NCBI GenBank assembly: GCA_964348455.1
Contig: CAYGCQ010000002.1
Coordinates: 16,121-80,120 of the forward strand
Direction of reading: 5' to 3'
DNA from: an uncultured Pseudomonadales bacterium
GTDB lineage: Bacteria; Patescibacteriota; Microgenomatia; UBA1400; MFAQ01
Length of the DNA: 64,000 nt
Shown here piece by piece: positions 1-64,000 of this stretch (the first letter of the stretch is position 1; each line of letters begins with the position of its first letter). A program made the position numbers and the translations under genes. The notes beneath the pieces are model-generated. The model searched no databases. It had not been told where the DNA came from and worked only from the letters and a program-made list of their open reading frames with translations.

Positions 1-16
1 GCATAGAGAGCGTCTA

Positions 17-652
17 TTGCGGGCCAAATTATGGCATGAAACCGGAAATAAAATTAATCACATAAAGATAGAAGAAAATAGTGTTGAAGAACACTTTGAA
101 GCCAATTGGGGAAAATATAATGAAATCTACCGCGCTGAAGTTGACATGTGGTGGATGGCCTTTAAGGAACGCCAAGAACTGACTGTAGTAGAGTCTAATG
201 ATGGAAATAAAACATTTGTTCTGGATATCGACAATTTGGCAATCGGCAAACCTGAAGATACTTTTTATTTCTACCAACTAAAACCATGTTGGGCAGTAAT
301 GGTAGACTTGGAAACTGAGGATAACAAAAAACTACGAGTGGGATATCACCAGGGTGGACTACTAAATGTTTTTAGAGATATTAGAGATGTTGATATACAA
401 GCACTTGTCGATATTCTCGAAGAAGAAGGAAAAATTCAAAAAATCACAATATTTTATAACGGTTCGATTCAACAAGATACGGATATAGAGGCGACTAAAA
501 AAGCCACACCCAAGGAGATTCCACTGACGATACATGATATGCGTAAGGTGAAAGGTGGAGGAACCCAAGATTTATTTGTGACCGGGGACACCGCCGAAAT
601 GTATCACAACGAAGGCAGTAAACGGGTGTACTCCGGGAAATTAAATCTATAA
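17..652 (+). CDS. hypothetical protein; the reading frame is open back to window position 2, so the 5' end may lie upstream of the window (track start is a TTG)
   Basis: Long ORF (211 aa) with no recognisable motifs; no in-frame ATG until residue ~44; no stop between position 2 and 17 in this frame. Confidence 0.4.
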
Positions 653-909
653 AAGCTTCTTCAAGTACTCTTTCAACTTCTGAAACGCAATCTTCCTCAT
701 ACTTATCTCATTCTTCTCTTCTGGCATCATCTCGGCAAAAGTTTTATTCCATCCCGCAGGCTGAAATATCGGATTAAACCGAGATGATATCCTATATAGT
801 TGAAATTCCTTCACACTTGTAGCAATGTGTGGCATATTCGCGCCGAACATTCAAGAGGAGAATGATTGATCTCCATAACCAAGATCTCAGAGATTAGTTT
901 GTAAATATT

Positions 910-938
910 CACCCTGCTATTTAGTAGGGTGTTTTTTT
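910..938 (+). terminator. Rho-independent terminator-like hairpin (caccctgctatttagtagggtg) followed by a T7 run
   Basis: Perfect 8-bp stem and T-run read directly from the sequence. Confidence 0.45.
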
Positions 939-946
939 ATTCGAAA

Positions 947-1417
947 CTAATTTAGAACCACTATCGCCAGATTAAGTAGAGTTGCAAAGCTCACCCACAA
1001 TATATAAGGCACTAGAAGCCAAAAAGCGGTTTTTGAAATCGGATAAAACTTTTTCATCGTCATCAGTATCAAGACCCACATTACTACTATAGTAATAAGT
1101 CCGAGCACTGGTGCCCTCAAGCCAAAGAAAATTGGCGACCAAATAAAGTTAACGGCCAGCTGCGCCAAGAAAAATTGAATGGCTATTCTTACCCTTTTCT
1201 TTTTTTGGTCCTGAATCCATATAAGGTAAACAGCTACCCCCATCAGAAAATATAGCGTCGTCCAAGCCGGTCCAAAGAGCCAATTGGGTGGGGCAAAAAA
1301 GGGTTTTGTTAGATACGCATACCAGTCACTTATCGCGGAAATAGTGAATGGTGTGGAAAGAATTCCCACCAACTCACAACCAATCACCGAAATCAAAAGT
1401 TTTTGCCAATTCTTCAT
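947..1417 (-). CDS. tspO: TspO/MBR family tryptophan-rich sensory protein
   Basis: 156 aa, 5 TM helices, Trp/Pro-rich motifs (LFGPAWTTLY, WSPIFFG) typical of TspO. Confidence 0.8.
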   Translation of the reverse strand: MKNWQKLLISVIGCELVGILSTPFTISAISDWYAYLTKPFFAPPNWLFGPAWTTLYFLMGVAVYLIWIQDQKKKRVRIAIQFFLAQLAVNFIWSPIFFGLRAPVLGLITIVVMWVLILMTMKKFYPISKTAFWLLVPYILWVSFATLLNLAIVVLN

Positions 1418-1451
1418 ATACAGTTAGTATAGAAAAAAATTCTACTAATGT

Positions 1452-1691
1452 CTAAAAATTCTTATCTTCGGGGGGAAAAGGATCATTTCCTGGAGGAACA
1501 GTATCACTGTCTCTAAACTTTCCATCTTCACCTTGAATTCTCACTTCTCCACCCCCAGAGTTAGCGCAAAAAATCTTTGCAGCTTTCTCAGCTTCTTCTT
1601 GTGTTTCACAGTGCTGACTACTTCTCCCTGCATTGTCTTGCTTTACTTCCCATCCACCGTGCGGGTTGCTGACCACATTGTAGTTTGCCAT
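1452..1691 (-). CDS. DUF2188 family small protein
   Basis: 79 aa; GGWEVK...HCETQEEAEKAAK...EVRIQGEDGKFRDSDT matches the DUF2188 pattern. Confidence 0.6.
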   Translation of the reverse strand: MANYNVVSNPHGGWEVKQDNAGRSSQHCETQEEAEKAAKIFCANSGGGEVRIQGEDGKFRDSDTVPPGNDPFPPEDKNF

Positions 1692-1755
1692 ACAGTAGCA
1701 TGTAATAAATAATACTAATCTTATACTATCCGGAAAAACATCGCAACGCTAAAGA

Positions 1756-4755
1756 CTACTCCTCTTCAGTGTTTATCCTCGCCGGCACACCATTCGGCCA
1801 GCAATGATCTTTGAACTCACAATTGGCACAGGTAGAGTACTTCGTCGTTCTCTCAAATTTTAATTCCCTTATCTCGCCCACTTTTTCTTTAATTACATTC
1901 TTTAATTCTTCTACCTCTTCATCTGTAATATTAAAGTGTTCTCTTTTAAAGACCCCACTCTTATCCGGCTCAATAAAATCAATTACGGACTGAACTACTT
2001 TGTATTTAAAAGATTTATCTAGCTCAGCCAGTAGGGTATAGAAGACGAGTTGTCGCTTGTAATCCCCATCAGAGCTCTTTGTGTTTCCCTCAATTTCATT
2101 TCGGCTCTTAGGGTTACCCGTCTTGTAGTCTGTAAACCTGACATGCTTTTCCCCCTTATTTGTTTCGTCTACTCTGTCTGCTTTTCCGGATAGGGGAATA
2201 TCTCCAAGTAAGGCCGCTGAGGACAGGGAGTTGCCGAAATTCTTTTCAGTAAAAAGACTTGGTTCAAACTCTTTTTCATAACGGTCATAATATGCGGACA
2301 AAACTTCTCTCCCATGTTCCAGCCGGGATTTAAACTCTGCATCTGTTAGGACCTCTTTCTTTAATGCCGCTTCGAAGTCACGGATAAATTCATTTTTAGT
2401 TTCCAATTTTCTACCGTTATTAATTCCCAGATAAAGTCCTTCCAGGGCAAAGTGGACCGCTGTTCCAAAACACATGGGTGGCGCTTTTGCTCTCGGAATT
2501 TTATAAAGATTGTCCAGCTTAAATTTATAAGCGCATTTCAGAAAAGTATTTAATGCCGTCGGACTTAATTTAAAGTTTTTTATCAAATCCACCAGATACT
2601 CCCTTTCTCCATCGTGGATAATCGGAGTCGCAGGAGCTTTCATCAGAGAGGCCAGTATTTTTTCTGCCCTTTTTTCCAGTCCGGAGGTTTTTATTTTCTT
2701 AATCGTTTCTTTTATTAAGTCAGATAAGAAGAGTGACGGATAAGCCATCTTTACCGAAGAGCTGTACTTGGTCGACCCTACTATGTATAGCTGTTGCTTG
2801 GCTCTGGTCATAGCTACATAAAAAAGCCTTCTCTCCTCCGCATTTTTATCCTCTTTACTTATATCCTGCTCATTTATTATCCCCGGCGGTAGTTTAATCA
2901 TCTGCCGTCTGCCCGAGTTACCCCAGTGCGTGTCAGCAAAGCGATAGATGTATACCAATCTCCATTCCAAACCTTTTGCTTTATGAGCAGTTGTCAGTGT
3001 CACTGCTTTTATGTCCGACACCAAAGTCTGCTCAGGCAGTTTAAGTCCGTGTTCCTCCATTACTCCGAGATTAAAAACATAGCCAAACAAATCCAGTCCA
3101 GATATCGATGCCGCTTGCGCCTTCGTATCTTCATATAGAGTTCCAAAGCGATTTAGTTCAATGATTGGCTGAGGCAGGGCCAGGATGTGATTTAGTAGGC
3201 CGGACTCTTGAAATATTATTTGGAACATTTCCGGCAAAGTATGTGAGGCAGACCTACTATTCCAGGAAACAAGCTGACTAAACTTCTCAATTAAATATCC
3301 ATCCAGTTCCGGATGAGCGTCCTGTAAACTATCCACCAGAGTTTCTCGCCTCTCGTATGCATATCTGGCCGCGCGAAGTATTGAGAGAGGTTTAATTCCT
3401 AAATATGGGTAATTTAATACAGTAAAGAGATCAATGTCATTTACCGGTCCGGACAACTCGGTCACTACTTTGAGAATTTTCAAAAACTGAGAAACTAAGG
3501 GGGTTTTTAGTACATCCGTCCCACCCTCCAACCTGTATGGAATATTTTTTTGTTTGAAGAGATTTATCAAATTATCAATATCTCTATTCTCTTTCACAAT
3601 TACCGCAATCTCTTCCGCCGGTACTCCCGCATTCAGCTTTTGCTTGATAGATCTACAAACAAATTCATCTTCCAGAATAGAAGAACTAAACTTCGCCGTC
3701 TTCACAGGCACATCTCTGAACTTTACATGTGGACTTAGTTCGTCCTCTCCCAACAGTCCAGCCGAAGATTTTAGAAGCGTCGGTGTTGAGCGGTAATTGT
3801 CCATCAGTTTTACCCGATTATGTTTTGGAAATCTTTTTACAAACTCCAGCAAGTTTTCTTTACTGGCTCCTTGAAAACGGTAGATACTTTGATTCGGATC
3901 TCCCACACAAAAGATGTTGGCATTCTCACCCCAGAAAGAGGCTAGAGCAAATACCAATCGATTCTGTGCCGAGTTTGTATCCTGATACTCATCCACCAGA
4001 ATGTACTGGAAATTTTCCTGATACTTGAGAAGAAAATCGGGGTCATTTTCAAAGGCTTCTACTACCCAGTTGATCATATCTTCAAAATCAAATCGTCCAA
4101 TTTCTTTTAATTTATCTTGGTACTTTTCATAGATAAAAAGCAGATCCACGTTCTTGAGTACTAGAGTCTCTTTTTCTCCTCGAGCCGTCTTTGACATCTC
4201 ATCTTTTTCGATTTCAAACTCATCTCGTAGAATTGACACTAGCTCAGCATATTTCTTTAGTGTTATTCCTTCTCGCTTGAGCGTTGAGATATTTCCGATA
4301 ATATCTCGGACATACATCATAGGTGCATTTACCGGCTTTAGCTTTTGGAAAGAATTTTTATCTAAAATTTCCGAAATAATACCAACTCTTTCTAGCTCCG
4401 TTACATTTTGCATTCCCGATGGTCTGGAGAATCTCTCCGGATTATCGCTAATTATTTCATTACACAATGCATGGAAGGTGCCAATTTTTACGAAGTAGCC
4501 TTCTTGACCAATCAAGTTAATCAGCCTTTCTTTCATCTCTCTTGCCGCCGCCTCTGTAAAAGTAAGGGCCAAGATAGAAGAAGCATCTGTGTCTGTCTGT
4601 TTCAGAATATTGGCGATTCTCACTGTCAGAACCTGAGTCTTTCCAGTCCCCGGCCCGGCCAGCACCATCACCGGCCCCTCGATACTATCAACCGCTTGTT
4701 TCTGTGTCGGATTTAATCTTTGATACGCGCTTTCATACGCTGCTGTAACTGCCAT
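1756..4755 (-). CDS. UvrD/PcrA-family SF1 helicase fused to a C-terminal Cas4/AddB-type PD-(D/E)XK nuclease with a 4-Cys Fe-S cluster
   Basis: N-terminal Walker A LAGPGTGKTQVL and UvrD motifs (VDEYQDTN). C-terminal part has Cys...GxxxH, GKADRVD...DYKTG, QxxxY and a terminal C-x2-C-x5-C (CANCEFKDHC). Confidence 0.8.
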   Translation of the reverse strand: MAVTAAYESAYQRLNPTQKQAVDSIEGPVMVLAGPGTGKTQVLTVRIANILKQTDTDASSILALTFTEAAAREMKERLINLIGQEGYFVKIGTFHALCNEIISDNPERFSRPSGMQNVTELERVGIISEILDKNSFQKLKPVNAPMMYVRDIIGNISTLKREGITLKKYAELVSILRDEFEIEKDEMSKTARGEKETLVLKNVDLLFIYEKYQDKLKEIGRFDFEDMINWVVEAFENDPDFLLKYQENFQYILVDEYQDTNSAQNRLVFALASFWGENANIFCVGDPNQSIYRFQGASKENLLEFVKRFPKHNRVKLMDNYRSTPTLLKSSAGLLGEDELSPHVKFRDVPVKTAKFSSSILEDEFVCRSIKQKLNAGVPAEEIAVIVKENRDIDNLINLFKQKNIPYRLEGGTDVLKTPLVSQFLKILKVVTELSGPVNDIDLFTVLNYPYLGIKPLSILRAARYAYERRETLVDSLQDAHPELDGYLIEKFSQLVSWNSRSASHTLPEMFQIIFQESGLLNHILALPQPIIELNRFGTLYEDTKAQAASISGLDLFGYVFNLGVMEEHGLKLPEQTLVSDIKAVTLTTAHKAKGLEWRLVYIYRFADTHWGNSGRRQMIKLPPGIINEQDISKEDKNAEERRLFYVAMTRAKQQLYIVGSTKYSSSVKMAYPSLFLSDLIKETIKKIKTSGLEKRAEKILASLMKAPATPIIHDGEREYLVDLIKNFKLSPTALNTFLKCAYKFKLDNLYKIPRAKAPPMCFGTAVHFALEGLYLGINNGRKLETKNEFIRDFEAALKKEVLTDAEFKSRLEHGREVLSAYYDRYEKEFEPSLFTEKNFGNSLSSAALLGDIPLSGKADRVDETNKGEKHVRFTDYKTGNPKSRNEIEGNTKSSDGDYKRQLVFYTLLAELDKSFKYKVVQSVIDFIEPDKSGVFKREHFNITDEEVEELKNVIKEKVGEIRELKFERTTKYSTCANCEFKDHCWPNGVPARINTEEE

Positions 4756-4810
4756 GTGTCTAATTGTATCCCGAAAAAAGTCACATCATCCCACTATCTG
4801 AATGATTAAA

Positions 4811-5236
4811 TCATTTTTCCTTCTTGTAGACAGCCATCATACCCACACCTTGGACAAAGTCAAAGACAGTCGCCAGGAGAAGTCCTACCCACCAAGCCGA
4901 AATTCCAAGACCAAACTGCTCGGAAAATCTGGATATCACCCAAATAGCGACAAAGTTTACGGCGAGATAACCTATCATCCAGTGTTGGGTAGTAAGAACT
5001 TTTCCCATCATGGCTTGTTTCCATTCAAACAATGGCACCGCCAAAGTTCCAATCAGAGAAAGCATCAGCATGCTATGGAAAATTGCCCATCCAAAACTAA
5101 AGCTCATGGTTCCCAGAACTACTTGGCTTGGAAACATCACTCCTGCTAAATAAATCACGATACTGTTCAAAATCATCTGAACAAAAAATGTCGCAGCTAG
5201 TTGGCTACCGGTAGATGTGGGAAGATGTTCTTTCAT
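4811..5236 (-). CDS. small polytopic membrane protein (4 predicted TM helices), function unknown
   Basis: Hydrophobic helices throughout the 141-aa ORF; longer than the overlapping antisense ORF 4802..5149. Confidence 0.5.
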   Translation of the reverse strand: MKEHLPTSTGSQLAATFFVQMILNSIVIYLAGVMFPSQVVLGTMSFSFGWAIFHSMLMLSLIGTLAVPLFEWKQAMMGKVLTTQHWMIGYLAVNFVAIWVISRFSEQFGLGISAWWVGLLLATVFDFVQGVGMMAVYKKEK

Positions 5237-5327
5237 TTGTTATAAAAATTACTAACAATTTTAGTCTATCATTTTTATCAAACACTATCAAAAAAACCGG
5301 GTGCTCATGACACCCGGTAATACTAAA

Positions 5328-6008
5328 CTATGGAAATATAACCTCTTTATGAGCCAGTTCCATCGCTATCTTTGCTCGCTCGATACCCGCTAAAAATTTT
5401 TCGGGAACACCACGGGGAAACATAAAGTTCACCGAACTCGGACGAAACCACTTTAGGTGATAGGTGTCCAGCCATCTACCACTTCTATAATCATCTACCG
5501 GCTCCTCACCCCAGACGGTGTATCCGACACGTTCCAAGGCCCTCCGTGAGGCTTCGTTCACCACCCTTACTGTACTTCTTATAGTGAACCGATTCAGAAA
5601 ATCCGCTGCAAACAACGTCCGTCCCAGATGAGCCGCCGATGCCACCCCTTTTCCCCACCACTTAGGCTCCCAGATAATAATCCCTGAAACACAGGTGTTT
5701 TCCCTGTTGTTTATGTGGTGAAGGCCAGTGACTCCAATGGGATCTTCAGAATCATTTGGTTGAATTAGCCATAAACAATGGTCCGGATCCTGTCTACGCT
5801 TCTCATACCACTCGGTTTCATTCTCCAAAGTCTGAGCAAACAAGCCTTTAGTGTATGCATGGACCTTCATCGAAGAAAAGTGTTTTACTAGCTCGGGCAG
5901 ATCTGCTTTCGAGGGAGCTCTCAGCCGAACATTTACCCCATTATGGTCAATATCCATCGTTACTCCAAACATTTTGGCCTCCATAAAATAAAAGTACCGG
6001 CTAGGCAC
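5328..6008 (-). CDS. GNAT-family N-acetyltransferase (RimJ/RimL-like)
   Basis: 226 aa; acetyl-CoA binding-like WGKGVASAA and ...RRALERVGY... typical of Acetyltransf_3 proteins. Confidence 0.6.
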   Translation of the reverse strand: MPSRYFYFMEAKMFGVTMDIDHNGVNVRLRAPSKADLPELVKHFSSMKVHAYTKGLFAQTLENETEWYEKRRQDPDHCLWLIQPNDSEDPIGVTGLHHINNRENTCVSGIIIWEPKWWGKGVASAAHLGRTLFAADFLNRFTIRSTVRVVNEASRRALERVGYTVWGEEPVDDYRSGRWLDTYHLKWFRPSSVNFMFPRGVPEKFLAGIERAKIAMELAHKEVIFP

Positions 6009-6065
6009 AGCTACTCATGAGATAGTTTTGTTTAGCCGGCTAAAACTCCAATTGGAAGGGGAAAA

Positions 6066-6087
6066 ACGAAAAAAACCTCCGATTGGA
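6066..6087 (-). terminator. minus-strand terminator-like hairpin (cctccaatcggagg + T7) with no gene upstream of it on that strand
   Basis: Read from sequence: aaaaaaacctccgattggagg on the plus strand. Confidence 0.35.
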
Positions 6088-6130
6088 GGCTTAATCCGCA
6101 AAACAAGCTTGCTTATGCCTCCAGATAGGT

Positions 6131-6155
6131 GCCAAAATCAGCACCTTTTTCAAGG
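6131..6155 (+). terminator. plus-strand terminator-like hairpin (aggtgc-caaaatca-gcacct + T5)
   Basis: 6-bp stem and T-run; together with 6066..6087 forms a convergent orphan terminator pair. Confidence 0.35.
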
Positions 6156-6225
6156 GTATATTCAGGACACATAACACAAATTCTTCGTATCATACATTTA
6201 TTTTATCATACTATGAGCTAAATTC

Positions 6226-6268
6226 GTGTATAATCATCCACAGAAGAACATTTCCAATTTTTAGGAGG
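6226..6268 (+). promoter_or_regulatory. extended -10 promoter (TGTATAAT) and AGGAGG ribosome-binding site for the GTG-start ORF at 6273
   Basis: tgtataat at 6226-6233; aggagg at 6263-6268, 4 nt before GTG 6273. Confidence 0.4.
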
Positions 6269-6272
6269 CACT

Positions 6273-6896
6273 GTGGTCGATGAAAGGGTATTTTTAAGTG
6301 GAATAGAAGCAATTGCAAGAGGGGAATCATCTCTGGAAATTTGGCAGGTCATGAATCTTGCTGAAAAATTACAGATTGAGAACTTCAGATTTGGCTACTT
6401 ACCCGATTCGGGCATTGTTTCCGGCAAGATTATCGATCGCAAAACAGCCATTTTTCGTTTCTCAGAGGCGCTTTGGGGCATCAAGCCGGAAGGCTGGCTG
6501 GGCATGGAGCAACAGTGGCTCTACTCAGCCAGAATGAAGTCGGGAAGTGAAGAAACATCAGGAAAAGATAGTCTCAATGATATCGTTTCTGCAGAGCTTC
6601 TGCTAAGATTTTTGGCTCTGATTAAATTCATCGATAGTCTTTCAGACCAAGAAGAAAGTGATGAGATTGCTGATGAAGCCATGATTGCCTTCAATACTTA
6701 TCTTCGAGAAGTTCTTGGAAAAGGTAGAACTCGAATAAGTCGTTTTGGTAATCAGTCAATTTACGCAACACTCAAGAATGCTGGCATAATGATCGGCTCC
6801 ATCGGAGGTAAATACTTGCCTAATCCTGAAGTTGCCTTCCCCCAACTTGTGTCTATGTTGACTTGGGAAAAGATCTCTCCGGAAGCATATCTCTAG
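6273..6896 (+). CDS. hypothetical protein (GTG start)
   Basis: 207-aa ORF with a strong SD; no recognisable domain. Confidence 0.5.
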   Translation: MVDERVFLSGIEAIARGESSLEIWQVMNLAEKLQIENFRFGYLPDSGIVSGKIIDRKTAIFRFSEALWGIKPEGWLGMEQQWLYSARMKSGSEETSGKDSLNDIVSAELLLRFLALIKFIDSLSDQEESDEIADEAMIAFNTYLREVLGKGRTRISRFGNQSIYATLKNAGIMIGSIGGKYLPNPEVAFPQLVSMLTWEKISPEAYL

Positions 6897-6905
6897 TATC
6901 AAAGC

Positions 6906-6930
6906 CCCGCTCAATCGAGCGGGTTTTTTT
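6906..6930 (+). terminator. Rho-independent terminator (ccgctc-aatc-gagcgg + T7)
   Basis: Perfect 6-bp stem with a tetraloop immediately after the stop of 6273..6896. Confidence 0.6.
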
Positions 6931-7999
6931 ATCTCTTATTCCCAAAGGCAGGCGAGACAGCGAAGGGAATTTCTTCCCAATCTCTCACTTTTCTGATCTT
7001 TGTATTTTTTGCCCACACGCAGTCAAGAATTTTAGTGTCAACTCCTTTGCTCTTTGCCATCCCTCTTAGAGCCAGAAGATCTTTCGGAAAACATTTTCCT
7101 CCAAATCCCTTCAGTGTTGTGACATCCATGTGTCCATCCAAAATTCTTTTATCTGCCACCACCATCTTTTTTACTTCTTCGTATTTAATATCTAATTTAT
7201 CGCAAATCTCAGACATTTCATTGGCAAAAGTTACCTTAGTTGCCAAGAAACAGTTCGCCATATACTTCACCATCTCGGCCGACGTCGGATCGGTTTGAAA
7301 GATTGGTGCTAGAGGTAGCACTGCCTGATACATCGCCGAGACTCTGCGAGACACCTGATCATTAGTCGCTCCAATTACAATCCGGTCTGCGTTTACAAAG
7401 TCCTGAAGAAACGATGCTTCCCGCAAAAACTCCGGATTAAAGCAAAACAAGCTTTGCGGATATTTCTTGGCATATCCAGCGGTTGTTCCCGGAACAACAG
7501 TTGACTTGATAATAATAATTTTATCTGTACCTTTGGTGAGCTTAGCTAGTTCTTTCACACTCTGGTCCATGATGGATAGGTCTATGCCGGACTCATCTTC
7601 TCGAATGGGGGTAGGTAAGCAAACAAAAATATAGTCTGACTTGTCTATCACTTCAGATAAAGATTCAAAATCTTTATATTTATCATAAATATGCACCTCT
7701 TGATTCGAAAACCCGTACTCAACTGCTTGCCCTACAAAACCGTATCCGATAATTCCAACACGAAAAGTTCTCTTTGACTTAAGGTTTGCTGACTGAGTAA
7801 TCGGCATAATACCTCTAGCTCCTGAATTCTGCTGTAATCTTTCTTTGTCAATCAGAGACTTTACATACTGGTGAATCGTCGGCACACTTTTCTTAAACTT
7901 CTTAGCTATCTCATCGAGGGTGGGGGAGAATTGATTGTCTCGGTAATAATCTTCGATGTACTCGAGAACTAGTTTTTGTTTTGGGGTTATACCTAACAT
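6929..7999 (-). CDS. LexA-like N-terminal winged-helix DNA-binding domain fused to a truncated UDP-glucose/GDP-mannose 6-dehydrogenase-like domain (NAD-binding Rossmann fold plus catalytic-Cys region; no UDP-sugar-binding C-terminal domain)
   Basis: N-terminus MLGITPKQKLVLEYIEDYY...PTLDEIAKKF...VKSL..KERL...RGI follows the LexA DBD pattern. Then GIIGYGFVGQAV (GxGxxG) and GFGGKCFPKD (the UDPGDH catalytic Cys motif). Total 356 aa, about 100 aa shorter than full UDPGDH. Confidence 0.65.
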   Translation of the reverse strand: MLGITPKQKLVLEYIEDYYRDNQFSPTLDEIAKKFKKSVPTIHQYVKSLIDKERLQQNSGARGIMPITQSANLKSKRTFRVGIIGYGFVGQAVEYGFSNQEVHIYDKYKDFESLSEVIDKSDYIFVCLPTPIREDESGIDLSIMDQSVKELAKLTKGTDKIIIIKSTVVPGTTAGYAKKYPQSLFCFNPEFLREASFLQDFVNADRIVIGATNDQVSRRVSAMYQAVLPLAPIFQTDPTSAEMVKYMANCFLATKVTFANEMSEICDKLDIKYEEVKKMVVADKRILDGHMDVTTLKGFGGKCFPKDLLALRGMAKSKGVDTKILDCVWAKNTKIRKVRDWEEIPFAVSPAFGNKR

Positions 8000-8000
8000 A

Positions 8001-8040
8001 TTACTAATTTATTACTAATAAAATAATAATATTACTAAAA
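8001..8040 (-). promoter_or_regulatory. three copies of a 9-bp near-palindrome ATTAGTAAT (ATTA-N-TAAT) immediately upstream of the LexA-like gene start; candidate auto-operator
   Basis: ttactaatttattactaataaaataataatattactaaaa begins 2 nt upstream of the start codon (minus strand). Confidence 0.35.
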
Positions 8041-8193
8041 CATAATGAAGTCAACACCTCTGCTTTCTACGCAACAGTTCGAACCGGGGGCTTTTGTGAA
8101 GCCAAAAAATTCCAGACAAATACTGCCACTGAAATCCAATAAATATATTTACGAGGGGTAAGTCTTCTTCTCACTTAAACTGGATTATAAACT

Positions 8194-8994
8194 TTATCTA
8201 AATGGTCCTCTGAGCTCTTCCGGTAAATTCCTAGACACCTGATACATAGACTCTACTGCTGCTAGATTCGTAGTTTCCGCCGTAATAAAAAAAGGTTTTC
8301 CTACTACTACCCCAATCTCTCTCTCGTCTCCCCAAACAGCCACTGGTACTGTCGGAATACCCATCCTTGAAGCCAGCATCGCCATTTTTCCCGACCCGTC
8401 ATGATATGTGTGTACAGGAGAAACAGTCCCATTTATTTCCACATGACCTTCCGGAGAAATTGCCACGATATTATTATCTTTAAAAGATCTCATCATTTTT
8501 CTAACTGCCACCGTTCGACCGGTCAAGAAATCTTTTCTGTTTTCCGCTGTCGGTACCGAAATAATATTATTGGAATACATGCCATGAAACCTTTCCAATA
8601 GCCAGACAGATCCCGGCATTGCCGTTTTTTCGTTAAAGTTTTTTGTTGTCAAAGGAATTTCGGATCCCATCGCAAGCCGTACCTGTTTTTGGTTCGATTC
8701 AAAAATACTTACAAAAAGCTCCAGCATGGCAGGTAGCAAAACCTCCATGTTTGGATGATTAAAAACAATTAAGCAACCACTGTCTGTCGGAATATTTTCA
8801 ACTCCCCGCAAATTTACTTTGGAATGCTTTTCTAGTTCTACTAAAAGCTTCTCGGCATCTTCGACCATATCTCTTCCGTTTTCTCCCGTCACAATTCCCC
8901 ACATTAGTTCTCTGAGCAGTCCTGCTCGATAAAAAGAGGCGGCGATTCTGGGAAGTCGGGATAACTCCGGAGATAGTGGCATCTGATTTATCAT
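8194..8994 (-). CDS. lysophospholipid acyltransferase (PlsC/LPLAT)-like protein
   Basis: ISPEGHVE (FPEGTR-like) and IPTVPVAVWG blocks; the HX4D motif is imperfect (FNHPNME). Confidence 0.35.
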   Translation of the reverse strand: MINQMPLSPELSRLPRIAASFYRAGLLRELMWGIVTGENGRDMVEDAEKLLVELEKHSKVNLRGVENIPTDSGCLIVFNHPNMEVLLPAMLELFVSIFESNQKQVRLAMGSEIPLTTKNFNEKTAMPGSVWLLERFHGMYSNNIISVPTAENRKDFLTGRTVAVRKMMRSFKDNNIVAISPEGHVEINGTVSPVHTYHDGSGKMAMLASRMGIPTVPVAVWGDEREIGVVVGKPFFITAETTNLAAVESMYQVSRNLPEELRGPFR

Positions 8995-9022
8995 AGCAAT
9001 TTCTTATTGCTATAGTTAATTT

Positions 9023-9940
9023 ATGTCTGAATTCGATAAAAGAAAACTAATTGAACAAGTTCTATCCAAAGAACCTCTTCCATATATTAATCCTGAGGTC
9101 TACGAGACGAAACAGGGACTAACATATCTCAAAGAACCGGGTGTTGCTATTATCTCCATTCCCCATGTCGATCTTCGTGGCGCTCAAGGATTTCTTGATG
9201 GTTTTCCTAAAGAGCTTGAATTTTTTAAATATCTGGATGATCCGACTCCTCTTCCTCCGGCTGAAACCCTAGTAAAGTTCGCCGGTCAACTTTGTTATCT
9301 CAGTCACGGTCCAAACAGGACTTTAAACAAAGAGGCTCAAACCTATCTCAAAAACATAAAAGAATCCGGCCACGGTTCGGTCTTGGAGCATAGCAATATT
9401 TCCATTCTTCTCTGGGGTGTTTCCCGAAGTCTCACTCATGAACTAGTACGCCACCGCGCCGGCTTTGGTTTCTCTCAGGTCTCCCAGCGATATGTCGGTG
9501 GCCGTACTTTGCGTTTTGTAGAACGCCCCGAATATTCCGAAGACGAGTTCCTTCATAGGCTATTCGAAGATAGAATTGAAAATACTCAGCATGAGTATGA
9601 ATGGATTACAAATTATCTTTATGAAAAGCAGAAAGAATATTCAGGTGGAATCCTAAGTGCTGAGCATAAAACTGATTTACGAAAAAAGGTTCGTCAATCA
9701 GCTAGGTCGCTCCTCCCCAACGAAACCGAAGCCCCTGTCGTCGTTACTGGCAATGTCCGTGCTTGGAGGCATTTTCTAAGCATGAGGGGTAGTGAGCATG
9801 CCGAAACAGAAATTCGTAGAGCTGCTTTCGAAGTTTATCGCTGTCTGGATCAAGTCGCCCCTATATTATTCGAAGACTTTGAAGTTAAAGTTTTCCCGGA
9901 TAGCACAAATGGTTTATTCACACCCTTTCCGAAGGTTTAA
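9023..9940 (+). CDS. thyX: flavin-dependent thymidylate synthase ThyX
   Basis: ThyX signature ...HELVRHRAGFGFSQVSQRY (RHR...S.RY). Confidence 0.8.
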   Translation: MSEFDKRKLIEQVLSKEPLPYINPEVYETKQGLTYLKEPGVAIISIPHVDLRGAQGFLDGFPKELEFFKYLDDPTPLPPAETLVKFAGQLCYLSHGPNRTLNKEAQTYLKNIKESGHGSVLEHSNISILLWGVSRSLTHELVRHRAGFGFSQVSQRYVGGRTLRFVERPEYSEDEFLHRLFEDRIENTQHEYEWITNYLYEKQKEYSGGILSAEHKTDLRKKVRQSARSLLPNETEAPVVVTGNVRAWRHFLSMRGSEHAETEIRRAAFEVYRCLDQVAPILFEDFEVKVFPDSTNGLFTPFPKV

Positions 9941-9949
9941 AATGCTTTC

Positions 9950-10612
9950 ATGGAAGTCCGATTAAAAACATCATGGAAAAACCTCCTCAAAGATGAGTTT
10001 GAGAAACCTTACTTTAAGGACTTAACTGAATTTGTCAAAAGTGAATATAAAACCGGCACGGTCTATCCACCCGCCAAATTTATTTTTAACGCCCTCGATA
10101 GTGTCCCTTTTGAAAAAGTTAAGGTAGTTATTCTTGGCCAAGATCCCTATCACGGCCCAGGTCAGGCCCACGGTCTTTCATTCTCGGTTCCTGAAGGAGT
10201 TAAGCTGCCCCCATCACTTCAGAATATTTACAAAGAAATTGAAACAGATATTGGTCTTACTCGACCTTCATCCGGAAACCTAGAGCGTTGGACTAAGCAA
10301 GGTGTTCTTCTTCTCAATGCCACGCTTACTGTTCGCGGTGGACTCGCAGGTTCTCATCAGAACAAAGGTTGGGAGATTTTCACCGATGCGGTTATTCATA
10401 CTTTAGCAAATCAAAAAGATAATTTAGTCTTTATTCTCTGGGGAAATTACGCCAAACAGAAAGGATCTTTTTTGGATCCAAAAAAACATTTGATATTATC
10501 TTCACCCCATCCTTCTCCTTTTTCTGCTCATTCCGGTTTTTTTGGCAGCCGACCCTTCAGCCAAGCCAATGATTATCTCGCTTCCCACAAGCAGGCAATC
10601 ATTGACTGGTAG
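9950..10612 (+). CDS. ung: uracil-DNA glycosylase, family 1
   Basis: LGQDPYHGPGQAHGLSFSV and HPSPFSA motifs; N-terminal YF..L like E. coli Ung. Confidence 0.9.
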   Translation: MEVRLKTSWKNLLKDEFEKPYFKDLTEFVKSEYKTGTVYPPAKFIFNALDSVPFEKVKVVILGQDPYHGPGQAHGLSFSVPEGVKLPPSLQNIYKEIETDIGLTRPSSGNLERWTKQGVLLLNATLTVRGGLAGSHQNKGWEIFTDAVIHTLANQKDNLVFILWGNYAKQKGSFLDPKKHLILSSPHPSPFSAHSGFFGSRPFSQANDYLASHKQAIIDW

Positions 10613-10626
10613 GGGCCTCGTTTCAA

Positions 10627-11097
10627 TTAGTCGACTGCTTGTGTCCCCGACTCTGTCGTGGTTTCGGTAGCTGTATTTGTTTCAGTTATATCCTTCTGAT
10701 TAATTTTGTTTTCTTTTAGCCAGACAACTAGAGATTCTTGAAGTTTTTTTACTTCCAACCTCTTAGCCTTTATCGCAGCTAGTCTGGTCATGAGAACCTT
10801 TCTTTGGGCTTCAGTAATTCTCTTTCTTGCGGCAAGCTGCTTGATCTTTGTCTCACTTACTGCTTCATCCACTTCTTTTGATTCTTCTTTTGGTGTTGGT
10901 GTTACAGAAGGTGTGGTGCGCACAAATAAACTTCTAACTGAAAATGAACTTTTCTTAGAATCTGTCTGTTCACCCATCACTTCACCTTTTTGGAACCACT
11001 TGTCAAACGGCCAGAATGCAGAGCTTGTTTTTGGAAGGACTAAGGCCATTGCCAACATCCCCACCACGATTCCTCCTATAATTTTTTTATTCTTCAT
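10627..11097 (-). CDS. secreted or membrane-anchored coiled-coil protein, function unknown
   Basis: N-terminal signal/TM (IIGGIVVGMLAMALVL), Lys/Glu-rich coiled-coil middle region. Confidence 0.45.
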   Translation of the reverse strand: MKNKKIIGGIVVGMLAMALVLPKTSSAFWPFDKWFQKGEVMGEQTDSKKSSFSVRSLFVRTTPSVTPTPKEESKEVDEAVSETKIKQLAARKRITEAQRKVLMTRLAAIKAKRLEVKKLQESLVVWLKENKINQKDITETNTATETTTESGTQAVD

Positions 11098-11162
11098 ACA
11101 GGTTGTAAATATTAACTAGTATTTTCATTGTAAACAACTACTGTGGATAATCAATCTGGTTG

Positions 11163-11192
11163 ATAACAAAAAGAGCTCCCTTTGGAGGAGCT
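11163..11192 (-). terminator. minus-strand Rho-independent terminator (agagctcc-tccaaagg-ggagctct + T-run) after the radical SAM gene
   Basis: 8-bp perfect stem; T-run on the minus strand. Confidence 0.55.
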
Positions 11193-11199
11193 CTAATAC

Positions 11200-12315
11200 C
11201 TATTTCCACTTTCTGACTATGGCATGGCAGGTGTTGCACATGTCATCAAATGGACAGGCTGTGCAGTCTTCTTCGGTTCCATCGGGCTTACAATTTGCCG
11301 AAGCTTTCCGTCGATTTGCGAGATAAACAAGTTTGTGTATCTGAGCAATAGACTTTTTTACAGTTTCAAAGACTGCTTCGCCGGTATGAATGTCGGCATT
11401 ACACAATCCACTTTTGACAGGAATGCATTGAGGGGTCGGGATACATACCTCTCCTTCAGATCTGACCATTAGTCCGTTAACACTTATAGTCCCATGCTCA
11501 ACCTTGATCTTTAAAGCTTCGCACATTCCACCTTGGGGGACTTGAACATTATTTACTCCGGCTACCTGGGTAATAATAGTCTCCCCTTTGATGAATATCT
11601 TGTGACGGAAGCCGGTGCTTTCATCTAGAGGATATATTGTCGTGTTCAGATCGTGCGAATTTCCAAAGTCGGCAAAGTGTGCTTCTAGGTGAGTGTATAT
11701 ATCTTCAAACTCCTTGTCACCCAAAGCATATTCTTTATATCCACTACTTGCTGTGACGAAGTTTATAAGATCCAGAAGTTTTTGTTTGTTTCCTAGAAAC
11801 GATCTATTTATCACGACTGTGGTAAACAGGTCATGATCAAGAATGTGGTACAGTCCCTGATCATCCCGAACCTCTCTCTGCTTAGGATACAGAGCGATTA
11901 TCCTTTTAAGAATAGACAGATATTCCTTGTCATTTATGCCCGGCTGAAGACTCAAATTAAAGTTTGTCAGCAGCCCTTTTTCATAAAGGTCCAGAGCATA
12001 GTCTAGATTCTTTTTTTCAATTTTGAGACTTGATATTAATCCAGCCGTGACGATTGAAACTTTTTTTCCAAGACTCAAAATATGGTCACAAATCTCAATG
12101 AAATTTGGATGAAGAAGGGGTTCTCCTCCAATTGGGAGTATTTGATCACACTGAACATACTCATTGATCCAATCTATCCGGACAATAATTAAATCAAGAG
12201 GTACATGCTTCCCTCTTGAGTGAACTACGTCTTTTTTGTAGCACCACGGACAAGATCCGTAGCACCTGTCTGTAATCTCCACAAAAGCGGAGTTCTTACT
12301 CGTAATGGTGGCCAT
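11200..12315 (-). CDS. radical SAM enzyme with a C-terminal SPASM-like auxiliary Cys cluster
   Basis: CYGSCPWC (Cx3Cx2C) and GGEPLLHP near the N-terminus; C-terminal CKPDGTEEDCTACPFDDMCNTC (Cx2Cx5Cx2C-like). Confidence 0.7.
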   Translation of the reverse strand: MATITSKNSAFVEITDRCYGSCPWCYKKDVVHSRGKHVPLDLIIVRIDWINEYVQCDQILPIGGEPLLHPNFIEICDHILSLGKKVSIVTAGLISSLKIEKKNLDYALDLYEKGLLTNFNLSLQPGINDKEYLSILKRIIALYPKQREVRDDQGLYHILDHDLFTTVVINRSFLGNKQKLLDLINFVTASSGYKEYALGDKEFEDIYTHLEAHFADFGNSHDLNTTIYPLDESTGFRHKIFIKGETIITQVAGVNNVQVPQGGMCEALKIKVEHGTISVNGLMVRSEGEVCIPTPQCIPVKSGLCNADIHTGEAVFETVKKSIAQIHKLVYLANRRKASANCKPDGTEEDCTACPFDDMCNTCHAIVRKWK

Positions 12316-12404
12316 GATGCCTCCTCTATTTTAGGGTACGTGCAATTAAGAGATATCATACCCCATAGTCTAGAGAAAGTCAAACTTCTGAGCCTGTTTA
12401 CCCC

Positions 12405-12839
12405 CTACTTGTAGTAGCTCTTCACCTGAAATAGTAGATATAGGGAGATTCCACTTCCGACCACCATTCCAAGCAACTGCATGGTAAGAAGTGAGTAGAT
12501 GGCATTGACCAGAACAGAATAGTAGGCATAGTTCCAGCCCATTTTTGATCTTTTAAACAGTCCAGGGATAGAAAGCAACATCAAGACAAAAGCTACGATC
12601 AGAAAAATTGCCGGCAAAGTGAAGTTAAAACCCGATCTTGCCGCCATGTAACCCCCATAGGGGGTACCATACATCATGGCGTTAAATCCCCAGAGGGCAG
12701 TAATTCCCGGTATAGTCGCAATAACCCCAATTATTTCAATCCAGGGTGCAAAATCTACGATCAGACCCTTCATATTCTTTGGTAAAGCTGGGGCCTTCTT
12801 TACCAGATACACCTCTAGTGTCTTAGATAGATTATCCAT
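12405..12839 (-). CDS. polytopic membrane protein (3-4 TM helices), co-transcribed upstream of the radical SAM gene
   Basis: 144 aa, hydrophobic helices; 90-bp gap with an AGGAGG SD before the radical SAM start. Confidence 0.5.
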   Translation of the reverse strand: MDNLSKTLEVYLVKKAPALPKNMKGLIVDFAPWIEIIGVIATIPGITALWGFNAMMYGTPYGGYMAARSGFNFTLPAIFLIVAFVLMLLSIPGLFKRSKMGWNYAYYSVLVNAIYSLLTMQLLGMVVGSGISLYLLFQVKSYYK

Positions 12840-12990
12840 AGTTTTTTGTAACTACTAATATAATAATTCTAACAGTTTTTCAAAAAAAGGCAGAACTTGC
12901 ACAGCAGAAAGATCAGCTTCGATAAGTTGACCAATAAGGCTTATAGTGATATACTCTCCAAAGTAAAAATTCGCACCTTAAGGAGTTAAA

Positions 12991-13701
12991 ATGACTTTTC
13001 TTTCGCTTGCAATGGCCTTTCTATCTCTCGTGGCTCTGGAAACGGTTCTGGGAATAGATAACATTGTCTTTGTCGGGATACTTTCCGACAGACTGGAATC
13101 AGGCCAGAGGCCTCGAGCACGAATGCTTGGTTTGGTGGGAGCCATTTTTACACGATGTATTCTTCTCTTGGCAATCTCCTGGCTTGTCGGGCTTACAAGC
13201 CCTCTATTTGTCGTCTTTGGGCACGCTGTTAGTTTAAAGGACTTGATCTTGCTAGCTGGAGGCCTATTCCTCATCTACAAGGCCACTATGGAAATTCATC
13301 ATCTGATGGAAAATGGCCAAGAGGTGGCATCAAATCCATCTGGTAAGGTGGCTTCTTTTTGGGGAACCATCGGCACAATCATGATCATGGATGTGGTTTT
13401 CTCACTTGATAGTGTGATTACCGCGGTGGCTATGGTAAACCAGGTTTCGCTAATGATAGCGGCCATCATCGTCGCGATGTTAATCATGATAATGTCGGTA
13501 AATAAAATTTCCGATTTTATCTCTCTCCATCCGACGGTAAAAACTCTGGCGCTATCCTTCTTACTCATGATTGGATTCACACTCATAGTTGGAGCTATTG
13601 GTTTCGAAATACCCAAAGCTTTTATCTATGTGGCGATGGGGTTCTCAATCTTCGTTGAAACACTGAACATAAAAATGCATGCCAGGCATAAAAATAAATA
13701 A
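12991..13701 (+). CDS. TerC family integral membrane protein
   Basis: LGIDNIVFVGIL (the TerC LSxDNA motif), 7 TM helices, 236 aa. Confidence 0.8.
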   Translation: MTFLSLAMAFLSLVALETVLGIDNIVFVGILSDRLESGQRPRARMLGLVGAIFTRCILLLAISWLVGLTSPLFVVFGHAVSLKDLILLAGGLFLIYKATMEIHHLMENGQEVASNPSGKVASFWGTIGTIMIMDVVFSLDSVITAVAMVNQVSLMIAAIIVAMLIMIMSVNKISDFISLHPTVKTLALSFLLMIGFTLIVGAIGFEIPKAFIYVAMGFSIFVETLNIKMHARHKNK

Positions 13702-13707
13702 TCTCTG

Positions 13708-13733
13708 AAGGTGCCAATTGGCACCTTTTTTTG
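13708..13733 (+). terminator. Rho-independent terminator (aaggtgcc-aatt-ggcacctt + T7)
   Basis: Perfect 8-bp stem directly after the TerC stop. Confidence 0.65.
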
Positions 13734-13777
13734 TTATTGAGAGCGTTTGGAAGGCAATATGCCTCATCATAGTACCA

Positions 13778-14068
13778 ATGGAAAAATTAATGGGTCTCGG
13801 GAAAGAGGGTCTGCAGTTTTCGGGCAAGGGTGAGGTTTACTCGTTCACTGTTATGTATGACTCTCCTGAAAAATTTCAGTTTCTGTTACCGTATGTAGTT
13901 GCTCTTGTACAGTTGGAAGAAGGTCCAAAAATTACTTCCATGCTTACAGATGTGGATCCTGATAGTGTTTATATCGGCATGCCGGTTGAAATGGTCACAA
14001 GAAAGCTTTCCGAAGACGGAGACAGGGGTGTAATTTCTTATGGATACAAATTCAGGCCACCATTGTAG
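13778..14068 (+). CDS. DUF35-family OB-fold protein (Zn-ribbon/OB-fold, acyl-CoA-metabolism-associated family), stand-alone
   Basis: FQFLLPYVVALVQLEEGPKITSMLTDVDPDSVYIGMPVEMV resembles the DUF35 OB-fold block. Start moved to ATG 13778 because the upstream part of the track ORF overlaps the terminator. Confidence 0.45.
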   Translation: MEKLMGLGKEGLQFSGKGEVYSFTVMYDSPEKFQFLLPYVVALVQLEEGPKITSMLTDVDPDSVYIGMPVEMVTRKLSEDGDRGVISYGYKFRPPL

Positions 14069-14100
14069 TAATTGATGCTATAGAGTGGTAACATCTATCC

Positions 14101-14352
14101 ATGGCAAAAATCAAAAGTCTCTGTGGTAAATGTAACAACGGCTGTTCAGAAGGGTTCACTCTTTTTACCCGAGACGACTCTGAGAAGATAATGAAAAAGT
14201 TTTCATTTCTAAGGGTAATTAAGTCCGGAATAGGTATCGTAGGGAAAACCAAGAAAAACTATCACATAGTCAAGTGCGACAAGCTTATGGCCAATGGCGC
14301 TTGCGAAAGCTATCCTGAAAATGCTCCAGCCTGGTGCAAGATAAAATCTTAG
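14101..14352 (+). CDS. small Cys-rich protein (CGKCNNGC ... C..C), function unknown
   Basis: 83-aa ORF with 7 Cys in two clusters. Confidence 0.35.
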   Translation: MAKIKSLCGKCNNGCSEGFTLFTRDDSEKIMKKFSFLRVIKSGIGIVGKTKKNYHIVKCDKLMANGACESYPENAPAWCKIKS

Positions 14353-14364
14353 TTTCAAGCCTGA

Positions 14365-15186
14365 CTATAGCCAGCGGAAATAACTTCCCGGGAAACTAAC
14401 CTCTACCCCTCCAAACCGCCTTTTAAATTCAGTAAAACCTAACCATCTTTTTTGTGGGGTACGTTCGTCATAAATTCCCTCCAGGTCAAAAAAATTTAAG
14501 CCATTGTTTTTGGCTCTGAGTATTTCTTCCCAAACCAGTTTATAGTGAGCTCCTGAAACTCTCCCCACTTCACTTGTCCAGGTTTGATAGTAGTTTGCAC
14601 AGTCTTTGCTGTAAATTATCAAAAGTCCGGAATGATACGACTCTCCCGACCTGCTAACAATAAGCCTAGCATTCCCTTCAAATCTTTTTAAAATACTCGC
14701 CAGCTCCTTTTCTTTCATGGTCCAAACCTTACTATTTTTTTTCCATAATTTGAAAAACTTCCCAGGATCACACTCTTCCACGACTAAGTTTTTATTTTTT
14801 GATATCTGTCTTCTTGCATTTTCTGACAAATCTTTCCAAAGTTCTTTCTCGCTTTTTGTCAGATCAAGGATAAAAGTTTTTGTTGCTAAGTAGGGGAATT
14901 TACTTATTTTATATCCCGCCATTTTATAACCCAGTTCGTCCTGAACTCTCATCGGCTCAATCACCGAAGACACCACTTTATATTTTTTCTTAAGTTTTTT
15001 TAGGGCTTTCCAGTTAGGGTCATATCGAGATCTCTGTAACTTCATCATCTTCATCCCCATTAAACCAAGTGGAATAATAAAGACATTCATGTTGTGTTTT
15101 TTATCTTCAGATACTATAGATATGACCTTCCATCCTTTGTCTTGCAGATATCCTGCCCATCCGGCTGTCTGCCTAATATCTTCCAT
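14365..15186 (-). CDS. FemAB-family peptidoglycan interpeptide-bridge aminoacyltransferase-like protein (second paralog)
   Basis: Pairs with the adjacent FemX-like gene; similar C-terminal region (KRRFGG.. / FKQGYGGEL). Confidence 0.5.
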   Translation of the reverse strand: MEDIRQTAGWAGYLQDKGWKVISIVSEDKKHNMNVFIIPLGLMGMKMMKLQRSRYDPNWKALKKLKKKYKVVSSVIEPMRVQDELGYKMAGYKISKFPYLATKTFILDLTKSEKELWKDLSENARRQISKNKNLVVEECDPGKFFKLWKKNSKVWTMKEKELASILKRFEGNARLIVSRSGESYHSGLLIIYSKDCANYYQTWTSEVGRVSGAHYKLVWEEILRAKNNGLNFFDLEGIYDERTPQKRWLGFTEFKRRFGGVEVSFPGSYFRWL

Positions 15187-16206
15187 CTACTTTCTAATCC
15201 TTGCCACTAACTTCAAAATAGACCATCGGAATTTATCTGCAATCACATAAACACCATAAAGCGTTTTATTAACTACCAAGTCATAAGTTCCTACAAACTC
15301 CGTCAACTCTCCACCATAGCCCTGTTTAAACCTATGAAAGCCATACCAAGGATCACTCTTGTCTGGCTCAGGCCCCATACTTCCCCACATATCAAACATT
15401 TTGCAGCCATGTTTTTTTCCTAGCTTAATCGCTTCCCACATCATCAGATTATTAGCCATCACCTCTCTATTTTCATTGCTTGAAGCCCCATATGGATAAT
15501 ACAAAACGCCATTTAATTCAAAGAGAACCCATGTTGTTAAAACTTTACCTTCATATAGCGCTTTCATCAAATGTCCTCCCCCGGAAACTATCATGGTCTG
15601 CCACATTTTATGATGATATTTTTTACTGTGAGCAAAAAACTTCTGTCTCTTCGTGGTGTCCTCTGTTAACTTCCAGTACTCGTTAAAAGCCTCTTTAGAA
15701 TTATCTTCTACGATTTGGACACCTCTTTTTTCTGCCAAACGAATATTATATCTCGTCTTCTGATGCATATTTTTCAGTATCTCTTCCTCAGACTTGGAGA
15801 TGTCCAGCTGAAAAGTATATTTAGTAAACAGTGGTTTACCTGACTTCAAGTCAAAGCCACGATTCAATTTTTTCAACTTGTCTTCATTTGTTTTTCCGGC
15901 TTTTTCATTCGGTTCAAGCTTGACCAAAATTGCTCCCTTTTTCTCTGCTTCTTGTTTTATTCCCTCCATTGCCTCACTGTTAGGGATGGCTGACTTTGGA
16001 CAATAGCCTATAAAAAATTTGGTCTTCGGGACCTTATGCCAAGTAATTTGATAAACCTCATCAATAACTTCGTCATTTTCTTCCACCAGGCGCAACACCT
16101 CCACCCCGGTCAGTTTTCGGAACTCTCCCCATTGCCATGACTGTAAGGGGTGTCGGGCGACACGGTCAAATGCTTTTTTGTCTTTTTCTGTAGCTTCTCT
16201 AATCAC
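15187..16206 (-). CDS. FemAB-family (FemX-like) aminoacyl-tRNA-dependent peptidoglycan bridge transferase
   Basis: N-terminal HPLQSWQWGEF (FemX FLQSWEWGE-like), 339 aa. Confidence 0.65.
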   Translation of the reverse strand: MIREATEKDKKAFDRVARHPLQSWQWGEFRKLTGVEVLRLVEENDEVIDEVYQITWHKVPKTKFFIGYCPKSAIPNSEAMEGIKQEAEKKGAILVKLEPNEKAGKTNEDKLKKLNRGFDLKSGKPLFTKYTFQLDISKSEEEILKNMHQKTRYNIRLAEKRGVQIVEDNSKEAFNEYWKLTEDTTKRQKFFAHSKKYHHKMWQTMIVSGGGHLMKALYEGKVLTTWVLFELNGVLYYPYGASSNENREVMANNLMMWEAIKLGKKHGCKMFDMWGSMGPEPDKSDPWYGFHRFKQGYGGELTEFVGTYDLVVNKTLYGVYVIADKFRWSILKLVARIRK

Positions 16207-16298
16207 ACTTCTATTCTACCTTCTTGAGAGCGCCTCAGACAAGCTTGCCGTATTTAAATATCTCATAATGATATAATCGCGAGTGTAAGCACATTTCT

Positions 16299-16523
16299 AT
16301 GGAGGTTCAGATGGATCCGATTCTCGATCTCGAACGTGTATATAAGGCCAAAAAAAGGTTTGCCAGGAATCAGTTTTGGCGCGCTTTAACTGACAAAAAA
16401 CCGACAGAAATAGAAGTCAACGGTCTGAAAAAGGCTATCAAATGGTCCAAAAAAGGAGACCTCGGGTTTTTTCTCAAGCATCTCGCCACTTTTGTCTGTT
16501 GGGTAAAAGAAATAAAAGAATAA
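16299..16523 (+). CDS. small hypothetical protein
   Basis: 74-aa ORF, basic, no recognisable motif. Confidence 0.3.
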   Translation: MEVQMDPILDLERVYKAKKRFARNQFWRALTDKKPTEIEVNGLKKAIKWSKKGDLGFFLKHLATFVCWVKEIKE

Positions 16524-16528
16524 ACAAA

Positions 16529-16548
16529 ATCCCCGCTTAGGCGGGGAT
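16529..16548. terminator. bidirectional terminator hairpin (atccccgc-ttag-gcggggat) flanked by A/T runs, between convergent genes
   Basis: aaaatccccgcttaggcggggatttttt; perfect 8-bp stem. Confidence 0.65.
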
Positions 16549-16550
16549 TT

Positions 16551-18473
16551 TTACCAGTTGTCGATATCATCAAAGTCATCTTTAGATGCCTCAGCCACTT
16601 CCCAGTCTTGAACGATAATTCTTTTCTTGTCTCCAAACTCATCGAATAAGTCATCTTTTTTCGAGTCTTCTCTTTCTTGAGTTCTTGAGCTCTTGGCTCC
16701 TTGAATTCTTTGGGTGTACTCTTCCGGTATTTCCGCTAGAAATCTTGAGGGAATAGAGGCATGTCTACCTCCGTAAGTTAGTCTACTTCGGGCAAAAGAT
16801 AGGGTTAAGTTCTCTTTGGCTCTGGTCATCGCCACATACATCAACCTTCTTTCTTCTTCAATTTCTTCTTTACCACCTTCCAGCATTGATCTGGAGTGGG
16901 GGAACAATCCCTCCTCTAATCCCACAACAAAAACATTGTCAAACTCCAAACCTTTGGCAGCATGCACCGTCATCAAGGTGATTTTTGCGTTTGACCGGTG
17001 CTGTTTTATATCGGCTTCTGACAATGCAGCACTTTCCAAGAATAGAGATACATTTGTGTACTCACTTGCAACGGCCAGCAGCTCGTTAATATTTTCTATT
17101 CTAGCCACGTCATCTTCATCTCTTTCGTCGAACTTATCTAGATAATTTGTGACATTAATAATTTGCTCCAGGAGTTTACCTGGCTGTTCTTCTTCTCTTT
17201 CTTCAATAGGTAGTTTTTCAAGCCAATTATCAAAAGCTGCTGCCCTTCTCTTTCCGATTTTTACAATTCTGATTCGACTAATCTCTTCTTTTGGATTGTG
17301 AAGAAGTCTCAGATACGCAATTAAGTCTTTGACTTCTGCCCGATTATAAAACCGGAGACCTCCAATCAACTTATAAGGAATATCTCTTTTGAGAAGTTCG
17401 TCTTCCAGTGACCGAGACTGGGCATTTGTCCTGTAAAGTACTGCCAACTCTTCTTCGCGGTCAATAATTTTTTTGGCACTGTCTACAACATATTTCGCTT
17501 CATCTTTCTCATCAGCGGCTTCAAACAAATTAACCTTGCTTCCAATCTCTCTGGTTGCCGAAAGTTTTAATGTCGGATGGTTTTTATTATTACTCACCAC
17601 ACTGTAGGCAGCATCTAGAATATACTGCGTGCTTCGATAGTTTTTAGGAAGACCCACTGTAGTTAAGTTCGGATAAGTTTCTTCCAGTAGTTTTAAATTT
17701 CGATAATCTGCGCCACGGAAAGAATATATGGCTTGAGCCGCATCTCCCACCGCCGTGATATTTCCATCTTCTCCAGCTAATTGCTTCGTAAGTTCGAACT
17801 GAGCCTTGTTTGTATCTTGGTACTCATCGACAAGGATCCATTCAAGTTTCTGATTTATTTCATTTTTAATTCTTTCAATCTTCAGTAAATCAACAGCTTT
17901 CACCAGCAAATCATCAAAGTCTACGGCATTGTTCCTTGTCAAGCTGTCTTGATAGAGTCTCCACACTTTTGCCAATTGGCGATAGAAATAGTCTTTGGCT
18001 GTATCCTCTGCCATTTTTACGGTTACCAAATCATTTTTCATTTTACTGATTAGAGCCAAAAACATTCCCGGCTTGCTTTGCTTTGGATCTATCGAGAGGG
18101 ATTTGAGAACCCCTTTCATGGTCGATAGCGAGTCATCGCTATCAAAGATTACGAAGCCTGGACTTACCCCTACATTCGTACCATACGTTCTCAGTAGTTT
18201 TGCACAAAAAGTATGGAATGTTCCGGAGAATCCCAACTCTATCTTCTTATCACCTATTTTTTTTATTCTTTCTTTCATCTCACCTGCTGCTTTATTCGTA
18301 AAAGTCAGCAATACTATTTTTGACGGATCAACCTTTTTCTCCCTTATTAACCATTCGGTCCTGTAGGTAAGTACACGAGTTTTGCCTGATCCGGCTCCGG
18401 CAAGTACCAACAAAGGCCCTTCCTGATGAGTCACTGCTGCTAGTTGCTCTTCGTTTAAATAGTTTTCTTCCAC
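16551..18473 (-). CDS. pcrA: ATP-dependent DNA helicase PcrA/UvrD/Rep family
   Basis: LLVLAGAGSGKTRVLT Walker A, VDEYQDTN motif, acidic C-terminal tail; 640 aa. Confidence 0.85.
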   Translation of the reverse strand: MEENYLNEEQLAAVTHQEGPLLVLAGAGSGKTRVLTYRTEWLIREKKVDPSKIVLLTFTNKAAGEMKERIKKIGDKKIELGFSGTFHTFCAKLLRTYGTNVGVSPGFVIFDSDDSLSTMKGVLKSLSIDPKQSKPGMFLALISKMKNDLVTVKMAEDTAKDYFYRQLAKVWRLYQDSLTRNNAVDFDDLLVKAVDLLKIERIKNEINQKLEWILVDEYQDTNKAQFELTKQLAGEDGNITAVGDAAQAIYSFRGADYRNLKLLEETYPNLTTVGLPKNYRSTQYILDAAYSVVSNNKNHPTLKLSATREIGSKVNLFEAADEKDEAKYVVDSAKKIIDREEELAVLYRTNAQSRSLEDELLKRDIPYKLIGGLRFYNRAEVKDLIAYLRLLHNPKEEISRIRIVKIGKRRAAAFDNWLEKLPIEEREEEQPGKLLEQIINVTNYLDKFDERDEDDVARIENINELLAVASEYTNVSLFLESAALSEADIKQHRSNAKITLMTVHAAKGLEFDNVFVVGLEEGLFPHSRSMLEGGKEEIEEERRLMYVAMTRAKENLTLSFARSRLTYGGRHASIPSRFLAEIPEEYTQRIQGAKSSRTQEREDSKKDDLFDEFGDKKRIIVQDWEVAEASKDDFDDIDNW

Positions 18474-18508
18474 TCAAATATTGTATTGCATTTATCGCTA
18501 CGAAACAC

Positions 18509-18535
18509 TGTCATCCCTGGCTTGACCAGGGATCC
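18509..18535 (+). repeat. REP-like hairpin repeat, type B (tgtcatccctgg-cttga-ccagggatcc)
   Basis: Conserved TGTCAT/ATCC flanks around a perfect 8-bp stem. Confidence 0.6.
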
Positions 18536-18569
18536 ATCCAATAAGTACCGAATTAGGAATTAATCTAAT

Positions 18570-18595
18570 GGATTCCTGCCTTTGCAGGAATGACA
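18570..18595 (-). repeat. REP-like hairpin repeat, type B, inverted orientation (BIME-like pair with 18509..18535)
   Basis: ggattcctgc-cttt-gcaggaatgaca is the reverse complement of the family consensus. Confidence 0.6.
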
Positions 18596-18665
18596 ATAAA
18601 ATATTTTCTGGATTGCCATGTCACCTTGTTCCTCGCAATGACGATAAACATATATAATATAGATA

Positions 18666-19358
18666 GTGAAATACGTCATTGGAAACTGGAAAAGCAATCA
18701 GAACATTACGGAGTCACTCGTTTGGCTAGATGGTCTGTCAGCTCTAAGCCCAAAGTTTACCTCCGACATCAGTGTAATTCTTTGCTTGCCTTTTACCGAC
18801 ATCGCAGCTTTCAATCATAAGCTTGCAGATTTAAATCTTCCCATTATCACCGGTTCGCAGAATGTATCTCACTTGCCACCCGGCAAGCATACCGGTGAAA
18901 TTACCGCAAACATGCTGAGTGAACTTGTTAGCTACTGTATAGTAGGTCACTCGGAGCGTCGCCACGAATTTGAAGAAACTTCGGACATGGTTGCTCAAAA
19001 AACCAGACTTCTGCTTGAAAATTCCATAACTCCCATTGTTTGTTTAGACCTGCCTTATATGGATGAGCAAATCAAAGCTTTGTTCCATCTGGACATTGAC
19101 GTTTCTCGATGTTTCTTTGTCTACGAGCCAATTTCAGCCATTGGTACCGGGAAAGCCGTGGATCCCGTAGATGCGAACCACACCGCTGGCCAGATTGCGT
19201 TTCTGACCGACAATAAAGCCCCCATTCTTTACGGTGGTTCCATTTCTCAGGACAATATTGCTTCCTTTGTAGACCAAAGCAAAATCGACGGAGTTCTGGT
19301 GGGTACCGACAGTTTAGAGCCAACTCTCTTTGCTGGTATTATATCTAGTCTTTCTTAA
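18666..19358 (+). CDS. tpiA: triose-phosphate isomerase
   Basis: GNWKSN, IVGHSERR, YEPISAIGTGKA active-site motifs. Confidence 0.9.
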   Translation: MKYVIGNWKSNQNITESLVWLDGLSALSPKFTSDISVILCLPFTDIAAFNHKLADLNLPIITGSQNVSHLPPGKHTGEITANMLSELVSYCIVGHSERRHEFEETSDMVAQKTRLLLENSITPIVCLDLPYMDEQIKALFHLDIDVSRCFFVYEPISAIGTGKAVDPVDANHTAGQIAFLTDNKAPILYGGSISQDNIASFVDQSKIDGVLVGTDSLEPTLFAGIISSLS

Positions 19359-19363
19359 CTCTG

Positions 19364-20428
19364 ATGAAACTTCGTCATGTTCGACCTTTTCGTGTTGCCA
19401 TCAAATTTTTCTCCACAATCCGTCAACACCTCTTACTAATTTTATTTGCATTCCTACTTGCCACAATCACTTCGCTTGGGGTTTATGGATTTCGCCTTTT
19501 AAATCAGCACAATGTAACACCTCAAGATCTTTTGAGCTTCTTTGGAAAGCCTTCACAAAATCTAGAGAGCACAAATAATATTACCAACTTTCTCTTGCTC
19601 GGAATAAGAGGTGAGGGCGCCGACTCACCCCTACTTACCGACACCATGATTATTTTTTCCTACAATCACGAATCAAAAATACCAACCACAATCAGTATCC
19701 CCAGGGATTTGTGGGTTCCATCCGGCAAGACAAGAATAAATGCGATGTATCAATATGGTGAAGAGGCTAGTCCTGGGGGTGGTATCGCCAGCATTCAAGG
19801 GGCGGTGTTAGAAGATTTAGGTCTGCCAATTCATTACACTGCCGTAGTAGACTTTGAGGTTTTTAGAGAGGCAATAGACCTAGTTGGGGGCATCGATGTA
19901 GATGTGAGTACTGGTTTTACCGACAATGAATTTCCAATACCAGGCAAAGAGAATGCTCTTCCTATTCCCTCACGTTACGAATCGATTACTTTTAACTCCG
20001 GCATTAACCACCTAGATGGAGAAACCGCTCTAAAATTTGTTCGGTCAAGACATTCTTTCGGCGATGAAGGGACAGACTTTGCCAGATCCAGACGTCAACA
20101 GCAAGTAATTTCTGCCTTAAGGCAGAAGATGGTCACCCCCTCATTCTTACTGGATGAAAAAAAAGTCAATTCATTACTGGATATCATTGGTTCAAACCTA
20201 AAAACAAACTTCCCGGCATACCTCTACCCTACTTTGGCCAAGCTAGCTCTCGACACCAAAGATCAAACCATTCAATCCCTGCCTCTTACGAATCTTCCTG
20301 ACGCCGACGGTGTCTCAATTCTTTACAATCCTCCGGTAAGAAACTACTCGGGTCAATGGGTGCTAATTGCCAAAGACAACAACTGGAACGCCCTAAAACA
20401 ATACTTGAAAAACCACCTCTCCCAATAA
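19364..20428 (+). CDS. LytR-CpsA-Psr (LCP) family cell-envelope polymer transferase
   Basis: N-terminal TM, LLLGIRGEGADSPLLTDTMII...ISIPRDLWV LCP core. Confidence 0.8.
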   Translation: MKLRHVRPFRVAIKFFSTIRQHLLLILFAFLLATITSLGVYGFRLLNQHNVTPQDLLSFFGKPSQNLESTNNITNFLLLGIRGEGADSPLLTDTMIIFSYNHESKIPTTISIPRDLWVPSGKTRINAMYQYGEEASPGGGIASIQGAVLEDLGLPIHYTAVVDFEVFREAIDLVGGIDVDVSTGFTDNEFPIPGKENALPIPSRYESITFNSGINHLDGETALKFVRSRHSFGDEGTDFARSRRQQQVISALRQKMVTPSFLLDEKKVNSLLDIIGSNLKTNFPAYLYPTLAKLALDTKDQTIQSLPLTNLPDADGVSILYNPPVRNYSGQWVLIAKDNNWNALKQYLKNHLSQ

Positions 20429-20430
20429 TT

Positions 20431-20478
20431 TGTCATTCCGACCGAACGAAGTGAGTGGAAAAATCTCCCTCCGCCTCC
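20431..20478 (+). repeat. composite repeat, type A (tgtcattccgaccga...gagtgga.aatctccctcc), 3 nt after the LCP stop
   Basis: Same 45-48 nt element also at 50495, 60381 and 46986, with a variant at 51874. Confidence 0.6.
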
Positions 20479-20482
20479 CGCT

Positions 20483-20508
20483 TGTCATCCTCGCGAAAGC
20501 GGGGATCC
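20483..20508 (+). repeat. REP-like hairpin repeat, type B (tgtcatcctcgc-gaaa-gcggggatcc)
   Basis: Flanks conserved; stem carries a G-U compensatory change. Confidence 0.6.
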
Positions 20509-20532
20509 ATGAGCTCTTTTTTCCTTGAGTTC

Positions 20533-22509
20533 CTACCTCACCTTTATCAAGTACGTCCCACCATCTTCAAAAACTTTTACTCCTAGAGATAATATAATAT
20601 CTTCATTTACCTGATACGTAGTTCTCTCATCCTCTCCCACGATAATCCACCCGACGTTATATTCTTTAAGAAGTTCTATTATTTCTACGCTGTTAAAACC
20701 TTCATATATTCCTTTTACATCAGTCTCTCTAGCTGCCACTGGTTCGTACCCACCTCTCCAAAGCCACTCATGAACTCTCCACCCCTGAATAGTAGGCACC
20801 CCGGAAAAAACAGAAACAGCATTAAAGTTTGAGTAACTATCTCCCACCGCTTCCACCATATTTTTACCGTCATAATTTCCCCTTAGATACTTGATTGCAG
20901 CGTATCTTTCCGGCATGCTTGACTCCAACCACCTTTCTCCACTCAAGCCTGAATAGGTATTAAAATTCGCATAGAAATTTGGGAATGCCACTACCGGAAA
21001 CACCATGGTTCCAATGAATATAAATGCTACCGCAAATACGGCAAATGCTCTGTACCACAGAAAAAGTTTTCTTTCTCCATCAAACAACTTACCAAACAGT
21101 GCTCCCGCCAAAAGACCAATCATGATTGAAGCTTGATATGTAAGTTTGAACATTGTGTTTGCTCTTGGGTGATCGGGATAAATATCTTTGGCGTAGACGA
21201 CTTCAGGAATAATGATTAGTAGTAATATACAAATCGCTAATGTCCAGATTGGCAAAGATTTATCTCCTTTTTTCTCAGTCAATACCGCCAGCACACTTAC
21301 TGTTATTCCACCGGTCCACAATACCGCCAGCTCCCAAAGGGGAGTTCTTTCCGTAACCATCTTTATTCCACTCGAAATAGACTGAAAAGTTACAAACCAA
21401 GGTAAGGCCGTCAGTGCCATAAAGAGAAGCATCACTCCGGCAGATTTTAAAAGTTTGACAAACTCTCTATGATCTCTGAGTATCATAATTATTCCCGAAA
21501 CAGTTAGAAGTAGTCCATAAACAGCCACATCCCATGTATTGGTCATCATCATTACTCCAAATAAAATTCCCAGTATCATTTCATCCCATATTTTTCTCGA
21601 ATGAATCCAGTGCAAGAAAATTAAAACAAAAGCCAACACGACCGGCAAATCAATCAGGTGACCATGTAGGTCCGCAACGACGAAAGAGTACCCTGGGAAC
21701 TCGTGAATGGTGTTATGGATAAATCTGGTGGCGTCTGCGTACCAGTAACCCATCAATCCTTTATGATTTAAAAAATACCAAATTACATGGGTATTTCCTG
21801 CCAACACCGTGGCGAATGCTCCGGTTAGTCCTCCAATCATGCCGGACATGTATTTCTTTGTTCCGCTCAAGAAGTATGAAATTGAAAAAGAAATAGAAAG
21901 TGATAGACCGGCTATAAAGGCTAGCATCATGTTATACCCTACGGCCGGGTCGACGCCAAAGTATCGGATAACAATGCTCGCCCAGTAATGCCCAAAAGAA
22001 TAATAGTTTATCGACTTGCCTGCTTGCCACATATCTGCCGCCGGGAGTGTTGGAGACATCAGATATCGGTTTACAAACCCAAAGTCCATAAATTTTTCCA
22101 ATGAGTCAATGTTTGGTAAAAATCCCCTGATATAAGCGATACCAAAAAGACCAACAAAAAATAAATACTCTTCGATGACGATAATTTTAAGAGTAGTTCT
22201 GGAAACGCTAATACTTTTCAATCCGCTTTTAAAGATAATTCCTAAATTTAAAATAATTACACCAGTCGTAGCCAAAATCAAACCCTGGTTTGTGTTGGCA
22301 GCTACACCCAAATTTGCCAGTTCCCAGATGACTAGTCCCGACATCATTGTAGTCAATAGTCTGGAAAGTGGGTAACCATTATCCGGAAGGTTGTGAAACA
22401 ATTTTTTTGTCAAAGGAAAGCTAATAATCTGTAAAAGAAAACTAATCAGATAGACTCTCATTACCAGCGCAATATCAGAGTTAAACATGGTTTTTAAAGC
22501 TTTTAGCAA
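20533..22509 (-). CDS. large polytopic membrane protein, GT-C / DUF2298 (Chlor_Arch_YYY)-like putative glycosyltransferase with a C-terminal extracytoplasmic domain
   Basis: 658 aa, more than 12 TM helices, then a ~170-aa soluble C-terminal domain. FPGYSFVVADLHGHLIDLP resembles the DUF2298 conserved block. Assignment from memory, not searched. Confidence 0.35.
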   Translation of the reverse strand: MLKALKTMFNSDIALVMRVYLISFLLQIISFPLTKKLFHNLPDNGYPLSRLLTTMMSGLVIWELANLGVAANTNQGLILATTGVIILNLGIIFKSGLKSISVSRTTLKIIVIEEYLFFVGLFGIAYIRGFLPNIDSLEKFMDFGFVNRYLMSPTLPAADMWQAGKSINYYSFGHYWASIVIRYFGVDPAVGYNMMLAFIAGLSLSISFSISYFLSGTKKYMSGMIGGLTGAFATVLAGNTHVIWYFLNHKGLMGYWYADATRFIHNTIHEFPGYSFVVADLHGHLIDLPVVLAFVLIFLHWIHSRKIWDEMILGILFGVMMMTNTWDVAVYGLLLTVSGIIMILRDHREFVKLLKSAGVMLLFMALTALPWFVTFQSISSGIKMVTERTPLWELAVLWTGGITVSVLAVLTEKKGDKSLPIWTLAICILLLIIIPEVVYAKDIYPDHPRANTMFKLTYQASIMIGLLAGALFGKLFDGERKLFLWYRAFAVFAVAFIFIGTMVFPVVAFPNFYANFNTYSGLSGERWLESSMPERYAAIKYLRGNYDGKNMVEAVGDSYSNFNAVSVFSGVPTIQGWRVHEWLWRGGYEPVAARETDVKGIYEGFNSVEIIELLKEYNVGWIIVGEDERTTYQVNEDIILSLGVKVFEDGGTYLIKVR

Positions 22510-23779
22510 TTATTTCTGCTACCTCTCGACCCATTTTCACCGCATAGTTTGTCCCTCTATCAAAGGGGTACACCATGCTCATATTCGCCAAGTAGACGTT
22601 ATCAGTAATTTTTTGACTCGGTATATGCTTAGAATAGTTTACAGGGAATACAGGTTGAGCGAAAGGCTTTCGGAATAAGTATGAGTTCTTAATTAATTTT
22701 TTGTCAAAGTTATTGTTAATTTTTTTTATAAAAGGTAAGTACAACTTGAGTAGCTCTACTTTGGTCATATTCAATTGAGCATTATCATCAGGTAAATAGT
22801 TTCCAAGGTAGAGCAATCTATTATTCCCATACATTTTTTTATCAATCATGTTCGTATGTTCTACTGCTACCAAAAATGGAAAATTATTCTCCAAAATATT
22901 TAGCCAATACCCCGATAGTACTTTTCTGGATATCTCCAAAATAAGTGTTTGGCCCCATAGATAATTTAGTTTGGGGAACTTCAGTCCCTTAATAAGCTTT
23001 TCGGCAATTGGCGCAGGCGTCGTAACCACTACGGCATCAAACTCCTCGCCGTTAACAACAATTTTTTTGTTGGAACTCTTATTATCAAGCAATTTGTCAT
23101 CCTCGCGAATGCTGGGATCCACAGTCTTAATTTTCTTGACTACAGTGTTCAACCTTATCTCTCCACCATTCTTTTCAATAAATGTTTCCAGTTTCTCTAC
23201 AAACTCATCAAACCCACCCTCAAAGTAGCCGAGATTCTTTGTTCTTTTTGCTACTCTACTCCAAAACCAAGCTAAATTTACCACATCTACATAAGGTCCG
23301 AACTTGGCTGAGAGTAGTTTTTCCCAAATTAACTCATATCCTTCTCGACCTATTAATCGTGGAAGTGCCTCTACTGCTTTGTATCTTTCCAAGAACAGAC
23401 CATTTGGAATAATCTTTAGCACAAATAGCCCAACACCCATTCTTAGCCTTGACCATAGCGAGAGCTGGGAAAATCTTAAAAGTGAAAGGGGGGAGTCAAG
23501 TCGTACCTCTTTACTATTAAGAAAGCTGGAAGTTATCGGGTTTTTTATTAAAATCTTCGCATTCACTTTTTTCGCAAGGGAAAAAATATCCTTATCATTA
23601 GTAAAAATGTGATGATAGAAAACTTCTAAGTTCCACTTCCATTTTCCAGAATTAAATCCCCGTGCAAGACCTCCTGCTTTTTTGTCTGATTCGAATACAA
23701 CTGAGGAGATATTGTTGTCGGCTAAGTAAGCCGAGCAACAAAGTCCGGTGATGCCTCCACCAATTATCGCAACTCTCAT
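22481..23779 (-). CDS. FAD-dependent flavoenzyme, UDP-galactopyranose mutase (Glf)-like
   Basis: N-terminal Rossmann VAIIGGGITG...E.....GGLAR; YHHIFTNDKDIF matches the UGM GAHIFHTNDKYIW block. Overlaps the downstream membrane protein by 29 nt. Confidence 0.45.
   Translation of the reverse strand: MRVAIIGGGITGLCCSAYLADNNISSVVFESDKKAGGLARGFNSGKWKWNLEVFYHHIFTNDKDIFSLAKKVNAKILIKNPITSSFLNSKEVRLDSPLSLLRFSQLSLWSRLRMGVGLFVLKIIPNGLFLERYKAVEALPRLIGREGYELIWEKLLSAKFGPYVDVVNLAWFWSRVAKRTKNLGYFEGGFDEFVEKLETFIEKNGGEIRLNTVVKKIKTVDPSIREDDKLLDNKSSNKKIVVNGEEFDAVVVTTPAPIAEKLIKGLKFPKLNYLWGQTLILEISRKVLSGYWLNILENNFPFLVAVEHTNMIDKKMYGNNRLLYLGNYLPDDNAQLNMTKVELLKLYLPFIKKINNNFDKKLIKNSYLFRKPFAQPVFPVNYSKHIPSQKITDNVYLANMSMVYPFDRGTNYAVKMGREVAEIIAKSFKNHV
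23095..23120 (+). repeat. REP-like type B element embedded in frame inside the Glf-like CDS (encodes ...VDPSIREDDK... on the minus strand)
   Basis: tgtcatcctcgcgaatgctgggatcc with both family flanks. Confidence 0.5.
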
Positions 23780-23785
23780 CTTTCT

Positions 23786-25198
23786 TTATAGAGCTAAGAG
23801 TATTCCTATGATAGCTAGCATGAGTCCTCCGCCAAATGCGGCTATACCGGGGAAGTCTAAGATTCCAGTCTCAGGAAGTACTTCTCGTTGAGCTACAGCA
23901 TCTGTGGGAGCTACTGTTCCTCCGTCAACGATCTCATCTGTGGGAGCTACTGTTCCTCCGTCAACGATCTCGTCCGTTGGCGCAGCCGTAATCTCGTCCG
24001 TTGGTGCAGCCGTAATCTCATCAGTTGGAGCTGTTGTTGGGCAAACACAGGAACCTGCATCCAAACAGGCTGCTTTTCTACAGGTTTCTGTTCCGGTGTC
24101 ACAAGTTAGACCTGTGGTGCATTCGGAGTCGTCAGTGCATGACTCATTACAAGCAACTACGGACTTGACTGCAAGATCTTTGTCAGCTGTCTTTACGGTA
24201 TCGCCATATGAAAGTTCACTTGTATTTGTAATCACAGTCCCATTCACTGCCGCGTTTGAAACTTTGACCCTAAAAGTAAGCGTCTTTGACGCTCCTACAG
24301 CTAAAGTGATTCCAGAACAGGTAACTTTGTAGTTTGAGTTTGAAAAAGTACAGTCAGTGGTAGTATCTACAAATGTTAACAGATCTTGGTTCTCACCATC
24401 CAATGTATCTGAAACGGTTACATTTGTGGCTGGAGCAGTGCCATCATTTTTAATTACTAAAGCGTATATAAAAGTTTGGTTACGAGAAACTGTTGTGATG
24501 TCGGTTGTGGAACCTTCTTTAAAAGCTTTTTTAGTAATAGACACATCTACCACTTGGCATACAGCAGTTGCAGCACACTGTTTAGTAGTTGCTACTCCGC
24601 ACGAATCCGTACAAGTAGTGATCACCGATGCTGCCTGACCACAAGTAGTAGGACAATCGGGGGAACAAGTTACTTCAGCAGTAGCTACACAAATTGCAGT
24701 TGCAGACACTGAACAGGCCGCGGAAGTTTCGAAACAGATAGTACTGCCATCGGCTTTTTTGCATCTACCGTCGGTTTCGTCGCAGGTAAGTCCAGTAGCA
24801 CACCCGGAGGTTGAAGTACAAACTCCACATTCTGAGGGTTTTGTCGGAGGAGTGGGAGTTGTGGTTGGTGCGGTTGGACATTTAGTCATATCCTTCGTCC
24901 ACGCACCTCCTACGCTAGGGCAACACCAATTTTCATTTCCACAAACCTCTACTCGTCCGGTAGTGGTACAGACGGAATCGCTGGAAGTGCCATCAGACTC
25001 AGGAGGTGTACAGCTTTGTAAGAGGTTCGGTGTCGTTGGGTTCGGACAATGCTCCTCGCAGGTAGCAGCTCTGGAACCTGTTGGGACTATTCCCTGACCT
25101 GTACTAATTCTGTATGAAACAAAGATTGCTGCAGCTGCAATAAGAGCAATAAGAGCTATTGTTATGATTGCGACTATGTTTTTTCTTTTGTTATTCAT
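23786..25198 (-). CDS. Cys-rich, Thr-rich cell-surface protein with a DUF11-like repeat domain and a C-terminal LPETG sorting signal
   Basis: N-terminal TM; many Cys; C-terminal TAAPTDEI repeats; ends VLPETGILDFPGIAAFGGGLMLAIIGILLAL. Confidence 0.7.
   Translation of the reverse strand: MNNKRKNIVAIITIALIALIAAAAIFVSYRISTGQGIVPTGSRAATCEEHCPNPTTPNLLQSCTPPESDGTSSDSVCTTTGRVEVCGNENWCCPSVGGAWTKDMTKCPTAPTTTPTPPTKPSECGVCTSTSGCATGLTCDETDGRCKKADGSTICFETSAACSVSATAICVATAEVTCSPDCPTTCGQAASVITTCTDSCGVATTKQCAATAVCQVVDVSITKKAFKEGSTTDITTVSRNQTFIYALVIKNDGTAPATNVTVSDTLDGENQDLLTFVDTTTDCTFSNSNYKVTCSGITLAVGASKTLTFRVKVSNAAVNGTVITNTSELSYGDTVKTADKDLAVKSVVACNESCTDDSECTTGLTCDTGTETCRKAACLDAGSCVCPTTAPTDEITAAPTDEITAAPTDEIVDGGTVAPTDEIVDGGTVAPTDAVAQREVLPETGILDFPGIAAFGGGLMLAIIGILLAL
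23899..24018. repeat. intragenic tandem repeats: 36-bp unit x2 (perfect) then 24-bp unit x2 (1 mismatch), encoding the TDEITAAP / TDEIVDGGTVAP stalk repeats
   Basis: Direct repeats read from sequence, directly upstream (in gene sense) of the LPETG signal. Confidence 0.8.
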
Positions 25199-25210
25199 TT
25201 TTAATTTCGT

Positions 25211-27190
25211 TTAGTTAGCTGTGGCAACACAAACCCCTAAAGCATCAGGAGTTTTTGAGGATACTTTGCATTCAAACCCAGTCGGGCACTTAATTCCAGC
25301 GACTCCTGCACAAGTTGTTTGAATTGAAGCGGTAGAGGGCGCAGTGCTTACATAAGCCTCGAATTTATATGTTCCAGTTTTTGAAATAGTGTAGTCGTAG
25401 TATGAAGTTAGTTTGGTGGTTGTGTTTAATAGTCCGGAAGCAACAACTTCTACAGTGGAACTTGTTCCCTGAGTAATTCTAAACTTAGCTCTTAAATTCG
25501 CATTGTTTGATCGAACCGCTAATCTAATCTTGTCGTTAATTTTTATTTTGTTTCTTTGGTCCAGGGTCATCGGTGTGGTGTTAAATGTTCCATCAGTTTT
25601 TTGTGAGAACAAGCTAATCTCCATACAAGCACCTGGATTAGCTACGACACACACTTTGGTGCCAGGAACTGTTCTTTTTGTTCCGCAGTTGCTAGTTTGA
25701 TTTACTGTGGCAGTGGTACAAACTGTATTTGCATTAGGTGTCCAACTGGAAACTGTACAGCCTCCCCCTCCACCTTTTGTAGGAGTAGCAGTTACCCCAC
25801 CACCTCCTGTAGAACCGCCGCCACAACCCGAAGTTGACACTACGCATTTGCCACCTGAAATAGCTTCACCTTGGTGACAGCAAAATCTATCTTGGGTTGT
25901 AGCTGTTGCGGTGCTTTTACATGTAAATGCACCAGAGGTATAAGTTGTAGAACAGCAAAGTCCTGGGCTACATACGTCCGTGTACCCTCCGGCGGGTTTG
26001 CATGCTTTAGAGGTAGCACTGTATTCAGGATTTGCTGTAGAACAGCAAAGAGTTGGTGTGCCTACTGAGTTATTGCACGTAGATGCCCCAGCGGTTCCAG
26101 CCGGCAAATTACAATCAACACCCGCTGGACAAGTAGATTTAGACGGATTAGCCACACAAACAGCCCTCGCATTACATCCATCATATGTACCATTTAAACA
26201 ACATGTTAGTTTCATCGTTCCAGGCAAGCTAGAGTTATTAGGAGTACTGCTAAGAGGTGTTGTGCAACTTACTGTTTTTGTATCTTTTCCATATTCACAT
26301 GTTCCGGAAGGAGTTTGAACACATGTTCCTCCGATACACCTATCAGGACTAGTGCACCCAGAATCATTACCACAAATCGTATTGCGACACACTCCACCAA
26401 TAAATTTTTGATCCGCTTCACAACTTTCTGCGGGTGGTGGTGCTGCTGTGGCTGTCCCAGTGAAACACTTTCCACTTAACAAAGGTACTCCAGGGCTACA
26501 ACAGTACTGAGGGGTTGTTGAAGTTGATGAGGAGTAGCACTGTGTGCCTCCGGACTCTGCTCCAAAAGAACATTGTAAATTATTGCCAATAGAGTTACAT
26601 AACTTTTTAGCTGTTGACGGTGTCGGTGTTTTTGCGGGAGTGCCTGTAGCTTGTACACCTCCACAGCCAGATACTTCTGGGTGTCCAATACAACTTGTTT
26701 TTGTAGCATTACAGCTGAAACAGGGGCCGGGGCAGTTTGAAGAAGTACATGTGTATCCTGTTCCGTATCCAGTCGGTGTGGGGGCAATTGGTTTACAAAC
26801 ACCATTAACGCATTTCTCTTTTCCTGCTTTGCACTGAGAGGGGTTGTTTGTACAACCGCCTGCTGCAAACGGCTGAAGTGGTCCGGTCAAGGCTATTCCA
26901 CCTCTGGAAGCCAGCTGATTAGAAACATAATAAGCAGCTCCAGCTACACCCACTACTAGTAGTAAGGCAATCATTCCTAATGCAATTTGTTTAAATTTAT
27001 TTTTCGGTTTCTTCTCTGGCCATTGGATCTCAGGGGTAGTAGGTGATGTTGGTGTTATCGTGGTCGTGGTGGTGGAATCTGGAGTAGTTGTAGTGGTCGT
27101 GGTTAGAGGAGCTCCCAGCGGTTCTTGATTCGGCATCGGAGGATTAAATGGCTGACCGGAAGTTTGATTCGAAAGATTTTGTTCGTCCAT
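25211..27190 (-). CDS. very Cys-rich surface protein (about 60 Cys), N-terminal TM anchor, Thr-rich; paralog of 28244..30208; no C-terminal sorting signal
   Basis: Shares the N-terminal module AGAAYYVSNQL.SR.GIA.TGPLQPFAAGGCTNNP.QCKAGKE.CVNGVCKPIAPTPTGYGTGYTC with the paralog. Confidence 0.65.
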   Translation of the reverse strand: MDEQNLSNQTSGQPFNPPMPNQEPLGAPLTTTTTTTPDSTTTTTITPTSPTTPEIQWPEKKPKNKFKQIALGMIALLLVVGVAGAAYYVSNQLASRGGIALTGPLQPFAAGGCTNNPSQCKAGKEKCVNGVCKPIAPTPTGYGTGYTCTSSNCPGPCFSCNATKTSCIGHPEVSGCGGVQATGTPAKTPTPSTAKKLCNSIGNNLQCSFGAESGGTQCYSSSTSTTPQYCCSPGVPLLSGKCFTGTATAAPPPAESCEADQKFIGGVCRNTICGNDSGCTSPDRCIGGTCVQTPSGTCEYGKDTKTVSCTTPLSSTPNNSSLPGTMKLTCCLNGTYDGCNARAVCVANPSKSTCPAGVDCNLPAGTAGASTCNNSVGTPTLCCSTANPEYSATSKACKPAGGYTDVCSPGLCCSTTYTSGAFTCKSTATATTQDRFCCHQGEAISGGKCVVSTSGCGGGSTGGGGVTATPTKGGGGGCTVSSWTPNANTVCTTATVNQTSNCGTKRTVPGTKVCVVANPGACMEISLFSQKTDGTFNTTPMTLDQRNKIKINDKIRLAVRSNNANLRAKFRITQGTSSTVEVVASGLLNTTTKLTSYYDYTISKTGTYKFEAYVSTAPSTASIQTTCAGVAGIKCPTGFECKVSSKTPDALGVCVATAN

Positions 27191-27468
27191 TTCAGATATA
27201 TTAAGTCCAATAAAATAGGGCCTGAAATAAATATATCTGTTTTATTTCCCAGCGTCAATGATTATTATCATTTACTTTTATCAAATAGTTTTTCTTTTAG
27301 TGTGAGACAAACACTCAATCTTTTTTCCTTCAAAATAACAAGTTAAATGCACTTTTTCTTCACAAAAAAAGTTTCAAATAAAATTTTTATAAATAGAGTA
27401 AAACAAAATCATGAGAAAAAAACTCGCATTATTATTTTTTGCTTAAGACGTGCTGAGTGAACTCCTTC

Positions 27469-28221
27469 TTAGGGTAGAGGTTCTTCTGTTGTTGGCGTCT
27501 GTGAAGTCGAGTCATCAGTCCAAGTGACGTTTCCGAAGTCATCGATGATTATCGCTCTGCATTGATTTCCATAGCGAGCTGTGTTCGGAATGCCGCTACA
27601 GTCCACAGGCTCGTCAGGGTTAACCGTTGCATCTGGAACTACTTCTAGGGCGGGATCAGCCGTGGGGGCTTCGAATGCTGCAGGTTCACTCTCTGGAGCG
27701 GTTGGAGCTACCGCTTGTTGTCCACTGATGGCTTTTGAGACAGCGAAGACCCCACCGCCGGCGAGGCCAAGTACTAATATTGCTATCAATCCAACTATAA
27801 CGGGCGAAGTCCTTGTCTTTTTAGGTAACATTTCTTGGTTGCTAGTCGTCGCTGATGGGGTCGGAAGATCCATAGCTGTACTCGTAGTAGTAGTTGTGTT
27901 TGTCATCGAGTTGGTAGTTCCTGTCTCTCCCATTGGTGTCATTATCGGGGCAGATACGGAAGGTGGTGCTGAAAAAACGGGATTATCCAAGCCTGTAGTT
28001 TCGGGTTGAAAAGATCTTTCTGCCGATGTCGGCTCTGCTGGGGTAATGTCCTCAGTGCTCGTCGTTGTGGTCGTAGTTGTTAAATTAGGTGAGTCGACAG
28101 GTGGGTAGGATTCAGTCGGAGCTATGTCTAAGTTTGGCTGAGCTTGCGGCGGCTGGCTGGAAACAGGGGGTGTTCCTCCGGCTGAAGCGGTATTGAGGTT
28201 CCTTGTGTCGGTATTATCCAT
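27469..28221 (-). CDS. Pro/Thr/Ser-rich bitopic membrane protein, function unknown
   Basis: Low-complexity N-terminal half, central TM VIVGLIAILVLGLAGGGVFAV, 80-aa C-terminal domain with 2 Cys. Confidence 0.45.
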   Translation of the reverse strand: MDNTDTRNLNTASAGGTPPVSSQPPQAQPNLDIAPTESYPPVDSPNLTTTTTTTSTEDITPAEPTSAERSFQPETTGLDNPVFSAPPSVSAPIMTPMGETGTTNSMTNTTTTTSTAMDLPTPSATTSNQEMLPKKTRTSPVIVGLIAILVLGLAGGGVFAVSKAISGQQAVAPTAPESEPAAFEAPTADPALEVVPDATVNPDEPVDCSGIPNTARYGNQCRAIIIDDFGNVTWTDDSTSQTPTTEEPLP

Positions 28222-28243
28222 AATTTATTTTTCTAACTAATAA

Positions 28244-30208
28244 CTAAAGCGCAAGTAATATCCCCACAATTGTAAGTATAAGTCCTCCTCCAAAGGCGGC
28301 CACTCCGGCGAAGTCAAAAATTCCTGCTTCGGGTAATGCTGTTGGCCTAGGAGCTCTCGTTGCTGGGACTCTGGTTGGAACAGAAGCTGTTCGTTCTGTT
28401 GGTTTCGGGCACACACAGGAGGTTATATTTGAACATTCATTGTTTCTGCACTTATTCGTTTCCGTGTCGCATAACAGCCCATCTCCACATTCAGTATCAG
28501 AAGTGCAGGTGTGGTTACAACTCACTATGGTGCTGACTAATAAATCCTTTTCTGCTTTAAGAATTTTTCCCAAATAAGTTACAGTTGCAATATTTTTAAT
28601 TACTGTACCATTGACTACCGCGTCCGAAACGGTTGATCTAAAAGAAAACTCCTTTGTTTCACCCGGATCAAGTGAGGTGTTGCAGACAACCATTTTCTCC
28701 GGCGACGAGTACTCACAGACCGCCTCTTTATCAAGGAAGGTCAGTTTATCTTGGTTTAATCCTGTTAGGGGGTCGGTGATTTTTACCCCATCTGCCTTAT
28801 CAGCCGCATTGTTTGATACTTGAATCGTATATACGAATGTTTGATTTTTTGAGACAGTATCAATTTCCTGAGTCAAAGAGTAGTTTCCTGATGAGTTATC
28901 CGCTTCATCTTGATATGCCTTTTTGTCTATCGAAACATTTGATTCACAGGACTGTGTATTACATGCCTTTTCGGAATTTCCTCCGTCAACCTCATCACAG
29001 TTGAGAGCTCCACCACAACTTCCTTCAGTACAAGTTCTGGTTTGAGTTCCACCTCCACAAGACTTAGTACAATCACTCCAGTCAGACCAAATAGGTGGAG
29101 TTAATACACAAGTTGTCGCGGCCGTAAAATTTCCTTTACATCTATTGTCTTGTCCAAAAACAAGATTTGCCGCCGGTAGCATCAAGTATCTAGCTACGAT
29201 GGTGTAACTTCCTGCCGCCGGTATATTGTAAATATATTCAAATTTTCCGGTTGTCGAATTTAAAATTGTCGGTCCCCAATTTGCATCGTTAATTTTTATG
29301 TCTACTTGGGTAGTATTTTTCGCTGTCACTGCAAATTTTATACGTGAACCTGGCTTTGCTTCAGCTGATAGTTCAGCAGAAGTAAGATTTTTCCAAGACC
29401 CATCTGTTTGTTGAATGGAATAGTCAATGGCGGTACATGAGACAACTGGCGTTGGTGTTGGTGTGGGAGTTTTTGTCGGCGAAGGGGTAGTTGTAGTCTT
29501 CGTTGGTGTCGGTGTAGATGTCTTAGTTGGCTTAGGTGTTGTAGTACTGCCTCCGGAAGAGACACACCCATTACCGCTTGGATTACATACGTATCCCACT
29601 GCACAGCAAGTCATTGCTTTTCCTGTCATATTGATACACCAAGATCTGCCTTGATTCCCACAAGAAATTCGAGTATCGCTTCTACACTCATAACCGGTAC
29701 AAGCATCACCACCTAGACAGTGACAGTCTGCAGCTGGGCATGTTGACCCACAATGGTTAATTACATTTCCATTTGCATCTCTCGGGGCTCCTTCATCGAT
29801 TGGTAGTGCGATGTTTTGTCCTGCTATCCCAGTGCTTGAAACACCCGCACAGCCGAGGGAAATACAACTTGTTTTAGCGGCATTACACTTGAAACACGGT
29901 GATGGACAGTTCGTGGTTGTGCATGTATACCCTGTTCCATAACCTGTGGGTGTAGGGGCAATAGGTTTGCAAACACCATTCACACATGTTTCTTTTCCTG
30001 CTTTACACTGAGCTGGATTGTTTGTACAACCACCAGCAGCAAAAGGCTGAAGAGGTCCAGTTGGGGCTATTCCTGCTCTGGAAGACAACTGATTAGAAAC
30101 ATAATAAGCCGCACCGGCAATTACCACCATCAAAACAGTCGCAATTATGCCTAATAGCAATCGTCGCCTTCGGACTTTATTTTGTTTCAATGACTCTTCT
30201 CCGCTCAT
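28244..30208 (-). CDS. Cys-rich surface protein with N-terminal TM, PT-rich linker, TSP1-like motif, DUF11-like domain and a C-terminal LPEAG sorting signal
   Basis: WSDWSDCTKSCGGGTQTRTC motif; C-terminus ALPEAGIFDFAGVAAFGGGLILTIVGILLAL. Confidence 0.7.
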   Translation of the reverse strand: MSGEESLKQNKVRRRRLLLGIIATVLMVVIAGAAYYVSNQLSSRAGIAPTGPLQPFAAGGCTNNPAQCKAGKETCVNGVCKPIAPTPTGYGTGYTCTTTNCPSPCFKCNAAKTSCISLGCAGVSSTGIAGQNIALPIDEGAPRDANGNVINHCGSTCPAADCHCLGGDACTGYECRSDTRISCGNQGRSWCINMTGKAMTCCAVGYVCNPSGNGCVSSGGSTTTPKPTKTSTPTPTKTTTTPSPTKTPTPTPTPVVSCTAIDYSIQQTDGSWKNLTSAELSAEAKPGSRIKFAVTAKNTTQVDIKINDANWGPTILNSTTGKFEYIYNIPAAGSYTIVARYLMLPAANLVFGQDNRCKGNFTAATTCVLTPPIWSDWSDCTKSCGGGTQTRTCTEGSCGGALNCDEVDGGNSEKACNTQSCESNVSIDKKAYQDEADNSSGNYSLTQEIDTVSKNQTFVYTIQVSNNAADKADGVKITDPLTGLNQDKLTFLDKEAVCEYSSPEKMVVCNTSLDPGETKEFSFRSTVSDAVVNGTVIKNIATVTYLGKILKAEKDLLVSTIVSCNHTCTSDTECGDGLLCDTETNKCRNNECSNITSCVCPKPTERTASVPTRVPATRAPRPTALPEAGIFDFAGVAAFGGGLILTIVGILLAL

Positions 30209-30285
30209 AACAGTGTCCTTAATAAATGTATATCTGATTTACTTTTAATATAGTTTGTATTCAATTAACAAGCAACTTAGGATCT

Positions 30286-31647
30286 TTATTCCTTGATCCA
30301 TTTTCTACTTAGACTGCCAAATAGTAATAATAAAATTCCAAATAGACTAAGCCCCAGAGTCGTTGCCAATCCTCCGGCATCGGTAAGGTCGCCAGATTCA
30401 GTTGCCGGCATCGAAGTCACAACTGTTGGTTCTGGAGTGACAGCCTCGATTGGAGGAAGTGATTCTGTAGGTATCAATATTGGAGTTGCAGACGGAGTCG
30501 CTGTAAAAGCGGGCTGATCACTTAGAAGTACCGAGAACGTTCTAATAATTTTAATTACTTGATTATTTTCGATAGTGTACTCAATCGTTAACGAGTGATC
30601 ACCTGGTTCTAATTTTTCCGGTGGAGTCCACACCCAGTTTCCGTCATCATCTGCTTGAACTACTTGAACTTGCTCTACGGACTTCAAAGTCAATTTGATA
30701 ACCGTTCCTGTTGGAGCTTTCCCTCTTATCTCCGGCTGATCTGTGGCAATTACCTCTCCGTTTGTAGCCGGATTTAGCACTTTAACCGAACTTGTTGCTT
30801 CCAGTTGCTCAGATATGGCTATTTGAGTTAGTTCTAATTGAAATCCTTCACCTGACGGTGCGACTGTTTCCGGTTCTATTGCTGAGATTTGCTGACCACC
30901 TTCAATAAAGCTTTGATTTTTTCCTAATACGATATCCGGCACCGGCTTGTCTTTGCTGGTATCTGTAAGTGCTGTTGCTGTTCCAACACCTCCTGCTTGA
31001 ACAAAAATTGAAAGTAGAGTTTTAGTTTTATCGTAAGTCAATATTCCGCCGGCCTTGTCTCTTGAGCTAGCTAAATTAAGCCTCCAAGTACCATCCGACT
31101 TTGTAATCGTTGAAAGTGTCTGCCCACCCTCTGCTTCCACAAACACAATACCGCCATTTACAGCATCACCAGTTTCTCGAACTACTTTTCCAAAAATAAT
31201 ATCTTCCGGCGGAGCAATGGCTTGTGCGGTTGTTCTAATCTGAAACGGTTTTCCGTTGTCATCATAGGTGCCAGACCCTGAAATGATTAAGAAGTAATAC
31301 GTTTTGTTTGCCGAAAGACCAGAAACATTTACTGTGTGGCTGTTATAACTTTGAGAAGTTCCTGATATTTGGTCTCTAACATCTCCCGCTGGAATTATTA
31401 TTTTTGCCGGATCTTCAGAGTATTTTATTAATCCTGTTAACGGAGTATCCGTAGTCCAACTGACACTGTAAGTTGTCGATCCCAGATTGGAAATCTTAAT
31501 ATTTTTTGGACTCTCGGAAGGTCCGGCTTTGGACTCAAGCCCGGTTCTCATATTTACTACAATGACACCGGCAATCAATCCACCAATAAGAATTATTACC
31601 CCTAATAGGGTCGGAATTCTTTTTGACATTAATCCTTTTGTTGCCAT
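30286..31647 (-). CDS. multidomain surface protein: N-terminal TM, FN3/purple-acid-phosphatase-N-like, carboxypeptidase-regulatory-like and bacterial Ig-like domains, C-terminal LTDAGG + TM + basic tail
   Basis: Domain-like blocks read from sequence; C-terminus ...GDLTDAGGLATTLGLSLFGILLLLFGSLSRKWIKE. Confidence 0.5.
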   Translation of the reverse strand: MATKGLMSKRIPTLLGVIILIGGLIAGVIVVNMRTGLESKAGPSESPKNIKISNLGSTTYSVSWTTDTPLTGLIKYSEDPAKIIIPAGDVRDQISGTSQSYNSHTVNVSGLSANKTYYFLIISGSGTYDDNGKPFQIRTTAQAIAPPEDIIFGKVVRETGDAVNGGIVFVEAEGGQTLSTITKSDGTWRLNLASSRDKAGGILTYDKTKTLLSIFVQAGGVGTATALTDTSKDKPVPDIVLGKNQSFIEGGQQISAIEPETVAPSGEGFQLELTQIAISEQLEATSSVKVLNPATNGEVIATDQPEIRGKAPTGTVIKLTLKSVEQVQVVQADDDGNWVWTPPEKLEPGDHSLTIEYTIENNQVIKIIRTFSVLLSDQPAFTATPSATPILIPTESLPPIEAVTPEPTVVTSMPATESGDLTDAGGLATTLGLSLFGILLLLFGSLSRKWIKE

Positions 31648-31650
31648 ATT

Positions 31651-31971
31651 TTATTGTAGCGGTGGTATAACCTCTGCTGATGGACTTGCTTCCACTAGAG
31701 AAGGTGTCGGGGTGATGGTAGGGGTTTCTTCCGGCACAATCTTTACAGCGTTGATATCATCATCCGTTATTTTTGTTCTTTTTTCTAGGTTATCAATCGA
31801 TGTTTGGCTAATGACACCATCAATAGGCTTCACTATAATTATTTGATTCTCGGTCAGCTGACTTTTTGTAGCAGCAGAAAAAATTTGAAATGCCAGAATT
31901 CCTCCAACAATCGACAAACTCATAACTCCTATGAGTAAAATATACATGGAAAAGGTGTTTTTTGGCTTCAT
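31651..31971 (-). CDS. small N-terminally anchored membrane protein (possible PilP-like accessory), overlaps the pilO-like stop (ATGA)
   Basis: 106 aa, single TM; translationally coupled to the upstream gene. Confidence 0.35.
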   Translation of the reverse strand: MKPKNTFSMYILLIGVMSLSIVGGILAFQIFSAATKSQLTENQIIIVKPIDGVISQTSIDNLEKRTKITDDDINAVKIVPEETPTITPTPSLVEASPSAEVIPPLQ

Positions 31972-32624
31972 GTCTGTTGGTAGAAATAAAAGTATATTTG
32001 ACCAGAAGCTTTCAGTGTTGAAGTTCCCTGTACCATTCCCGGTTCGGAAGTCAACACTACGCTGCTTAGGTATGACAATCTATCCATATTTTCAATCTCC
32101 ATTAAAAATGACTTTACGTTTGCGGGGTCACCTGAAACTGCAAAAGATACATTTAGTTGGACAATGTTATTTGTGTCTTTAATTGACAATTTTCGTGACC
32201 ATTCACCCGATGCTTTTCCTGTTCCAAATAGCTTTGTCCCCGGCATAGAAACTGTTTGTACTGTCAGACCTTTATTCTGGGCAAGATACTCAATCCTGCC
32301 TGCCATATCATAATATGAGAATTGGCTTGGAACAGCTGCGTCAAAAAGGCTCAGTTTATCCTTAAACTTGTTCAGTTCTGTTTGGGCGTTAAAAACTTGA
32401 GCAATTTTATTGTCGGCTTTTATATTAAAAGAATTTAAATCTTCAATCTTTTTTTGCAAAGAGGCGATATTTGTCAGTGTTGGTCTGATGGCTGCAAAAA
32501 TCAACACTGTCACTGTAAATACAGAAAGAATCACTTCTAAAGAAGCCTTAACTTCAGGCTTCTGATAAATCAAGTTTATTCTTCTGTAAATAAGAGAATA
32601 TTTTTCGTTACTTACAAGAGGCAT
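31968..32624 (-). CDS. pilO: type IV pilus assembly protein PilO-like
   Basis: N-terminal TM + coiled coil + about 100-aa C-terminal domain; start overlaps the pilN-like stop (TAATG). Confidence 0.45.
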   Translation of the reverse strand: MPLVSNEKYSLIYRRINLIYQKPEVKASLEVILSVFTVTVLIFAAIRPTLTNIASLQKKIEDLNSFNIKADNKIAQVFNAQTELNKFKDKLSLFDAAVPSQFSYYDMAGRIEYLAQNKGLTVQTVSMPGTKLFGTGKASGEWSRKLSIKDTNNIVQLNVSFAVSGDPANVKSFLMEIENMDRLSYLSSVVLTSEPGMVQGTSTLKASGQIYFYFYQQT

Positions 32625-33169
32625 TATTTTAAAGTAGTTTGAATATTAAACTTTACGGTACCGGATGTCTGGTCGAAGTTTGTTTCTTTCATGGATAAGC
32701 GAGAGATTCCATCTATCTTCTTCAAGTTTCTCAACAGTTGAGCAAAACCTAGCTCGGTCTCCGACTCTCCAGTGAGAACCATACCGGCACTATCAATAGC
32801 CAATTTATCCAATTTAACTCCTGGTGGCATTAAACCTCCCAGCTCATCATATCTTTGGCCAAAAGATAAATTTTTCGTTAAATAGTTATTGACTGGAGCT
32901 TGTTTGGCCAAATAATATCTGATGGTTGCTTCTGTTTCTGCAAACGCTTGAATCTGAATTTGTTTTTGATCTATTTCATCATTTAGGTCATTAACCTTTT
33001 TGTCAAAATAGAACCTAGAACCGAAAGCTAGCAGAACAACGAACTCAGTCAGAACCACCAGCACTCTGCCTGTAGTAGTTGCCCATGACAAAAATTTACC
33101 CAATGAAGAATAACTAAAGCTATCTTTAGGTAATAAATTTATATGGAAAACTCCTTGCTGGGCAGCCAC
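32624..33169 (-). CDS. pilN: type IV pilus assembly protein PilN-like
   Basis: N-terminal hallmark HINLLPK (the PilN INLLP motif) followed by a TM helix and coiled coil. Confidence 0.6.
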   Translation of the reverse strand: MAAQQGVFHINLLPKDSFSYSSLGKFLSWATTTGRVLVVLTEFVVLLAFGSRFYFDKKVNDLNDEIDQKQIQIQAFAETEATIRYYLAKQAPVNNYLTKNLSFGQRYDELGGLMPPGVKLDKLAIDSAGMVLTGESETELGFAQLLRNLKKIDGISRLSMKETNFDQTSGTVKFNIQTTLK

Positions 33170-33211
33170 ACTTTCAGTATATCAAAGCGGTGTAAGAAAA
33201 CGTAGGACGAC

Positions 33212-33448
33212 TTACTTGGAAATCTTTTTAGAGAGGCGAGACTTGATACGGTCGGCTTTTCCTTTTTTGATGACTCCCTTTTTAGCTGCACGGTCAATGG
33301 CCGAGAAGGCTTTGCTTAGAGACTCTCCGGACAGGAGTTTTTTGAATTCGTCCATAGCAGTCTTTGCTTTGGTTTTAGTAGAGCGGTTAAAAGAAGCTTT
33401 CTTTAAGTCGGCTCTTTGTTTCTTGATTGCGGATTTGGTTATAGGCAT
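33212..33448 (-). CDS. rpsT: 30S ribosomal protein S20
   Basis: 78 aa, highly basic, MPITKSAIKKQRA...AIDRAAKKGVI.K.KA.R.KSRL matches the S20 pattern. Confidence 0.85.
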   Translation of the reverse strand: MPITKSAIKKQRADLKKASFNRSTKTKAKTAMDEFKKLLSGESLSKAFSAIDRAAKKGVIKKGKADRIKSRLSKKISK

Positions 33449-33512
33449 GTGCTTATTTTAACATGACAATCTACTTATGGCACAAGTTACTTTCCTGAAT
33501 TAAAATGGTGAA

Positions 33513-35162
33513 GTGGTAAACAAGATAATTAGCAAATCTCAAGAGTTTTTTAATCGCAAAAGCAACAGCATTTTGTCAGCTGCTGTTATTATCGGTATCT
33601 CTTATCTAGGCTCAGCACTTCTGGGGCTAATTCGAAACCACCTCTTAGCAGCTAGATTTTTCGGGGGGCTAGAAGCTGACTTGGATGTCTATTTTGCCGC
33701 TTTTGTCATTCCGGACACTGTTTTCCAGCTCCTGGTTGTTGGCGCAGTCTCAGCCTCTTTTATACCTGTATATCAAGAATATTTTGAAAAGTCTGAGGAA
33801 AAAGCACACGAGCTTGCCAATGCAGCACTCACTACCATCGGGTTTTTCCTCTTAATCTTTTCTGTCATCATAATCATTTTTGCCAGGCCTCTAGCTGGAC
33901 TTTTGGCTCACTTCCCTCCGGAAAAACTGGAACTAATGGCCAATCTCATCCGGATGATGTCTGCCGCTCAGATACTTTTTGCTCTTTCGGCTTTTCTCAC
34001 AGGGGTCTTGCAGTCTGAGCGTCGTTTTTTAATTCCAGCTATCGCCCCTCTGCTTTATAACCTTGGCACAATCTCCGGAATTTACTTTCTTTCATCTCGT
34101 TTTGGCATCTATTCTGCCGCCATAGGCGTCGTTTTTGGAGCTTTTCTGCACATGGCCATTCAGCTTCCAACGGCGAGGTCTCTGGGATACTGGCCAAAGA
34201 TAGTCTGGCGAATGAAACATCCTGGAGTCATGACAATGTTAAAGCTTATGCCCCCTAGAACCATGTCTTTAGGGCTTGATCAGATCGAGCGTTGGGTGGC
34301 TGTTAACCTGACCTCTTTACTAGCCGTTGGGTCACTTTCAATTTTTAATTTTGCACGACAACTGTATGTATTGCCCATCTCTTTGTTTGGTGTTTCTCTT
34401 AGTCAGGCTTCTTTCCCCATCCTGGCCAAGGAAGCTCTTTACGAGGACAAGTCTCAATTCAAGGCTACTCTCAGTAAATCAATTCTTCAAATTTTCTTTT
34501 TTGCTCTACCTGCCAGTGTTCTAGTTTTGGTTCTGCGCATTCCTCTTGTTCGACTAGCTTTTGGAGCCAAGAATTTTCCGTGGGAAGCCACCCTACTAAC
34601 AGGGAAAGCTCTTGCTTTTTTCAGCATAGCTATCGCCCCCCAAGCGGTTACCAACACACTCACCAGAGCCCTTCACGCCCTAAAAGACACTAAGACTTCT
34701 CTGGTAATTGGCTTTATTACCATGATTGTTTTTGTTGGGCTGGCTTATGCCCTTGGTTTAATAGTTGAGAGGGATGTGGCCATCATTACTCTGGCTATGT
34801 CTATTGGAAACATCGTTGATTTTCTTTTGTCATATTTAGCAGTTCGTCGGAAGGTAGGCCCGTTAGGGATATCAGTAAGAATGATAAAAATGGTTTTCGT
34901 TAGCCTTTTTACTGGCATCTCGCTTTGGCTTCCCATGAGGTTACTGGACCAGTTAGTCTTTGATACTACCCGGACCCTCCCCCTCATCACTTTAACTCTT
35001 GTTGTTAGTACCGTTGGTTTCTCCGTCTACCTGTACTTTTGCTGGTTGTTTGACATCGAAGAACTTCAAGATGTTTTTGATATCATGAAAAAGATTGGTA
35101 ATTGGCGTAAAATACTCGCCAGTAGCGACGAGGTACTCGAGACTACTCCCAACAACATATAA
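33513..35162 (+). CDS. murJ: lipid II flippase MurJ/MviN
   Basis: 549 aa, 14 TM; N-terminal GLIRNHLLAARFFGG..ADLDVYFAAFVIPD MurJ block. Confidence 0.85.
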   Translation: MVNKIISKSQEFFNRKSNSILSAAVIIGISYLGSALLGLIRNHLLAARFFGGLEADLDVYFAAFVIPDTVFQLLVVGAVSASFIPVYQEYFEKSEEKAHELANAALTTIGFFLLIFSVIIIIFARPLAGLLAHFPPEKLELMANLIRMMSAAQILFALSAFLTGVLQSERRFLIPAIAPLLYNLGTISGIYFLSSRFGIYSAAIGVVFGAFLHMAIQLPTARSLGYWPKIVWRMKHPGVMTMLKLMPPRTMSLGLDQIERWVAVNLTSLLAVGSLSIFNFARQLYVLPISLFGVSLSQASFPILAKEALYEDKSQFKATLSKSILQIFFFALPASVLVLVLRIPLVRLAFGAKNFPWEATLLTGKALAFFSIAIAPQAVTNTLTRALHALKDTKTSLVIGFITMIVFVGLAYALGLIVERDVAIITLAMSIGNIVDFLLSYLAVRRKVGPLGISVRMIKMVFVSLFTGISLWLPMRLLDQLVFDTTRTLPLITLTLVVSTVGFSVYLYFCWLFDIEELQDVFDIMKKIGNWRKILASSDEVLETTPNNI

Positions 35163-35165
35163 AAC

Positions 35166-36974
35166 ATGTCTAGTTTAATCAGAAATTTTTCTATCATTGC
35201 CCATATTGATGCCGGTAAGTCTACCTTGGCAGACCGTATGTTGGAAATTACAGGCACTGTTCAATCAGACAAAATCACCCCTCAACTCCTAGACAGTAAT
35301 CCAATCGAGCGTGAGAGGGGCATTACGATCAAGCTGGCTCCGGTTGCCATGAACTATGAAGGCTATTCTTTAAACCTCATTGATACTCCGGGACACGTTG
35401 ACTTTAACTATGAAGTCGAACGGGCGCTCCAAGCGTGTGAAGGTGCCATACTGTTGGTAGATGCCACCAAAGGTGTTCAGGCTCAGACTGTTGCGAATCT
35501 TCGATTGGCAAAAAACCTAGGCCTAACCATTATTCCGGTAGTTAATAAAATAGACGCCCCTCTAGCCGATGTTCCGGCTGCTACCCGCCAGCTGAAACAA
35601 CTACTCAAGATAGAAACAGAGCCGTTATTAGTTTCAGCTAAGACGGGGGAGGGTGTTGTGGCTCTTCTGAAAAAAATTATCTCCGATCTTCCAGGCCCTC
35701 TTAACTCAGACCCAAATTCCTCAAATATGGACTCTGACTTGAAGCCCGGGGTTTATTTTCAAGCACTTGTCTTCAACTCCACCTTTGATACACACCTCGG
35801 CGTTATTGCTTTTGTCAAAATAATCTCAGGCAATCTAAAAACAGGTGACAAATTATCATTTTTGAACTCCGGCCAATCACTATCTGCTTCAGAGATTGGA
35901 ATTTTTTCTCCGGTTAGAACCGAAAAAAAGGTTCTCACGGTCGGAAATGTTGGCTACATAATCACAGGACTAAAAGATATTCGTAATGTCCTGGTAGGGG
36001 ACACTCTATGTCTATCTTCTCAGATTAAACAAGTTTCTCCAATTCCCGGCTTCAGGAAAATCCACCCCAACGTTTTTTTAGATTTTTATCCGGCAGACGG
36101 CACTCAGTATCGCGATTTAATCGATGCACTGGAAAAACTGAAGCTAAATGATTCATCACTCACAACTCAAGGCATCAACTCTCCCATCTTAGGTCAGGGA
36201 GTCAAAGTTGGTTTTCTCGGGATGCTTCACTCGGAAGTAGTCGGAGAGAGGCTTGAAAGAGAGTTCAGCTTACCTGTAATTTCTGTTTCCCCATCCGTTG
36301 AGTACAAAGTTAAATTGCGATCCGGTGAGGAAAAAATATTTAGTTCGCCATCTGATTTTCCTGATCCAGCCATAATTGCTCAAGGGTATGAACCTATGGC
36401 TGCTGTAAACATAGTCGTCACCTCTCCTTATGTCGGAGCTGTTATGGAACTTTGCCAGGAACTTAGAGGTAATTTAGTCAACGTTTCATATTTAGACGAA
36501 CTTGTTGAGATCGATTATTTTCTTCCTCTTATCGAAGTAATTACAGCGCTTCATGATAGTTTAAAAAGTGTTTCTCAAGGGTTTGCCTCTATGGACTACG
36601 AACTTGCCGGCTGGCAAGAGTCCGAACTGGTCAAGTTAGATGTCTTGCTGAATCATGAGATCTTCGCTCCCATGAGCGTAATTACGGTAAAAGAGAAGGC
36701 CTACGCTAAAGGAAAAAAGATTTCTGCAAAACTCAAAGAATCAATTCCTCGTCAACAGTTTGAGATTCCTATTCAGGTTGCCATTGGAGGAAATATCATC
36801 GCTCGAGAAACAATTAAGGCTTATCGCAAAGACGTTGACTCCAAACTCCATGGCGGAGATTTCACTCGCAATCTAAAACTTCTCAACAAACAGAAGAAAG
36901 GAAAAGCTCGTATGAAACAGTTTGGTAGGGTCTCTGTTCCCCAAGAAGCCTTCCTAGCCATCGCCAAATCCTAA
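35166..36974 (+). CDS. lepA: elongation factor 4 (LepA)
   Basis: IRNFSIIAHIDAGKSTLADR G-domain; about 600 aa; LepA-specific C-terminus. Confidence 0.9.
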   Translation: MSSLIRNFSIIAHIDAGKSTLADRMLEITGTVQSDKITPQLLDSNPIERERGITIKLAPVAMNYEGYSLNLIDTPGHVDFNYEVERALQACEGAILLVDATKGVQAQTVANLRLAKNLGLTIIPVVNKIDAPLADVPAATRQLKQLLKIETEPLLVSAKTGEGVVALLKKIISDLPGPLNSDPNSSNMDSDLKPGVYFQALVFNSTFDTHLGVIAFVKIISGNLKTGDKLSFLNSGQSLSASEIGIFSPVRTEKKVLTVGNVGYIITGLKDIRNVLVGDTLCLSSQIKQVSPIPGFRKIHPNVFLDFYPADGTQYRDLIDALEKLKLNDSSLTTQGINSPILGQGVKVGFLGMLHSEVVGERLEREFSLPVISVSPSVEYKVKLRSGEEKIFSSPSDFPDPAIIAQGYEPMAAVNIVVTSPYVGAVMELCQELRGNLVNVSYLDELVEIDYFLPLIEVITALHDSLKSVSQGFASMDYELAGWQESELVKLDVLLNHEIFAPMSVITVKEKAYAKGKKISAKLKESIPRQQFEIPIQVAIGGNIIARETIKAYRKDVDSKLHGGDFTRNLKLLNKQKKGKARMKQFGRVSVPQEAFLAIAKS

Positions 36975-37045
36975 TAGTGGTAGAGGATAAAACTTTTAGT
37001 GGTAAAATACCAACGACGTAAACATTGAAAATCTGAGGAGGTCGC

Positions 37046-37498
37046 ATGAGCTCAAAGGTTGATAGAAGTAAGTATTATAGAAGTGAGTATTACCAAGTCG
37101 CAATATTGGTGGCAATGGCTACTGTTGCCCAACGCATGGGGATTAATAAGGGTGTCGCTTTTGTAATGGTTAAATCAAAGCGGGATGCCCTTGGTAATCC
37201 AAGATACATCGTGGTAAACGAGGTTCTAGTAAGAGAACCTGTTGGTCGTGAAGTAGAAATGGTTGACCCAGGAACAAACTACTTTGGTGCGGCAATGGGC
37301 AAGCTGGCATACATGTTAGCTAAGGGTGTAGACAGTGGAACAAAAGATCAGACACACAAAGGTGAGATGCCTTACCGGGGTGGGTTGGTAAAAGAAGTTG
37401 ATGATGATCAGATATATATTGGTTTTTCCGGTGGAACTGAAAATCAAGATGTCGAGATTGCAGAATTTGGCATGAAAATGCTGCTCTCTGCTGAATAA
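37046..37498 (+). CDS. GlcG/HbpS (DUF336)-like putative heme-binding protein
   Basis: PYRGGLVKEV...IYIGFSGGTENQDVEIAEFG resembles the DUF336 GG...GaiGVSGG..qD motif. Confidence 0.4.
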   Translation: MSSKVDRSKYYRSEYYQVAILVAMATVAQRMGINKGVAFVMVKSKRDALGNPRYIVVNEVLVREPVGREVEMVDPGTNYFGAAMGKLAYMLAKGVDSGTKDQTHKGEMPYRGGLVKEVDDDQIYIGFSGGTENQDVEIAEFGMKMLLSAE

Positions 37499-37510
37499 TC
37501 AACAACACTA

Positions 37511-37542
37511 AATCCCTCGCTAATAGCGGGGGATTTTTTTGT
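37511..37542 (+). terminator. Rho-independent terminator (atccctcgc-taata-gcgggggat + T7)
   Basis: Stem-loop plus T-run directly after the 37498 stop. Confidence 0.6.
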
Positions 37543-37546
37543 ACCC

Positions 37547-37590
37547 AGGAAACCCCGTACAAGGGTTTGTACTCAAACCTTGTGCGGGGA
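37547..37590. repeat. hairpin repeat family 2, copy 1 (caggaaaccccgtaca-[variable]-tgtgcgggga)
   Basis: Conserved arms ccccgtaca / tgtgcgggg pair with one G-U; palindromic internal loop. Confidence 0.5.
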
Positions 37591-37655
37591 TGAATGGGAA
37601 GAGCATGTCGTCGCCGAAGGCGATGATATGCTGGTAGCATGAAATGAAATACAGT

Positions 37656-37701
37656 CAGGAAACCCCGTACAATGCGGAGCGAAGCGGAGTCTGTGCGGGG
37701 A
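37656..37701. repeat. hairpin repeat family 2, copy 2
   Basis: Same 17-nt left arm and 10-nt right arm as copy 1, different internal sequence. Confidence 0.5.
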
Positions 37702-37716
37702 GGACGTCATTTTCAG

Positions 37717-39108
37717 TTAAAACTCCACCGTAAACATCGCCGCCGAATTTGGGCCAAAGAACTCAGAAGTTTTCCAGGAAGCCGAGGTGGTGGCCACGTT
37801 TAGTGCTCTTGAGCTGCCCATAAAATCTGTTCTAGTAATTTTAAAGTTGCCCTTTGGTAGGTTCTCAAATGTCATCGGAACCGCTTCACCATGCGCACCT
37901 TTTGGATCATAATTCACCACCATTATCTTCATGTTACCTTTTTCATCTACAGAAGAAATGCTCTTCACCCAACTTCCTTCTCCAGCGACGCTGGTCCTAA
38001 ATGGTCCAAGATTATTTAAAAACTGTAACGCGTAATATCTTGGTTTCTTTTCCGGTGTTCCGAAATTTTCATGAGTCAAGATTCCCCATCTACCCCAATA
38101 CTTTTGAGCCCCCGGACCATCTTTAATTTCAAAAAGGAAAGCCCTATCTATCGCACCCATCATGGCTCGAGCTCCTGCTAAAGTATGTATTGCTCCAAAT
38201 TTTGTATCGTAACCGGCTTGAATTTCAGGATCATGGCCCCACTCTGTTACGTAGAACTTTAGATTTACTAGAGCCGGGATATTTTCCGCCCACTTCCTTA
38301 CTTGTTTAGCGTCTTTTTCGTACTGCTCCAGGTCGTACGTATATCTATGCCAGCTCATAAAGTCGAGTCTTAGATTGTTTGCGTCTGCAAATTTGATAAG
38401 CCTCTCCTCCCAATTCTGATAAAGTGCTGTTGTAGCCGGCCCTCCAAGTTCAAAAGAGTTAGTCCCTCTTGCTCTGGCCGCCGCCCTGGCCGATGCTGCA
38501 TACATATCCAAATAGTTCTTGTCACCATAAGTTTTAAAACTTCCAAAAAGGTCTGGTTCATTCCAGACTTCGTAGATTACTTTATCGATATTCTTTTGAC
38601 TTCTACCACTGTAATGCTCAATTGTGGCTTGTACTACTTGCCCCCACAAACCCCAGTCTCTTGCGGCAGAGATCATGTCTCCTGTAGAAATTGCTTGTGG
38701 CATGTACGATAGTGACAGGAAAGGTTTTGCTCCTGTTGATATGATAATGTCCACTGCTTTATCCAGCCCTGACCAGTCGTAGACAAGTTGACCCCCTGAT
38801 TCACTGACTACTTTAAAGGCGTCATAAATATGATCAAGCCTGATGTATTCGGGATTTAAAGCTTTTATTTGCGGCACCACAGAAGCAAGCATTTCTTTTG
38901 GCTCCTCGCCTCCTTGGCCTAAATTTCTCCAAGGCTCAGGCATAACCCCAAGCACTCCTTCATAGTTAAAAACTAAATTAGCAGTTGTTCCTGACGCTTT
39001 TCCTACATATTGTAAAGCAGAGGGGATTACGAGCACCACCAAAATAATTACAAAAAGACTTACTACTAGTGGTACAAGACCTCTGACAATCTCTTTTTTT
39101 GTGGCCAT
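37717..39108 (-). CDS. membrane-anchored glycoside hydrolase (GH5/GH39-like, (beta/alpha)8 barrel)
   Basis: N-terminal TM; IYEVWNEPDL catalytic-acid motif; ...MSWHRYTY...; 463 aa. Confidence 0.5.
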   Translation of the reverse strand: MATKKEIVRGLVPLVVSLFVIILVVLVIPSALQYVGKASGTTANLVFNYEGVLGVMPEPWRNLGQGGEEPKEMLASVVPQIKALNPEYIRLDHIYDAFKVVSESGGQLVYDWSGLDKAVDIIISTGAKPFLSLSYMPQAISTGDMISAARDWGLWGQVVQATIEHYSGRSQKNIDKVIYEVWNEPDLFGSFKTYGDKNYLDMYAASARAAARARGTNSFELGGPATTALYQNWEERLIKFADANNLRLDFMSWHRYTYDLEQYEKDAKQVRKWAENIPALVNLKFYVTEWGHDPEIQAGYDTKFGAIHTLAGARAMMGAIDRAFLFEIKDGPGAQKYWGRWGILTHENFGTPEKKPRYYALQFLNNLGPFRTSVAGEGSWVKSISSVDEKGNMKIMVVNYDPKGAHGEAVPMTFENLPKGNFKITRTDFMGSSRALNVATTSASWKTSEFFGPNSAAMFTVEF

Positions 39109-39159
39109 AATTAACTTTACCTTATTTTAGTAAAGTTTTTAATACGGCTTGACTCGTGA

Positions 39160-39186
39160 TTATCACTCGTGTTATTATTCTGCTAA
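39160..39186 (+). promoter_or_regulatory. degenerate CIRCE-like element (TTATCACTC-N9-TTCTGCTAA) abutting the hrcA start, with a TTGACT -35-like hexamer at 39149
   Basis: 8/9 match to the CIRCE left arm TTAGCACTC, 9-nt spacer, 6/9 match to the right arm GAGTGCTAA. Confidence 0.3.
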
Positions 39187-39915
39187 ATGGATCTTACGGA
39201 AAGACAAATATTAATCATAAAAACCATTGTCGAAGAGTTCACTCAGACAGCCGAGCCCGTTGGTTCTGTTACGCTGGAGAACAAGTATCGACTTGGTGTA
39301 TCCCCAGCCACTCTGAGGAATGAGATGGCAGCTCTTGAAAATCAGGGTTTGCTTTCCCAGCCCCATGCTTCTTCCGGTAGAGTTCCTACCCCCATGGCCA
39401 TCAAGTTTTATGTCCACGAGTTAATGAAAGAGAAGCAGTTATCGGTTGCCGAAGAGGTAAATGTTAAGTCTCGAGTCTGGGATCATCGTCACAACAGAGA
39501 TGATCTGATGAGAGAAGCCACCAAAGTGCTGGCAGAGAGAACAAAAACTCTTTGTGTCGCGGCTACAGATGAGGGTTTAACTTATCACTCCGGCTATGCC
39601 AATATTTTTAACTCTATCGAGTTTGAAAGCCATCTTGATACCACTCGTGAAATCTTCTATTTGTTGGATCAGCAACAGCGTCTCATGGATATGTTTAGTC
39701 GAGCTTCAGGAAACTCTCCCATCCATATTTTAGTTGGCGATGAAATCGGCATAAGTCTTTTTAAGCCGGTCAGTTGTGTCTTTGCCGACATTCACATTGG
39801 CGATCGACGTGGCAGCCTTGGAATCATTTCTTCTAGTCGTCAGGAGTATGATAAAAATATTCCCTTTGTCAGATATATTGCTAATTTAGTCAATCAAATT
39901 GCACAAGAATGGTAA
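39187..39915 (+). CDS. hrcA: heat-inducible transcription repressor HrcA (short form)
   Basis: N-terminal LTERQILIIKTIVEEFTQTAEPVGS wHTH; position upstream of grpE-dnaK-dnaJ. Confidence 0.8.
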   Translation: MDLTERQILIIKTIVEEFTQTAEPVGSVTLENKYRLGVSPATLRNEMAALENQGLLSQPHASSGRVPTPMAIKFYVHELMKEKQLSVAEEVNVKSRVWDHRHNRDDLMREATKVLAERTKTLCVAATDEGLTYHSGYANIFNSIEFESHLDTTREIFYLLDQQQRLMDMFSRASGNSPIHILVGDEIGISLFKPVSCVFADIHIGDRRGSLGIISSSRQEYDKNIPFVRYIANLVNQIAQEW

Positions 39916-40445
39916 AAAAAACAAAAACCCACATCAACAATCCTGATCATCTTGAAACAGCTCAGGAATCACACATTGAAACTCTTGTGAAATTGAAAAA
40001 TCTTCAAGAAAAGTTTGTAGAGCTTGAGGAAAGAGTGGATAGTACCGAAGAAAAATACAAAAGGGTACTGGCCGACTATCAAAATCAATCTCGACGTCAC
40101 AAAGATCAGGAGTCTTCGATTGTTAGAATGGCCTCAGCCATAATAATAGAAAAACTTTTACTAAGTTTAGACTCACTTCAGTTAGCTCAATCTCATCTCA
40201 AGGATAAAGGTCTTCAAATGGTCATTGACCAGTTTCTTTCCGTTTTTTCTGATGAAGGCTTGAGTCAAATCGAGTCCGATGACCAAGATTTTAATCCTTT
40301 AACGATGGACTGTACCGAAGTGGTGCCGGGGAAGAAAGATGTGGTTGTCGAAACTATTTCAACAGGCTATTATCTTCATGACAAAGTTCTTAGACCAGCC
40401 AAAGTCAAGGTCGGTTCCGGCGAAGTTAATACTACAAAACAATAA
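39909..40445 (+). CDS. grpE: nucleotide exchange factor GrpE
   Basis: Coiled-coil N-terminus, C-terminal ...VLRPAKVKVG; overlaps the hrcA stop (ATGGTAA). Confidence 0.8.
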   Translation: MVKKTKTHINNPDHLETAQESHIETLVKLKNLQEKFVELEERVDSTEEKYKRVLADYQNQSRRHKDQESSIVRMASAIIIEKLLLSLDSLQLAQSHLKDKGLQMVIDQFLSVFSDEGLSQIESDDQDFNPLTMDCTEVVPGKKDVVVETISTGYYLHDKVLRPAKVKVGSGEVNTTKQ

Positions 40446-40449
40446 CCAC

Positions 40450-40475
40450 TGTCATTCCTGCGAAGGCAGGAATCC
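40450..40475 (+). repeat. REP-like hairpin repeat, type B (tgtcattcctgc-gaag-gcaggaatcc), 5 nt after the grpE stop
   Basis: Perfect 8-bp stem, conserved flanks. Confidence 0.6.
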
Positions 40476-40530
40476 ATCAAATAAATACATTATTCTGCGT
40501 TAAAAATTAATTAAAAATCAATAAAATAAT

Positions 40531-42435
40531 ATGTCAAAAATAATCGGCATCGATCTCGGAACCACCAACTCAGCAGTTGCTGTTATGGAGGGTGGAGTAG
40601 CCAAAATAATCCCCTCATCCGAAGGCAGAAACACTTTCCCATCCATAGTCGAACCTATTAAAGGTTTGGTTGGCGATGTTGCAAAACGTCAAATGGTTTT
40701 AAACTCTTCCAATACTATATTTAGTGTCAAGAGACTAATGGGTCAAAAATTCAGTGGCAAACAATCACAGAAAACCAAAGAAATCGCACCTTTTGACATT
40801 GTCGAAGGTAAGGATGGGATGGCCGTTATTAACTTGGGAGGCAAAAATTTTACTCCACAAGAAATCTCTGCCAAAATTCTTCAAAAAGCTAAAGCTGACG
40901 CAGAAGCTTATCTCGGCACTACGGTTACTGATGCTGTAATCACAGTTCCTGCATATTTTGATGATTCCCAGCGCCAGGCAACCAAGCAGGCCGGCGAAAT
41001 TGCCGGACTCAATGTCCAAAGAATAGTAAACGAACCGACTGCAGCTGCTTTAGCTTATGGTTTGGATAAGGGGAAAAATGAAACTGTTGTTGTCTACGAT
41101 CTCGGCGGCGGCACCTTTGATGTCTCGATACTTGAGTTAGGTGATGGTGTCTTTGAGGTTAAATCAACCAATGGCGACACTTTCCTGGGAGGCGATGATT
41201 TTGATCGCAGAGTTATTGACTTTATCGTTTCAGAATTCAAAAAAGAATCCGGTGTTGATCTTTCCTTGGATAAACAAGCTCTTCAGAGAATTAAAGACTC
41301 GGCAGAAAAGGCCAAGATTGAACTGTCCAGCGCTACAGAGACAGAGATAAATCAACCCTTCATTACACAAAAAGATGGCCAGCCTCTTCACTTAACCATG
41401 AAGATTACGAGGGCTAAATTAGAAGAGCTTGTTGACGATCTTATCCAAAAAACCATCGAGCCTTGTAAAAAAGCCTTGACTGACGCCAAGCTAAAAAAGA
41501 CCGATATTGCTGAAATTATCCTAGTCGGTGGCATGACACGCATGCCCAAGGTTCAGAAGATTGTGAAGGAATTCTTTGAAAAAGAGCCAAACAAATCTGT
41601 AAATCCGGACGAAGCAGTAGCCCTTGGAGCAGCTATTCAGGGCGGAGTTATCTCAGGAGATGTTAAGGATGTTCTTCTTCTGGATGTCACTCCTCTGACT
41701 CTTGGCATAGAAACTATGGGTAGTGTCATGACTCCTCTAATTGAAAGGAACACAACAGTTCCTTCCAGCAAGTCTCAGGTGTTTTCGACTGCTTCCGACA
41801 ATCAGCCTCAGGTCGAGATTCATATTCTCCAAGGAGAAAGACCTATGGCCTCAGACAACAAGACTCTAGGCAGTTTTGTTCTGGATGGCATTCCGGCAGC
41901 ACCGCGGGGAGTTCCTCAGATTGAAGTTACTTTCGACATAGATGCCAATGGTATTCTAAATGTCTCAGCTAAAGACAAGGCGACAGGAAAAGAACAGAAG
42001 ATCACCATCAAGAACGCTACCAATCTATCTGATGATGAGGTTGAGAAGATGAAGCAAGACGCTCAAAAGTATGCAGAAGAGGATAAAAAGAAAAAAGAAA
42101 TGGTAGACAAGAAAAATGAGGCCGACACTCTGATTCTTCAGACACGTAAGGTCCTTAATGATGCCGGTGACAAATTTGGTGCCGATGCGGCCAAGGAAAT
42201 GACCGATTCACTAGATGAACTGGAAAAAGAAGTTAAAAACGAAAAAGTTACTTTGGAATCTCTTGACGCTAAGTTGAAGGCTTCCACTGAGTTAGTCCAG
42301 AAACACGCCGAGGCTCTTTATAAAGCAGCTGCCGAAAAAGACAAACCAGCCGAAGAAGCCAAAGTCGAAGGTGATGCGACAGGAGCTAAGTCGGAGGATA
42401 CCAAGACAGCTGAAGAGGGAGAGGTTGTAGAATAA
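40531..42435 (+). CDS. dnaK: molecular chaperone DnaK (Hsp70)
   Basis: [32 protein letters not shown] Hsp70 signatures. Confidence 0.95.
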
Positions 42436-42452
42436 TCTATAGTCATTGTTTG

Positions 42453-42472
42453 GCCGCCTTCGGGCGGCCATT
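42453..42472 (+). promoter_or_regulatory. stable RNA hairpin with a UUCG tetraloop (ggccgcc-ttcg-ggcggcc) in the dnaK-dnaJ spacer; no T-run
   Basis: Perfect 7-bp GC stem read from sequence. Confidence 0.45.
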
Positions 42473-42490
42473 GCAATCTGGATAATAAAT

Positions 42491-43351
42491 ATGGCAACCA
42501 CACGCGATCTGTACGATATTTTAGGTTTATCAAAAACTGCTACAGCGGCAGAAATAAAATCTGCCTACAGAAAGCTGGCTCTAAAGTGGCACCCCGACAG
42601 AAACAAAGAAAAGGATGCCACTGAAAAGTTTAAAGAGATTAACGAAGCCTATGAAATCTTAAGCAGTCCGGAAAAGAAATCTAAATACGATCAGTTTGGC
42701 CACGCTGCCTTCGGTGGCGGCACCGGATTTAATCCAAATGGTGGAGCTTCCGGCAATCCTTTTTCTTCCTATTACTCTACTGGAGGCAATATCAACTTCG
42801 AAGATCTTTTTGGTGGTCAGGGAGGTTTTTCTGACCCATTTGACATTTTTAGCTCATTTTTTGGTGGCAATGCCGGCGCTGGTAGGAGACAGGCCAAGCC
42901 TCACTACTCTTTAAAGCTTGAATTCATGGATGCGGTCAACGGAACCGAAAAAACTATTGTTCATCAGGGAAAACAATATACCGTGAAGGTTCCGGCTGGT
43001 GTTGATGAGGGTAATCAAATTCGCTACGACCAGTTCGATGTCAGTTTTAACATTAAAGTGAGCCCCACTTTCAAACGACAAGGCTATGACGTCATCATCA
43101 ATCACGAAATTCCTTTTACTCTAGCAATTATGGGTGGAGAAATTGAAGTTCCAACTCTAGAAGGAAAAACCAAACTTCGCATTCGACCAGGCACACAGCC
43201 AGAGTCAGTTCTTCGTCTAACAGGCAAAGGGATCAAGTATCTTCAGTCTAATAAGCATGGCGATCTTTACATCCGTTTTGTCATCAAGATACCATCCAAG
43301 ATATCAGGAAAGCAAAAAGATTTACTCAAAAAATTCGAAGCCCTATCTTAG
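42491..43351 (+). CDS. dnaJ: DnaJ-class co-chaperone, type II (J domain + G/F region + C-terminal domains, no Zn-finger CxxCxGxG repeats)
   Basis: DLYDILGL...YRKLALKWHPDRN J-domain; start set at ATG 42491 (MATTRDLYD). Confidence 0.8.
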   Translation: MATTRDLYDILGLSKTATAAEIKSAYRKLALKWHPDRNKEKDATEKFKEINEAYEILSSPEKKSKYDQFGHAAFGGGTGFNPNGGASGNPFSSYYSTGGNINFEDLFGGQGGFSDPFDIFSSFFGGNAGAGRRQAKPHYSLKLEFMDAVNGTEKTIVHQGKQYTVKVPAGVDEGNQIRYDQFDVSFNIKVSPTFKRQGYDVIINHEIPFTLAIMGGEIEVPTLEGKTKLRIRPGTQPESVLRLTGKGIKYLQSNKHGDLYIRFVIKIPSKISGKQKDLLKKFEALS

Positions 43352-43561
43352 ATGTAAGAAGAGATTCTTGAATAAAAGCGCGTGTTATAATAATCAGGAT
43401 ATGTAATGTTATTTATGGGCGGCGTAGGTCGTCTTTTTTATAATCAAGCACCATAAGGAAGTTACAATCGATGATTAAGAGCAAGTCAGCAAAAAGGCAA
43501 TGAGCAGCCTCTGACTAAACACTATAAAATTACATATATAAAATAAAAATATAAACAAAAC

Positions 43562-44767
43562 ATGGACACACAAACCCTTACCGCTCGTACCGAATTTGCA
43601 GCTGCCATCAATCAAATCTGTTCAGAGAGAGGCATTTCTCCTGAAATCGTTCTAAATGCTATCAACGATGCTCTAGTTGCTTCTTTTAAGAAAGACTATC
43701 CTGAGCAGGCACTCAAGTTTGAGGAAGAAGAATTAATTATTTCGGCTGACGTTGACTCCGAAAACGGTCAGTTCCGCTTATTTTTAGGCAAAGAAGACGC
43801 CAAAAAGAAAGATCTAAAAGAAATCACCCCCCCTGGCTTCGGACGTATCGCTGCTCAAGCAGCCAAGCAGGTTATTCTTCAAACAATCCGCGAAGCTGAG
43901 CGTGAGGCTGTTCTGGCCGAATATCAGGATCACCTGGGAGAGGTTATGACAGGGATGGTCCAACGCATGGATGGTCGTAATGTAGTCATTGATTTAGGTC
44001 GGGGACAGGCTGTGATGCCTATTGATGAACAGGTTCGCACTGAGTTCTATCGCCTCAACTCACGCATAAGTGTATACCTCAAAGAAATTACCGAAACCAT
44101 CAAAGGCAAGCAAATAGTCTGTTCAAGGGCAGATGATAGACTTTTGGCTGGACTTTTCCAGAGAGAAGTTCCTGAGGTGAGCTCGGGTGCCGTAATCATT
44201 AAGGCCATTGCCCGAGAGCCGGGTTCTCGATCCAAAATTGCAGTTGAATCCACCCAATCTGGAGTAGATCCTGTAGGTTCTTGTGTTGGCCAAAAAGGAG
44301 TTCGAGTTCAAGCCGTCATCAATGATCTAAACAATGAAAAAATTGACATAATCCAATACTCTGAAGAAAAAGATAAATTCATAAAATCAGCCCTAGCCCC
44401 GGCCGATGGTTTAAGTATCTCTTTCGACCCAAGGTCGGGCGAAACAACTGTTACTGTTCCAGCTGATCAACTTTCATTAGCTATTGGCCGAGGGGGGCAA
44501 AATGTTAAGCTCGCAGCTAAACTCACAGGCACAAAACTTCGAATAGTCTCAGAGCAAGCCTCTCCTGAATCTGCTATTGTAGTCACAGGAACCGAAGAGT
44601 TCGAGATTGATCAGCTAGATCTGGAAACAAAAGCCAGAAACATTCTAGTTGAAGCCGGTCTCACACACATTGAAGATCTTTCAGAAGAAAAGTTGGACTC
44701 TGTCAAAGGCATTGGCCCCAAAACTCTTGAGAAAATCAAGATCCAGCTCGCTTCATACAAAAGCTAA
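43562..44767 (+). CDS. nusA: transcription termination/antitermination factor NusA
   Basis: S1 + two KH domains (GVDPVGSCVGQKGVRVQAV; LAIGRGGQNVKLA); upstream of infB. Confidence 0.85.
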   Translation: MDTQTLTARTEFAAAINQICSERGISPEIVLNAINDALVASFKKDYPEQALKFEEEELIISADVDSENGQFRLFLGKEDAKKKDLKEITPPGFGRIAAQAAKQVILQTIREAEREAVLAEYQDHLGEVMTGMVQRMDGRNVVIDLGRGQAVMPIDEQVRTEFYRLNSRISVYLKEITETIKGKQIVCSRADDRLLAGLFQREVPEVSSGAVIIKAIAREPGSRSKIAVESTQSGVDPVGSCVGQKGVRVQAVINDLNNEKIDIIQYSEEKDKFIKSALAPADGLSISFDPRSGETTVTVPADQLSLAIGRGGQNVKLAAKLTGTKLRIVSEQASPESAIVVTGTEEFEIDQLDLETKARNILVEAGLTHIEDLSEEKLDSVKGIGPKTLEKIKIQLASYKS

Positions 44768-44776
44768 TTAAATCCT

Positions 44777-46183
44777 ATGCCAGAAAAACTTACGGCCACG
44801 AGACCTCCCGTGGTAACTATCCTTGGACATGTTGACCATGGAAAGACCTCATTATTAGATCGTATCCGACACGCTAAAGTGGCTGCTGGAGAAGTTGGTG
44901 GTATTACCCAAGCCATCGGAGCTTACCAAATAGAATACAAGGGTCAAAAAATTACTTTTATTGACACTCCCGGTCATGCTGCTTTTTCCGCCATGCGTAG
45001 GCGTGGAGGACAGGCTGCTGATGTCGCCATCCTTCTTGTTGCCGCCGATGACTCGGTCATGCCTCAAACAGTCGAATCCATTGAACACATTAAATCTGCT
45101 GGGATTCCTTTTGTTGTCGCTGTAAACAAGGTCGATCTTCCAGGGGTAAATCCTGAGAAGGTCAAGACTGATCTGGCGAGTAATGGGGTCTATGCCGAAG
45201 GTTATGGCGGTAATGTTCCCTTGGTAAACATTTCTGCTAAAACAGGTACAGGTGTTGATGATTTGCTTGAAGTGATTATCCTTTTAGCTGAGCTGGAAGA
45301 ATTAAAAGATAACTCCACGGAGTCTCCTGCTACCGCTCTTGTTATAGAATCGTCTCTTCATCCTCAGATTGGTCCTCTAGCAACATTATTGGTAAAGTCT
45401 GGCATTTTCAAAAAAAATGACGGATTGTTTTTTGGCAAGAAGAACATCGGCAAAATCCGCTCAATGATTGATTACTTGGGCAAAGCTATTATTGAGGCTG
45501 GCCCCTCAACTCCTTTTCAAGTCATTGGGCTTTCTGATGTTCCTAGTGTTGGGGACATTCTCACTGACGCACCGACCTCATCGGTCAAATTAGTTGACTC
45601 CTTAGATTCGGATGCAACTGTAATAAACTCTGACATTCCCAACATCCTTCTTAAGGCAGATGTCCAAGGATCTCTTGAAGCGATAATCGGAACCATCAAA
45701 GACAAAGCTAACATTGTTTATTCAGCCGTTGGGAACATTACGGATAATGATATTCAGACTGCTAGTGCTGCTGGGGCTGAGATTCTTGGTTTCAATGTTC
45801 GGATTTCAAGCTCAGTCACTAAATTGGCAGAAGTCGAAGGCGTCAAATTTTCCAATTTTAAGATTATTTATCAACTCTTTGATTATTTAAAGGATTTACA
45901 AATAAAGAAAACTATTGCTCAAGGTCCAAAAATAATTGAGACCGGCCAGGCAACAGTATTAAAAGTCTTCAATTACGGAGGCACTTTAGTATATGGATGT
46001 GAAGTTACTTCTGGAAAAATAAAACTTGGAGACAAGATTCAAAATTCAAGAATATCCACTTTAAAAATAAATAAAGCTGATGTCCTTGAAGCTAAAAAGG
46101 GTCAAGAGTTCGGTGCTACACTGACTCCGTCCATTGAATTTAAGCCTGGTGATATAATGACGGCTACTACTATAGAAGCCTAA
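44777..46183 (+). CDS. infB: translation initiation factor IF-2 (compact form, 468 aa)
   Basis: VVTILGHVDHGKTSLLD, IDTPGH, NKVD G-domain; domains II-IV present; long N-terminal region absent. Confidence 0.85.
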   Translation: MPEKLTATRPPVVTILGHVDHGKTSLLDRIRHAKVAAGEVGGITQAIGAYQIEYKGQKITFIDTPGHAAFSAMRRRGGQAADVAILLVAADDSVMPQTVESIEHIKSAGIPFVVAVNKVDLPGVNPEKVKTDLASNGVYAEGYGGNVPLVNISAKTGTGVDDLLEVIILLAELEELKDNSTESPATALVIESSLHPQIGPLATLLVKSGIFKKNDGLFFGKKNIGKIRSMIDYLGKAIIEAGPSTPFQVIGLSDVPSVGDILTDAPTSSVKLVDSLDSDATVINSDIPNILLKADVQGSLEAIIGTIKDKANIVYSAVGNITDNDIQTASAAGAEILGFNVRISSSVTKLAEVEGVKFSNFKIIYQLFDYLKDLQIKKTIAQGPKIIETGQATVLKVFNYGGTLVYGCEVTSGKIKLGDKIQNSRISTLKINKADVLEAKKGQEFGATLTPSIEFKPGDIMTATTIEA

Positions 46184-46185
46184 CT

Positions 46186-47160
46186 ATGGAAGACAAAACC
46201 CAGTTTATATCAGCCAAAAAAATCTTCGATTCCGCATCCTCATTTATTGTTGCTCTACCCCCTGACCCCTCTTTAGACATTGTTTCTTCCGGCCTTAGTC
46301 TCCATCTAGCCCTAATTGCTTCCGGGAAAAAATCTCAAATTGGATGTGGCACTCCAGTTCACATTGATCCCAAAATTATCGGTGCTCAGGAAATAGCGGA
46401 CAGTATTGGTGCAAAGAATCTAATTATCTCCTTTGATTATCACGAAGATGATCTCGAAAAAGTAGACTATGATGTTCGTCCTGATGGAAAATTTTATCTA
46501 ATGGTCAAGCCAAAATCTGGCGCTCCAGTTCCAGATGTCAGTAATGTAAAGTATTCCTACTCCGGGGCTCAAGCAGATTTGGTCATAACTTTAGGCATTA
46601 ATTCTCTGGAGGAACTAGGAAAGATATACGCCGACGAAAAAAACTTTTTAGATGAAGGTAAGATTTTAAGTTTAAACATTACCCCCTGGCCTGTCCAGTT
46701 CACCAAAAACATTCTCCACCAAACATCCACCTGCTTTTCAGAGCTTGTAGCGGAACTAATTGAGAAAGTGGATTTAAAAATGTCAGGTGATGCCGCCAGA
46801 AACTTATTACAGTTCATATACGAAGAAACAAAAAATCTTACGAGCCCAAAGATGACAGCCGGAACCTTTTCCTCAATCGCTTATCTAATGAGAAATGGAG
46901 CTAAATTACCAAGCCAGCAGACTTATACTCCCAGGTTTGCTCAGCCAACCTTTTTTGAAGCCCCTCACGCACCGCTCAGCACCTCTGTCATTCCGACCGA
47001 AGTGGAGGAATCTCAAACCACCAATATAGGGGACGAAGAAAATATTCCCATGCCACAGGAAGAGAATAAGCCTTACGTCATACCTCCTTCCAAGCTAACC
47101 GAACAGCCGGTGCCAAACGACTGGACCAAGCCCAAGATCTTCCGCGCAGGCGACCTGTAG
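46186..47160 (+). CDS. degenerate DHH/NrnA-like protein (DHH motif not conserved), with a low-complexity C-terminal tail that reads through a repeat element
   Basis: N-terminal SFIVALPPDPSLDIVSSGLSLHLAL...GK resembles the NrnA architecture but has no H..PD.D. Confidence 0.35.
   Translation: MEDKTQFISAKKIFDSASSFIVALPPDPSLDIVSSGLSLHLALIASGKKSQIGCGTPVHIDPKIIGAQEIADSIGAKNLIISFDYHEDDLEKVDYDVRPDGKFYLMVKPKSGAPVPDVSNVKYSYSGAQADLVITLGINSLEELGKIYADEKNFLDEGKILSLNITPWPVQFTKNILHQTSTCFSELVAELIEKVDLKMSGDAARNLLQFIYEETKNLTSPKMTAGTFSSIAYLMRNGAKLPSQQTYTPRFAQPTFFEAPHAPLSTSVIPTEVEESQTTNIGDEENIPMPQEENKPYVIPPSKLTEQPVPNDWTKPKIFRAGDL
46986..47022 (+). repeat. type A repeat (short variant) embedded in frame in the 3' region of 46186..47160
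   Basis: tgtcattccgaccgaagtggaggaatctcaaaccacc translates as SVIPTEVEESQTT. Confidence 0.55.
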
Positions 47161-47498
47161 TAGGATAATACCCGTAAACCTTGCCCACTGAAAAGGAGTC
47201 TCATAAAATGAGAATTTTGACAAGTTATGAGAACTGGCCTATGAGGTAGAAGAGTTTCCCGAGCCAAATCGCGTTACGAATATTTACTGGATGGGCTTAA
47301 ACACTCCGGATGATAATCTACGACCCACATACGGGCCCTTTTTGTTACAAGAGCTTATATTACACCCGTAGTACAATAATCCATAAATTTGCACGGAGGC
47401 AAAATGAAGATCTTAGTTGTGCGTGAACATTTCAATAACGGAAAGTAGTTGAAGCAGACACTGCAAATAATGTATTCCTAATCCTTGACACTGAGGAT

Positions 47499-47768
47499 TT
47501 GGCATTTGGTTTCGCCAAAATTGCCAATGTCGATGGTTCTCCAAGATTTTTGATGTGCCAAGAATTTCATGAACGAATCCGCATAACTGACAATCTCTCG
47601 GTGCACCCAGTAATTCTGAACGGGGTTCCGATCCAAGAAGAATCTGAGAAATCTTTTAGTTATGGAGATGTTCTGCAGGTTCATTACACATACACCGACA
47701 ATCAGCTACTCTCTCGAGACACTGTGGTCCTGGTCCCAGAAGGAACGCCGGCTCAGTTCCGAGCTTAA
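47499..47768 (+). CDS. small hypothetical protein
   Basis: 89-aa ORF followed by a terminator; no motif recognised. Confidence 0.3.
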   Translation: MAFGFAKIANVDGSPRFLMCQEFHERIRITDNLSVHPVILNGVPIQEESEKSFSYGDVLQVHYTYTDNQLLSRDTVVLVPEGTPAQFRA

Positions 47769-47776
47769 AGTCCAAA

Positions 47777-47804
47777 GGCCCCTAGTTATTAGGGGTCTTT
47801 TTTC
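47777..47804 (+). terminator. Rho-independent terminator (gcccctag-ttatt-aggggtc + T6)
   Basis: Stem-loop plus T-run. Confidence 0.5.
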
Positions 47805-47850
47805 ATGCCTGTTGGCAAATCCCCCCTTATCTGCTACAATACCGATTGAT

Positions 47851-48138
47851 ATGGCTCTTAAATCAGACACAAAAATAGACATCATTAAGAAATTTTCCGC
47901 TAGTCCTAAGGACACCGGCTCTCCTCGCGTGCAGGTAGCCCTGCTTACCTCACAGATCATGGAGCTCACTAGCCACCTTAAGGTCCACAAGAAAGATAAC
48001 CACTCCCGTCGAGGTCTCCTCAAGATTATCTCCAAGCGTCGACGCCTTCTTAACTACCTTAGTAAATCCAATCCCGCCGACTACTTAGACATCACCAAGT
48101 CACTTAAAATATCAAGCCAACTGCGCTCAGCCGACTAA
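47851..48138 (+). CDS. rpsO: 30S ribosomal protein S15
   Basis: ...DTGSPRVQVALLTSQI..LT.HLK.HKKD.HSRRGLL...S.RR.LL.YL S15 signature; start set at ATG 47851. Confidence 0.85.
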   Translation: MALKSDTKIDIIKKFSASPKDTGSPRVQVALLTSQIMELTSHLKVHKKDNHSRRGLLKIISKRRRLLNYLSKSNPADYLDITKSLKISSQLRSAD

Positions 48139-48267
48139 TTGTCTCCCGCCAAAGCGGGACTATCAAGTCATTTGAGGAGTAAATAGAGCACATCCCGGAT
48201 GGGGTATCTTCTTTTTTCTTCTCAAGACCTGTGGTGGAGCCAGATACAAATAAGAAAGGAACAGGAT

Positions 48268-50487
48268 ATGACATATCCATCCACCACCATTGTCCTCAAT
48301 GGTAAAACCATTATTATCGAGACAGGCCATTTCGGAGCTCAAGCTTCCGGCTCAGTAACAGTTCGTTGTGGAGATACTGTTGTTATCGGAACCGTTTCCG
48401 CTTCCAAGAAAATAAAAGAAGGTATAGATTACTTTCCTTTATCTCTAGAATATAAAGAAATGTTATATGCAGGTGGAGTTATTAGCTCCAGTCGCTTCAT
48501 TAAGAGGGAAGGTAGGCCTACCGAGAACGATATCCTTACCAGTCGCGTCATTGACCGTTCTCTAAGACCTCTTTTTGATCAAGGCTCTCGAAACGAAGTT
48601 CAGATCATGGCTTCTCCTCTTTCCTATGATGGAGTAGAAGAGCCGGAAATTTTAGCTGTTATCGCCGCCTCAGCCGCTGTTTCCATCTCTGATTATCCCT
48701 GGGCCGGACCTATTGGTGCGGTTCGTGTCGGCATGGATGACAAGGGGGAGTATATTGTAAATCCTACCGTCGAACAGAAAACTGCCTCACCTCTAGACTT
48801 GGTAATTTCCGGTCCCAAAGGTAGTATTTCCATGGTCGAGTCCGGGGCTAACGAAGTAACCGAAGAAAAAATGATCGGTGCCTTAAAGTTCGCTCAAGCT
48901 CACGTAAATACCATCGCAGATGCTATTTCAGCTTTCGCTAAGGAGCATGGCAAAAAGAAACGTGAATTGACCATTACCGGTATCGATGAATCTGTTGAAA
49001 AAATTGTCAAAGATGAATTCAAAAATATCGAAGAAATCTTGGTTAACGAAGCCAAGAAAACCGGCACTCAGGTATCTGAAATTACATCAGCAATTGCTGC
49101 CAAGTATCCAGATGTTAATCCAAACCAAATAAACGAAGTTGCCGATAATCTGCTTAGGGATTTGGCTAGATCTCAGATTTTAGATAAAAATATTCGAGCT
49201 GACGGTCGAGATGTCGAAGAAATTAGAAAAGTAAACATCGAGGTAGGATTGCTTCCACGTACTCACGGCTCTGCCTTTTTTCAAAGAGGTCTTACCCATG
49301 TACTTTCAGTAGTAACCCTTGCTTCTCCGGCCAGAGCTCAGACCATAGATGGTATGAAGGGTGAAGAAACCAGACGCTATATGCATCACTACAACATGCC
49401 GGGATATGCTTCAGGAGAAGTCAGAAGACCAGGAACTGGTCGCCGAGAAATTGGTCACGGTGCTTTGGCTGAAAGAGCTATCTTCCCTATGCTTCCAGAC
49501 GCAGCTATTTTCCCTTACACCATCCGAGTTGTTTCGGAAGTAATGTCCAGTAATGGGTCTACCTCCCAAGCCTCTGTTTGTGGATCCACCCTATCTCTCA
49601 TGGACGCCGGAGTTCCTCTCAAAAAGCCTGTAGCTGGAGTCGCCATGGGTCTTATCACTGAAGGAGACAAGTATGTAACACTTACCGACATTAGTGGTTT
49701 TGAAGATCACTTCGGAGACATGGACTTTAAAGTCGCCGGAACAGTAGACGGTATTACCGCACTCCAGATGGACTGTAAAGTTACTGGAGTTAACGCTGAT
49801 ATCCTCGTAGAAGCTTTAGAACAAGCCAAGAGGGGTCGCTTAAAACTTCTCGACAGTATGAACGAAACACTTTCTGCTCCAAGATCTAAGCTTTCACAGT
49901 ATGCCCCAAGAATTACCTCCACCAAGATTCCCCAACTGAAGATTGGTGAAATAATTGGACCGGGAGGCAAGATGATTCGCCAAATTCAAGAAGACTTCGA
50001 GTGTGAAATTGACATCCAAGAAGACGGCACAGTTACTGTTACCGGAAATGACCAAGCTAAGGTAGATGGTGCCATCTCTTACATTGACTCCATGGTTGCA
50101 GAGGCTGAGGTTGGCAAAACATACGACGGCACAGTTGTTCGCGTCGAAGCCTTCGGTGCATTTGTAAATATCATCCCGGGCAAAGATGGCCTGGTCCATG
50201 TCAGTCAAGTTCATCCAGACACTTTCCGATCTATGAAAATTGGTGATAAGGTCAAGGTTAAGTGCTATGAAATAGATTCAATGGGTAGAGTTAACCTCAC
50301 GATGCTGGAAGAAGGAGAATCTCCTATAAGAGCACAGCGACCTGCTGGCGGCTCAAACTCTGGTGGAGGACAACCTTCCGGTGGACGCAGCTTTGGCGGT
50401 GGTGGAGATCGGGGAAGTAGAGGGGGCGATAGTCGACCTCAACGCCCTGGCCGTCCTACCTTCAGTAAATTCCGCGATACCCGCTAA
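48268..50487 (+). CDS. pnp: polyribonucleotide nucleotidyltransferase (PNPase) with a Gly/Arg-rich C-terminal tail
   Basis: Two RNase PH domains, KH (IGPGGKMIRQI) and S1 domains; classic rpsO-pnp arrangement; start set at ATG 48268 after AAGGAACAGG. Confidence 0.9.
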   Translation: MTYPSTTIVLNGKTIIIETGHFGAQASGSVTVRCGDTVVIGTVSASKKIKEGIDYFPLSLEYKEMLYAGGVISSSRFIKREGRPTENDILTSRVIDRSLRPLFDQGSRNEVQIMASPLSYDGVEEPEILAVIAASAAVSISDYPWAGPIGAVRVGMDDKGEYIVNPTVEQKTASPLDLVISGPKGSISMVESGANEVTEEKMIGALKFAQAHVNTIADAISAFAKEHGKKKRELTITGIDESVEKIVKDEFKNIEEILVNEAKKTGTQVSEITSAIAAKYPDVNPNQINEVADNLLRDLARSQILDKNIRADGRDVEEIRKVNIEVGLLPRTHGSAFFQRGLTHVLSVVTLASPARAQTIDGMKGEETRRYMHHYNMPGYASGEVRRPGTGRREIGHGALAERAIFPMLPDAAIFPYTIRVVSEVMSSNGSTSQASVCGSTLSLMDAGVPLKKPVAGVAMGLITEGDKYVTLTDISGFEDHFGDMDFKVAGTVDGITALQMDCKVTGVNADILVEALEQAKRGRLKLLDSMNETLSAPRSKLSQYAPRITSTKIPQLKIGEIIGPGGKMIRQIQEDFECEIDIQEDGTVTVTGNDQAKVDGAISYIDSMVAEAEVGKTYDGTVVRVEAFGAFVNIIPGKDGLVHVSQVHPDTFRSMKIGDKVKVKCYEIDSMGRVNLTMLEEGESPIRAQRPAGGSNSGGGQPSGGRSFGGGGDRGSRGGDSRPQRPGRPTFSKFRDTR

Positions 50488-50494
50488 TTTATTT

Positions 50495-50540
50495 CGTCAT
50501 TCCGACCGAGCAATACGAGTGGAGGAATCTCCCTCCACCC
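50495..50540 (+). repeat. type A repeat directly 3' of pnp
   Basis: cgtcattccgaccgagcaatacgagtggaggaatctccctccaccc. Confidence 0.6.
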
Positions 50541-50543
50541 AAT

Positions 50544-50569
50544 AAAAAATCCCCAAATGGGGATTTTTT
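50544..50569. terminator. bidirectional Rho-independent terminator (aaaaaatcccc-aaat-ggggatttttt)
   Basis: Perfect stem flanked by A6 and T6. Confidence 0.7.
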
Positions 50570-50642
50570 ATTATCAAACCTATATCTGCTAAAATCCTAC
50601 TAGATAAACATCATTATCGTGTCTTTATAAGAAAAAAATAAT

Positions 50643-50667
50643 TCCCTACAAAAGTGGGGATTTTTTT
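50643..50667 (+). terminator. second terminator-like hairpin (tccctac-aaaa-gtgggga + T7) in the pnp-lon spacer
   Basis: Stem with one G-U and a T-run. Confidence 0.4.
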
Positions 50668-50794
50668 AAAGCTCTGGGATAACCCCTTATCAATCTCAAT
50701 TGTGTTTATTGGTAGAGCCGTCTTGGAATGGTATTGCAGGGGAGGAAGTAACCTGACGTGGCAATCTCTCACCATCTATATATAATGGTAACTG

Positions 50795-51868
50795 ATGGAT
50801 AACTCTGCCCTCGCCCCAAATGCGAATTCCGCCGCAAAACGCGATCTAGATCTGCTTACTCAAAAACTCGAAGGTGTCGAGATGCCGCCGGAGCTAAAGC
50901 TCAAGGCTCAAGACATGGTTGCTCGTTTAGAGCGTATGTTCTCTCAGGGCTTTTATTCCGAAGAGTTCGAAAAAGTTTCACACTACATAGATTGGATAAT
51001 CAAAGTTCCCTGGGTCAAGAGAGTTGAACGTCCCATTGACTTGACAACCATCAAAGACTCTATGGACAAAAGCCATTACGGTATGGAGTCGGTCAAAGAA
51101 AGAATTCTTGAATATATGTCAATCCTTAAGCTTCGTCAGTCCAGGAACTTGGGAGTTGCCCGTGCTCCAATTATTTGTCTAGTTGGTTTAGTTGGTACCG
51201 GAAAAACTACTTTTGCTTACGCTCTTTCGGAAGCTCTTGGTAGACCCATTGCCCGTATTCCCTTTGGAGGACTTGGCAGTGCACGTGACCTTCGAGGTGA
51301 ATCCCGTCTGCACATTGAGGCTGAACCTGGATATGTAGCCCGTGCTCTTTGTGATTCAGGGGTAAAAAATCCTATTATCCTTCTGGACGAAATCGATCGC
51401 GTCACAGAAGAAGCTCGTATGGACATCATGGGTGTTTTGGTTGAGTTACTCGACCCAAGCCAAAACAATCGTTTCTTGGACCATTTCATCGACTATCCGG
51501 TAGATCTTTCGGAGGTTATGTTTATTGCTACAGCTAACAACACTGGGAATCTAGCTACTGCTGTTATGGATCGTCTAGAGCCCATCCAAATGCCATCCTA
51601 CACAGATGAAGAGAAGACTAAGATCGCTCAAGATTATCTAATGCCCAAGGCCTTAGAATCAGCCGGAATGGACCCCGCCACCATTACCATCGACCCTTCT
51701 CTCTGGCCAAACATTATTCGCCCCCTTGGCTACGATGCAGGTATTCGTACTCTTAACCGCACTATTGAAGGAATTGTTCGCAAGGTGGCTATGATGGTTG
51801 TCACTGGTCAAGCTAAGACAGTTCAACTAACTCCAGACAACATAAAAGGCTTCCTACCTAAGTGGTAA
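50795..51868 (+). CDS. Lon-like AAA+ ATPase module with no protease domain
   Basis: GLVGTGKT Walker A, ILLDEIDR Walker B, sensor-2 and helical subdomain align block-by-block with the E. coli Lon AAA+ module; ORF stops at the AAA+/protease junction. Confidence 0.65.
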   Translation: MDNSALAPNANSAAKRDLDLLTQKLEGVEMPPELKLKAQDMVARLERMFSQGFYSEEFEKVSHYIDWIIKVPWVKRVERPIDLTTIKDSMDKSHYGMESVKERILEYMSILKLRQSRNLGVARAPIICLVGLVGTGKTTFAYALSEALGRPIARIPFGGLGSARDLRGESRLHIEAEPGYVARALCDSGVKNPIILLDEIDRVTEEARMDIMGVLVELLDPSQNNRFLDHFIDYPVDLSEVMFIATANNTGNLATAVMDRLEPIQMPSYTDEEKTKIAQDYLMPKALESAGMDPATITIDPSLWPNIIRPLGYDAGIRTLNRTIEGIVRKVAMMVVTGQAKTVQLTPDNIKGFLPKW

Positions 51869-51873
51869 ACCAT

Positions 51874-52282
51874 CGTCATTGCGAATCTCGGTACTCCGAG
51901 CTGTGGCAATCTCCCTCCACCTCATTCACACCAACGTTCCATGCAAATCATCCCATTTTGGATTCATCCTTTCAACAAATCATTCCTCCTCTTCCTCGAC
52001 CAAGATTTTATTTGCTTTTCCCTCTGAATTGCTTCAATCATTACGTCGAAAATTCGTAGTAAACAAGTTTGTTGAGTGAATATTCTTTTGTAAATCCTTC
52101 CGAAACCTTAATCTTATGTTCCCAAGATCTTCTTAGTAAATCCTTTGTTACTCCTACATAAATAGTAGTGTTGTATTCGTTAGTCATAATATAAATACTT
52201 GGAGTTTTAACCATCGATTTATTTAATTTATCTTTCGTGGATTGAGATTGCCACGTCGTAAATACACTCCTCGCAATGACGG
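51874..52282. mobile_element. about 410-bp unit bounded by imperfect inverted repeats (cgtcattgcga...gtggcaatctc; 51874-51921 and 52239-52282, related to the type A repeat) enclosing a frameshifted GIY-YIG gene
   Basis: Inverted repeats read directly from sequence; inferred MITE-like or small element. Confidence 0.3.
51964..52214 (-). pseudogene. GIY-YIG nuclease superfamily (COG2827-like, about 83 aa) gene disrupted by a 1-nt frameshift near 52041
   Basis: Frame 1: MVKTPSIYIMTNEYNTTIYVGVTKDLLRRSWEHK...KLVYYEFST*. Shifted frame continues ...MIEAIQREKQIKSWSRKRRNDLLKG* (GIY, YIG, R, E and REKQIK motifs present). Confidence 0.6.
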
Positions 52283-52286
52283 TATT

Positions 52287-53681
52287 TTATTTTTCTAATA
52301 ACCCAAGCATCCTTTTTTCAACAGCTTCCGCTCTCTTTTTGTTTTTCCCAAAAATTATGTATGACAGATATCCATCATGAAGTAAGTTTGATGAACAAAT
52401 TACCAGTCCCTCTTTTGATTTTTTTGAGAACAAAATCGGCGCCATCAGTTTATAGAGCTTTTTAAATGTCGTTTTTTTCTTCCCGGGAAGAGTGTGCATG
52501 TTTTCGCAAAGTACATATGATTTTTTCATGAAGTCTCTTCCTGCAAGCTCTATTGCTGTGTTATACATGTGAGTTCCTCCAGTCACTCTCACGTTTGATT
52601 CATTTACAAAGATCTGTCCTTTTTTGCCAGCGATAAAATCAATATCAAAGTAACCACGGTACCCATCTTCAGAATAATGTTCACCAATTAAATACCCAAT
52701 GTCAGTGATTCTCGAAGCCACTCTTTTTGGTAATGTTTCCTCCCCGATTTCGATTCCAGCGAACACCCCTTGCTTGTCTACCCGCATGCCGCAGTAATAC
52801 AGAAATTTTACTTCGCCATTTTTTTTAATTAAAAATTCGGAGTTAGGGAAACCTCCTCCAATCCGAGGGTTTGGCTTGACTAGTGACTCCACCACAATCG
52901 GAAATTTTTCCCAATATGCGTCCTTTCTCAGTATTTCAATTATTTTTTTCTCACATTCCGCAAATTTTTTAGGCAAGTCTCCTTTATGAAAAATCAAAAC
53001 TCCAGCCCCGGAGTGACCCTTATTCGTTTTTATAACAACTCCACCCTCCTTGATGAATTTATTTGCCGCAATCCCCGCGGTATCGATAATCCCGGAGCTT
53101 ATCACTCCACTTGGCATTTTCAAATCGGCTCTTATTGCACCATTTATTTGGGTCAGTTGACGAATACCAGACTTGCTTCCGTAAAAGTTAACAGTCCAGG
53201 CATCGGACTCTTCCGGCGCAAGCGGAGTTCTAACCTCTACCCCTCGATCTCTCAAGGTCTTTACTAGATATAGAAACTCCGGGGAAGTTGAATAGGAGGT
53301 AATTGAAAGCCTCTTATACTTCTTCTTCATTTTTACAAGTCTGTCCATGATATCCTTGTCCTCCAAAATATCATCGCAGAGTTTGCCTGTGTGTTTTTTG
53401 GTAACCAAAATTTCCAGATCTCTCACTTCACATAGTTTCTTAAAATAATCTACAAACAGGGGATCAATCGGCTTTGGAACAATAAAGGTAAATTCAAATT
53501 CCTCAGCCATCGAAAACAGATCTTTATCTGTCAAATTGGCATTTTCATCAATCTCCCATTTTTGAAGTTTCTTATCCCCATAGGCTTCGATAAAAGGCCA
53601 AACATCCTCAGAGCAATTAAATATTCTTATTACCCTTTCTCTTTTCTTTCCTCCAGGCTTATCTGCTTTTGTCTTTTTCAT
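52287..53681 (-). CDS. ATP-grasp fold ligase-like protein (N-terminal pre-ATP-grasp region + ATP-grasp core)
   Basis: ...TNKGHSGAGVLIF..., PIVVESLV, GYFDIDFIAGKKGQIFVNESNVR resemble ATP-grasp B- and C-loop blocks. Confidence 0.45.
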   Translation of the reverse strand: MKKTKADKPGGKKRERVIRIFNCSEDVWPFIEAYGDKKLQKWEIDENANLTDKDLFSMAEEFEFTFIVPKPIDPLFVDYFKKLCEVRDLEILVTKKHTGKLCDDILEDKDIMDRLVKMKKKYKRLSITSYSTSPEFLYLVKTLRDRGVEVRTPLAPEESDAWTVNFYGSKSGIRQLTQINGAIRADLKMPSGVISSGIIDTAGIAANKFIKEGGVVIKTNKGHSGAGVLIFHKGDLPKKFAECEKKIIEILRKDAYWEKFPIVVESLVKPNPRIGGGFPNSEFLIKKNGEVKFLYYCGMRVDKQGVFAGIEIGEETLPKRVASRITDIGYLIGEHYSEDGYRGYFDIDFIAGKKGQIFVNESNVRVTGGTHMYNTAIELAGRDFMKKSYVLCENMHTLPGKKKTTFKKLYKLMAPILFSKKSKEGLVICSSNLLHDGYLSYIIFGKNKKRAEAVEKRMLGLLEK

Positions 53682-53789
53682 TAAGTTATGTAAAAATATT
53701 CAATTCCCTATAAGTGTACTCGTCTAAATCCATTTGTAAAGTCACAATTTATCCAAAAAAAAGCCCTACCACGAGGTAGGGCATATAAA

Positions 53790-54068
53790 CTAGACGAACA
53801 CCGACCAAACCACCAGGGCAAAGAGTAGGTGAAACCCAAGTGACATCAATGCTCCTATTCTGACTTTATCATCCCCAAGCACAAGGCAAAATAGTAATCC
53901 GGCTAAGTACACCCAATCTCCAATCACCGGAATAAAGGTGATGAAAAAAAGGAAAAAATATGTAATAGTTCCCCATTCTTCACCGTGTATATAGGCAAAC
54001 ACACCCCCTACGATCAACAGAAACAAATAGATCGTAGTTAAGGACTGCATCATCCCAATAATATCCAT
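53790..54068 (-). CDS. small 3-TM membrane protein
   Basis: 92 aa, strongly hydrophobic; upstream, in the same operon, of the ATP-grasp gene. Confidence 0.4.
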   Translation of the reverse strand: MDIIGMMQSLTTIYLFLLIVGGVFAYIHGEEWGTITYFFLFFITFIPVIGDWVYLAGLLFCLVLGDDKVRIGALMSLGFHLLFALVVWSVFV

Positions 54069-54095
54069 ATTATTCTCCTTATGCCATCTCGCTTT

Positions 54096-54722
54096 TCAGC
54101 GATATGTGTAGGTTGAAACGGTGGTGAACACTTCGTTCACCACTTCATTCGGGTCTGGGTTGCTCAGCAGGTGAGATTCCAGTACGTAGAGCGTTAGACC
54201 ATAGTCCGCCGCCCTAAGCTTTGCTTCTTCTGCAAACTGCTGAAAAACCTGCTCGGAAGCAAACGTACTGGTACAGTGATCTGGGTCGATCATCGTAATC
54301 CCGAGGTTCTGGAGTGAGTCGCACCGAAATGCAACAATCTCTCCGTTTACAGGGAGAAGCAGAACGCTCTTGACTACTCCCTCCACCGTCACGTTCATTC
54401 TCGCCACAGTGGTAATGGTGATTTTGTCCTCGCTTCTATCCACAATCTCGCCTATCCGCACAGAGAATCCATCCTCCTCATACTCAAATGTATTTCCAAA
54501 TCCATATGAGTACTTGAAGGGGTCTCCCCCAACATTATGAATTCCTATAGCGTCGGTGCTATAGTGCTCTGTGTTCAGTTTCCAAATTACTTCCTCTTCC
54601 AGAAAAACGAATTCCCTCGGCTGCTCCAGTCGCGATGAAACCAGCATGTTGAGAGCAGCGAACATAATGATCACGACCCACAGGCATACCAAGTCGAACA
54701 CAAGCTTCTGTTTTTTGTTCAT
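54096..54722 (-). CDS. N-terminally anchored hypothetical protein
   Basis: 208 aa, one TM then a soluble domain. Confidence 0.4.
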   Translation of the reverse strand: MNKKQKLVFDLVCLWVVIIMFAALNMLVSSRLEQPREFVFLEEEVIWKLNTEHYSTDAIGIHNVGGDPFKYSYGFGNTFEYEEDGFSVRIGEIVDRSEDKITITTVARMNVTVEGVVKSVLLLPVNGEIVAFRCDSLQNLGITMIDPDHCTSTFASEQVFQQFAEEAKLRAADYGLTLYVLESHLLSNPDPNEVVNEVFTTVSTYTYR

Positions 54723-55113
54723 TTTATCTCCTCTTGAATTATAGGTTTAACGTGCACGAAACTGAGCTATATTATCCTATAGCTAATTCAAGATTGCTGG
54801 ACAAACAGCGGACTTGATATCTCAGATCTCAATGCACTATTTAAGCATTTTGAGGAAGAAAAAGTAATAGCCTTAGATCTTGCCAAAAAGCTTAGAGAAA
54901 ATATCATCGAGAAGTTGCAAAAACCATAGTCAGTCTTCTTTTGTGCCTAAAACAGATTCATGCTATAATAACCGTCAGTCCACGGAAACGTTGTCGAAGT
55001 GATTTGTGAGAATTGTAGAATCTGTTAGATTTTCGATCCCAACCCTTAGAAACTTATCCCGTAAATTAGGATTTTGGCGTGTTTCCTCGCCTAAAGCTAA
55101 ATGTATTGGTCAT

Positions 55114-55140
55114 TGTCATTCCCGACTTGATCAGGAATCT
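55114..55140 (+). repeat. REP-like hairpin repeat, type B (tgtcattcccgac-ttga-tcaggaatct)
   Basis: One stem mismatch relative to the copy at 60428. Confidence 0.55.
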
Positions 55141-55198
55141 ATATAGATGACCCAGCATTCAGTTACAATATTATTAGGAAAATTAATTACAAAAGATT

Positions 55199-56851
55199 AT
55201 GTCTCAACTCAAGTTGATTCCTCTCGGTGGCGTTGGTAGTGCAACTAAAAACATGTATGTTTACGAATTTGGTGATGACCAGCTGGTAGTCGACTGTGGT
55301 ATGGGGTTCCCCCAAAGCAGCGATCTGGGTGTTGACTCTGTCATCCCTGACATCAGTTATCTAGAAAAGTCTGGAAAGCACTTGCATGGTATTGTCCTTA
55401 CTCATCCACATATGGATCATATTGGCGGACTACCTTACATTCTTCCTCGGCTTGGAAACGTCGAAGTTTTTGGAGGAAAGCTAGCTATTGCTATGGCTGA
55501 ACTCCGAGTACGTGAATTTGGCATTCCAAATCGCATGACTCCCGTCGAAGGGACATTAGATCTTGGACCTTTCCACATTCAATTTATTCACTCCACCCAC
55601 TCAGTTCCTAACTGCTTTCATCTTGTAATCAAGACTCCGGCTGGCACTGTTTATCATGGTGCTGATTACAAGTTTGACCTGACCCCCATTGACAATCTTC
55701 CTCCAGATATTGCCGGGATGGCTCTTGCTGGAGCCGAAGGAGTAGACTTGATGTTCACCGATTGTCTTGGTATTGAAAAGCCAGGCTACTGCCCGTCTGA
55801 GAGAACCCTAATAAAAGCTATCGACGACGAAATCAGAAGTACGCCTGGAAAAGTTGTCTTTACTGGTATGTCGTCTTCGATTTCTCGTTTCCAAATCGCT
55901 ATCGAAGCATCAGTCAAATACCATCGACGCGTCGCTATCATCGGCCGTTCAGTTGAACAGAACATTGAGGCTGCAGTTAAAACTGGATTTATCAAGATAC
56001 CAAATGGCACCTTAATTAAGCCACAACAAATAGCTGGTTTACCGGCCAATCAAGTAACACTCATTGTTTCCGGATCTCAAGGTCAGTCCGGCTCTGCCAT
56101 GCATCGATTGGCCAACAACGAACATCGTATGGCTCGTCTGAAAAAAGGCGACAAAGTCATCATTAGCTCCAACGCCATTCCGGGTACCGGCAACGATGCA
56201 GACATCTTTGATCTCATGGACACCCTCTACAAAAACAACATTAGCGTCATCTACTCCGGAACTTCAGAAAATCTCCACGTTTCCGGTCATGGATACCGCG
56301 GTGACATGGCACTTCTGGCTCGACTGGTTAAGCCCAAAAATATCATCCCAATTGGCGGAGATCTTCGTCACATGATGCTTTATAAAAATCTTGCAAAAGA
56401 CTTAAATCACGACCCGGACAAAGTTTTTGTCCTCTCAGAAGGTCAATCCGTCATCCTTGAGGATCACGTCGTCAAAGAAGGTCCCAAGTTCGAAACCAAG
56501 AACATCTATGTTGACGGTCTGGGTATTGGAGACGTCGGTACTGTGGTGCTCCGTGATCGACAAGTCATGTCCGAAGATGGAATTTTAATAGCCATTGTTC
56601 CTGTCAAACGCGAAAACTCTCAGGTCACAGGAGATGTCGAGGTAATTTCTCGAGGATTCGTCTATCAGAAAGAATCTAAAGATCTTATCCGGGATGCTCA
56701 AAAGCAAGTCCAGCTTTGTTTCAAAGACAATAAAGGTCCAGTTACCGACTGGGGCTTCCTTCGAAAGAAGATAGAGGGTCAGCTGGAGAAGTTTGCTTTT
56801 GAGCACACGCAACGTCGGCCACTAGTCATTGCTATCCTAATCGAGGTCTAA
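55199..56851 (+). CDS. rnj: ribonuclease J
   Basis: Metallo-beta-lactamase HxHxDH (THPHMDHIGG) + beta-CASP + C-terminal domain; 550 aa. Confidence 0.85.
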   Translation: MSQLKLIPLGGVGSATKNMYVYEFGDDQLVVDCGMGFPQSSDLGVDSVIPDISYLEKSGKHLHGIVLTHPHMDHIGGLPYILPRLGNVEVFGGKLAIAMAELRVREFGIPNRMTPVEGTLDLGPFHIQFIHSTHSVPNCFHLVIKTPAGTVYHGADYKFDLTPIDNLPPDIAGMALAGAEGVDLMFTDCLGIEKPGYCPSERTLIKAIDDEIRSTPGKVVFTGMSSSISRFQIAIEASVKYHRRVAIIGRSVEQNIEAAVKTGFIKIPNGTLIKPQQIAGLPANQVTLIVSGSQGQSGSAMHRLANNEHRMARLKKGDKVIISSNAIPGTGNDADIFDLMDTLYKNNISVIYSGTSENLHVSGHGYRGDMALLARLVKPKNIIPIGGDLRHMMLYKNLAKDLNHDPDKVFVLSEGQSVILEDHVVKEGPKFETKNIYVDGLGIGDVGTVVLRDRQVMSEDGILIAIVPVKRENSQVTGDVEVISRGFVYQKESKDLIRDAQKQVQLCFKDNKGPVTDWGFLRKKIEGQLEKFAFEHTQRRPLVIAILIEV

Positions 56852-56852
56852 C

Positions 56853-57581
56853 ATGCCGGAATTGCCTCCTTTTGACGGCACCGAGTATCCCGAACAACAT
56901 GCTCTTCAAGCATCCCTTGAGCGTCAAGTCGGAATAGACCCTTTCTTTGGAACTGATGAAATGGTTACTCAAAAACTTAAAAGCTTTAAAGCTTTGGTTG
57001 AGAAATGCAACGACATAGACGTTCAAACCAGTGATCTTAGGCATGTAAAACTTCAGGATATTTTGAATGAATTTGATAATCTTAAACAAAGTATTGAGAA
57101 ATATCTCGGTATAGGCCTTAGTCTTGATCAAGATGATTATGTCTTTGCTGGAGATCATTCCGGACAGGCAGGCGAAATGTTTTCTAGGCTTGCCGCCTTT
57201 GGGGTTATTAAAGATTTACCATCCATTGAAAATTCTGAGGATAAAACCTTGAAAGACAGTATAGATCTCTCAAGCCCAAATGAAATTACGTGTAAATATG
57301 TTTTTCCACTTTTTGATTCCACCTCAGGCCAAACACTCCACAAGATTTGTGAATTAAAAATTAATCGATTCAAAACCCAAGAAGAAATCAACCAAAAATA
57401 TTCAGAGTTTCAATCCGAGGCAGAAAAACTTCTACAGAAACACAGTGAAGAGTTGGCTGATTTTTATAAAAAATACGGAAAAATAAGTAGAAAAACGGTT
57501 TCAGGAAAGCCGAGTGAGAGAAATCGCAAAAGAAAGTTCTACCGGATTGATCAAGGAACTAACAAGTCTGAATCTGTATAG
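56853..57581 (+). CDS. hypothetical protein (acidic, coiled-coil rich, basic C-terminal tail)
   Basis: 242-aa ORF, 1-nt gap after rnj. Confidence 0.4.
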   Translation: MPELPPFDGTEYPEQHALQASLERQVGIDPFFGTDEMVTQKLKSFKALVEKCNDIDVQTSDLRHVKLQDILNEFDNLKQSIEKYLGIGLSLDQDDYVFAGDHSGQAGEMFSRLAAFGVIKDLPSIENSEDKTLKDSIDLSSPNEITCKYVFPLFDSTSGQTLHKICELKINRFKTQEEINQKYSEFQSEAEKLLQKHSEELADFYKKYGKISRKTVSGKPSERNRKRKFYRIDQGTNKSESV

Positions 57582-57609
57582 GTTAGATTGAGTTATACTA
57601 AATATATCT

Positions 57610-59754
57610 ATGGCTCGCAAAAAAGGTCGCCGCTCTAAACCATATAAAGTCAGTCTAAAAAAAGACACGATGAACTCTATTCTGGCAGTCGTCTTGATGG
57701 GTATCGGTGGTCTCATTGCCATTTCTTTTTCGCAACAAGGCGATGCTCTCATGAAGATTAATGAGATCGGCCAGCAGTTTCTAGGCTGGCCTCTGCTCTT
57801 CCTGCCATTTATCTTTATAGTTGGTGGTCTAATCATTACCCACGTAAAACTCCCCATTGCCTCCACCAATGTACTTCTGGGCAGTGTCATTACAATGGTC
57901 TCTCTCGAGGGTTTATTCGGGGCCGGCGCTGTAGGAATTGGACTCAAAGACTCTCTCACCTCCCTCATCTCTTTACCAGGAGCCATTCTCTTTTATTTTG
58001 TCGGGGTTGTCATTGGACTCTTCATTCTCTTTGAAACTTCCATCGAAGATTTATTAGTATTAGTCCAAACTCTCTTTGGTGGAGTATCTGGTGCTCTGGG
58101 AAAAATAAAAAGCTTGCCCGTCAAAGGAGGTGCTTCCTCTTTTTTGAGCAAATCCGGCACTGTCAAGATTACGGGGGGGGAACAGTTGTTGAACCCTGCT
58201 CCTATTAATACAGATGAATCTGCTCCGGTAAAAATAGTCCACAAGGAACTCCATGCAAGTCGTTCTGCTCAAACTGCTATCGAAACCAAAAAACTCCCGG
58301 ACGGTGCCACTTCAGGTATTTGGCATTTCCCTCCTGTTAGTTTACTTTCAGATCAGAAGATCGGAAAGGCTGATCGGGGAGATATCAAAAAAAATATCGA
58401 GGTTATCCAAAACACGCTGGGGTCATTTGGGATTCAATGTAAGGTTACTGAGGTTCACCAGGGTCCGGCTGTCACTCAGTATGCCCTTGCCATTACTGCC
58501 GGAACCAAATTGTCTAAGATAAGCGCTCTTCAGTCCGACCTAGCCTTGGCGCTTGCTGCTCCTCAAGGTCAAATTCGCATTGAAGCTCCCATCCCCGGCC
58601 GAGATCTTGTGGGCGTAGAAATCCCCAATCGTTCTTTGGAATTTGTATCTCTTCGAGACATGCTTACCGACAAGGCTATGCAAGAAAGTCGTTCTAAAAC
58701 TGCGATATCGCTGGGGCTTGATGTTTCCGGTCAACCGGTAATCGCCGATATCAACAAGATGCCTCACTTACTGATAGCTGGTACTACTGGTTCTGGAAAA
58801 TCAGTTTTGATAAATGCCATAATTTCCTCAATACTTTTCAGAGCTTCACCCGAAGAGGTTAAGTTCATCATGGTCGATCCTAAGCGTGTTGAACTTACTC
58901 CATATAACGACATTCCACATCTTCTTACCCCTGTCATTACTGATGTTTCCAAAGTAGTAAATGCTCTCAAGTGGGCCGCCGCCGAAATGGATCGTCGATA
59001 TCGACTTTTTGAAGAAATGTCAGTTAAAAATATTGCCGGATATAACGAGCTCAGTGGATTTCAAGCCATGCCATATATCATTATCATCGTCGATGAAATG
59101 GCAGACATTATGATGTCCAAAAACGCCGGAGAAGTCGAGGAGAACATTGTCCGTTTGGCTCAAATGGCTCGAGCTGTTGGTATTCATCTTGTTTTGGCAA
59201 CTCAGAGGCCTTCCGTAAATGTTTTAACTGGAATTATTAAAGCCAACATTCCTGCACGTATCTCTTTCCAAGTAACTTCCATGATAGATTCTCGTGTAAT
59301 TATTGATACTCCGGGTGCCGAGAAACTTCTTGGAAAAGGGGATATGCTTTACATTCCTCCTGACACTGCTAAGCCAAAACGTATTCAGGGGGCTTTCGTT
59401 TCGGACAAAGAGATCAAAAATCTTATTGATTATATTAAAGGTTCAGGTGTCACAGCTCAGCTCGATCCTACCATTACTAAAGATAAGGGGAAAAGTACCA
59501 TCGGCACCACAGGTCAAAACATGGGAGATGTCGATGAGAAATTTGAAGAGGCCGCGCAACTTTGTATTGCCGAAGGAAAAGGTTCTGCTTCACTACTTCA
59601 ACGCCGTCTCGAAGTCGGTTATGCTCGTGCGGCAAGGATTCTTGATCAGCTTGAGGAGGCAGGAGTATTAGCTCGTGCAGAAGGCAACAAGCCTCGTGAA
59701 GTCATTGTCAGTAGTTTGAATGAAGTCTTTCCTTCCAGCGAAGAAAATTCTTAA
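57610..59754 (+). CDS. ftsK: DNA translocase FtsK/SpoIIIE
   Basis: N-terminal 4 TM, motor domain LLIAGTTGSGKSVLINAII, C-terminal gamma wHTH (LLQRRLEVGYARAARILDQLEEAGVL). Confidence 0.9.
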   Translation: MARKKGRRSKPYKVSLKKDTMNSILAVVLMGIGGLIAISFSQQGDALMKINEIGQQFLGWPLLFLPFIFIVGGLIITHVKLPIASTNVLLGSVITMVSLEGLFGAGAVGIGLKDSLTSLISLPGAILFYFVGVVIGLFILFETSIEDLLVLVQTLFGGVSGALGKIKSLPVKGGASSFLSKSGTVKITGGEQLLNPAPINTDESAPVKIVHKELHASRSAQTAIETKKLPDGATSGIWHFPPVSLLSDQKIGKADRGDIKKNIEVIQNTLGSFGIQCKVTEVHQGPAVTQYALAITAGTKLSKISALQSDLALALAAPQGQIRIEAPIPGRDLVGVEIPNRSLEFVSLRDMLTDKAMQESRSKTAISLGLDVSGQPVIADINKMPHLLIAGTTGSGKSVLINAIISSILFRASPEEVKFIMVDPKRVELTPYNDIPHLLTPVITDVSKVVNALKWAAAEMDRRYRLFEEMSVKNIAGYNELSGFQAMPYIIIIVDEMADIMMSKNAGEVEENIVRLAQMARAVGIHLVLATQRPSVNVLTGIIKANIPARISFQVTSMIDSRVIIDTPGAEKLLGKGDMLYIPPDTAKPKRIQGAFVSDKEIKNLIDYIKGSGVTAQLDPTITKDKGKSTIGTTGQNMGDVDEKFEEAAQLCIAEGKGSASLLQRRLEVGYARAARILDQLEEAGVLARAEGNKPREVIVSSLNEVFPSSEENS

Positions 59755-59757
59755 ACC

Positions 59758-60375
59758 ATGAAGACCGTTGGTCAAATAATCAAATCGGCTAGGCAAAAAC
59801 GCAGTCTTAGCGTAGATCAGCTTTCTTCGCTTACAAAAATAGATTCCAAGTATATTGCCGCGCTCGAACTTGATCATTACTCAGATCTCCCTTCAGAAAC
59901 ATTTGCCAAGGGTTTTATTAGAAATCTCAGTCTAAGGCTCGATCTAAACCCGAATGAACTCATCGCTATTTTTAGAAGGGATTTTCGACAACCGGACAGA
60001 GTCGGTCCAAAAACAATACATAGAAAAACTTTTTCCGGATTTCCACCCCAGTCTCTCCCCTTTATTTTTGGCGGTTTGGTCTTCGTAGTTTATTTAGTTT
60101 TTCAGTTTAGAGCCATTCTTACTCCTCCAAAACTCGAAATAACTCGGCCATTAAATGGCGCGGTTCTTGTATCCCCAATCGAAATTGAAGGGGATACGGC
60201 TATAGATGCCAATATATATATAGGTGATGATACCCAGGTTAAGCCTGACACTGAGGGTCATTTCTTGGCCAGGATAAATATACCTGTGGGGGAGACGGTG
60301 CTGGAGATAAAATCCACCAATCGATTTGGTAGAACGACGGATAAAAATATCTCGGTCACCATAATATCCAAATAA
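59758..60375 (+). CDS. rodZ: RodZ-like cytoskeleton protein (N-terminal XRE-type HTH, TM, C-terminal domain)
   Basis: GQIIKSARQKRSLSVDQLSSLTKIDSKYIAALE HTH, then a TM helix. Confidence 0.55.
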   Translation: MKTVGQIIKSARQKRSLSVDQLSSLTKIDSKYIAALELDHYSDLPSETFAKGFIRNLSLRLDLNPNELIAIFRRDFRQPDRVGPKTIHRKTFSGFPPQSLPFIFGGLVFVVYLVFQFRAILTPPKLEITRPLNGAVLVSPIEIEGDTAIDANIYIGDDTQVKPDTEGHFLARINIPVGETVLEIKSTNRFGRTTDKNISVTIISK

Positions 60376-60380
60376 CCGTT

Positions 60381-60426
60381 TGTCATTCCGACCGAATGTA
60401 GTGAGTGGAGGAATCTCACACCACCC
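60381..60426 (+). repeat. type A repeat 6 nt after the rodZ-like stop
   Basis: tgtcattccgaccgaatgtagtgagtggaggaatctcacaccaccc. Confidence 0.6.
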
Positions 60427-60427
60427 T

Positions 60428-60454
60428 TGTCATTCCCGACTTGATCGGGAATCT
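60428..60454 (+). repeat. REP-like type B hairpin (tgtcattcccga-cttga-tcgggaatct) immediately after the type A copy; same A+B arrangement as at 20431-20508
   Basis: Perfect 8-bp stem. Confidence 0.6.
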
Positions 60455-60496
60455 ATACAAATAACTCATTATCAACTTTTTTGGTATGATGAATTA

Positions 60497-60799
60497 ATGA
60501 CTCTTCCACAAATAATCTCTTTAATTTCTACAGTACTACTCACCTCTGTCGCGTTAATCATTGGAGTTCAACTCATCTACATTCTAAAGGAGGTTCGCTA
60601 CTCCCTTACTCGAGTAAATCAAACCATAGACACCGTCTCTGACACAGTCGAGAAAATATCACAGCCCGCTATTGGTTTTTTTGCCATATTGGAAGGTTTC
60701 AAAGAAAGCGGCAAGATAATTGATGCTATTTCTGGATTACTAGGTCGGGACAAACCCAAGTCACCAGTCGACGTCGACGCATATGACAACTCCATCTGA
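60497..60799 (+). CDS. small membrane protein, DUF948-like (N-terminal TM + coiled coil)
   Basis: Start trimmed to ATG 60497 because the 5' part of the track ORF is a translation of the repeat elements. Confidence 0.4.
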   Translation: MTLPQIISLISTVLLTSVALIIGVQLIYILKEVRYSLTRVNQTIDTVSDTVEKISQPAIGFFAILEGFKESGKIIDAISGLLGRDKPKSPVDVDAYDNSI

Positions 60800-61136
60800 C
60801 ACATCCAAAAAAGACGGTTCTTTTTCTTCATTCTCTATCGGAGTTGCTTTAGGTGTTATGGGGGCCTTACTTCTTGGTACTGAAGAGGGTCGAAATATAA
60901 TAAAAAAAGTTGTTAAAGCTGTCCCTAATAAGTACAAGACTCCTCCGGTAAACATTCCTCATCCTGTAACTACTATGCCCATAATCCCAACCGAGGAAAC
61001 ACCTCACCACACGACTTTTGAGCACTCCACTCCATTTGGAGACACTATTTCTGAAGAAGCCCCACCTCCTCCGGCACCCCTCGTTCGACCTACCCGCCCT
61101 GAACCTTTCACCCCCAATTCATATCCTATAGATTGA
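60783..61136 (+). CDS. YtxH-like membrane protein with a Pro-rich C-terminus
   Basis: IGVALGVMGALLLGTEEGRNIIKK resembles the YtxH motif. Confidence 0.35.
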   Translation: MTTPSDTSKKDGSFSSFSIGVALGVMGALLLGTEEGRNIIKKVVKAVPNKYKTPPVNIPHPVTTMPIIPTEETPHHTTFEHSTPFGDTISEEAPPPPAPLVRPTRPEPFTPNSYPID

Positions 61137-61213
61137 TTTACCTTCAGCAATTGGTATAATCTCGTAAGCATTGAGGGTTTAATTCTAAATTCGCATTTTA
61201 AAAAGGAGCTAGT

Positions 61214-61444
61214 ATGATTTTTGGACTTCCAACAGTAAGCGTCATTCTTCTCGTTGCAGCATTCATTATTACAGTTATAGTCCTTTTTTCGGCTGTGGTA
61301 GATAGTTCATTTCCCATATTTCCATCTTCGGTTGAATATCTACGACTTCAAATGGCCAGGAAAAATCACACCAGGGCAGTCCAAACTTTCTGGTTGATAG
61401 TCGCAGTGCTTTTCTGTTTAGCGGCTGTAATCGCAGCAATATAA
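61214..61444 (+). CDS. small 2-TM membrane protein
   Basis: 76-aa ORF with an AAGGAG SD. Confidence 0.4.
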   Translation: MIFGLPTVSVILLVAAFIITVIVLFSAVVDSSFPIFPSSVEYLRLQMARKNHTRAVQTFWLIVAVLFCLAAVIAAI

Positions 61445-61481
61445 GAAAAATTGATAACCTTAACTACCTTTTCCTACAAAA

Positions 61482-61514
61482 AGTCCCGCCTCACGGCGGG
61501 ACTATTTTTATTTC
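61482..61514. terminator. bidirectional terminator (agtcccgcc-tcac-ggcgggact) flanked by A/T runs between convergent genes
   Basis: Perfect 9-bp stem. Confidence 0.65.
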
Positions 61515-61969
61515 AGTTCCCAGATTTGTCCCTGAGGGAAGGTCACCTTGTAACCGTGTCTCTCACTGGTTATCCGGAATGTTCCTGCCTCAAGGCTAAC
61601 CGTTTCACCAGCCCCCTTAGCTCTGGTAATTACTTCGGAGCCATTTAGGTGTCGATCGCTGATCCAGAGAAGTTTATCGTGGGTTATGTGAAGATCAACA
61701 ATTCTTCCGTTACTCCATAGCTTAAGTGGCGCGCTATCCAAGTGAATTTTTATTCCCTTGCTGGGGTTGTATTCACTCCACTGTCTTCGCAGATCCAATT
61801 TTCCGTCTACAAAGGTGGCCACTGCCGCACCTATGATTACAAAGAATACGACTGTGCTTGAAGCCAGCCAGGTTGCTGCCATATCTGGAGCGATCAAAGA
61901 CATGTAGAACGGGGCACCACCAATGGTAATCATAATCAAAGCCATAATCCAAGCCTTATACTTACGCAT
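61508..61969 (-). CDS. membrane-anchored hypothetical protein
   Basis: 153 aa, two N-terminal TM helices then a soluble domain. Confidence 0.4.
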   Translation of the reverse strand: MRKYKAWIMALIMITIGGAPFYMSLIAPDMAATWLASSTVVFFVIIGAAVATFVDGKLDLRRQWSEYNPSKGIKIHLDSAPLKLWSNGRIVDLHITHDKLLWISDRHLNGSEVITRAKGAGETVSLEAGTFRITSERHGYKVTFPQGQIWELK

Positions 61970-62131
61970 ACGAACCTCCTGTTTTAATTTGAATTTACCC
62001 TATAATTATACCACCATATGTCTAGGTTTTCCCTGCCTACAACCACACCCTTCCTCACCCCAAACGTCACCCCCAATTCCTAGCCTCAAAAACTACCCCA
62101 TAGCTTGCTATTCTACTTTTTAAAAATAACT

Positions 62132-62158
62132 TGTCATTCTGAACTTGATTCAGAATCC
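62132..62158 (+). repeat. REP-like type B hairpin (tgtcattctgaa-cttga-ttcagaatcc)
   Basis: Perfect 8-bp stem with compensatory base changes relative to other copies. Confidence 0.6.
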
Positions 62159-62276
62159 AGAAATGCCTGGATGTCGGATCGGGTCCGGCATGTCACAACA
62201 CTTTGATATGAAATTACAGATATATCTTCGCTCGTAATTACATAAGTCATTATGAGCTTGGTATAATTTGACTGAA

Positions 62277-64000
62277 CATGACTATCAATGAAATCAGACA
62301 AAAATACTTCGACTTCATGGAGGCCAGGGGCCATCAAATTATTCCTTCCAGCTCACTAGTTCCAGAAGGGGACGCTACCACCCTATTTACTTCCGCTGGC
62401 ATGCAGCCCATGATGCCGTACTTGCTCGGAGAATCTCACCCTTTGGGCACTCGTCTAGCCGACAGCCAAAAATGTTTTCGTTCTCAGGATATCGAAGAAG
62501 TTGGGGATAACCGACACACCACTTTCTTTGAAATGCTCGGGAATTGGTCTCTCGGTGATTATTTTAAAAAAGAACAGCTTGAATATTTCTTCAAATTTCT
62601 AACTGATAAGAACGATGGTCTTGGTCTAGATCCACACAGACTATTTGTTTCTGTTTTTGCTGGCGGGGCCGGAGTGGACAAAGACGAAGAATCAATCAGC
62701 ATTTGGAAAAATCTATTTGCTAAAACCGGCATCAACGCCAAAGAGGGTCACCAAATTTTTCCTTATCCTGCCGAGAAAAATTGGTGGTCCCGGTCCGGCA
62801 CACCAGATCAAATGCCGACAGGTGAACCTGGGGGGCCAGACAGCGAGGTCTTTTTTGACTTTGGTGAAGATAGAAAGTTACATGAAAACTCTTCTTTTAA
62901 AAATGAGCCTTGTCACATCAACTGTGATTGTGGTAGGTTTTTAGAAATAGGCAACTCTGTTTTTATGCAGTATGTCAAACAATCCGATGGTACGTTAAAA
63001 GAACTTCCTCAGAAGAACATTGATTTTGGCGGTGGTTTAGTCCGCTTAGCAGCCGCCATAAATGATGACCCGGATATTTTTAAAACCGATATATACGCTC
63101 CAATTATTCAAGAGATAGAAAAGATTTCCGGACACTCCTACGAAATTAAAGAGCATCGCTCTTCGATGAGAATAATTGCAGACCATCTGACAGCCGCTAC
63201 CTTTCTCATCAAAGACAGCGTCTTTCCTAGCAATAAAGCTCAAGGATATGTGCTTCGTAGATTGCTAAGGCGTGCCGCCATTAAGCTTCACTTTTTAATG
63301 GGTAATCGTGAAGGTATTACTCAGCTTGCAGGCATTACATCTTCCATTGTTGGGATATACAAATCAGTATATTTCATCGGTGACGACGCTCAGTATGTGC
63401 AAAGCACGATATCTCAAGAGATCAGTAAGTTTGAAAAGTCTCTAGACAGAGGCATTAAGGAACTAGAAAAGAAATCTGAGATCTCAGGGAAAGACGCTTT
63501 TGATCTTTATCAGAACTATGGTTTTCCTCTAGAAATTACGACCGAAATCTTGGCTCAAATGGGAAAGAGGGTTAATCTGATAGAGTTTCAGAAAGAATTT
63601 GAAAAACATCGCGAGCTAAGTCGAACCTCATCTACTGGTATGTTCAAGGGTGGCTTAGCCGACAACTCTAAAACAGTTACGTCATACCATACTGCAACCC
63701 ACCTACTTCATGCCGCTCTTAGGAAAATACTGGGAAATCATGTTTCACAAAAAGGAAGTAATATTACCGCTGTTAGACTTCGCTTTGATTTTTCTCACCC
63801 CGAAAAGATAGCAGAAAATAAACTCAAAGAAATTGAAGATCTAATCAATCAAAAAATTACCGAAAAATTACCGGTTACCAAAGAAGAGATGTCTAAAGAA
63901 AAAGCCATAGAGTCTGGAGCACTTGCTTTTTTTGGTCAAAAATACCCTGACGTCGTCACCGTCTATACTGTTGGGGATAAGAAAAAATACTTTTCCAGAG
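62277..64000 (+). CDS. alaS: alanine--tRNA ligase (3'-partial; continues beyond the window)
   Basis: FTSAGMQPMMPYLLG, WWSRSG.P...PTGEPGGPDSEVFFDFG, HTATHLLHAAL (editing HxxxH); frame open to the window end. Confidence 0.9.

Follow-up and report, generated by a model that had tools for sequence, protein, structure and literature searches.

The gene at positions 6929–7999 (minus strand) of the 64-kb stretch of DNA analysed here, referred to below as the window, encodes a protein in which a LexA-type winged helix-turn-helix (wHTH) precedes a core resembling short-form nucleotide-sugar dehydrogenases. The catalytic residues of the core are conserved across the fusion clade, and the gene is preceded by direct repeats that are linked in evolution to the DNA-binding head. 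Based on these features, the gene product is probably a bifunctional "trigger enzyme" that represses its own monocistronic gene; that it binds DNA, represses rather than activates, and is still catalytic is what we infer from the observed features. No description of a LexA-head/dehydrogenase fusion was found in the literature.

Domain architecture of the fusion protein

The open reading frame, taken from a program-made ORF list, begins with ATG and specifies 356 residues. Pfam assigns residues 1–54 to LexA_DNA_bind (PF01726; 25.0 bits, cut-off 23.7), residues 108–220 to UDPG_MGDP_dh_N (PF03721; E = 5.7e-23, profile positions 64–184 of 187), and residues 240–333 to the central UDPG_MGDP_dh domain (PF00984; E = 2.9e-25), and the same scan finds no UDPG_MGDP_dh_C (PF03720) in the protein. 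The NCBIfam model TIGR03026 is covered only from position 70 to 296 of 413 (190.2 bits, cut-off 189.8). The AF2 model (pLDDT 82.5) consists of a wHTH followed by a UGDH-like fold for which 1mfz is the top fold match, and the best sequence matches among solved structures are 4a7p and 3vtf (E about 1e-31). The same fusion architecture is present in more than 100 clusters (90% identity) from Collier-, Woese-, and Pacebacteria, with 60–92% identity.

The original prediction placed a LexA wHTH in the first ~70 residues, and this assignment is borne out by Pfam, a profile search of the PDB, and superposition of the AF2 model. The domain spans residues 1–68 (7796–7999, minus strand) and contains helices at residues 6–22 and 28–35, a recognition helix at residues 39–51, and a wing formed by strands 55–57 and 64–66. 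The profile search returns nine LexA structures at E values of 1.5e-12 to 8e-11, with the next match at 6e-5, and the best nine Foldseek matches of the modelled wHTH are all LexA N-terminal domains (TM 0.80–0.82, rmsd 1.1–1.4 Å). The LexA DNA-binding domain aligns end to end with these 68 residues, and in the PDB profile alignment His43 and Gln44 of the fusion fall on the recognition-helix positions of E. coli LexA Glu44 and Glu45. In contrast to LexA, the fusion has neither the S24 peptidase with its Ser/Lys dyad (Peptidase_S24 is absent in the Pfam scan), nor the Ala-Gly cleavage site, nor RecA-dependent self-cleavage; the match to the LexA repressor model TIGR00498 reaches 23 bits (cut-off 110.95) and covers only residues 2–85. 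The order of domains also recalls Rex, in which an N-terminal winged helix precedes a dimerising Rossmann NAD(H)-binding domain, although this likeness is architectural only, as both Rex families (PF06971 and PF02629) are absent from the fusion protein at E values up to 0.01. The Rex domain is non-catalytic and not UGDH-like.

The head is joined to the core by a linker at residues 69–78 (7766–7795, minus strand), where pLDDT falls below 50 at residues 69–75 and has values of 61–66 in the surrounding blocks, and the alignment columns differ in both length and sequence. The NAD-binding Rossmann domain follows at residues 79–222 (7334–7765, minus strand) and is delimited by PF03721, invariant columns, and conservation in the short-form family. 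It carries the motif GIIGYGFVGQAV (residues 82–93; Gly82, Gly85, Gly87, and Gly90), Asp106 at the end of strand 2, Thr167, and Glu190 and Glu194 within NPEFLRE. The central, dimerisation and catalytic domain at residues 238–335 (6995–7288, minus strand), identified by PF00984 and alignments to solved UGDHs, opens with a modelled 31-residue helix (residues 238–268) and contains Lys245, Asn249, and the block GFGGKCFPKD (residues 298–307) with Cys303 (codon 7093–7091), Lys306, and Asp307. The protein ends 49 residues beyond Asp307. These findings agree with the original prediction of an NAD Rossmann motif and a GFGGKCFPKD block with no UDP-sugar-binding domain. At the point where full-length enzymes run on into the UDP-binding domain, the fusion has a DWEEIPF tail (residues 340–346; 6962–6982, minus strand), in which Asp340, Trp341, Ile344, Pro345, and Phe346 are invariant and Glu342 and Glu343 nearly so among 70 fusion-clade proteins; the DW pair is kept in 68% of the wider short-form family. 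Terminator scoring places a G+C-rich hairpin at 6906–6923 between the convergent genes; it was scored as the terminator of the plus-strand gene, and its stem also lies 3' of the fusion gene stop codon.

The short-form dehydrogenase core

The dehydrogenase part had been described as truncated; sequence comparison places it instead in a short-form family that is natural and very large, with members of about 260–310 residues. The two-domain form is seen in 133 sampled representatives (50% identity; 255–320 residues), 99% of which conserve the catalytic Cys. The GxGxxG motif, Asp106, Thr167, Glu190, Glu194, Lys245, Asn249, Cys303, Lys306, and Asp307 are invariant or nearly so in the 70 fusion proteins, and these catalytic and NAD-motif residues are 80–100% conserved in the 133 distant representatives, with Lys245, Asn249, Cys303, Lys306, and Asp307 at 98–100% in the wider family. 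The central-domain residues align with those of solved UGDHs, and from their spacing we take the catalytic residues to correspond to Lys204, Asn208, Cys260, and Asp264 of the S. pyogenes enzyme. Members of this uncharacterised branch, which lack the nucleotide-binding domain, occur in DPANN archaea and on huge phage-like contigs as well as in CPR bacteria. NTP_transferase, GT2, epimerase, and APS kinase domains were found joined to short-form relatives, and one such relative sits within a nucleotide-sugar gene cluster. These associations are indirect evidence for the NAD-dependent twofold oxidation of a nucleotide sugar that is characteristic of the dehydrogenase family.

The NAD-binding and central domains and the full catalytic set are common to the fusion and to UGDH and GMD enzymes (Ugd, TuaD, AglM, AlgD). 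In contrast to these enzymes, the fusion lacks the C-terminal nucleotide-binding domain of about 100 residues, has a shorter segment after strand 1 and helix A of the Rossmann fold (hence a Pfam N-domain match from position 64), carries Phe, Ile, or Met in place of the Tyr of GxGYxG, and possesses the DWEEIPF tail. Orthologues without the DNA-binding head are 57–73% identical. This similarity, together with the invariance of the catalytic residues, suggests that retained catalysis is more likely than conversion to a dead sensor domain. The earlier proposal of a regulator derived from a dehydrogenase presupposes a domain that only senses, which is disfavoured by the residues invariant or nearly so in the 70 fusion proteins.

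A neighbour-joining tree (computed without support values) groups all fusions in a single clade, suggesting that the head was probably gained once within the Microgenomates. The fusion gene is monocistronic with unconserved neighbours, and no conserved operon partners were found across classes. The head-less orthologues are flanked by genes for NUDIX, UPF0102, RNase HII, L19, DnaE, and GatB; neither a split HTH gene nor a separate UDP-binding-domain gene was found beside them.

Repeats at the fusion promoter

The promoter scan identified TTGACT-17-TATTAT (10 of 12 matches), with the -35 hexamer at 8049–8054 and the -10 hexamer at 8026–8031 (both minus strand), the latter inside a degenerate repeat unit, ATTATTATT (8030–8022). 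Across 10 Collierbacteria loci, the TTGAC of the -35 element shows no or almost no variation. Three copies of a near-palindrome within 40 bp upstream of the start had been noted, and the 9-mer TTAGTAATA does occur there three times exactly, with start-to-start spacings of 11 and 20 bp. The distal repeat, a single TTTAGTAAT (8039–8031), lies between the -35 and -10 hexamers. Two proximal, exact copies of ATTAGTAAT (8019–8011 and 8008–8000) form ATTAGTAAT-AA-ATTAGTAAT at 8000–8019 (minus strand), lie 11 bp apart, and abut the start codon; from the motif scan and their conservation they are the candidate operator core. A weak further unit, GTTAGGTAT, in codons 1–4 (7989–7997, minus strand) continues the 11-bp phase of the upstream repeats (pair scan, 7989–8008, 3 mismatches). 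The repeats are invariant in the 10 Collierbacteria loci where the spacer DNA is variable: the TTAGTA and T(T/A)AGTA columns of the proximal repeats do not change, and ATGTTAGG is invariant at the nucleotide level. From lineage to lineage, the core positions -19 and -8 reappear.

The repeat array is rich in A+T, repeat statistics for single loci are weak, and the signal resides in the comparison of loci. In DNA this rich in A+T, a count of 8-mers repeated with at most one mismatch failed to distinguish the upstream regions of the fusions from shuffles, and a motif-free lag autocorrelation was used in its place. At lag 11 this value is 0.52 beside the start codon in 18 less-redundant fusion loci (shuffles 0.336 ± 0.016; z = 11.6), compared with 0.29 for the 88 further upstream regions taken from the fusion loci, all of them below 0.5, and 0.28 upstream of 56 head-less orthologues. 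All fusion loci have a TTGACA -35 element, then a -10 element, then two to four TTAGTA-like units, and 20 of the 28 spacings between neighbouring units are 11 bp. Of 20 upstream regions of fusions, 18 contain at least two core motifs, as do none of 56 head-less ones, which instead have a plain -10 box 8–9 nt before the ATG. The unit sequence varies by lineage (TTAGTAAT, TAAGTAT, TTAGATAT, TGTAAT), whereas the period is constant. On this comparative evidence the repeats are real and evolutionarily linked to the DNA-binding head, and their behaviour as an operator tied to that head is supported. Variants with NT or NA in the recognition helix carry TTAGAT and the H43Y variant carries TGTAAT; however, H43N alone does not account for the switch from TTAGTA to TTAGAT, as P0021/L085 has this substitution and keeps TTAGTAAT, and the co-variation of recognition helix and operator is consequently suggestive only.

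Within the window, TTAGTAAT has 7 matches (2.6 expected), three of them at the fusion promoter, and the 20-bp pair ATTAGTAANNNATTAGTAAT has 6 matches at up to 3 mismatches (0.30 expected), five of which are overlapping readings of the same promoter. The sixth, at 18541–18560 (3 mismatches), is surrounded by G+C-rich hairpins and appears to be a chance match. A similar stretch had been noted before a membrane-protein/radical-SAM operon. The sequence ATTATTATATTAGTAG is indeed present at 12867–12852, but its role as a second site is not supported. It contains a single 9-mer at 1 mismatch, a partner at a distance of 11 bp is lacking, and 9-mers of this kind number 33 in the window against 20.7 expected. 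No paired site was found elsewhere in the 64-kb window, the chance-like match aside, nor in 107 kb of Collierbacteria loci or 156 kb of other lineages. Within the roughly 330 kb sampled (about 64 kb of it from the host genome), the promoter of the gene itself is thus the sole location detected for the paired site, and self-repression therefore appears to be its best reading. An RNA element in the leader was also considered and set aside, as its folding is not unusual (z = -0.24) and no Rfam family matches it.

Proposed self-repression and its alternatives

It is proposed that a short-form UGDH-family enzyme gained a LexA-type winged helix on a flexible linker in one Microgenomates clade. The protein would oligomerise through the central domain of the dehydrogenase, as UGDHs do, and its winged helices would bind the direct repeats (ATTAGTAAT-type units), which form an array phased at 11 bp. 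As this array extends over the -10 hexamer, the probable start of transcription, and all of the short leader as far as the ATG, its occupancy would block RNA polymerase and the enzyme would repress its own gene. In its simplest version this would be concentration-dependent self-repression with no ligand. Autoregulation is also a property of LexA. LexA uses a palindromic SOS box, present at the promoters of lexA itself and of DNA-repair genes, whereas the fusion gene has a direct 11-bp repeat array that was not found at other genes in the window or the Collierbacteria loci. The classical mode of LexA-type domains is recognition of inverted half-sites by a symmetric dimer. Direct repeats would thus require the flexible linker to permit tandem placement, and the LexA DNA-binding domain appears here to read direct rather than inverted repeats. 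Rex operators are likewise inverted repeats, located at respiratory and fermentative genes, in contrast to the direct repeats of the fusion gene.

The trigger enzymes BirA, PutA, NadR, and RbkR combine a DNA-binding domain with a catalytically competent enzyme and have an operator at the promoter of their pathway or their own gene. The fusion resembles them in that its sequence and AF2 model place a DNA-binding and an intact catalytic domain in one polypeptide, and comparative footprinting points to a cognate operator at its promoter. Archaeal RbkR (PMC5397151), a winged-helix riboflavin kinase, came to light through comparative genomics, as did the fusion. The fusion differs from all four in both its DNA-binding domain and its enzyme fold, in having its own gene as sole detectable target, and in an operator built as an 11-bp tandem direct-repeat array. 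It would bring a new pairing of domains to the class, in which a LexA head is attached to a core of the nucleotide-sugar dehydrogenase type, and is a tidy variant rather than a new type of system; no concept is overturned. In CPR bacteria, to our knowledge, recognisable transcription factors are very few and genetics is lacking, and a regulator with a well-defined, phylogenetically footprinted candidate operator is directly testable in vitro.

Sensing of NAD(H) or a nucleotide sugar by the fusion is plausible, and we tentatively consider a metabolite-gated trigger enzyme, in which NAD+/NADH or the sugar-nucleotide substrate in the active site of the dehydrogenase would alter presentation of the LexA-type heads so that the oligomer cooperatively joins or leaves the array. 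Were this possibility correct, the protein would be a one-protein circuit relaying redox or envelope-precursor status to enzyme level in a genome-reduced CPR bacterium, it would be the first case of a LexA-type domain outside the self-cleaving SOS logic serving as part of an enzyme, and it would offer a handle on the substrate of the short-form dehydrogenases. An unlikely alternative, that of the original prediction, makes the protein a catalytically inactive NAD(H) or sugar-nucleotide sensor, a Rex-like one-component factor that may have other gene targets. The Rex-like architecture, the missing UDP-binding domain, and the conserved NAD-binding motif and Asp106 would fit such a sensor, and the genome was sampled over 64 kb only. 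However, the nucleophile Cys303 and the full catalytic constellation are invariant across the fusion clade and are kept by head-less orthologues and hundreds of short-form relatives, some of which lie beside or are fused to nucleotide-sugar enzymes, and a second target was not found in about 330 kb.

Self-repression by a bifunctional enzyme further presumes that the head binds the repeats. They could instead be promoter or translation-initiation elements (reiterated -10-like boxes, or an A/U-rich leader lacking a Shine-Dalgarno (SD) sequence), with the head acting elsewhere or in protein-protein contacts. Unit junctions do create TAnnnT hexamers, the units hold a fixed register to the ATG, and the organism seldom uses SD sequences, with many genes apparently leaderless. 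This reading is nevertheless improbable, as the 11-bp periodicity is lacking both in the 88 other upstream regions of the same genomes and in the 56 head-less orthologues with their plain -10 box, the leader RNA is ordinary, and the unit sequence shifts between lineages at constant period. Activation of the gene's own promoter, or tethering of the enzyme to DNA with no regulatory role, is quite improbable. Helically phased direct repeats are typical of some activators, such as those of the OmpR/PhoB type, but the sites here cover the -10 hexamer, start site, and leader, and the near-consensus TTGACT-17-TATTAT should need no activation. The missing domain by itself might suggest a mis-called two-gene fusion or a decaying pseudogene that has lost its C-terminal domain; this is hardly credible and was rejected, as over 100 independent clusters share a single uninterrupted ORF of the same length, the stop codon is followed by a hairpin with a convergent gene close behind, and the short form is a natural family in its own right.

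Architecture of the fusion protein

The fusion gene (6929..7999, minus strand) lies in a window with a G+C content of about 42%, begins with ATG and encodes 356 amino acids. Pfam assigns residues 1–54 to LexA_DNA_bind (25.0 bits against a cut-off of 23.7), with generic winged-helix families matching alongside, residues 108–220 to the UDP-glucose/GDP-mannose dehydrogenase NAD-binding domain, and residues 240–333 to the central domain of the same enzymes. The LexA-type winged helix proposed in the original prediction is well supported. A profile of 21 N-terminal domains matches nine LexA structures (E = 1.5e-12 to 8e-11), in alignments that run from residue 1 to 68, and the first match after these has E = 6e-5. 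The AlphaFold2 model, built on a 70-sequence alignment (pLDDT 82.5), contains three helices and a two-stranded wing at residues 6–66, followed by a flexible, low-confidence linker and then the dehydrogenase fold. The nine best PDB matches of a separate head model (pLDDT 86.5) are LexA N-terminal domains (TM 0.80–0.82, rmsd 1.1–1.4 Å), and as modeled the N-terminal domain is LexA-type. The recognition-helix side chains H43 and Q44 align with E44 and E45 of E. coli LexA, which we take to be base-contacting residues. The fusion protein nevertheless falls outside the LexA family, as it has neither a peptidase domain (S24 is absent in Pfam and NCBIfam) nor an SOS box.

The NAD motif and the catalytic-Cys motif noticed initially are present at residues 82–93 and 298–307. 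The UDP-sugar-binding domain is missing, as was also claimed: Pfam finds no C-terminal UDP-binding domain, and the protein stops 49 residues past D307, setting it apart from canonical nucleotide-sugar dehydrogenases, of which this domain is one defining feature. The NCBIfam nucleotide-sugar dehydrogenase model is covered only at positions 70–296 of 413 (190.2 bits against a cut-off of 189.8). Among solved structures, the best relatives are 4a7p and 3vtf (E about 1e-31), both full-length UDP-glucose dehydrogenases, whose C-terminal domain begins where the alignment ends. A G+C-rich hairpin (6906–6923) follows the stop codon and a convergent ORF (6273..6896) stops just short of it, indicating that the short C-terminus is not a recent frameshift. 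Database records name the protein 'nucleotide sugar dehydrogenase', 'helix-turn-helix domain-containing protein' or 'hypothetical', and no published description of a LexA-head/dehydrogenase fusion was found in the literature.

A natural short form and its fusion clade

The core had been described as a truncated UDP-glucose dehydrogenase; it is instead a natural short form. A homologue search of 1.84 billion cluster representatives returned, below the fusion cluster, well over a hundred representatives of about 260–310 amino acids that align to residues about 80–349 with 36–54% identity. Among 133 of these, K306, K245 and N249 are 100% conserved, the catalytic C303 and E190 99%, and D307, T167 and the NAD-specifying D106 98%. 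The spacing T167-E190-E194...K245-N249...C303-D307 matches that of T118-E141-E145...K204-N208...C260-D264 in the S. pyogenes enzyme. Short-form members are fused to sugar-phosphate nucleotidyltransferase, family-2 glycosyltransferase, NAD-dependent epimerase/dehydratase or APS kinase, and one relative (L089, 8001–8888) lies in a nucleotide-sugar gene cluster with three epimerase/dehydratase genes, a nucleotidyltransferase, a cupin and a glycosyltransferase. Judged by these fusions and this clustering, the short form probably acts on nucleotide sugars although it lacks the canonical nucleotide-binding domain. The 481-kb phage-like contig carrying L089 is probably a huge phage, as it also encodes TubZ and a UvsW-like helicase. 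Two short-form relatives, P0135 and P0195, contain inteins with LAGLIDADG endonucleases. No solved structure of a short form is present among the sequence matches. The fusion protein draws attention to this large and uncharacterised family of enzymes.

The complete 352–361-residue architecture occurs in more than 100 clusters of a 90%-identity collection (60–92% identity), whose source names are Collierbacteria, Woesebacteria, Pacebacteria or plain Patescibacteria. With one genome per species, the fusion is found in about 20 loci and the core alone in about 56 (51–73% identity). Most of these core-only loci are from Daviesbacteria, and two are from Woesearchaeota. When the cores are placed in a neighbour-joining tree, drawn without support values, all fusions group in one clade, which also contains a single head-less member and two whose N-termini have decayed. 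The catalytic residues and a C-terminal DWEEIPF motif are invariant or nearly so in 70 fusion proteins. From these comparisons, the fusion appears to be a clade-specific gain of a head on an otherwise unchanged enzyme.

The clade's head-less member (L022, 4609–6849) is located directly behind genes for a PNP_UDP_1 nucleoside phosphorylase and a phosphoribosyltransferase, stop-to-start, a context of nucleoside salvage rather than glycan. In 22 Daviesbacteria loci a NUDIX hydrolase gene (e.g., 5521–5925 in L048) is divergent from the head-less orthologue, which would fit a nucleoside-diphosphate-sugar substrate; UPF0102, RNase HII, L19, DnaE and GatB are likewise syntenic there. The same short core in the two Woesearchaeota (DPANN archaea; L069, L071) shares 51–56% identity with CPR proteins, which hints at transfer between CPR and DPANN, both small-genome symbiont groups.

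Phased repeats at the fusion promoter

Three near-palindromic copies had been noted before the start codon, and the exact 9-mer TTAGTAATA does occur three times there (start-to-start 11 and 20 bp). On the minus strand, from upstream to start, the region reads TTGACT tcattatgt TTTAGTAAT attattatttt ATTAGTAAT aa ATTAGTAAT ATG. A promoter scan identifies TTGACT-17-TATTAT at 8054–8026 (minus strand, 10/12 matches), which places the distal unit between the -35 and -10 hexamers. The -10 hexamer is itself inside a degenerate unit, two perfect units occupy the roughly 20 nt from there to the ATG, and within codons 1–4 there is a weak fifth, GTTAGGTAT, which keeps the phase. The window contains 7 matches to TTAGTAAT against 2.6 expected, three of them at this promoter, and 6 matches to the 20-bp pair pattern against 0.30 expected, five being overlapping readings of the fusion locus. 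The leader has no unusual RNA fold and no Rfam match. Of the 47 ORFs in the window with 150 amino acids or more, just 10 have an SD-like motif and many have a -10-like hexamer (TATACT, TATAAT, TACAAT) 7–10 nt upstream of the start codon, suggesting that leaderless mRNAs are widespread. The fusion gene stands out by its leader, which is about 20 nt long and built from the repeats.

Every fusion locus shares this layout: a TTGACA-like -35, about 17 nt, a -10, and two to four TTAGTA-like units that reach or overlap the ATG. In 20 of 28 cases neighbouring units have a spacing of 11 bp; spacings of 22 and 33 bp are among the exceptions. In a motif-free test, lag-11 self-identity over -45..+8 is 0.52 for 18 less-redundant fusion loci, compared with 0.336 +/- 0.016 for shuffled sequences (z = 11.6) and 0.29 for 88 other upstream regions of the same loci; a value of 0.5 is attained by 61% of fusion genes and by none of the 88. 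Head-less orthologues (n = 56) score 0.28 and have a plain TATACT-type box 8–9 nt upstream of the ATG, a sign that their transcripts may be leaderless. Two or more core motifs are present in 18 of 20 fusion upstream regions versus 0 of 56 head-less ones. A comparison of ten Collierbacteria shows no variation in the repeat cores and hardly any in the -35, whereas the intervening DNA varies. The period is kept while the unit differs by lineage (ATTAGTAAT in Collierbacteria, ATAAGTAT in Woesebacteria). Proteins whose recognition helix has NT or NA go with the unit ATTAGATAT. An H43Y variant (L086, upstream of 372) has a TGTAAT-like unit, (C/A/T)TGTA(A/T)T, at 10–11 bp spacing, resembling the E. 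coli SOS half-site CTGTAT. The prediction that H43N alone switches the unit failed on test, so co-variation of recognition helix and operator is only suggestive.

Proposed mechanism and genomic surroundings

Judging from the loci compared, head and array co-occur strictly, and the phased 11-bp array covers the -10 hexamer, the likely start site and the leader. The core is catalytically complete, with a long central helix (H238-268); the long central helix is the dimer interface in UGDHs. We infer that an oligomer could set its heads on successive units along one helix face and thereby block RNA polymerase, so that the protein would repress its own gene while the enzyme stays active. NAD(H) or the substrate might modulate this binding. 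This combination of enzyme and self-repressor is the probable reading. Of the original prediction, the operator-like nature of the repeats is supported by the link between head and array; for the proposed regulator derived from a dehydrogenase, the near-invariance of the catalytic residues in 70 fusions speaks against the loss of enzymatic function. A regulator whose core only senses is unlikely, as a sensor-only domain is not expected to keep the nucleophile and the general acid/base set over such depth; retained catalysis is favoured by conservation of this set across the fusion clade. That the repeats, lying as they do across promoter and leader, are unrelated elements of either is quite improbable beside their restriction to genes with a head, and the remaining rivals are less probable still. 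By analogy, the self-repressing enzyme may work like the trigger enzymes BirA, PutA and NadR, and like the trigger enzyme RbkR (PMC5397151). Its likeness to Rex is architectural, and it does not belong to the Rex family. The result is a clean and testable predicted regulator–operator pair in organisms with almost none known.

Across the 64-kb window and 107 kb of Collierbacteria loci, the paired site (at most 2 mismatches) is seen only ahead of the fusion gene, and in 156 kb more the lineage-specific pairs are confined to their own promoters. A second site proposed at 12852–12867 proved to be an isolated unit with one mismatch and no partner in phase; units of this kind are only mildly over-represented in the window (33 against 20.7 expected). 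At 3 mismatches the paired motif has one further match in the window, in the divergent intergenic region 18474–18665, and this match was judged to be chance. The region also contains two G+C-rich hairpins, CCCTGGCTTGACCAGGG and GGATTCCTGCCTTTGCAGGAATG.

The fusion gene stands alone, and its neighbours are not conserved between classes. In the window these are a GNAT acetyltransferase, an unassigned ORF, an acyltransferase, ThyX, uracil-DNA glycosylase and a radical-SAM protein, with FemAB and LytR-CpsA-Psr proteins farther away. The adjoining ORFs 6273–6896 (plus strand) and 4811–5236 (minus strand) match no Pfam family; the latter encodes a small membrane protein and has a single TTAGTAAT 12 nt upstream of its ATG. 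The acyltransferase gene (8194..8994, minus strand) and thyX (9023..9940, plus strand) are divergent, and the 28-bp gap that separates their start codons is nearly filled by a 21-bp palindrome, ATAGCAAT-TTCTT-ATTGCTAT (8993–9013), which may be an operator for another regulator. Finally, 23786–30208 (minus strand) encodes three large Cys/Thr/Pro-rich proteins predicted to be secreted or anchored, two of which (25211..27190 and 28244..30208) have a nearly identical N-terminal module when their translations are compared by eye.

Follow-up and report, generated by a model that had tools for sequence, protein, structure and literature searches.

The window, by which we mean the whole 64,000-nucleotide stretch of DNA analysed, contains eight copies of a short hairpin (type B) that very probably belong to a class of palindromic repeats with a CGTC or TGTC tag, known also as Ssn-related motifs (SRM) or NTS-like hairpins. 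The hairpin family is already described, as the CGTC-tagged REP or Ssn-related motif; its host here, a relative of Candidatus Collierbacteria (Patescibacteria), is a new lineage for it. CGTC REPs were described as having a CGTC tag that is often TGTC, 8-bp stems opening with AT, loops of 4 or 5 nt and a tail reading CCA, and their families CGTC-1 and CGTC-2 include dRS3 of Neisseria and RPE-6 of Rickettsia conorii (Di Nocera, De Gregorio and Rocco, 2013, PMC3733652). The NTS is given as CGTCATTCCCGCGMAVGCGGGAATCYRG (Chenal et al., 2025, PMC11893778).

A preliminary description of this DNA had listed eight type-B copies, and all of them were found. The layout of each is TGTC, an 8-bp stem whose first bases are AT, a loop of 4-5 nt, the second stem arm and the tail C(C/T)A, which is CCA in six copies and CTA in two. 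The columns that never vary are T-G-T-C-A-T ... A-T-C. The pattern TGTCATYCY-N-RGRATCC matches exactly six times in the window, against 0.00 expected from 100 dinucleotide shuffles. Within the 192-bp spacer between the divergent genes pcrA and tpiA, the copies TGTC-ATCCCTGG-cttga-CCAGGGAT-CCA at 18509..18535(+) (50 bits; -8.1 kcal/mol, z -3.3) and TGTC-ATTCCTGC-aaag-GCAGGAAT-CCA at 18570..18595(-) form a convergent pair, as had been proposed. The remaining copies are all on the forward strand: at 20483..20508, between convergent LytR-family and DUF2298 genes; at 23095..23120, within the amine oxidase CDS 22481-23779(-); at 40450..40475, between grpE and dnaK; at 55114..55140, upstream of the RNase J gene; at 60428..60454, the 'master' hairpin TGTC-ATTCCCGA-cttga-TCGGGAAT-CTA (52.5 bits; z -5.2); and at 62132..62158, with the stem ATTCTGAA, where it opens a convergent doublet that lies upstream of alaS. 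Some copies do form inverted doublets. The second half of the alaS doublet, at 62169..62195(-), was overlooked in the preliminary description; it is a decayed inverted partner with the tag TGAC and one stem mismatch (16.3 bits), and has an intact counterpart in locus L150.

Six of the eight copies form the expected 8-bp hairpin when folded as single-stranded DNA, at -5.6 to -8.1 kcal/mol. Their z-scores are -2.3 to -5.2 in five cases and -1.7 for 20483, while 23095 and 55114 are decayed copies with z close to 0. Three copies in the window already carry stem or tag mutations. The claim that the stems differ between copies and stay complementary holds in that compensatory changes are present, but 55114 has one mismatch, 23095 a G.T pair and a mismatch, and 20483 one T.G pair. 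Similarly, the proposed ATCC 3' flank is present except in 55114 and 60428, which have ATCT.

The covariation of the stems is real. The alignment comprised 72 distinct copies, drawn from unrelated loci as well as from the window; it was fitted to the model, and many of its loci had been picked by a pattern fixing the outer five pairs. In it, 99.2% of cells are paired and double changes occur at five of the eight stem pairs. Double-change cells number 52, compared with 9.3 in shuffles, and none of 500 shuffles gave as many; when the register is slid, pairing falls to 15-50%. A reading of the copies as operators, bound as double-stranded DNA by a dimeric transcription factor, is extremely unlikely. 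Their sequences are palindromic, and some of the spacers in which they lie contain promoters (pcrA/tpiA, and upstream of rnj and alaS), but stems that vary and stay complementary are what a single strand that folds would show, unlike the base-specific recognition of a duplex. The elements are oriented by their asymmetric tag and tail, and copies are also found within coding sequences and 3' of genes.

The family extends well beyond the window and, as had been suspected, its hairpins are dispersed and oriented and share a conserved tag on the 5' side. At least 120 metagenome contigs carry the exact type-B 25-mer, which the 'master' hairpin represents in the window, and 125 of 126 flanks are unique. 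In the loci containing it, 351 hairpins were counted, compared with 28 in shuffles. Close Collierbacteria relatives differ sharply in copy number, with L137 at the top (12 copies within 17.6 kb) and L141, L144 and L145 having none. A convergent doublet is preserved in L150 together with its spacer, at another locus. On the basis of these observations, the elements have mobility, at present or in the recent past, in three forms: the single unit, the convergent doublet and the ssn cassette.

Several copies have positions that would suit a role in RNA, such as a transcription terminator, an attenuator or a stabiliser of mRNA 3' ends. They are 3' UTR-like or lie within operons (after the LytR-family gene, between grpE and dnaK, between dnaK and dnaJ, and after pnp), the forward strand in the window is mostly the sense strand of a neighbouring gene, the T.G pair of 20483 would be a permitted G.U pair, and RNA roles for REPs have been proposed (Di Nocera et al., 2013, PMC3733652). 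We nevertheless regard it as improbable that the hairpins are kept mainly for such roles. Not one copy in the window is followed by a T-run, Rfam has no match to the hairpin, and copies also occur in divergent promoter spacers and in coding sequences, including antisense (23095). The 126 copies in unrelated loci have no preferred orientation relative to neighbouring ORFs. An RNA role would also leave unexplained why the tag and tail are conserved though unpaired, and why the hairpins are associated with ssn. The preliminary description had left selection on a DNA or an RNA hairpin open; the results point to single-stranded DNA, and the published SsnA binds neither RNA nor double-stranded DNA (Chenal et al., 2025, PMC11893778).

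The enzyme acting on the hairpins would be Ssn, a small single-domain GIY-YIG nuclease (94 aa in the case of SsnA), which experimentally binds and cuts NTS/SRM hairpins, and only as single-stranded DNA (Chenal et al., 2025, PMC11893778). Each unit consists of the 5' tag (T/C)GTC, an 8-bp stem opening with A-T and then T-A pairs, a 4- or 5-nt loop and the 3' tail C(C/T)A. By analogy with these homologs, its forward strand would fold into the hairpin whenever it becomes single-stranded, as may happen in replication, repair or DNA uptake; Ssn would bind the base of the stem and the C that follows, would cut a few nucleotides 5' of the tag, and would not act on double-stranded DNA, RNA or the reverse strand. 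This mechanism has been shown for homologs elsewhere, and we infer it for the window hairpins. The C directly after the palindrome is critical for binding and the three nucleotides upstream are critical for cleavage (PMC11893778), and the positions that are invariant in the window (TGTC, AT...AT, C) are those found critical in the published mutagenesis. Only two of the eight copies, among them 20483, match the strict published SRM search expression, the other six falling outside it because their stems are more AT-rich. Since altering the palindrome sequence of the N. meningitidis substrate with its structure kept abolished SsnA activity (PMC11893778), one enzyme for the several stem variants seen here cannot be assumed.

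About seven relatives with longer loops, which the preliminary description left unlinked, have in common with type B the frame GTC-AT...AT-C. These types A and C have interiors of 12-23 nt, in some cases with an inner covarying helix. Type A is represented by GTC-ATTGC-[18 nt]-GCAAT-CCA at 18610..18642(-), by 51875..51911(+), with the inner covarying helix CTCGG/CCGAG, and by 52246..52280(-). Type C is found at 46987..47014(+), GTC-ATTCC-gaccgaagtgga-GGAAT-CTC, at 50496..50529(+), directly 3' of the PNPase gene, and at 60382..60415(+), after the HTH gene 59758-60375. A probable further member, GTC-ATTGT-GGCCGCCttcgGGCGGCC-GCAAT-CTG at 42442..42478(+), lies in the gap between dnaK and dnaJ and has one G.T pair in its outer stem. 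The 28-mer type of 46987 also occurs in L132 and L150. Two elements are read in frame within genes: 23095 as DPSIREDD in a variable loop of the amine oxidase, and 46987 as SVIPTEVEES in a variable acidic linker encoded by CDS 46186-47160(+). In orthologs the same protein loop is filled by different family members.

The window itself contains an ssn-like single-domain GIY-YIG gene at 51926-52214(-), inactivated by two 1-nt deletions (its first reading frame, of 57 aa, is 52041-52214), both of which are also present in the independent assembly L172. The reconstructed protein has 96 aa, matches PF01541 with 55 bits, and has Y8, Y19 and E66 at the same spacing as the published catalytic residues Y6, Y17 and E64; an intact homolog (P0001) is 89% identical to it. 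The pseudogene is flanked by a forward type-A member directly upstream (52246) and an inverted one downstream (51875), which matches the published repeat-ssn-inverted-repeat arrangement (SRM-ssn-SRM). As these are of type A and not type B, the link from type B to Ssn rests on other loci, and the window's own ssn, being a pseudogene, is no evidence of an active nuclease in the source organism. We infer that in the source genome the hairpins are either served by another ssn located beyond the window, or are relics of recent date starting to erode.

The same kind of bracket surrounds the intact syntenic orthologs (L124-L131) and a non-syntenic homolog (L132). In loci fetched by DNA motif alone, ssn is flanked by type-B hairpins in L046 and L121, and a further 707 kb gave 10 more such loci; about 550 kb of control loci selected by TIM gave none. 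An unbiased scan of convergent hairpin pairs found ssn as the sole recurrent ORF between them. The geometry is constant in 12 independent loci, among which two repeat subtypes are represented, with a forward copy upstream, an inverted copy downstream and a gap of 296-337 nt.

RAYT-type REPs carry a GTAG tag. The preliminary description took the hairpins for REP elements of the kind that a RAYT (IS200/IS605-like Y1) transposase recognises, and likened the 18509/18570 pair to a BIME. The architecture is indeed REP-like: the tag is conserved and unpaired, the palindrome covaries, and there are inverted doublets. The REP label stands in the broad sense of the CGTC-tagged REPs (PMC3733652), but the tag (T/C)GTC is not the RAYT hallmark. 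The ORFs of at least 100 aa in the window have no match to the Y1_Tnp family, and ssn, which encodes a GIY-YIG protein of about 96 aa, is the one gene recurrently bracketed in about 1.8 Mb of loci rich in the repeats. According to Di Nocera et al. (2013, PMC3733652), CGTC units flank neither RAYT nor IS200 genes. The window shows only 64 kb of the genome, so that a RAYT could lie elsewhere; even so, we consider a RAYT partner that mobilises the hairpins very unlikely.

It is also conceivable, though unlikely, that the palindromes are inert or selfish and spread by another enzyme or by replication slippage, with ssn a cassette that uses them as insertion sites and is adjacent only incidentally. 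The ssn of the window is dead, and yet copies are more numerous here than in the orthologous region where relatives have ssn intact; no mechanism by which Ssn would multiply the repeats is known, and in Neisseria such palindromes are known targets of IS and phage elements (PMC11893778). Against this stand the fixed bracket geometry, the direct and sequence-specific recognition seen in published biochemistry, and the strong published association on the genome scale, where ssn is present in 81% of those genomes that have over 200 SRMs (PMC11893778).

The assignment to the CGTC/SRM repeats can be set beside four known systems. In common with CGTC REPs, the elements have a CGTC or TGTC tag, an 8-bp stem opening with AT, a CCA tail, loops of four (GAAA, GAAG, AAAG, GAAT) or five nucleotides (CTTGA), inverted dimers, some in-frame copies within genes and no associated RAYT. 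They differ in their Patescibacteria (Collierbacteria) host, which is outside the five phyla of the 2013 list (PMC3733652), in their more AT-rich stems, and in the presence of abundant long-loop variants (types A and C) alongside the short hairpins. With the NTS/SRM-Ssn system (PMC11893778) they have in common the GTCAT...ATCY frame, the conserved critical positions, a high copy density, and a cassette of SRM, ssn and inverted SRM whose single-domain GIY-YIG protein has the same Y/Y/E spacing. Here, however, most type-B copies lie outside the published degenerate expression, the window cassette is built with long-loop members around a frameshifted ssn, and the Ssn system of this lineage is predicted from sequence. 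The GTAG REPs, REPINs and BIMEs of E. coli and Pseudomonas are likewise short tagged palindromes with unit-like convergent doublets, an intergenic bias and a cognate gene between its own repeats, but they differ in the tag and in the enzyme, which is an HUH/Y1 transposase rather than a GIY-YIG nuclease. Finally, the in-frame copies at 23095 and 46987 resemble the Rickettsia palindromic elements in lying in surface loops or linkers of conserved proteins; at 26-37 nt the window elements are much shorter than most RPEs (about 100-150 nt), and of the RPEs only RPE-6 and RPE-4 are equated with CGTC REPs.

The preliminary description had claimed eight copies of a short-loop hairpin (type B) in the window, and all eight are present, at 18509, 18570 (reverse strand), 20483, 23095, 40450, 55114, 60428 and 62132. 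The pattern proposed for them gives 6 exact matches, compared to 0.00 expected from dinucleotide shuffles, and the copies at 55114 and 60428 deviate from it only by ending in ATCT in place of ATCC. On alignment of the eight copies with their flanking sequence, no variation is seen in T-G-T-C-A-T on the 5' side or in A-T-C on the 3' side; outside these columns the flanks are dissimilar. Folded as single-stranded DNA, six copies adopt the 8-bp hairpin that was expected, with energies of -5.6 to -8.1 kcal/mol; z lies between -2.3 and -5.2 for five of them and is -1.7 for the copy at 20483, and the mismatched copies at 23095 and 55114 fold no better than shuffles. A covariance model built from the eight copies recovers the same copies at 42-52 bits, and also finds a decayed inverted partner beside 62132. 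Scans of the window with Rfam (at the gathering threshold) and for tRNAs gave no match.

The covariance model was then searched over the window and 99 fetched loci, giving 74 aligned hits, 72 of them distinct. Standard pairs occupy 99.2% of cells in the 72 distinct copies. Stem pairs 1 and 2 are unchanging AU/UA across these sequences, while five of the eight pairs have changed on both sides. Double-change cells number 52, compared to 9.3 in column shuffles, and 0 of 500 shuffles reach 52; slid registers drop to 15-50% paired. Since the model shaped this alignment, and since a pattern fixing the outer stem served to select many of the loci, the inner three pairs are the informative ones. Even so, the excess of double changes upholds the earlier claim of compensatory stem change. 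It also contradicts the idea that the copies serve as duplex operators, since the stems covary.

The published expression for the Ssn-related motif (SRM), HGTCWYN(0-2)YYVSBRHN(0-5)WNVSBRGN(0-2)RNCYNB, matches the copies at 20483 and 23095 alone (2 hits, compared to 0.18 expected). The other type-B copies miss it only at stem positions requiring S or V, because their stems are richer in AT. As the strict expression catches two of the eight copies, a structural scanner was used along with the covariance model, of the form GTC-[stem starting AT, at least 5 bp]-[interior of up to 30 nt]-[stem]-C. In the window it finds 18 sites, compared to 4.1 in shuffles. These comprise the eight type-B copies and two groups with long loops, so that the family exceeds the one first listed: type A (ATTGC...GCAAT) at 18610(-), 42442, 51875 and 52246(-), and type C (ATTCC-GACCGA...GTGGA-GGAAT) at 46987, 50496 and 60382. 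The remaining sites, at 11830, 34829 and 48547, were judged to be chance matches, with G.T-rich stems of 5-7 bp in coding sequences and no relatives elsewhere. The family thus has about 16 members in 64 kb, or roughly one element per 4 kb, which is a considerable load because Collierbacteria genomes are tiny. There are 12 forward and 4 reverse copies on a strand of negative GC skew, but a replication-strand bias is not claimed, because copies in unrelated loci show none (see below).

Several further features of these elements may be noted. The type-A copies downstream of ssn, the gene of a small GIY-YIG single-strand DNA nuclease (51875-51911 in the window, and 6306-6340, 10265-10299 and 121-155 in the comparison loci L124, L132 and L142), have GAA...(C)TGTG in common, surrounding an inner helix with compensatory substitutions (CTCGG/CCGAG, CCGTG/CACGG, CCCGCC/GGCGGG), and this two-helix variant escapes the SRM expression. 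The 3' half of type C (GTGGAGGAATCTC) is able to pair with a downstream CCTCCAC(C) or CACCACC (50496-50545 and 60382-60425), and type-C elements may therefore be longer on the 3' side, with an alternative fold. Directly 3' of rpsO, at 48137-48163(+), is TTGTC-TCCCGC-caaa-GCGGGA-CTATC, a weak covariance match (48130-48171, 22.9 bits) without the AT stem base, which could be a degenerate copy or an unrelated hairpin. Immediately 3' of the pcrA stop, at 16529-16548, is a perfect palindrome, ATCCCCGC-ttag-GCGGGGAT, with an SRM-type stem, no GTC tag and no C tail. Its A-run and T-run flanks make it look like a bidirectional intrinsic terminator, and it may be a relative of the family, either exapted or convergent. 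Finally, a TTG-start ORF of 139 aa at 60380-60799(+) has no Pfam match and its start overlaps two repeat copies. It is probably not a real gene, as four of the six frames through the repeats are open, which inflates ORF calls.

The family extends far beyond the window. A scan of viral contigs with TGTCATTCC-N10-13-GGAATCC gave at least 120 loci; among the matches listed, 118 of 148 have a stem of at least 8 bp, and the loops are GNAG, GNAA or CTTGA/CCTGA. The family is therefore very widespread. The 25-mer GTCATTCCCGACYTGATCGGGAATC is that of the window copy at 60428 and recurs in the Collierbacteria loci L137 and L150. Exact matches to it are present on at least 120 metagenome contigs, with unique flanks in 125 of the 126 matches listed. 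Among these 126 copies, conservation reaches only position -1 (T 71%, C 24%) and positions +1 to +3 (C/T, A, G/T; C 74% and T 26% at +1, A 86% at +2). Loci selected by this 25-mer, 707 kb in all, contain 351 family hairpins, compared to 28 in shuffles. The 12 nt on each side of the 25-mer are poor in G on the forward strand (G about 13%, C 21-27%; 126 copies, L173-L292), which could reflect a target preference or the avoidance of competing pairing.

The 126 copies, which lie in unrelated loci, show neither a GC-skew bias over 1.5 kb (p = 0.10) nor a preferred orientation with respect to the ORFs around them. This bears on whether the hairpins act at the RNA level. Such a role is disfavoured by the lack of orientation preference, by the location of copies in promoter spacers and antisense inside coding sequence, and by the absence of a T-run after the hairpin: the tails are CCATCC, CCATTA, CCATGA, CTATAT and similar, and are not those of intrinsic terminators. 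A secondary RNA role may nevertheless exist.

A six-frame motif search of the window found one GIY-YIG ORF, at 52041-52214(-), whose C-terminal part runs on in two other frames. The joined 96-aa sequence matches PF01541 over positions 3-77 of 78, at 55 bits, as is expected of a single-domain Ssn of about 90-100 aa; intact homologs are 87-101 aa long. In the reconstructed protein, Y8, Y19 and E66 have a spacing identical to that of the catalytic Y6, Y17 and E64 of SsnA, compared by residue numbering rather than by alignment to SsnA. NCBIfam gives a weak sub-threshold match to a group I intron endonuclease family, and a PDB sequence search with an intact homolog gave no match. One intact 96-aa homolog (P0001; 89% identity, 100% coverage) has its gene at the syntenic position, between a 460-aa ORF and an AAA/Lon-lid gene, beside pnp and rpsO, on eight contigs from groundwater metagenomes. 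Compared to the ortholog in L124, the window gene lacks 1 nt at each of two places, a T-run and GATTT(G)GTTG, and its frame is not intact. Because both deletions recur identically in L172, an independent assembly from another analysis, its sequence marks it out as a real pseudogene. Rescue by programmed frameshifting was considered and rejected, given two separate 1-nt deletions that would each need a +1 shift.

The ssn-like gene of the window, at 51926-52214(-), is bracketed by type-A repeats, with a forward copy upstream at 52246-52280(-) and an inverted copy downstream at 51875-51911(+), and the intact orthologs, as well as a non-syntenic homolog (GCA_964554975.1), are enclosed in the same way. 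In the latter Collierbacteria-like assembly there is also a second, more divergent GIY-YIG gene of 90 aa (L132, 7296-7568), 2.4 kb from the ssn homolog. Since the cassette in the window is type A, the link of type B to Ssn was tested separately. Two loci fetched purely by the type-B DNA motif, L046 and L121, have Ssn-like genes within canonical short hairpins, and type-B brackets around ssn also occur in L173, L242, L260 and L262. Within the 707 kb of 25-mer loci, 10 loci carry Ssn-like genes, most of them bracketed directly by type-B copies; control loci selected by triosephosphate isomerase (about 550 kb) contain no Ssn-like genes. In an unbiased listing of ORFs between convergent hairpin pairs, Ssn is the sole recurrent one, at 12 distinct loci with gaps of 296-337 nt, and the others are one-off ordinary genes such as groES. 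It could be argued from this adjacency that ssn merely inserts beside palindromes that were already there. This is countered by the fixed geometry of the bracket and by the published biochemistry of Ssn.

The preliminary description had proposed that these are REPs recognised by a RAYT (IS200/IS605-like Y1) transposase. The family itself was rightly spotted and is genuine, but this attribution is not supported. The tag beside the palindrome is TGTC or CGTC, and not the GTAG of RAYT REPs. Pfam scans of nearly every window ORF of 100 aa or longer find no Y1 transposase (Y1_Tnp). Among repeat-rich loci totalling about 1.8 Mb, ssn is the only bracketed ORF that recurs, and no family of RAYT size does so. 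In the literature, CGTC-tagged REPs seem to have no transposase of their own, and RAYT and IS200 genes are not flanked by CGTC units (Di Nocera et al. 2013, PMC3733652).

Comparison with related genomes gives some information on dynamics. The host triosephosphate isomerase (TIM) is 88-89% identical to that of Candidatus Collierbacteria and Microgenomates MAGs, and gene content agrees. Six of the comparison loci (L138, L141, L144, L145, L148 and L150) are Collierbacteria-like (TIM 76-89% identical, collinear loci) and are publicly titled 'uncultured Pseudomonadales bacterium', which is probably a labelling error. Counts of copies in 16 Collierbacteria loci covering the corresponding region run from 12 in 17.6 kb (L137, where the pcrA-tpiA spacer alone has five) down to zero (L141, L144, L145), a spread that indicates recent gain and loss. 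The convergent doublet 62132/62169 is conserved in L150, spacer included, where it lies between DUF2298 and amine-oxidase genes and not upstream of alaS. Doublets therefore act as mobile units, and this lends limited support to the remark that the inverted pair 18509/18570 is BIME-like, though not to the RAYT link that came with it. In the window, the second half of this doublet carries a stem mismatch and its tag is mutated to TGAC. Counting 23095 and 55114 as well, three copies are eroding, which is consistent with the loss of the resident nuclease. Six perfect hairpins are left in the window, and therefore either the inactivation of ssn is recent or there is a further ssn copy elsewhere.

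A comparison of empty with filled spacers was dropped, because the closest relatives have 70-79% DNA identity and are too diverged for inferring target sites or duplications; comparison was made at the protein level instead. The copy at 23095-23120 lies in frame in an FAD amine oxidase gene (22481-23779(-)), where it encodes DPSIREDD (type B) in a first loop. At this loop the gene of L137 (14014-15387(-)) has GLPQLEYEIRND (type A) and that of L142 (11938-13311(-)) has WIHPFGYQRPDQVRDD. A second loop has no insert in the window, WIPGQARND (type B) in L137, and WIHPFGYQRPDQVRDD again in L142. The loop holding 23095 is 10-16 residues shorter in most orthologs, and most orthologs have no insert at all. 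Judged from these sequences, two loops of a conserved FAD amine oxidase appear to be hot spots for in-frame family members, RPE-like, in a Patescibacteria lineage. The type-C copy at 46987-47014(+), within the CDS 46186-47160, encodes SVIPTEVEES in frame within a conserved protein of 324 aa, where it falls in an acidic linker that varies. Orthologs of this protein have NVPEEAEEG aligned with it, representing either an old shared insertion or a new one. Both window copies parallel the in-frame CGTC REPs/RPEs known from Rickettsia and other bacteria.

It is tempting to go further, and to suppose that the Ssn/hairpin system of Patescibacteria is an actively mobile modular family, whose nuclease would read only the tag and the outer five pairs, which would insert repeatedly in frame in the same surface loops, and which would mark or restrict incoming single-stranded DNA. 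We consider this whole proposal unlikely, and offer it tentatively; the restricted reading is proposed because natural long-loop variants hold arbitrary inner helices. If true, it would mean RPE-like remodelling of proteins driven by a GIY-YIG enzyme, with the single-stranded DNA coming in via the competence and type IV pilus machinery on which these episymbionts depend. To our knowledge, such a mobile, protein-remodelling, DNA-marking Ssn system has not been described for Patescibacteria.

The results correct a plausible but wrong annotation as RAYT REPs, for a family with a cognate enzyme that became known only in 2025, and extend the pairing of hairpin and GIY-YIG nuclease to Candidatus Collierbacteria (Patescibacteria). 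The long-loop variants, and the occurrence of several stem variants in one genome, bear on how Ssn reads its site, which is relevant to the proposed programmable single-strand DNA cutters. The in-frame copies at hot spots, and a dead ssn beside still-perfect hairpins, amount to a natural experiment, if a small one, on how such elements arise, spread and decay. Current understanding is not overturned, and a minor follow-up of the long-loop variants, the mobile doublet and the in-frame insertions is merited.

The window repeats are a genuine family, which very probably adds a new lineage to the known CGTC-REP / SRM-Ssn kind. CGTC-tagged REPs have the tag CGTC, often changed to TGTC, stems of 8-9 bp that almost invariably start with AT, loops of 4 nt in family 1 and 5 nt in families 2 to 4, and a CCA tail; they occur as inverted dimers and as in-frame copies within genes, and CGTC-1 is the Neisseria dRS3 and the R. 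conorii RPE-6 (Di Nocera et al. 2013, PMC3733652). Type B agrees on all points of this definition: the tag TGTC is constant in all eight copies, the 8-bp stem begins with A-T and T-A pairs and encloses a loop of 4 or 5 nt, and the short unpaired tail is CCA in six copies and CTA in two.

The dRS3 was extended to the oriented NTS, CGTCATTCCCGCGMAVGCGGGAATCYRG, and to the degenerate SRM, and these motifs flank genes for a 94-aa single-domain GIY-YIG protein (SsnA, cd10448) across phyla (Chenal et al. 2025, PMC11893778). Binding by SsnA and three homologs is limited to the forward strand as single-stranded DNA, with cutting a few nucleotides upstream; Ssn homologs are inactive on double-stranded DNA, on RNA and on the reverse strand, and Ssn tolerates changes of loop identity and loop extensions (PMC11893778). 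In a 2026 preprint, 'SsnA-associated NTS repeats' form a class apart from REP. The Ssn system of Neisseria restricts transforming single-stranded DNA. By analogy, the Collierbacteria Ssn would act on types A, B and C alike, binding the forward-strand hairpin and cutting a few nucleotides 5' of it, which is plausible because the three types have a common tag, outer stem pairs and tail, and loop changes are tolerated in the published work. Binding and cutting are thus known from homologs elsewhere, whereas the anatomy, conservation, covariation and dispersal of the repeats, the ssn cassette and its pseudogene state come from the present analysis. In SsnA, binding depends most on the C right after the palindrome, and cleavage most on the three nucleotides in front of the palindrome (PMC11893778). 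The window elements are likewise oriented by a constant C directly 3' of the palindrome and three constant nucleotides 5' of it, so that the critical positions of the published system are exactly those that are invariant here.

Follow-up and report, generated by a model that had tools for sequence, protein, structure and literature searches.

Why do the same short repeats lie a few nucleotides past the stop codons of several genes in one bacterial genome? The original prediction, made for the window (the whole stretch of DNA analysed here, 64 kb long), was that such a consistent 3'-UTR placement suggests an RNA-level role rather than the insertion of a MITE. We find that the rule of placement and orientation stands, but that the RNA module is not supported, because the repeats show insertion behaviour and are linked to a nuclease gene, ssn. 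Most probably, the repeats belong to the NTS/SRM class that accompanies the small GIY-YIG nucleases called Ssn. They would then be MITE-like elements at the level of DNA rather than RNA modules dedicated to 3' ends. We make this assignment because the GTC on the 5' side and the C on the 3' side of the palindrome are kept, and because an ssn gene is flanked by copies.

NTS/SRM repeats are ssDNA hairpins that are bound and cut by single-domain GIY-YIG Ssn nucleases (Chenal et al., Nat Commun 2025, PMC11893778). An SRM is an inverted repeat of 20-50 nt that is able to form a hairpin. The nucleases of the Ssn family (cd10448) measure about 90-100 aa and have a catalytic Tyr/Tyr/Glu. For Ssn to bind, the motif must be ssDNA; cleavage falls on the GTCAT strand alone, a few nucleotides 5', and neither RNA nor dsDNA nor the reverse strand is a substrate. 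The GTC just 5' of the palindrome is critical for cleavage, and the C just 3' of it for binding (PMC11893778). The role of Ssn and its repeats outside Neisseria is stated as unknown in that paper, and the mobility of the repeats is raised there merely as a hypothesis (PMC11893778). Our literature search found no later work on Ssn.

The window holds at least 17 copies with the common layout GTC-[hairpin]-C. Two of them lie inside coding sequences and 15 are intergenic; six are found in 5' or divergent regions. The original prediction listed its copies correctly but overlooked most of the family. Its four type A copies are where it had put them (GTCAT starts at 20432, 50496, 51875 and 60382), both of its tandems of type A and type B exist, and Pfam backs its names for the upstream genes (LytR_cpsA_psr, PNPase domains, AAA with Lon_lid, and HTH_25).

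The long form of type A, GTCATTCCGACCGA-N9-GTGGAAAAATCTC with the tail CCTCCGCC, occupies 20432-20475 (+) and starts 3 nt past the TAA stop of the LCP gene, which ends at 20428. The right arm of this copy is degenerate (GGAAA). Behind it follows the type B hairpin GTCATCCTCGCGAAAGCGGGGATCC at 20484-20508 (+), which fits the published degenerate SRM pattern. A long copy with the tail CCTCCACC lies at 50496-50539 (+), 8 nt past the pnp stop (50487). The second tandem consists of a long copy with the tail ACACCACC at 60382-60425 (+), 6 nt past the stop of the RodZ-like (HTH_25) gene (60375), and the type B hairpin GTCATTCCCGACTTGATCGGGAATCT at 60429-60454 (+; DNA fold z -4.75). Type A also has a short form of 27 nt, GTCATTCCGACCGAAGTGGAGGAATCT, which is found across phyla. 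In the window it spans 46987-47013 and carries the tail AAACCACC, so that the whole copy (46987-47022, +) sits in frame within ORF 46186-47160 and encodes VIPTEVEES.

A variant with a GCAAT stem and the CCTCCACC tail is found at 51875-51921 (+), 6 nt past the stop of the AAA/Lon-lid gene (51868). Its counterpart CTCAATCCACG, likewise stem plus tail, lies on the other strand at 52236-52280 (-; the copy alone 52280-52245), 6 nt past the stop of the minus-strand gene 52287-53681. Between dnaK and dnaJ there is a GCAAT-like copy with a GC-rich inner hairpin (42442-42479, +), 6 nt past the dnaK stop (42435) and 11 nt ahead of the dnaJ ATG (42491). The sequence at 50756-50773 that had been described as a partial right half is indeed present. 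It is not partial, though: it is the right arm of a full, degenerate GCAAT-type copy at about 50731-50768 (+), some 30 nt upstream of the AAA gene start, in which the C of GTC is lost.

Further type B copies occur at 40451-40475 (+), 5 nt past the grpE stop (40445), and at 55115-55140 (+), 59 nt upstream of the RNase J start (55199). Another one (23096-23120, +) runs antisense inside the amine-oxidase-like ORF 22481-23779 (minus strand), where it is read as VDPSIREDDK. Three copies are clustered in the divergent uvrD/tpiA intergenic region, at 18510-18535 (+), 18594-18570 (-) and 18642-18610 (-). Finally, an inverted doublet at 62133-62196 combines a B-like copy (62133-62158, +) with a degenerate partner (62169-62196, -). 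Its GTCAT ends point outward, and the same doublet is found in the loci L130 and L161.

Do these sequences form one family? The exact 14-mer GTCATTCCGACCGA occurs four times in the window, and repeat grouping yields 47-nt units at 81-85% identity. The GTC-AT...AT-C layout is kept in 16 of the 17 copies, the exception being the degenerate copy at 50731. The published pattern HGTCWYN(0-2)YYVSBRHN(0-5)WNVSBRGN(0-2)RNCYNB, which is a search heuristic derived from 29 genomes and not a biochemical definition (PMC11893778), matches only two copies (20483-20510 and 23095-23122), against 0.1 in shuffles. The other 15 window copies escape it, and no type A copy fits. Because the published pattern caught only two B-type copies, we adopted a hairpin-anchored detector, which returned 14 matches compared with 1.8 +/- 1.3 in shuffled sequence. 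Judged by their layout, type A, the GCAAT variant and type B are one superfamily, 5'-(Y)GTC-[palindrome AT...AT]-C(T/C).

The family extends far beyond the window. Many phyla have the exact pattern GTCATTCCGACCGA-N0-12-GTGGAGGAATCT, which is present in over 118 loci. Forty distinct 27-mers from other genomes all have GTCA...TC(T/C), which is uninformative alone since the search pattern demanded it. The stem pairs of these 27-mers covary. Pair 6-23 is TA in 14, CG in 12 and GC in 12 of them, pair 7-22 is CG in 24 and TA in 14, and pair 11-18 is GC in 26 and CG in 14. It is because of this covariation that we accept the type A hairpin, and not because of its folding energy: by nearest-neighbour rules the hairpin is weak, and its z scores of -0.1 to -2 as RNA and -0.5 to +1.2 as DNA do not set it apart from shuffled sequence. 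Type B does form a stable hairpin as DNA (z -4.2 to -4.75). At least 26 bases are exactly conserved across phyla, which, together with the link to ssn, points to recognition of the DNA by a protein.

The position of the copies is far from random. Seven of the 15 intergenic copies have their 5' end at most 10 nt past a co-oriented stop codon. When copies were placed at random in the 6.2 kb of intergenic DNA, 0.59 of them on average fell into this range, and never more than 5 (20,000 trials). In the 118 loci of other genomes, the GTCAT end lies at most 10 nt past a co-oriented stop in 21 cases, versus two cases of the opposite arrangement. Thus orientation and position relative to genes are non-random also outside the window, as the original prediction implied. 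The distance between stop and element is not fixed: the spacers measure 1-8 nt, and their sequence is unconserved except that pyrimidines are favoured at -1/-2 and G is scarce from -1 to -5. No target-site duplication was seen at the copies.

The tight, same-direction placement at stop codons is a real feature. Insertion and purifying selection alone do not account for the solo copies that are co-oriented with the upstream gene. The placement rule may be new; the main text of Chenal et al. does not mention a stop-proximal, co-oriented placement (PMC11893778). We also considered the replication strand as an explanation and rejected it, as it cannot account for the convergent pair at 51875 (+) and 52280 (-).

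That convergent pair encloses the ssn gene. Together they make up a cassette of 406 bp (51875-52280) with the order SRM, reverse ssn, reverse SRM, in which the two GCAAT-stem copies are the left and right terminal inverted repeats. We found the GIY-YIG gene by tblastn, with a sequence of E. coli YhbQ serving only as a seed. It is a pseudogene of a single-domain GIY-YIG nuclease (51926-52214, -) with two 1-nt deletions. The repaired product of 83 aa matches PF01541 (E=7.8e-15, residues 6-77) and is 90% identical to P0121, an intact protein of 96 aa encoded at the same site in relatives. Searches of NCBIfam with Ssn gave only a weak sub-threshold match, and a PDB sequence search with the repaired protein gave only marginal GIY-YIG matches (E >= 0.17). 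The predicted catalytic residues Y8/Y19/E66 are spaced exactly like Y6/Y17/E64 in SsnA from N. meningitidis, the residues that were mutated there (PMC11893778).

A sequencing error is not the source of the ssn frameshift: the identical sequence appears in five independent assemblies, and a second deletion is present. The ssn copy within the 64-kb window is dead.

The cassette also accounts for the composite structure of type A. The tail is situated between the hairpin and the ssn stop codon, and it is present at both cassette ends. Arranged like this, hairpin and CCTCCACC tail together make up the whole terminal inverted repeat of the cassette. The order SRM, reverse ssn, reverse SRM recurs in five loci from other phyla (L052, L091, L114, L079 and L055), where type A lies immediately upstream of ssn. 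Altogether, ssn is present in 6 of the 118 loci, which are at most 8 kb long.

Comparing the same sites in related Collierbacteria (CPR) reveals how variable their occupation is. At the site between the AAA gene and P464, the two convergent stops are separated by only 0-2 nt in L137, L142, L144 and L146. The same site holds a solo repeat in L133, arrays in L126 and L130, and an intact ssn cassette encoding 96 aa in L204-L213. Empty, solo-occupied and cassette-occupied versions of one site argue for insertion behaviour. The site behind pnp carries differing stem subtypes 6-8 nt past the stop, or no element at all. L140 carries an intact copy where the window has the degenerate one at 50731, and homologs of ORF 46186 contain the insert in certain lineages only. 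Instead of repeated insertion, the pattern at orthologous sites could reflect a single old insertion that was followed by gene conversion.

Could the repeats nevertheless be selected RNA modules, with a hairpin that protects the mRNA 3' end, directs processing or termination, or modulates the termination of translation? Their tight, co-oriented placement (7 of 15 against 0.6 expected, and 21 against 2 in other genomes) is what such modules would lead us to expect. Type B forms a stable hairpin, and the pnp copy is probably transcribed, since it lies between the stop codon and the terminator. According to work cited in PMC12306157, REPs of E. coli stall ribosomes and reduce expression when fewer than 16 nt separate them from a stop codon. 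However, terminator scans around every stop-proximal copy detected no hairpin with a U-run adjoining any A or B copy, and pnp has a separate hairpin of its own (A6-stem-T6, 50541-50575) downstream of the element. The idea of a terminator module therefore fails. A dedicated module for 3' stability or processing fares no better: type A folds weakly, further copies are located in 5' regions and, in either orientation, within coding sequences, and Rfam 15 yields no match at the gathering score and four at E<=1, none of them on an element. The conservation is exact across phyla and ssn-linked, SsnA does not bind RNA (PMC11893778), and the element is missing at the same gene ends in close relatives. 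We regard RNA modules as quite improbable. A side effect of a hairpin 3-8 nt past the stop, at the level of RNA or translation, is possible on this analysis.

The placement could also be a passive consequence of dense coding. In a genome that is about 90% coding, spacers of 0-30 nt force any insertion to be adjacent to a stop, and the orientation would follow from doublets and cassettes whose GTCAT ends point outward. The coding fraction of the window is indeed 0.90, the ends are directed outward in doublets and cassettes, and the native spacers are tiny once the elements are removed (0-2 nt at AAA/P464, about 17 nt at dnaK-dnaJ and about 26 nt at LCP/DUF2298). Yet the copies behind pnp and grpE are still 5-8 nt from the stop, although their spacers measure 307 and 85 nt. 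Placement at random within the real intergenic DNA yields 0.6 and not 7, and in solo copies from larger genomes of other phyla, too, the 5' end is preferentially the one near the stop. Passive proximity as the whole explanation thus appears doubtful. A more active candidate is gene-end targeting, where SRM hairpins would be inserted or retained in the first nucleotides past stops such that the strand cleavable by Ssn is the coding (non-template) strand. Insertion might occur into ssDNA that is exposed where, at the ends of genes, translation and transcription uncouple. Alternatively, a co-oriented hairpin might have been recruited to slow translation termination in the manner of a REP, or to serve as the 3' end of an mRNA. 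We consider gene-end targeting or co-option of this kind unlikely at present. Finally, the copies might be classical REP/BIME elements that are moved by a RAYT transposase of the IS200/IS605 (HUH) type, with which they have short oriented hairpins, tandem and inverted arrays and a post-stop position in common. But the conserved flank is GTC...C instead of the GTAG/CTAC tetranucleotide, and the gene between inverted copies encodes a GIY-YIG protein instead of an HUH Y1 transposase, which makes this origin extremely improbable.

For Ssn-linked DNA repeats, which we prefer, the following scenario can be drawn. The remaining copies would derive from the cassette's terminal repeat, as solo units, tandems or inverted doublets, and would be related to it as REPs and REPINs are to RAYTs. 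They would spread as DNA by means of an Ssn-dependent, strand-specific ssDNA step. In a genome with 90% coding sequence they would survive mainly in the tiny spacers just past stops, and any effect on mRNA would be a by-product. To our knowledge, GIY-YIG nucleases form no covalent intermediate and have no known covalent strand-transfer chemistry.

If the repeats are of this kind, the Ssn/SRM system extends to a Collierbacteria-like CPR genome of roughly 1 Mb. The 27-nt variant with its tandem G.A is exactly conserved across many phyla, yet it is missed by the published search pattern. A single site provides a natural series from empty (0-2 nt) to solo repeat, intact cassette and decayed cassette. 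That the GTCAT end faces a co-oriented stop bears on whether the repeats move through ssDNA in a strand-specific manner or affect gene expression. Gene-end targeting or co-option, if true, would give the widespread Ssn/SRM systems a function linked to gene ends. The repeats also call for caution in annotation, as they create spurious ORFs and in-frame inserts (VIPTEVEES, SLRGGTPTWQS and VDPSIREDDK).

How do the repeats compare with known systems? Like the dRS3/NIME repeats of Neisseria, they have an ATTCC(C)...(G)GGAAT palindrome core and form arrays in intergenic DNA. However, dRS3 is defined only as ATTCCC-N8-GGGAAT, while in type A the ATTCC/GGAAT stem is 5 bp long and the interior is mismatched. 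Rickettsia palindromic elements (RPEs) are palindromic repeats of about 100-150 bp that are tolerated in frame in protein-coding genes. The inserts VIPTEVEES in ORF 46186 and VDPSIREDDK in the oxidase ORF resemble them in this respect; we know of no demonstrated link between RPEs and a GIY-YIG gene.

The "peel and paste" elements of the IS200/IS605 family also carry subterminal hairpins that are recognised on one ssDNA strand and cleaved a few nucleotides aside, but the cassette in the window encodes a GIY-YIG protein and no HUH transposase. With REPs, REPINs and BIMEs the repeats share short oriented hairpins in tandem or inverted arrays and a linked nuclease gene that is itself flanked by repeats. 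As in E. coli and Pseudomonas, where REPs are concerned, a large share lies 1-20 nt past stop codons. The two systems differ in their nuclease (GIY-YIG here, HUH there) and in their flank (GTC/C here, GTAG there).

From NTS/SRM, type A departs by its short outer stem, its internal tandem G.A motif, its variable loop and its lineage-specific tail. The host is a Collierbacteria-like member of the CPR, a group that is not named in the main text of Chenal et al. The ssn gene in the window is a pseudogene, and 2 of 17 copies lie inside genes, as opposed to 2% in N. meningitidis (PMC11893778). On the other hand, type B is nearly identical in layout to NTS, CGTCATTCCCGCGMAVGCGGGAATCYRG. The repeats of the window have the GTC 5' and the C 3' of the palindrome, they exist in many dispersed copies, and the family is spread over many phyla. 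As in the NTS/SRM systems, a single-domain GIY-YIG gene, here of 83-96 aa, has repeats on both sides.

The type A and type B repeats belong, as sequence comparison supports well, to the Ssn-related motifs (SRM), and form the terminal repeats of a cassette that carries a GIY-YIG nuclease gene (ssn). The original prediction had placed four type A copies and two A+B tandems exactly, and its upstream genes keep their names (LytR_cpsA_psr, PNPase, AAA+Lon_lid and HTH_25/RodZ-like). A TAA stop codon precedes each of the four type A copies, with gaps of 3, 8, 6 and 6 nt to the GTCAT end of the repeat. The 14-mer GTCATTCCGACCGA occurs exactly four times in the window, and a repeat search of the window clusters 47-nt units at 81–85% identity. 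A search for GTCAT...ATC(T/C) with a terminal stem finds at least 17 family copies in 64 kb, and an anchored detector yields 14 matches versus 1.8 ± 1.3 in shuffles. Common to all copies are GTC, a palindrome that starts and ends with AT, and then C. The stems come in compensating versions (ATTCC/GGAAT, ATTGC/GCAAT, ATCCC/GGGAT and ATTCT/AGAAT).

Several newly found copies also lie close to stop codons: at 40451 (5 nt past grpE), at 42442 (6 nt past dnaK) and at 52280 on the minus strand, 6 nt past the stop of the minus-strand gene 52287–53681. Three lie between uvrD and tpiA (18510, and 18594 and 18642 on the minus strand), one upstream of RNase J (55115), and an inverted doublet occupies 62133–62196. 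What had been taken for a partial right half at 50756 belongs to a degenerate full copy that starts at 50731, of which it is the right arm. This arm supplies a −35-like GTGGCA 17 nt before a TATAAT (50758–50786, plus strand), upstream of the AAA/Lon-lid gene. An intact repeat has the same arrangement in one other locus (L140), and relatives that lack the repeat upstream of this gene have TTGACG at that spot.

Two further copies are found inside coding sequence. A short type A copy (46987) lies in ORF 46186–47160 (plus strand), a conserved CPR protein with a hypervariable C-terminal linker (about residues 260–300), where it encodes VIPTEVEES. This peptide is present in some homologs and absent from others. 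Across homologs the linker carries the repeat-derived peptides VIPTEVEES, VILSE..., YVIPGL... or SLRGGTPTWQS, the last being a GCAAT-type repeat in a different frame. Therefore in-frame insertion of the repeats is tolerated. A type B copy at 23096 (23094–23121) is antisense within the amine-oxidase-like ORF 22481–23779 (minus strand) and reads as VDPSIREDDK.

The nuclease gene was found with tblastn queries seeded from GIY-YIG genes that adjoin type A copies in other genomes. It lies at 52214–51926 on the minus strand, precisely between the type A variant at 51874 and the copy at 52280, which are inverted with their GTCAT ends outward. With one T restored to a T-run, the reading frame yields an 83-aa protein matching PF01541 (E=7.8e-15). 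Alignment with P0121, an intact 96-aa ortholog (90% identity), reveals two separate 1-nt deletions. Related groundwater metagenomes have the intact ortholog at this site; compared with it, GAATTTTTTGATG has become GAA-TTTTCGACG and GATTTGGTTG has become GATTT-GTTG. Five independent assemblies carry exactly the same broken sequence, so the window ssn (51926–52214) is a pseudogene; an assembly error does not account for the breaks. Both ends of the cassette have the CCTCCACC tail, which separates the hairpin from the ssn stop codon and which gave type A its composite look. Hence type A, as hairpin plus tail, represents the cassette's full terminal inverted repeat.

Relatives show this site with and without the cassette, and the comparison speaks for insertion. 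Homolog names put the organism near Candidatus Collierbacteria (Microgenomates group, CPR). The gene order pnp, AAA, convergent P464 is kept in eighty related loci, which represent one syntenic region and not independent sites. Between the convergent AAA and P464 stops, these loci have 0 nt (L137) or 2 nt (L142, L144, L146), a solo repeat preceded by a 6-nt leader (L133), arrays (L126, L130, L161), unrelated inserts, or an intact ssn cassette (L204–L213). Likewise, 3' of the pnp stop relatives have copies at 6–8 nt with a GGAAT, GCAAT or AGGAT stem, a truncated copy, or an ordinary terminator in place of the element.

More than 118 loci contain the exact pattern GTCATTCCGACCGA-N0-12-GTGGAGGAATCT, and they span Patescibacteria, Bacteroidota, Verrucomicrobiota, Bacillota, Spirochaetota, Armatimonadota, Pseudomonadota and further phyla. 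The pattern is commonest as a 27-nt short version, the same as the copy within ORF 46186; the long forms in the window have additional loop bases. Among the loci of at most 8 kb, six carry ssn reverse-oriented between inverted repeats, as in the window. Across 40 distinct 27-mers three stem pairs covary: 6-23 (TA/CG/GC, 14/12/12), 7-22 (CG/TA, 24/14) and 11-18 (GC/CG, 26/14). They enclose a G.A/A.G pair of positions, whose constancy alone is no evidence, as the search pattern demands it.

Placement after stop codons is not random. Seven of the 15 intergenic window copies begin at most 10 nt past a co-oriented stop codon. When copies were placed and oriented at random within the actual intergenic DNA, the mean was 0.59, and none of 20,000 trials reached seven. 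The bias first noted in the window holds in other genomes, where we tallied 271 SRM-like copies in 118 loci against mechanically called ORFs of at least 150 aa. The GTCAT end lies within 10 nt past a co-oriented stop in 21 cases, and the other end lies by a convergent stop in 2. With stops inside the element included, the counts are 23 versus 5 (p about 9e-4), and 47 versus 10 within 30 nt (p about 7.5e-7). Thus the copies in these loci do not show the random orientation and position that would have counted against the original prediction.

Some of this bias is passive: 90% of the genome (about 90% of the window) is coding, several native spacers measure only 0–26 nt, and doublets and cassettes have their GTCAT ends outward. 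Yet copies adjoin stops despite long spacers (pnp 307 nt, grpE 85 nt), and the bias is shared by the solo copies of larger genomes, which argues for an orientation-dependent factor beyond the passive effect. A dedicated RNA 3' module, as originally proposed, is not supported. Window scans reveal no hairpin with a directly adjoining U-run at any copy, and Rfam has no match at the elements. Type A shows no folding advantage over shuffles, be it as RNA (z −0.1 to −2) or as DNA; the z of −6 at the pnp copy comes from the terminator plus the tail hairpin. Type B forms a stable hairpin, and pnp is served by a terminator-like hairpin of its own immediately 3' of the element. By analogy, the element may also affect the upstream gene as a side effect, because E. 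coli REPs less than 16 nt from a stop reportedly cause ribosomes to stall and lower expression (as cited in PMC12306157).

The pnp–AAA spacer contains two terminator-like hairpins (50541–50575 and 50643–50660). The former begins 1 nt past the type A tail and, with A6 and T6 flanks, is possibly bidirectional. Within the pnp copy, at 50517–50539, the right arm has an SD-like GTGGAGG that forms a perfect 7-bp pairing with CCTCCAC of the tail. The resulting hairpin is a competitor of the Ssn-type one, and the remaining copies have it in degenerate form.

An Rfam search of the 64 kb yields no tRNA, rRNA or other curated RNA. Sub-threshold matches to n00280, the C. difficile 'sRNA included into helicase gene', at 16786–16886 and 2768–2868 (minus strand) fall in a UvrD-like ORF and a 999-aa ORF; they are probably conserved helicase coding sequence, not an RNA gene. 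A 267-nt direct repeat (80% identity; 26687–26953 and 29861–30127) lies in the minus-strand ORFs 25211–27190 and 28244–30208, which are probably paralogous genes. A tandem 36-nt repeat (23881–24032, two copies identical) lies within ORF 23786–25198 (minus strand) and thus encodes a 12-residue protein repeat.

We propose that the copies spread as DNA through an Ssn-dependent, strand-specific ssDNA step, and would persist where insertion is tolerated. Most copies in this genome may be relics, given the decay of the window ssn.

A full-text literature search on sequence strings led to the known system (Chenal et al. 2025, PMC11893778). There, the Neisseria NTS is CGTCATTCCCGCGMAVGCGGGAATCYRG, part of the broader SRM class. 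Ssn, a single-domain GIY-YIG protein, binds SRM hairpins as ssDNA only and cuts a few nt 5' of the motif; it is inactive on RNA, dsDNA and the reverse strand. Cleavage depends on three bases 5' of the palindrome and binding on the C just 3' of it. The loop tolerates extensions, and ssn genes typically have the motif on both flanks. The main text mentions neither stop codons nor intergenic position nor orientation relative to genes. Therefore the placement rule may add something new to a class already known. Compared to SRM/NTS, the window elements keep the critical GTC and C positions exactly. The inverted doublets (62133–62196 in the window; L130, L161 and L158 elsewhere) join two different SRM subtypes across a short spacer with GTCAT ends outward, and in this recurring form they resemble REPIN-type units.
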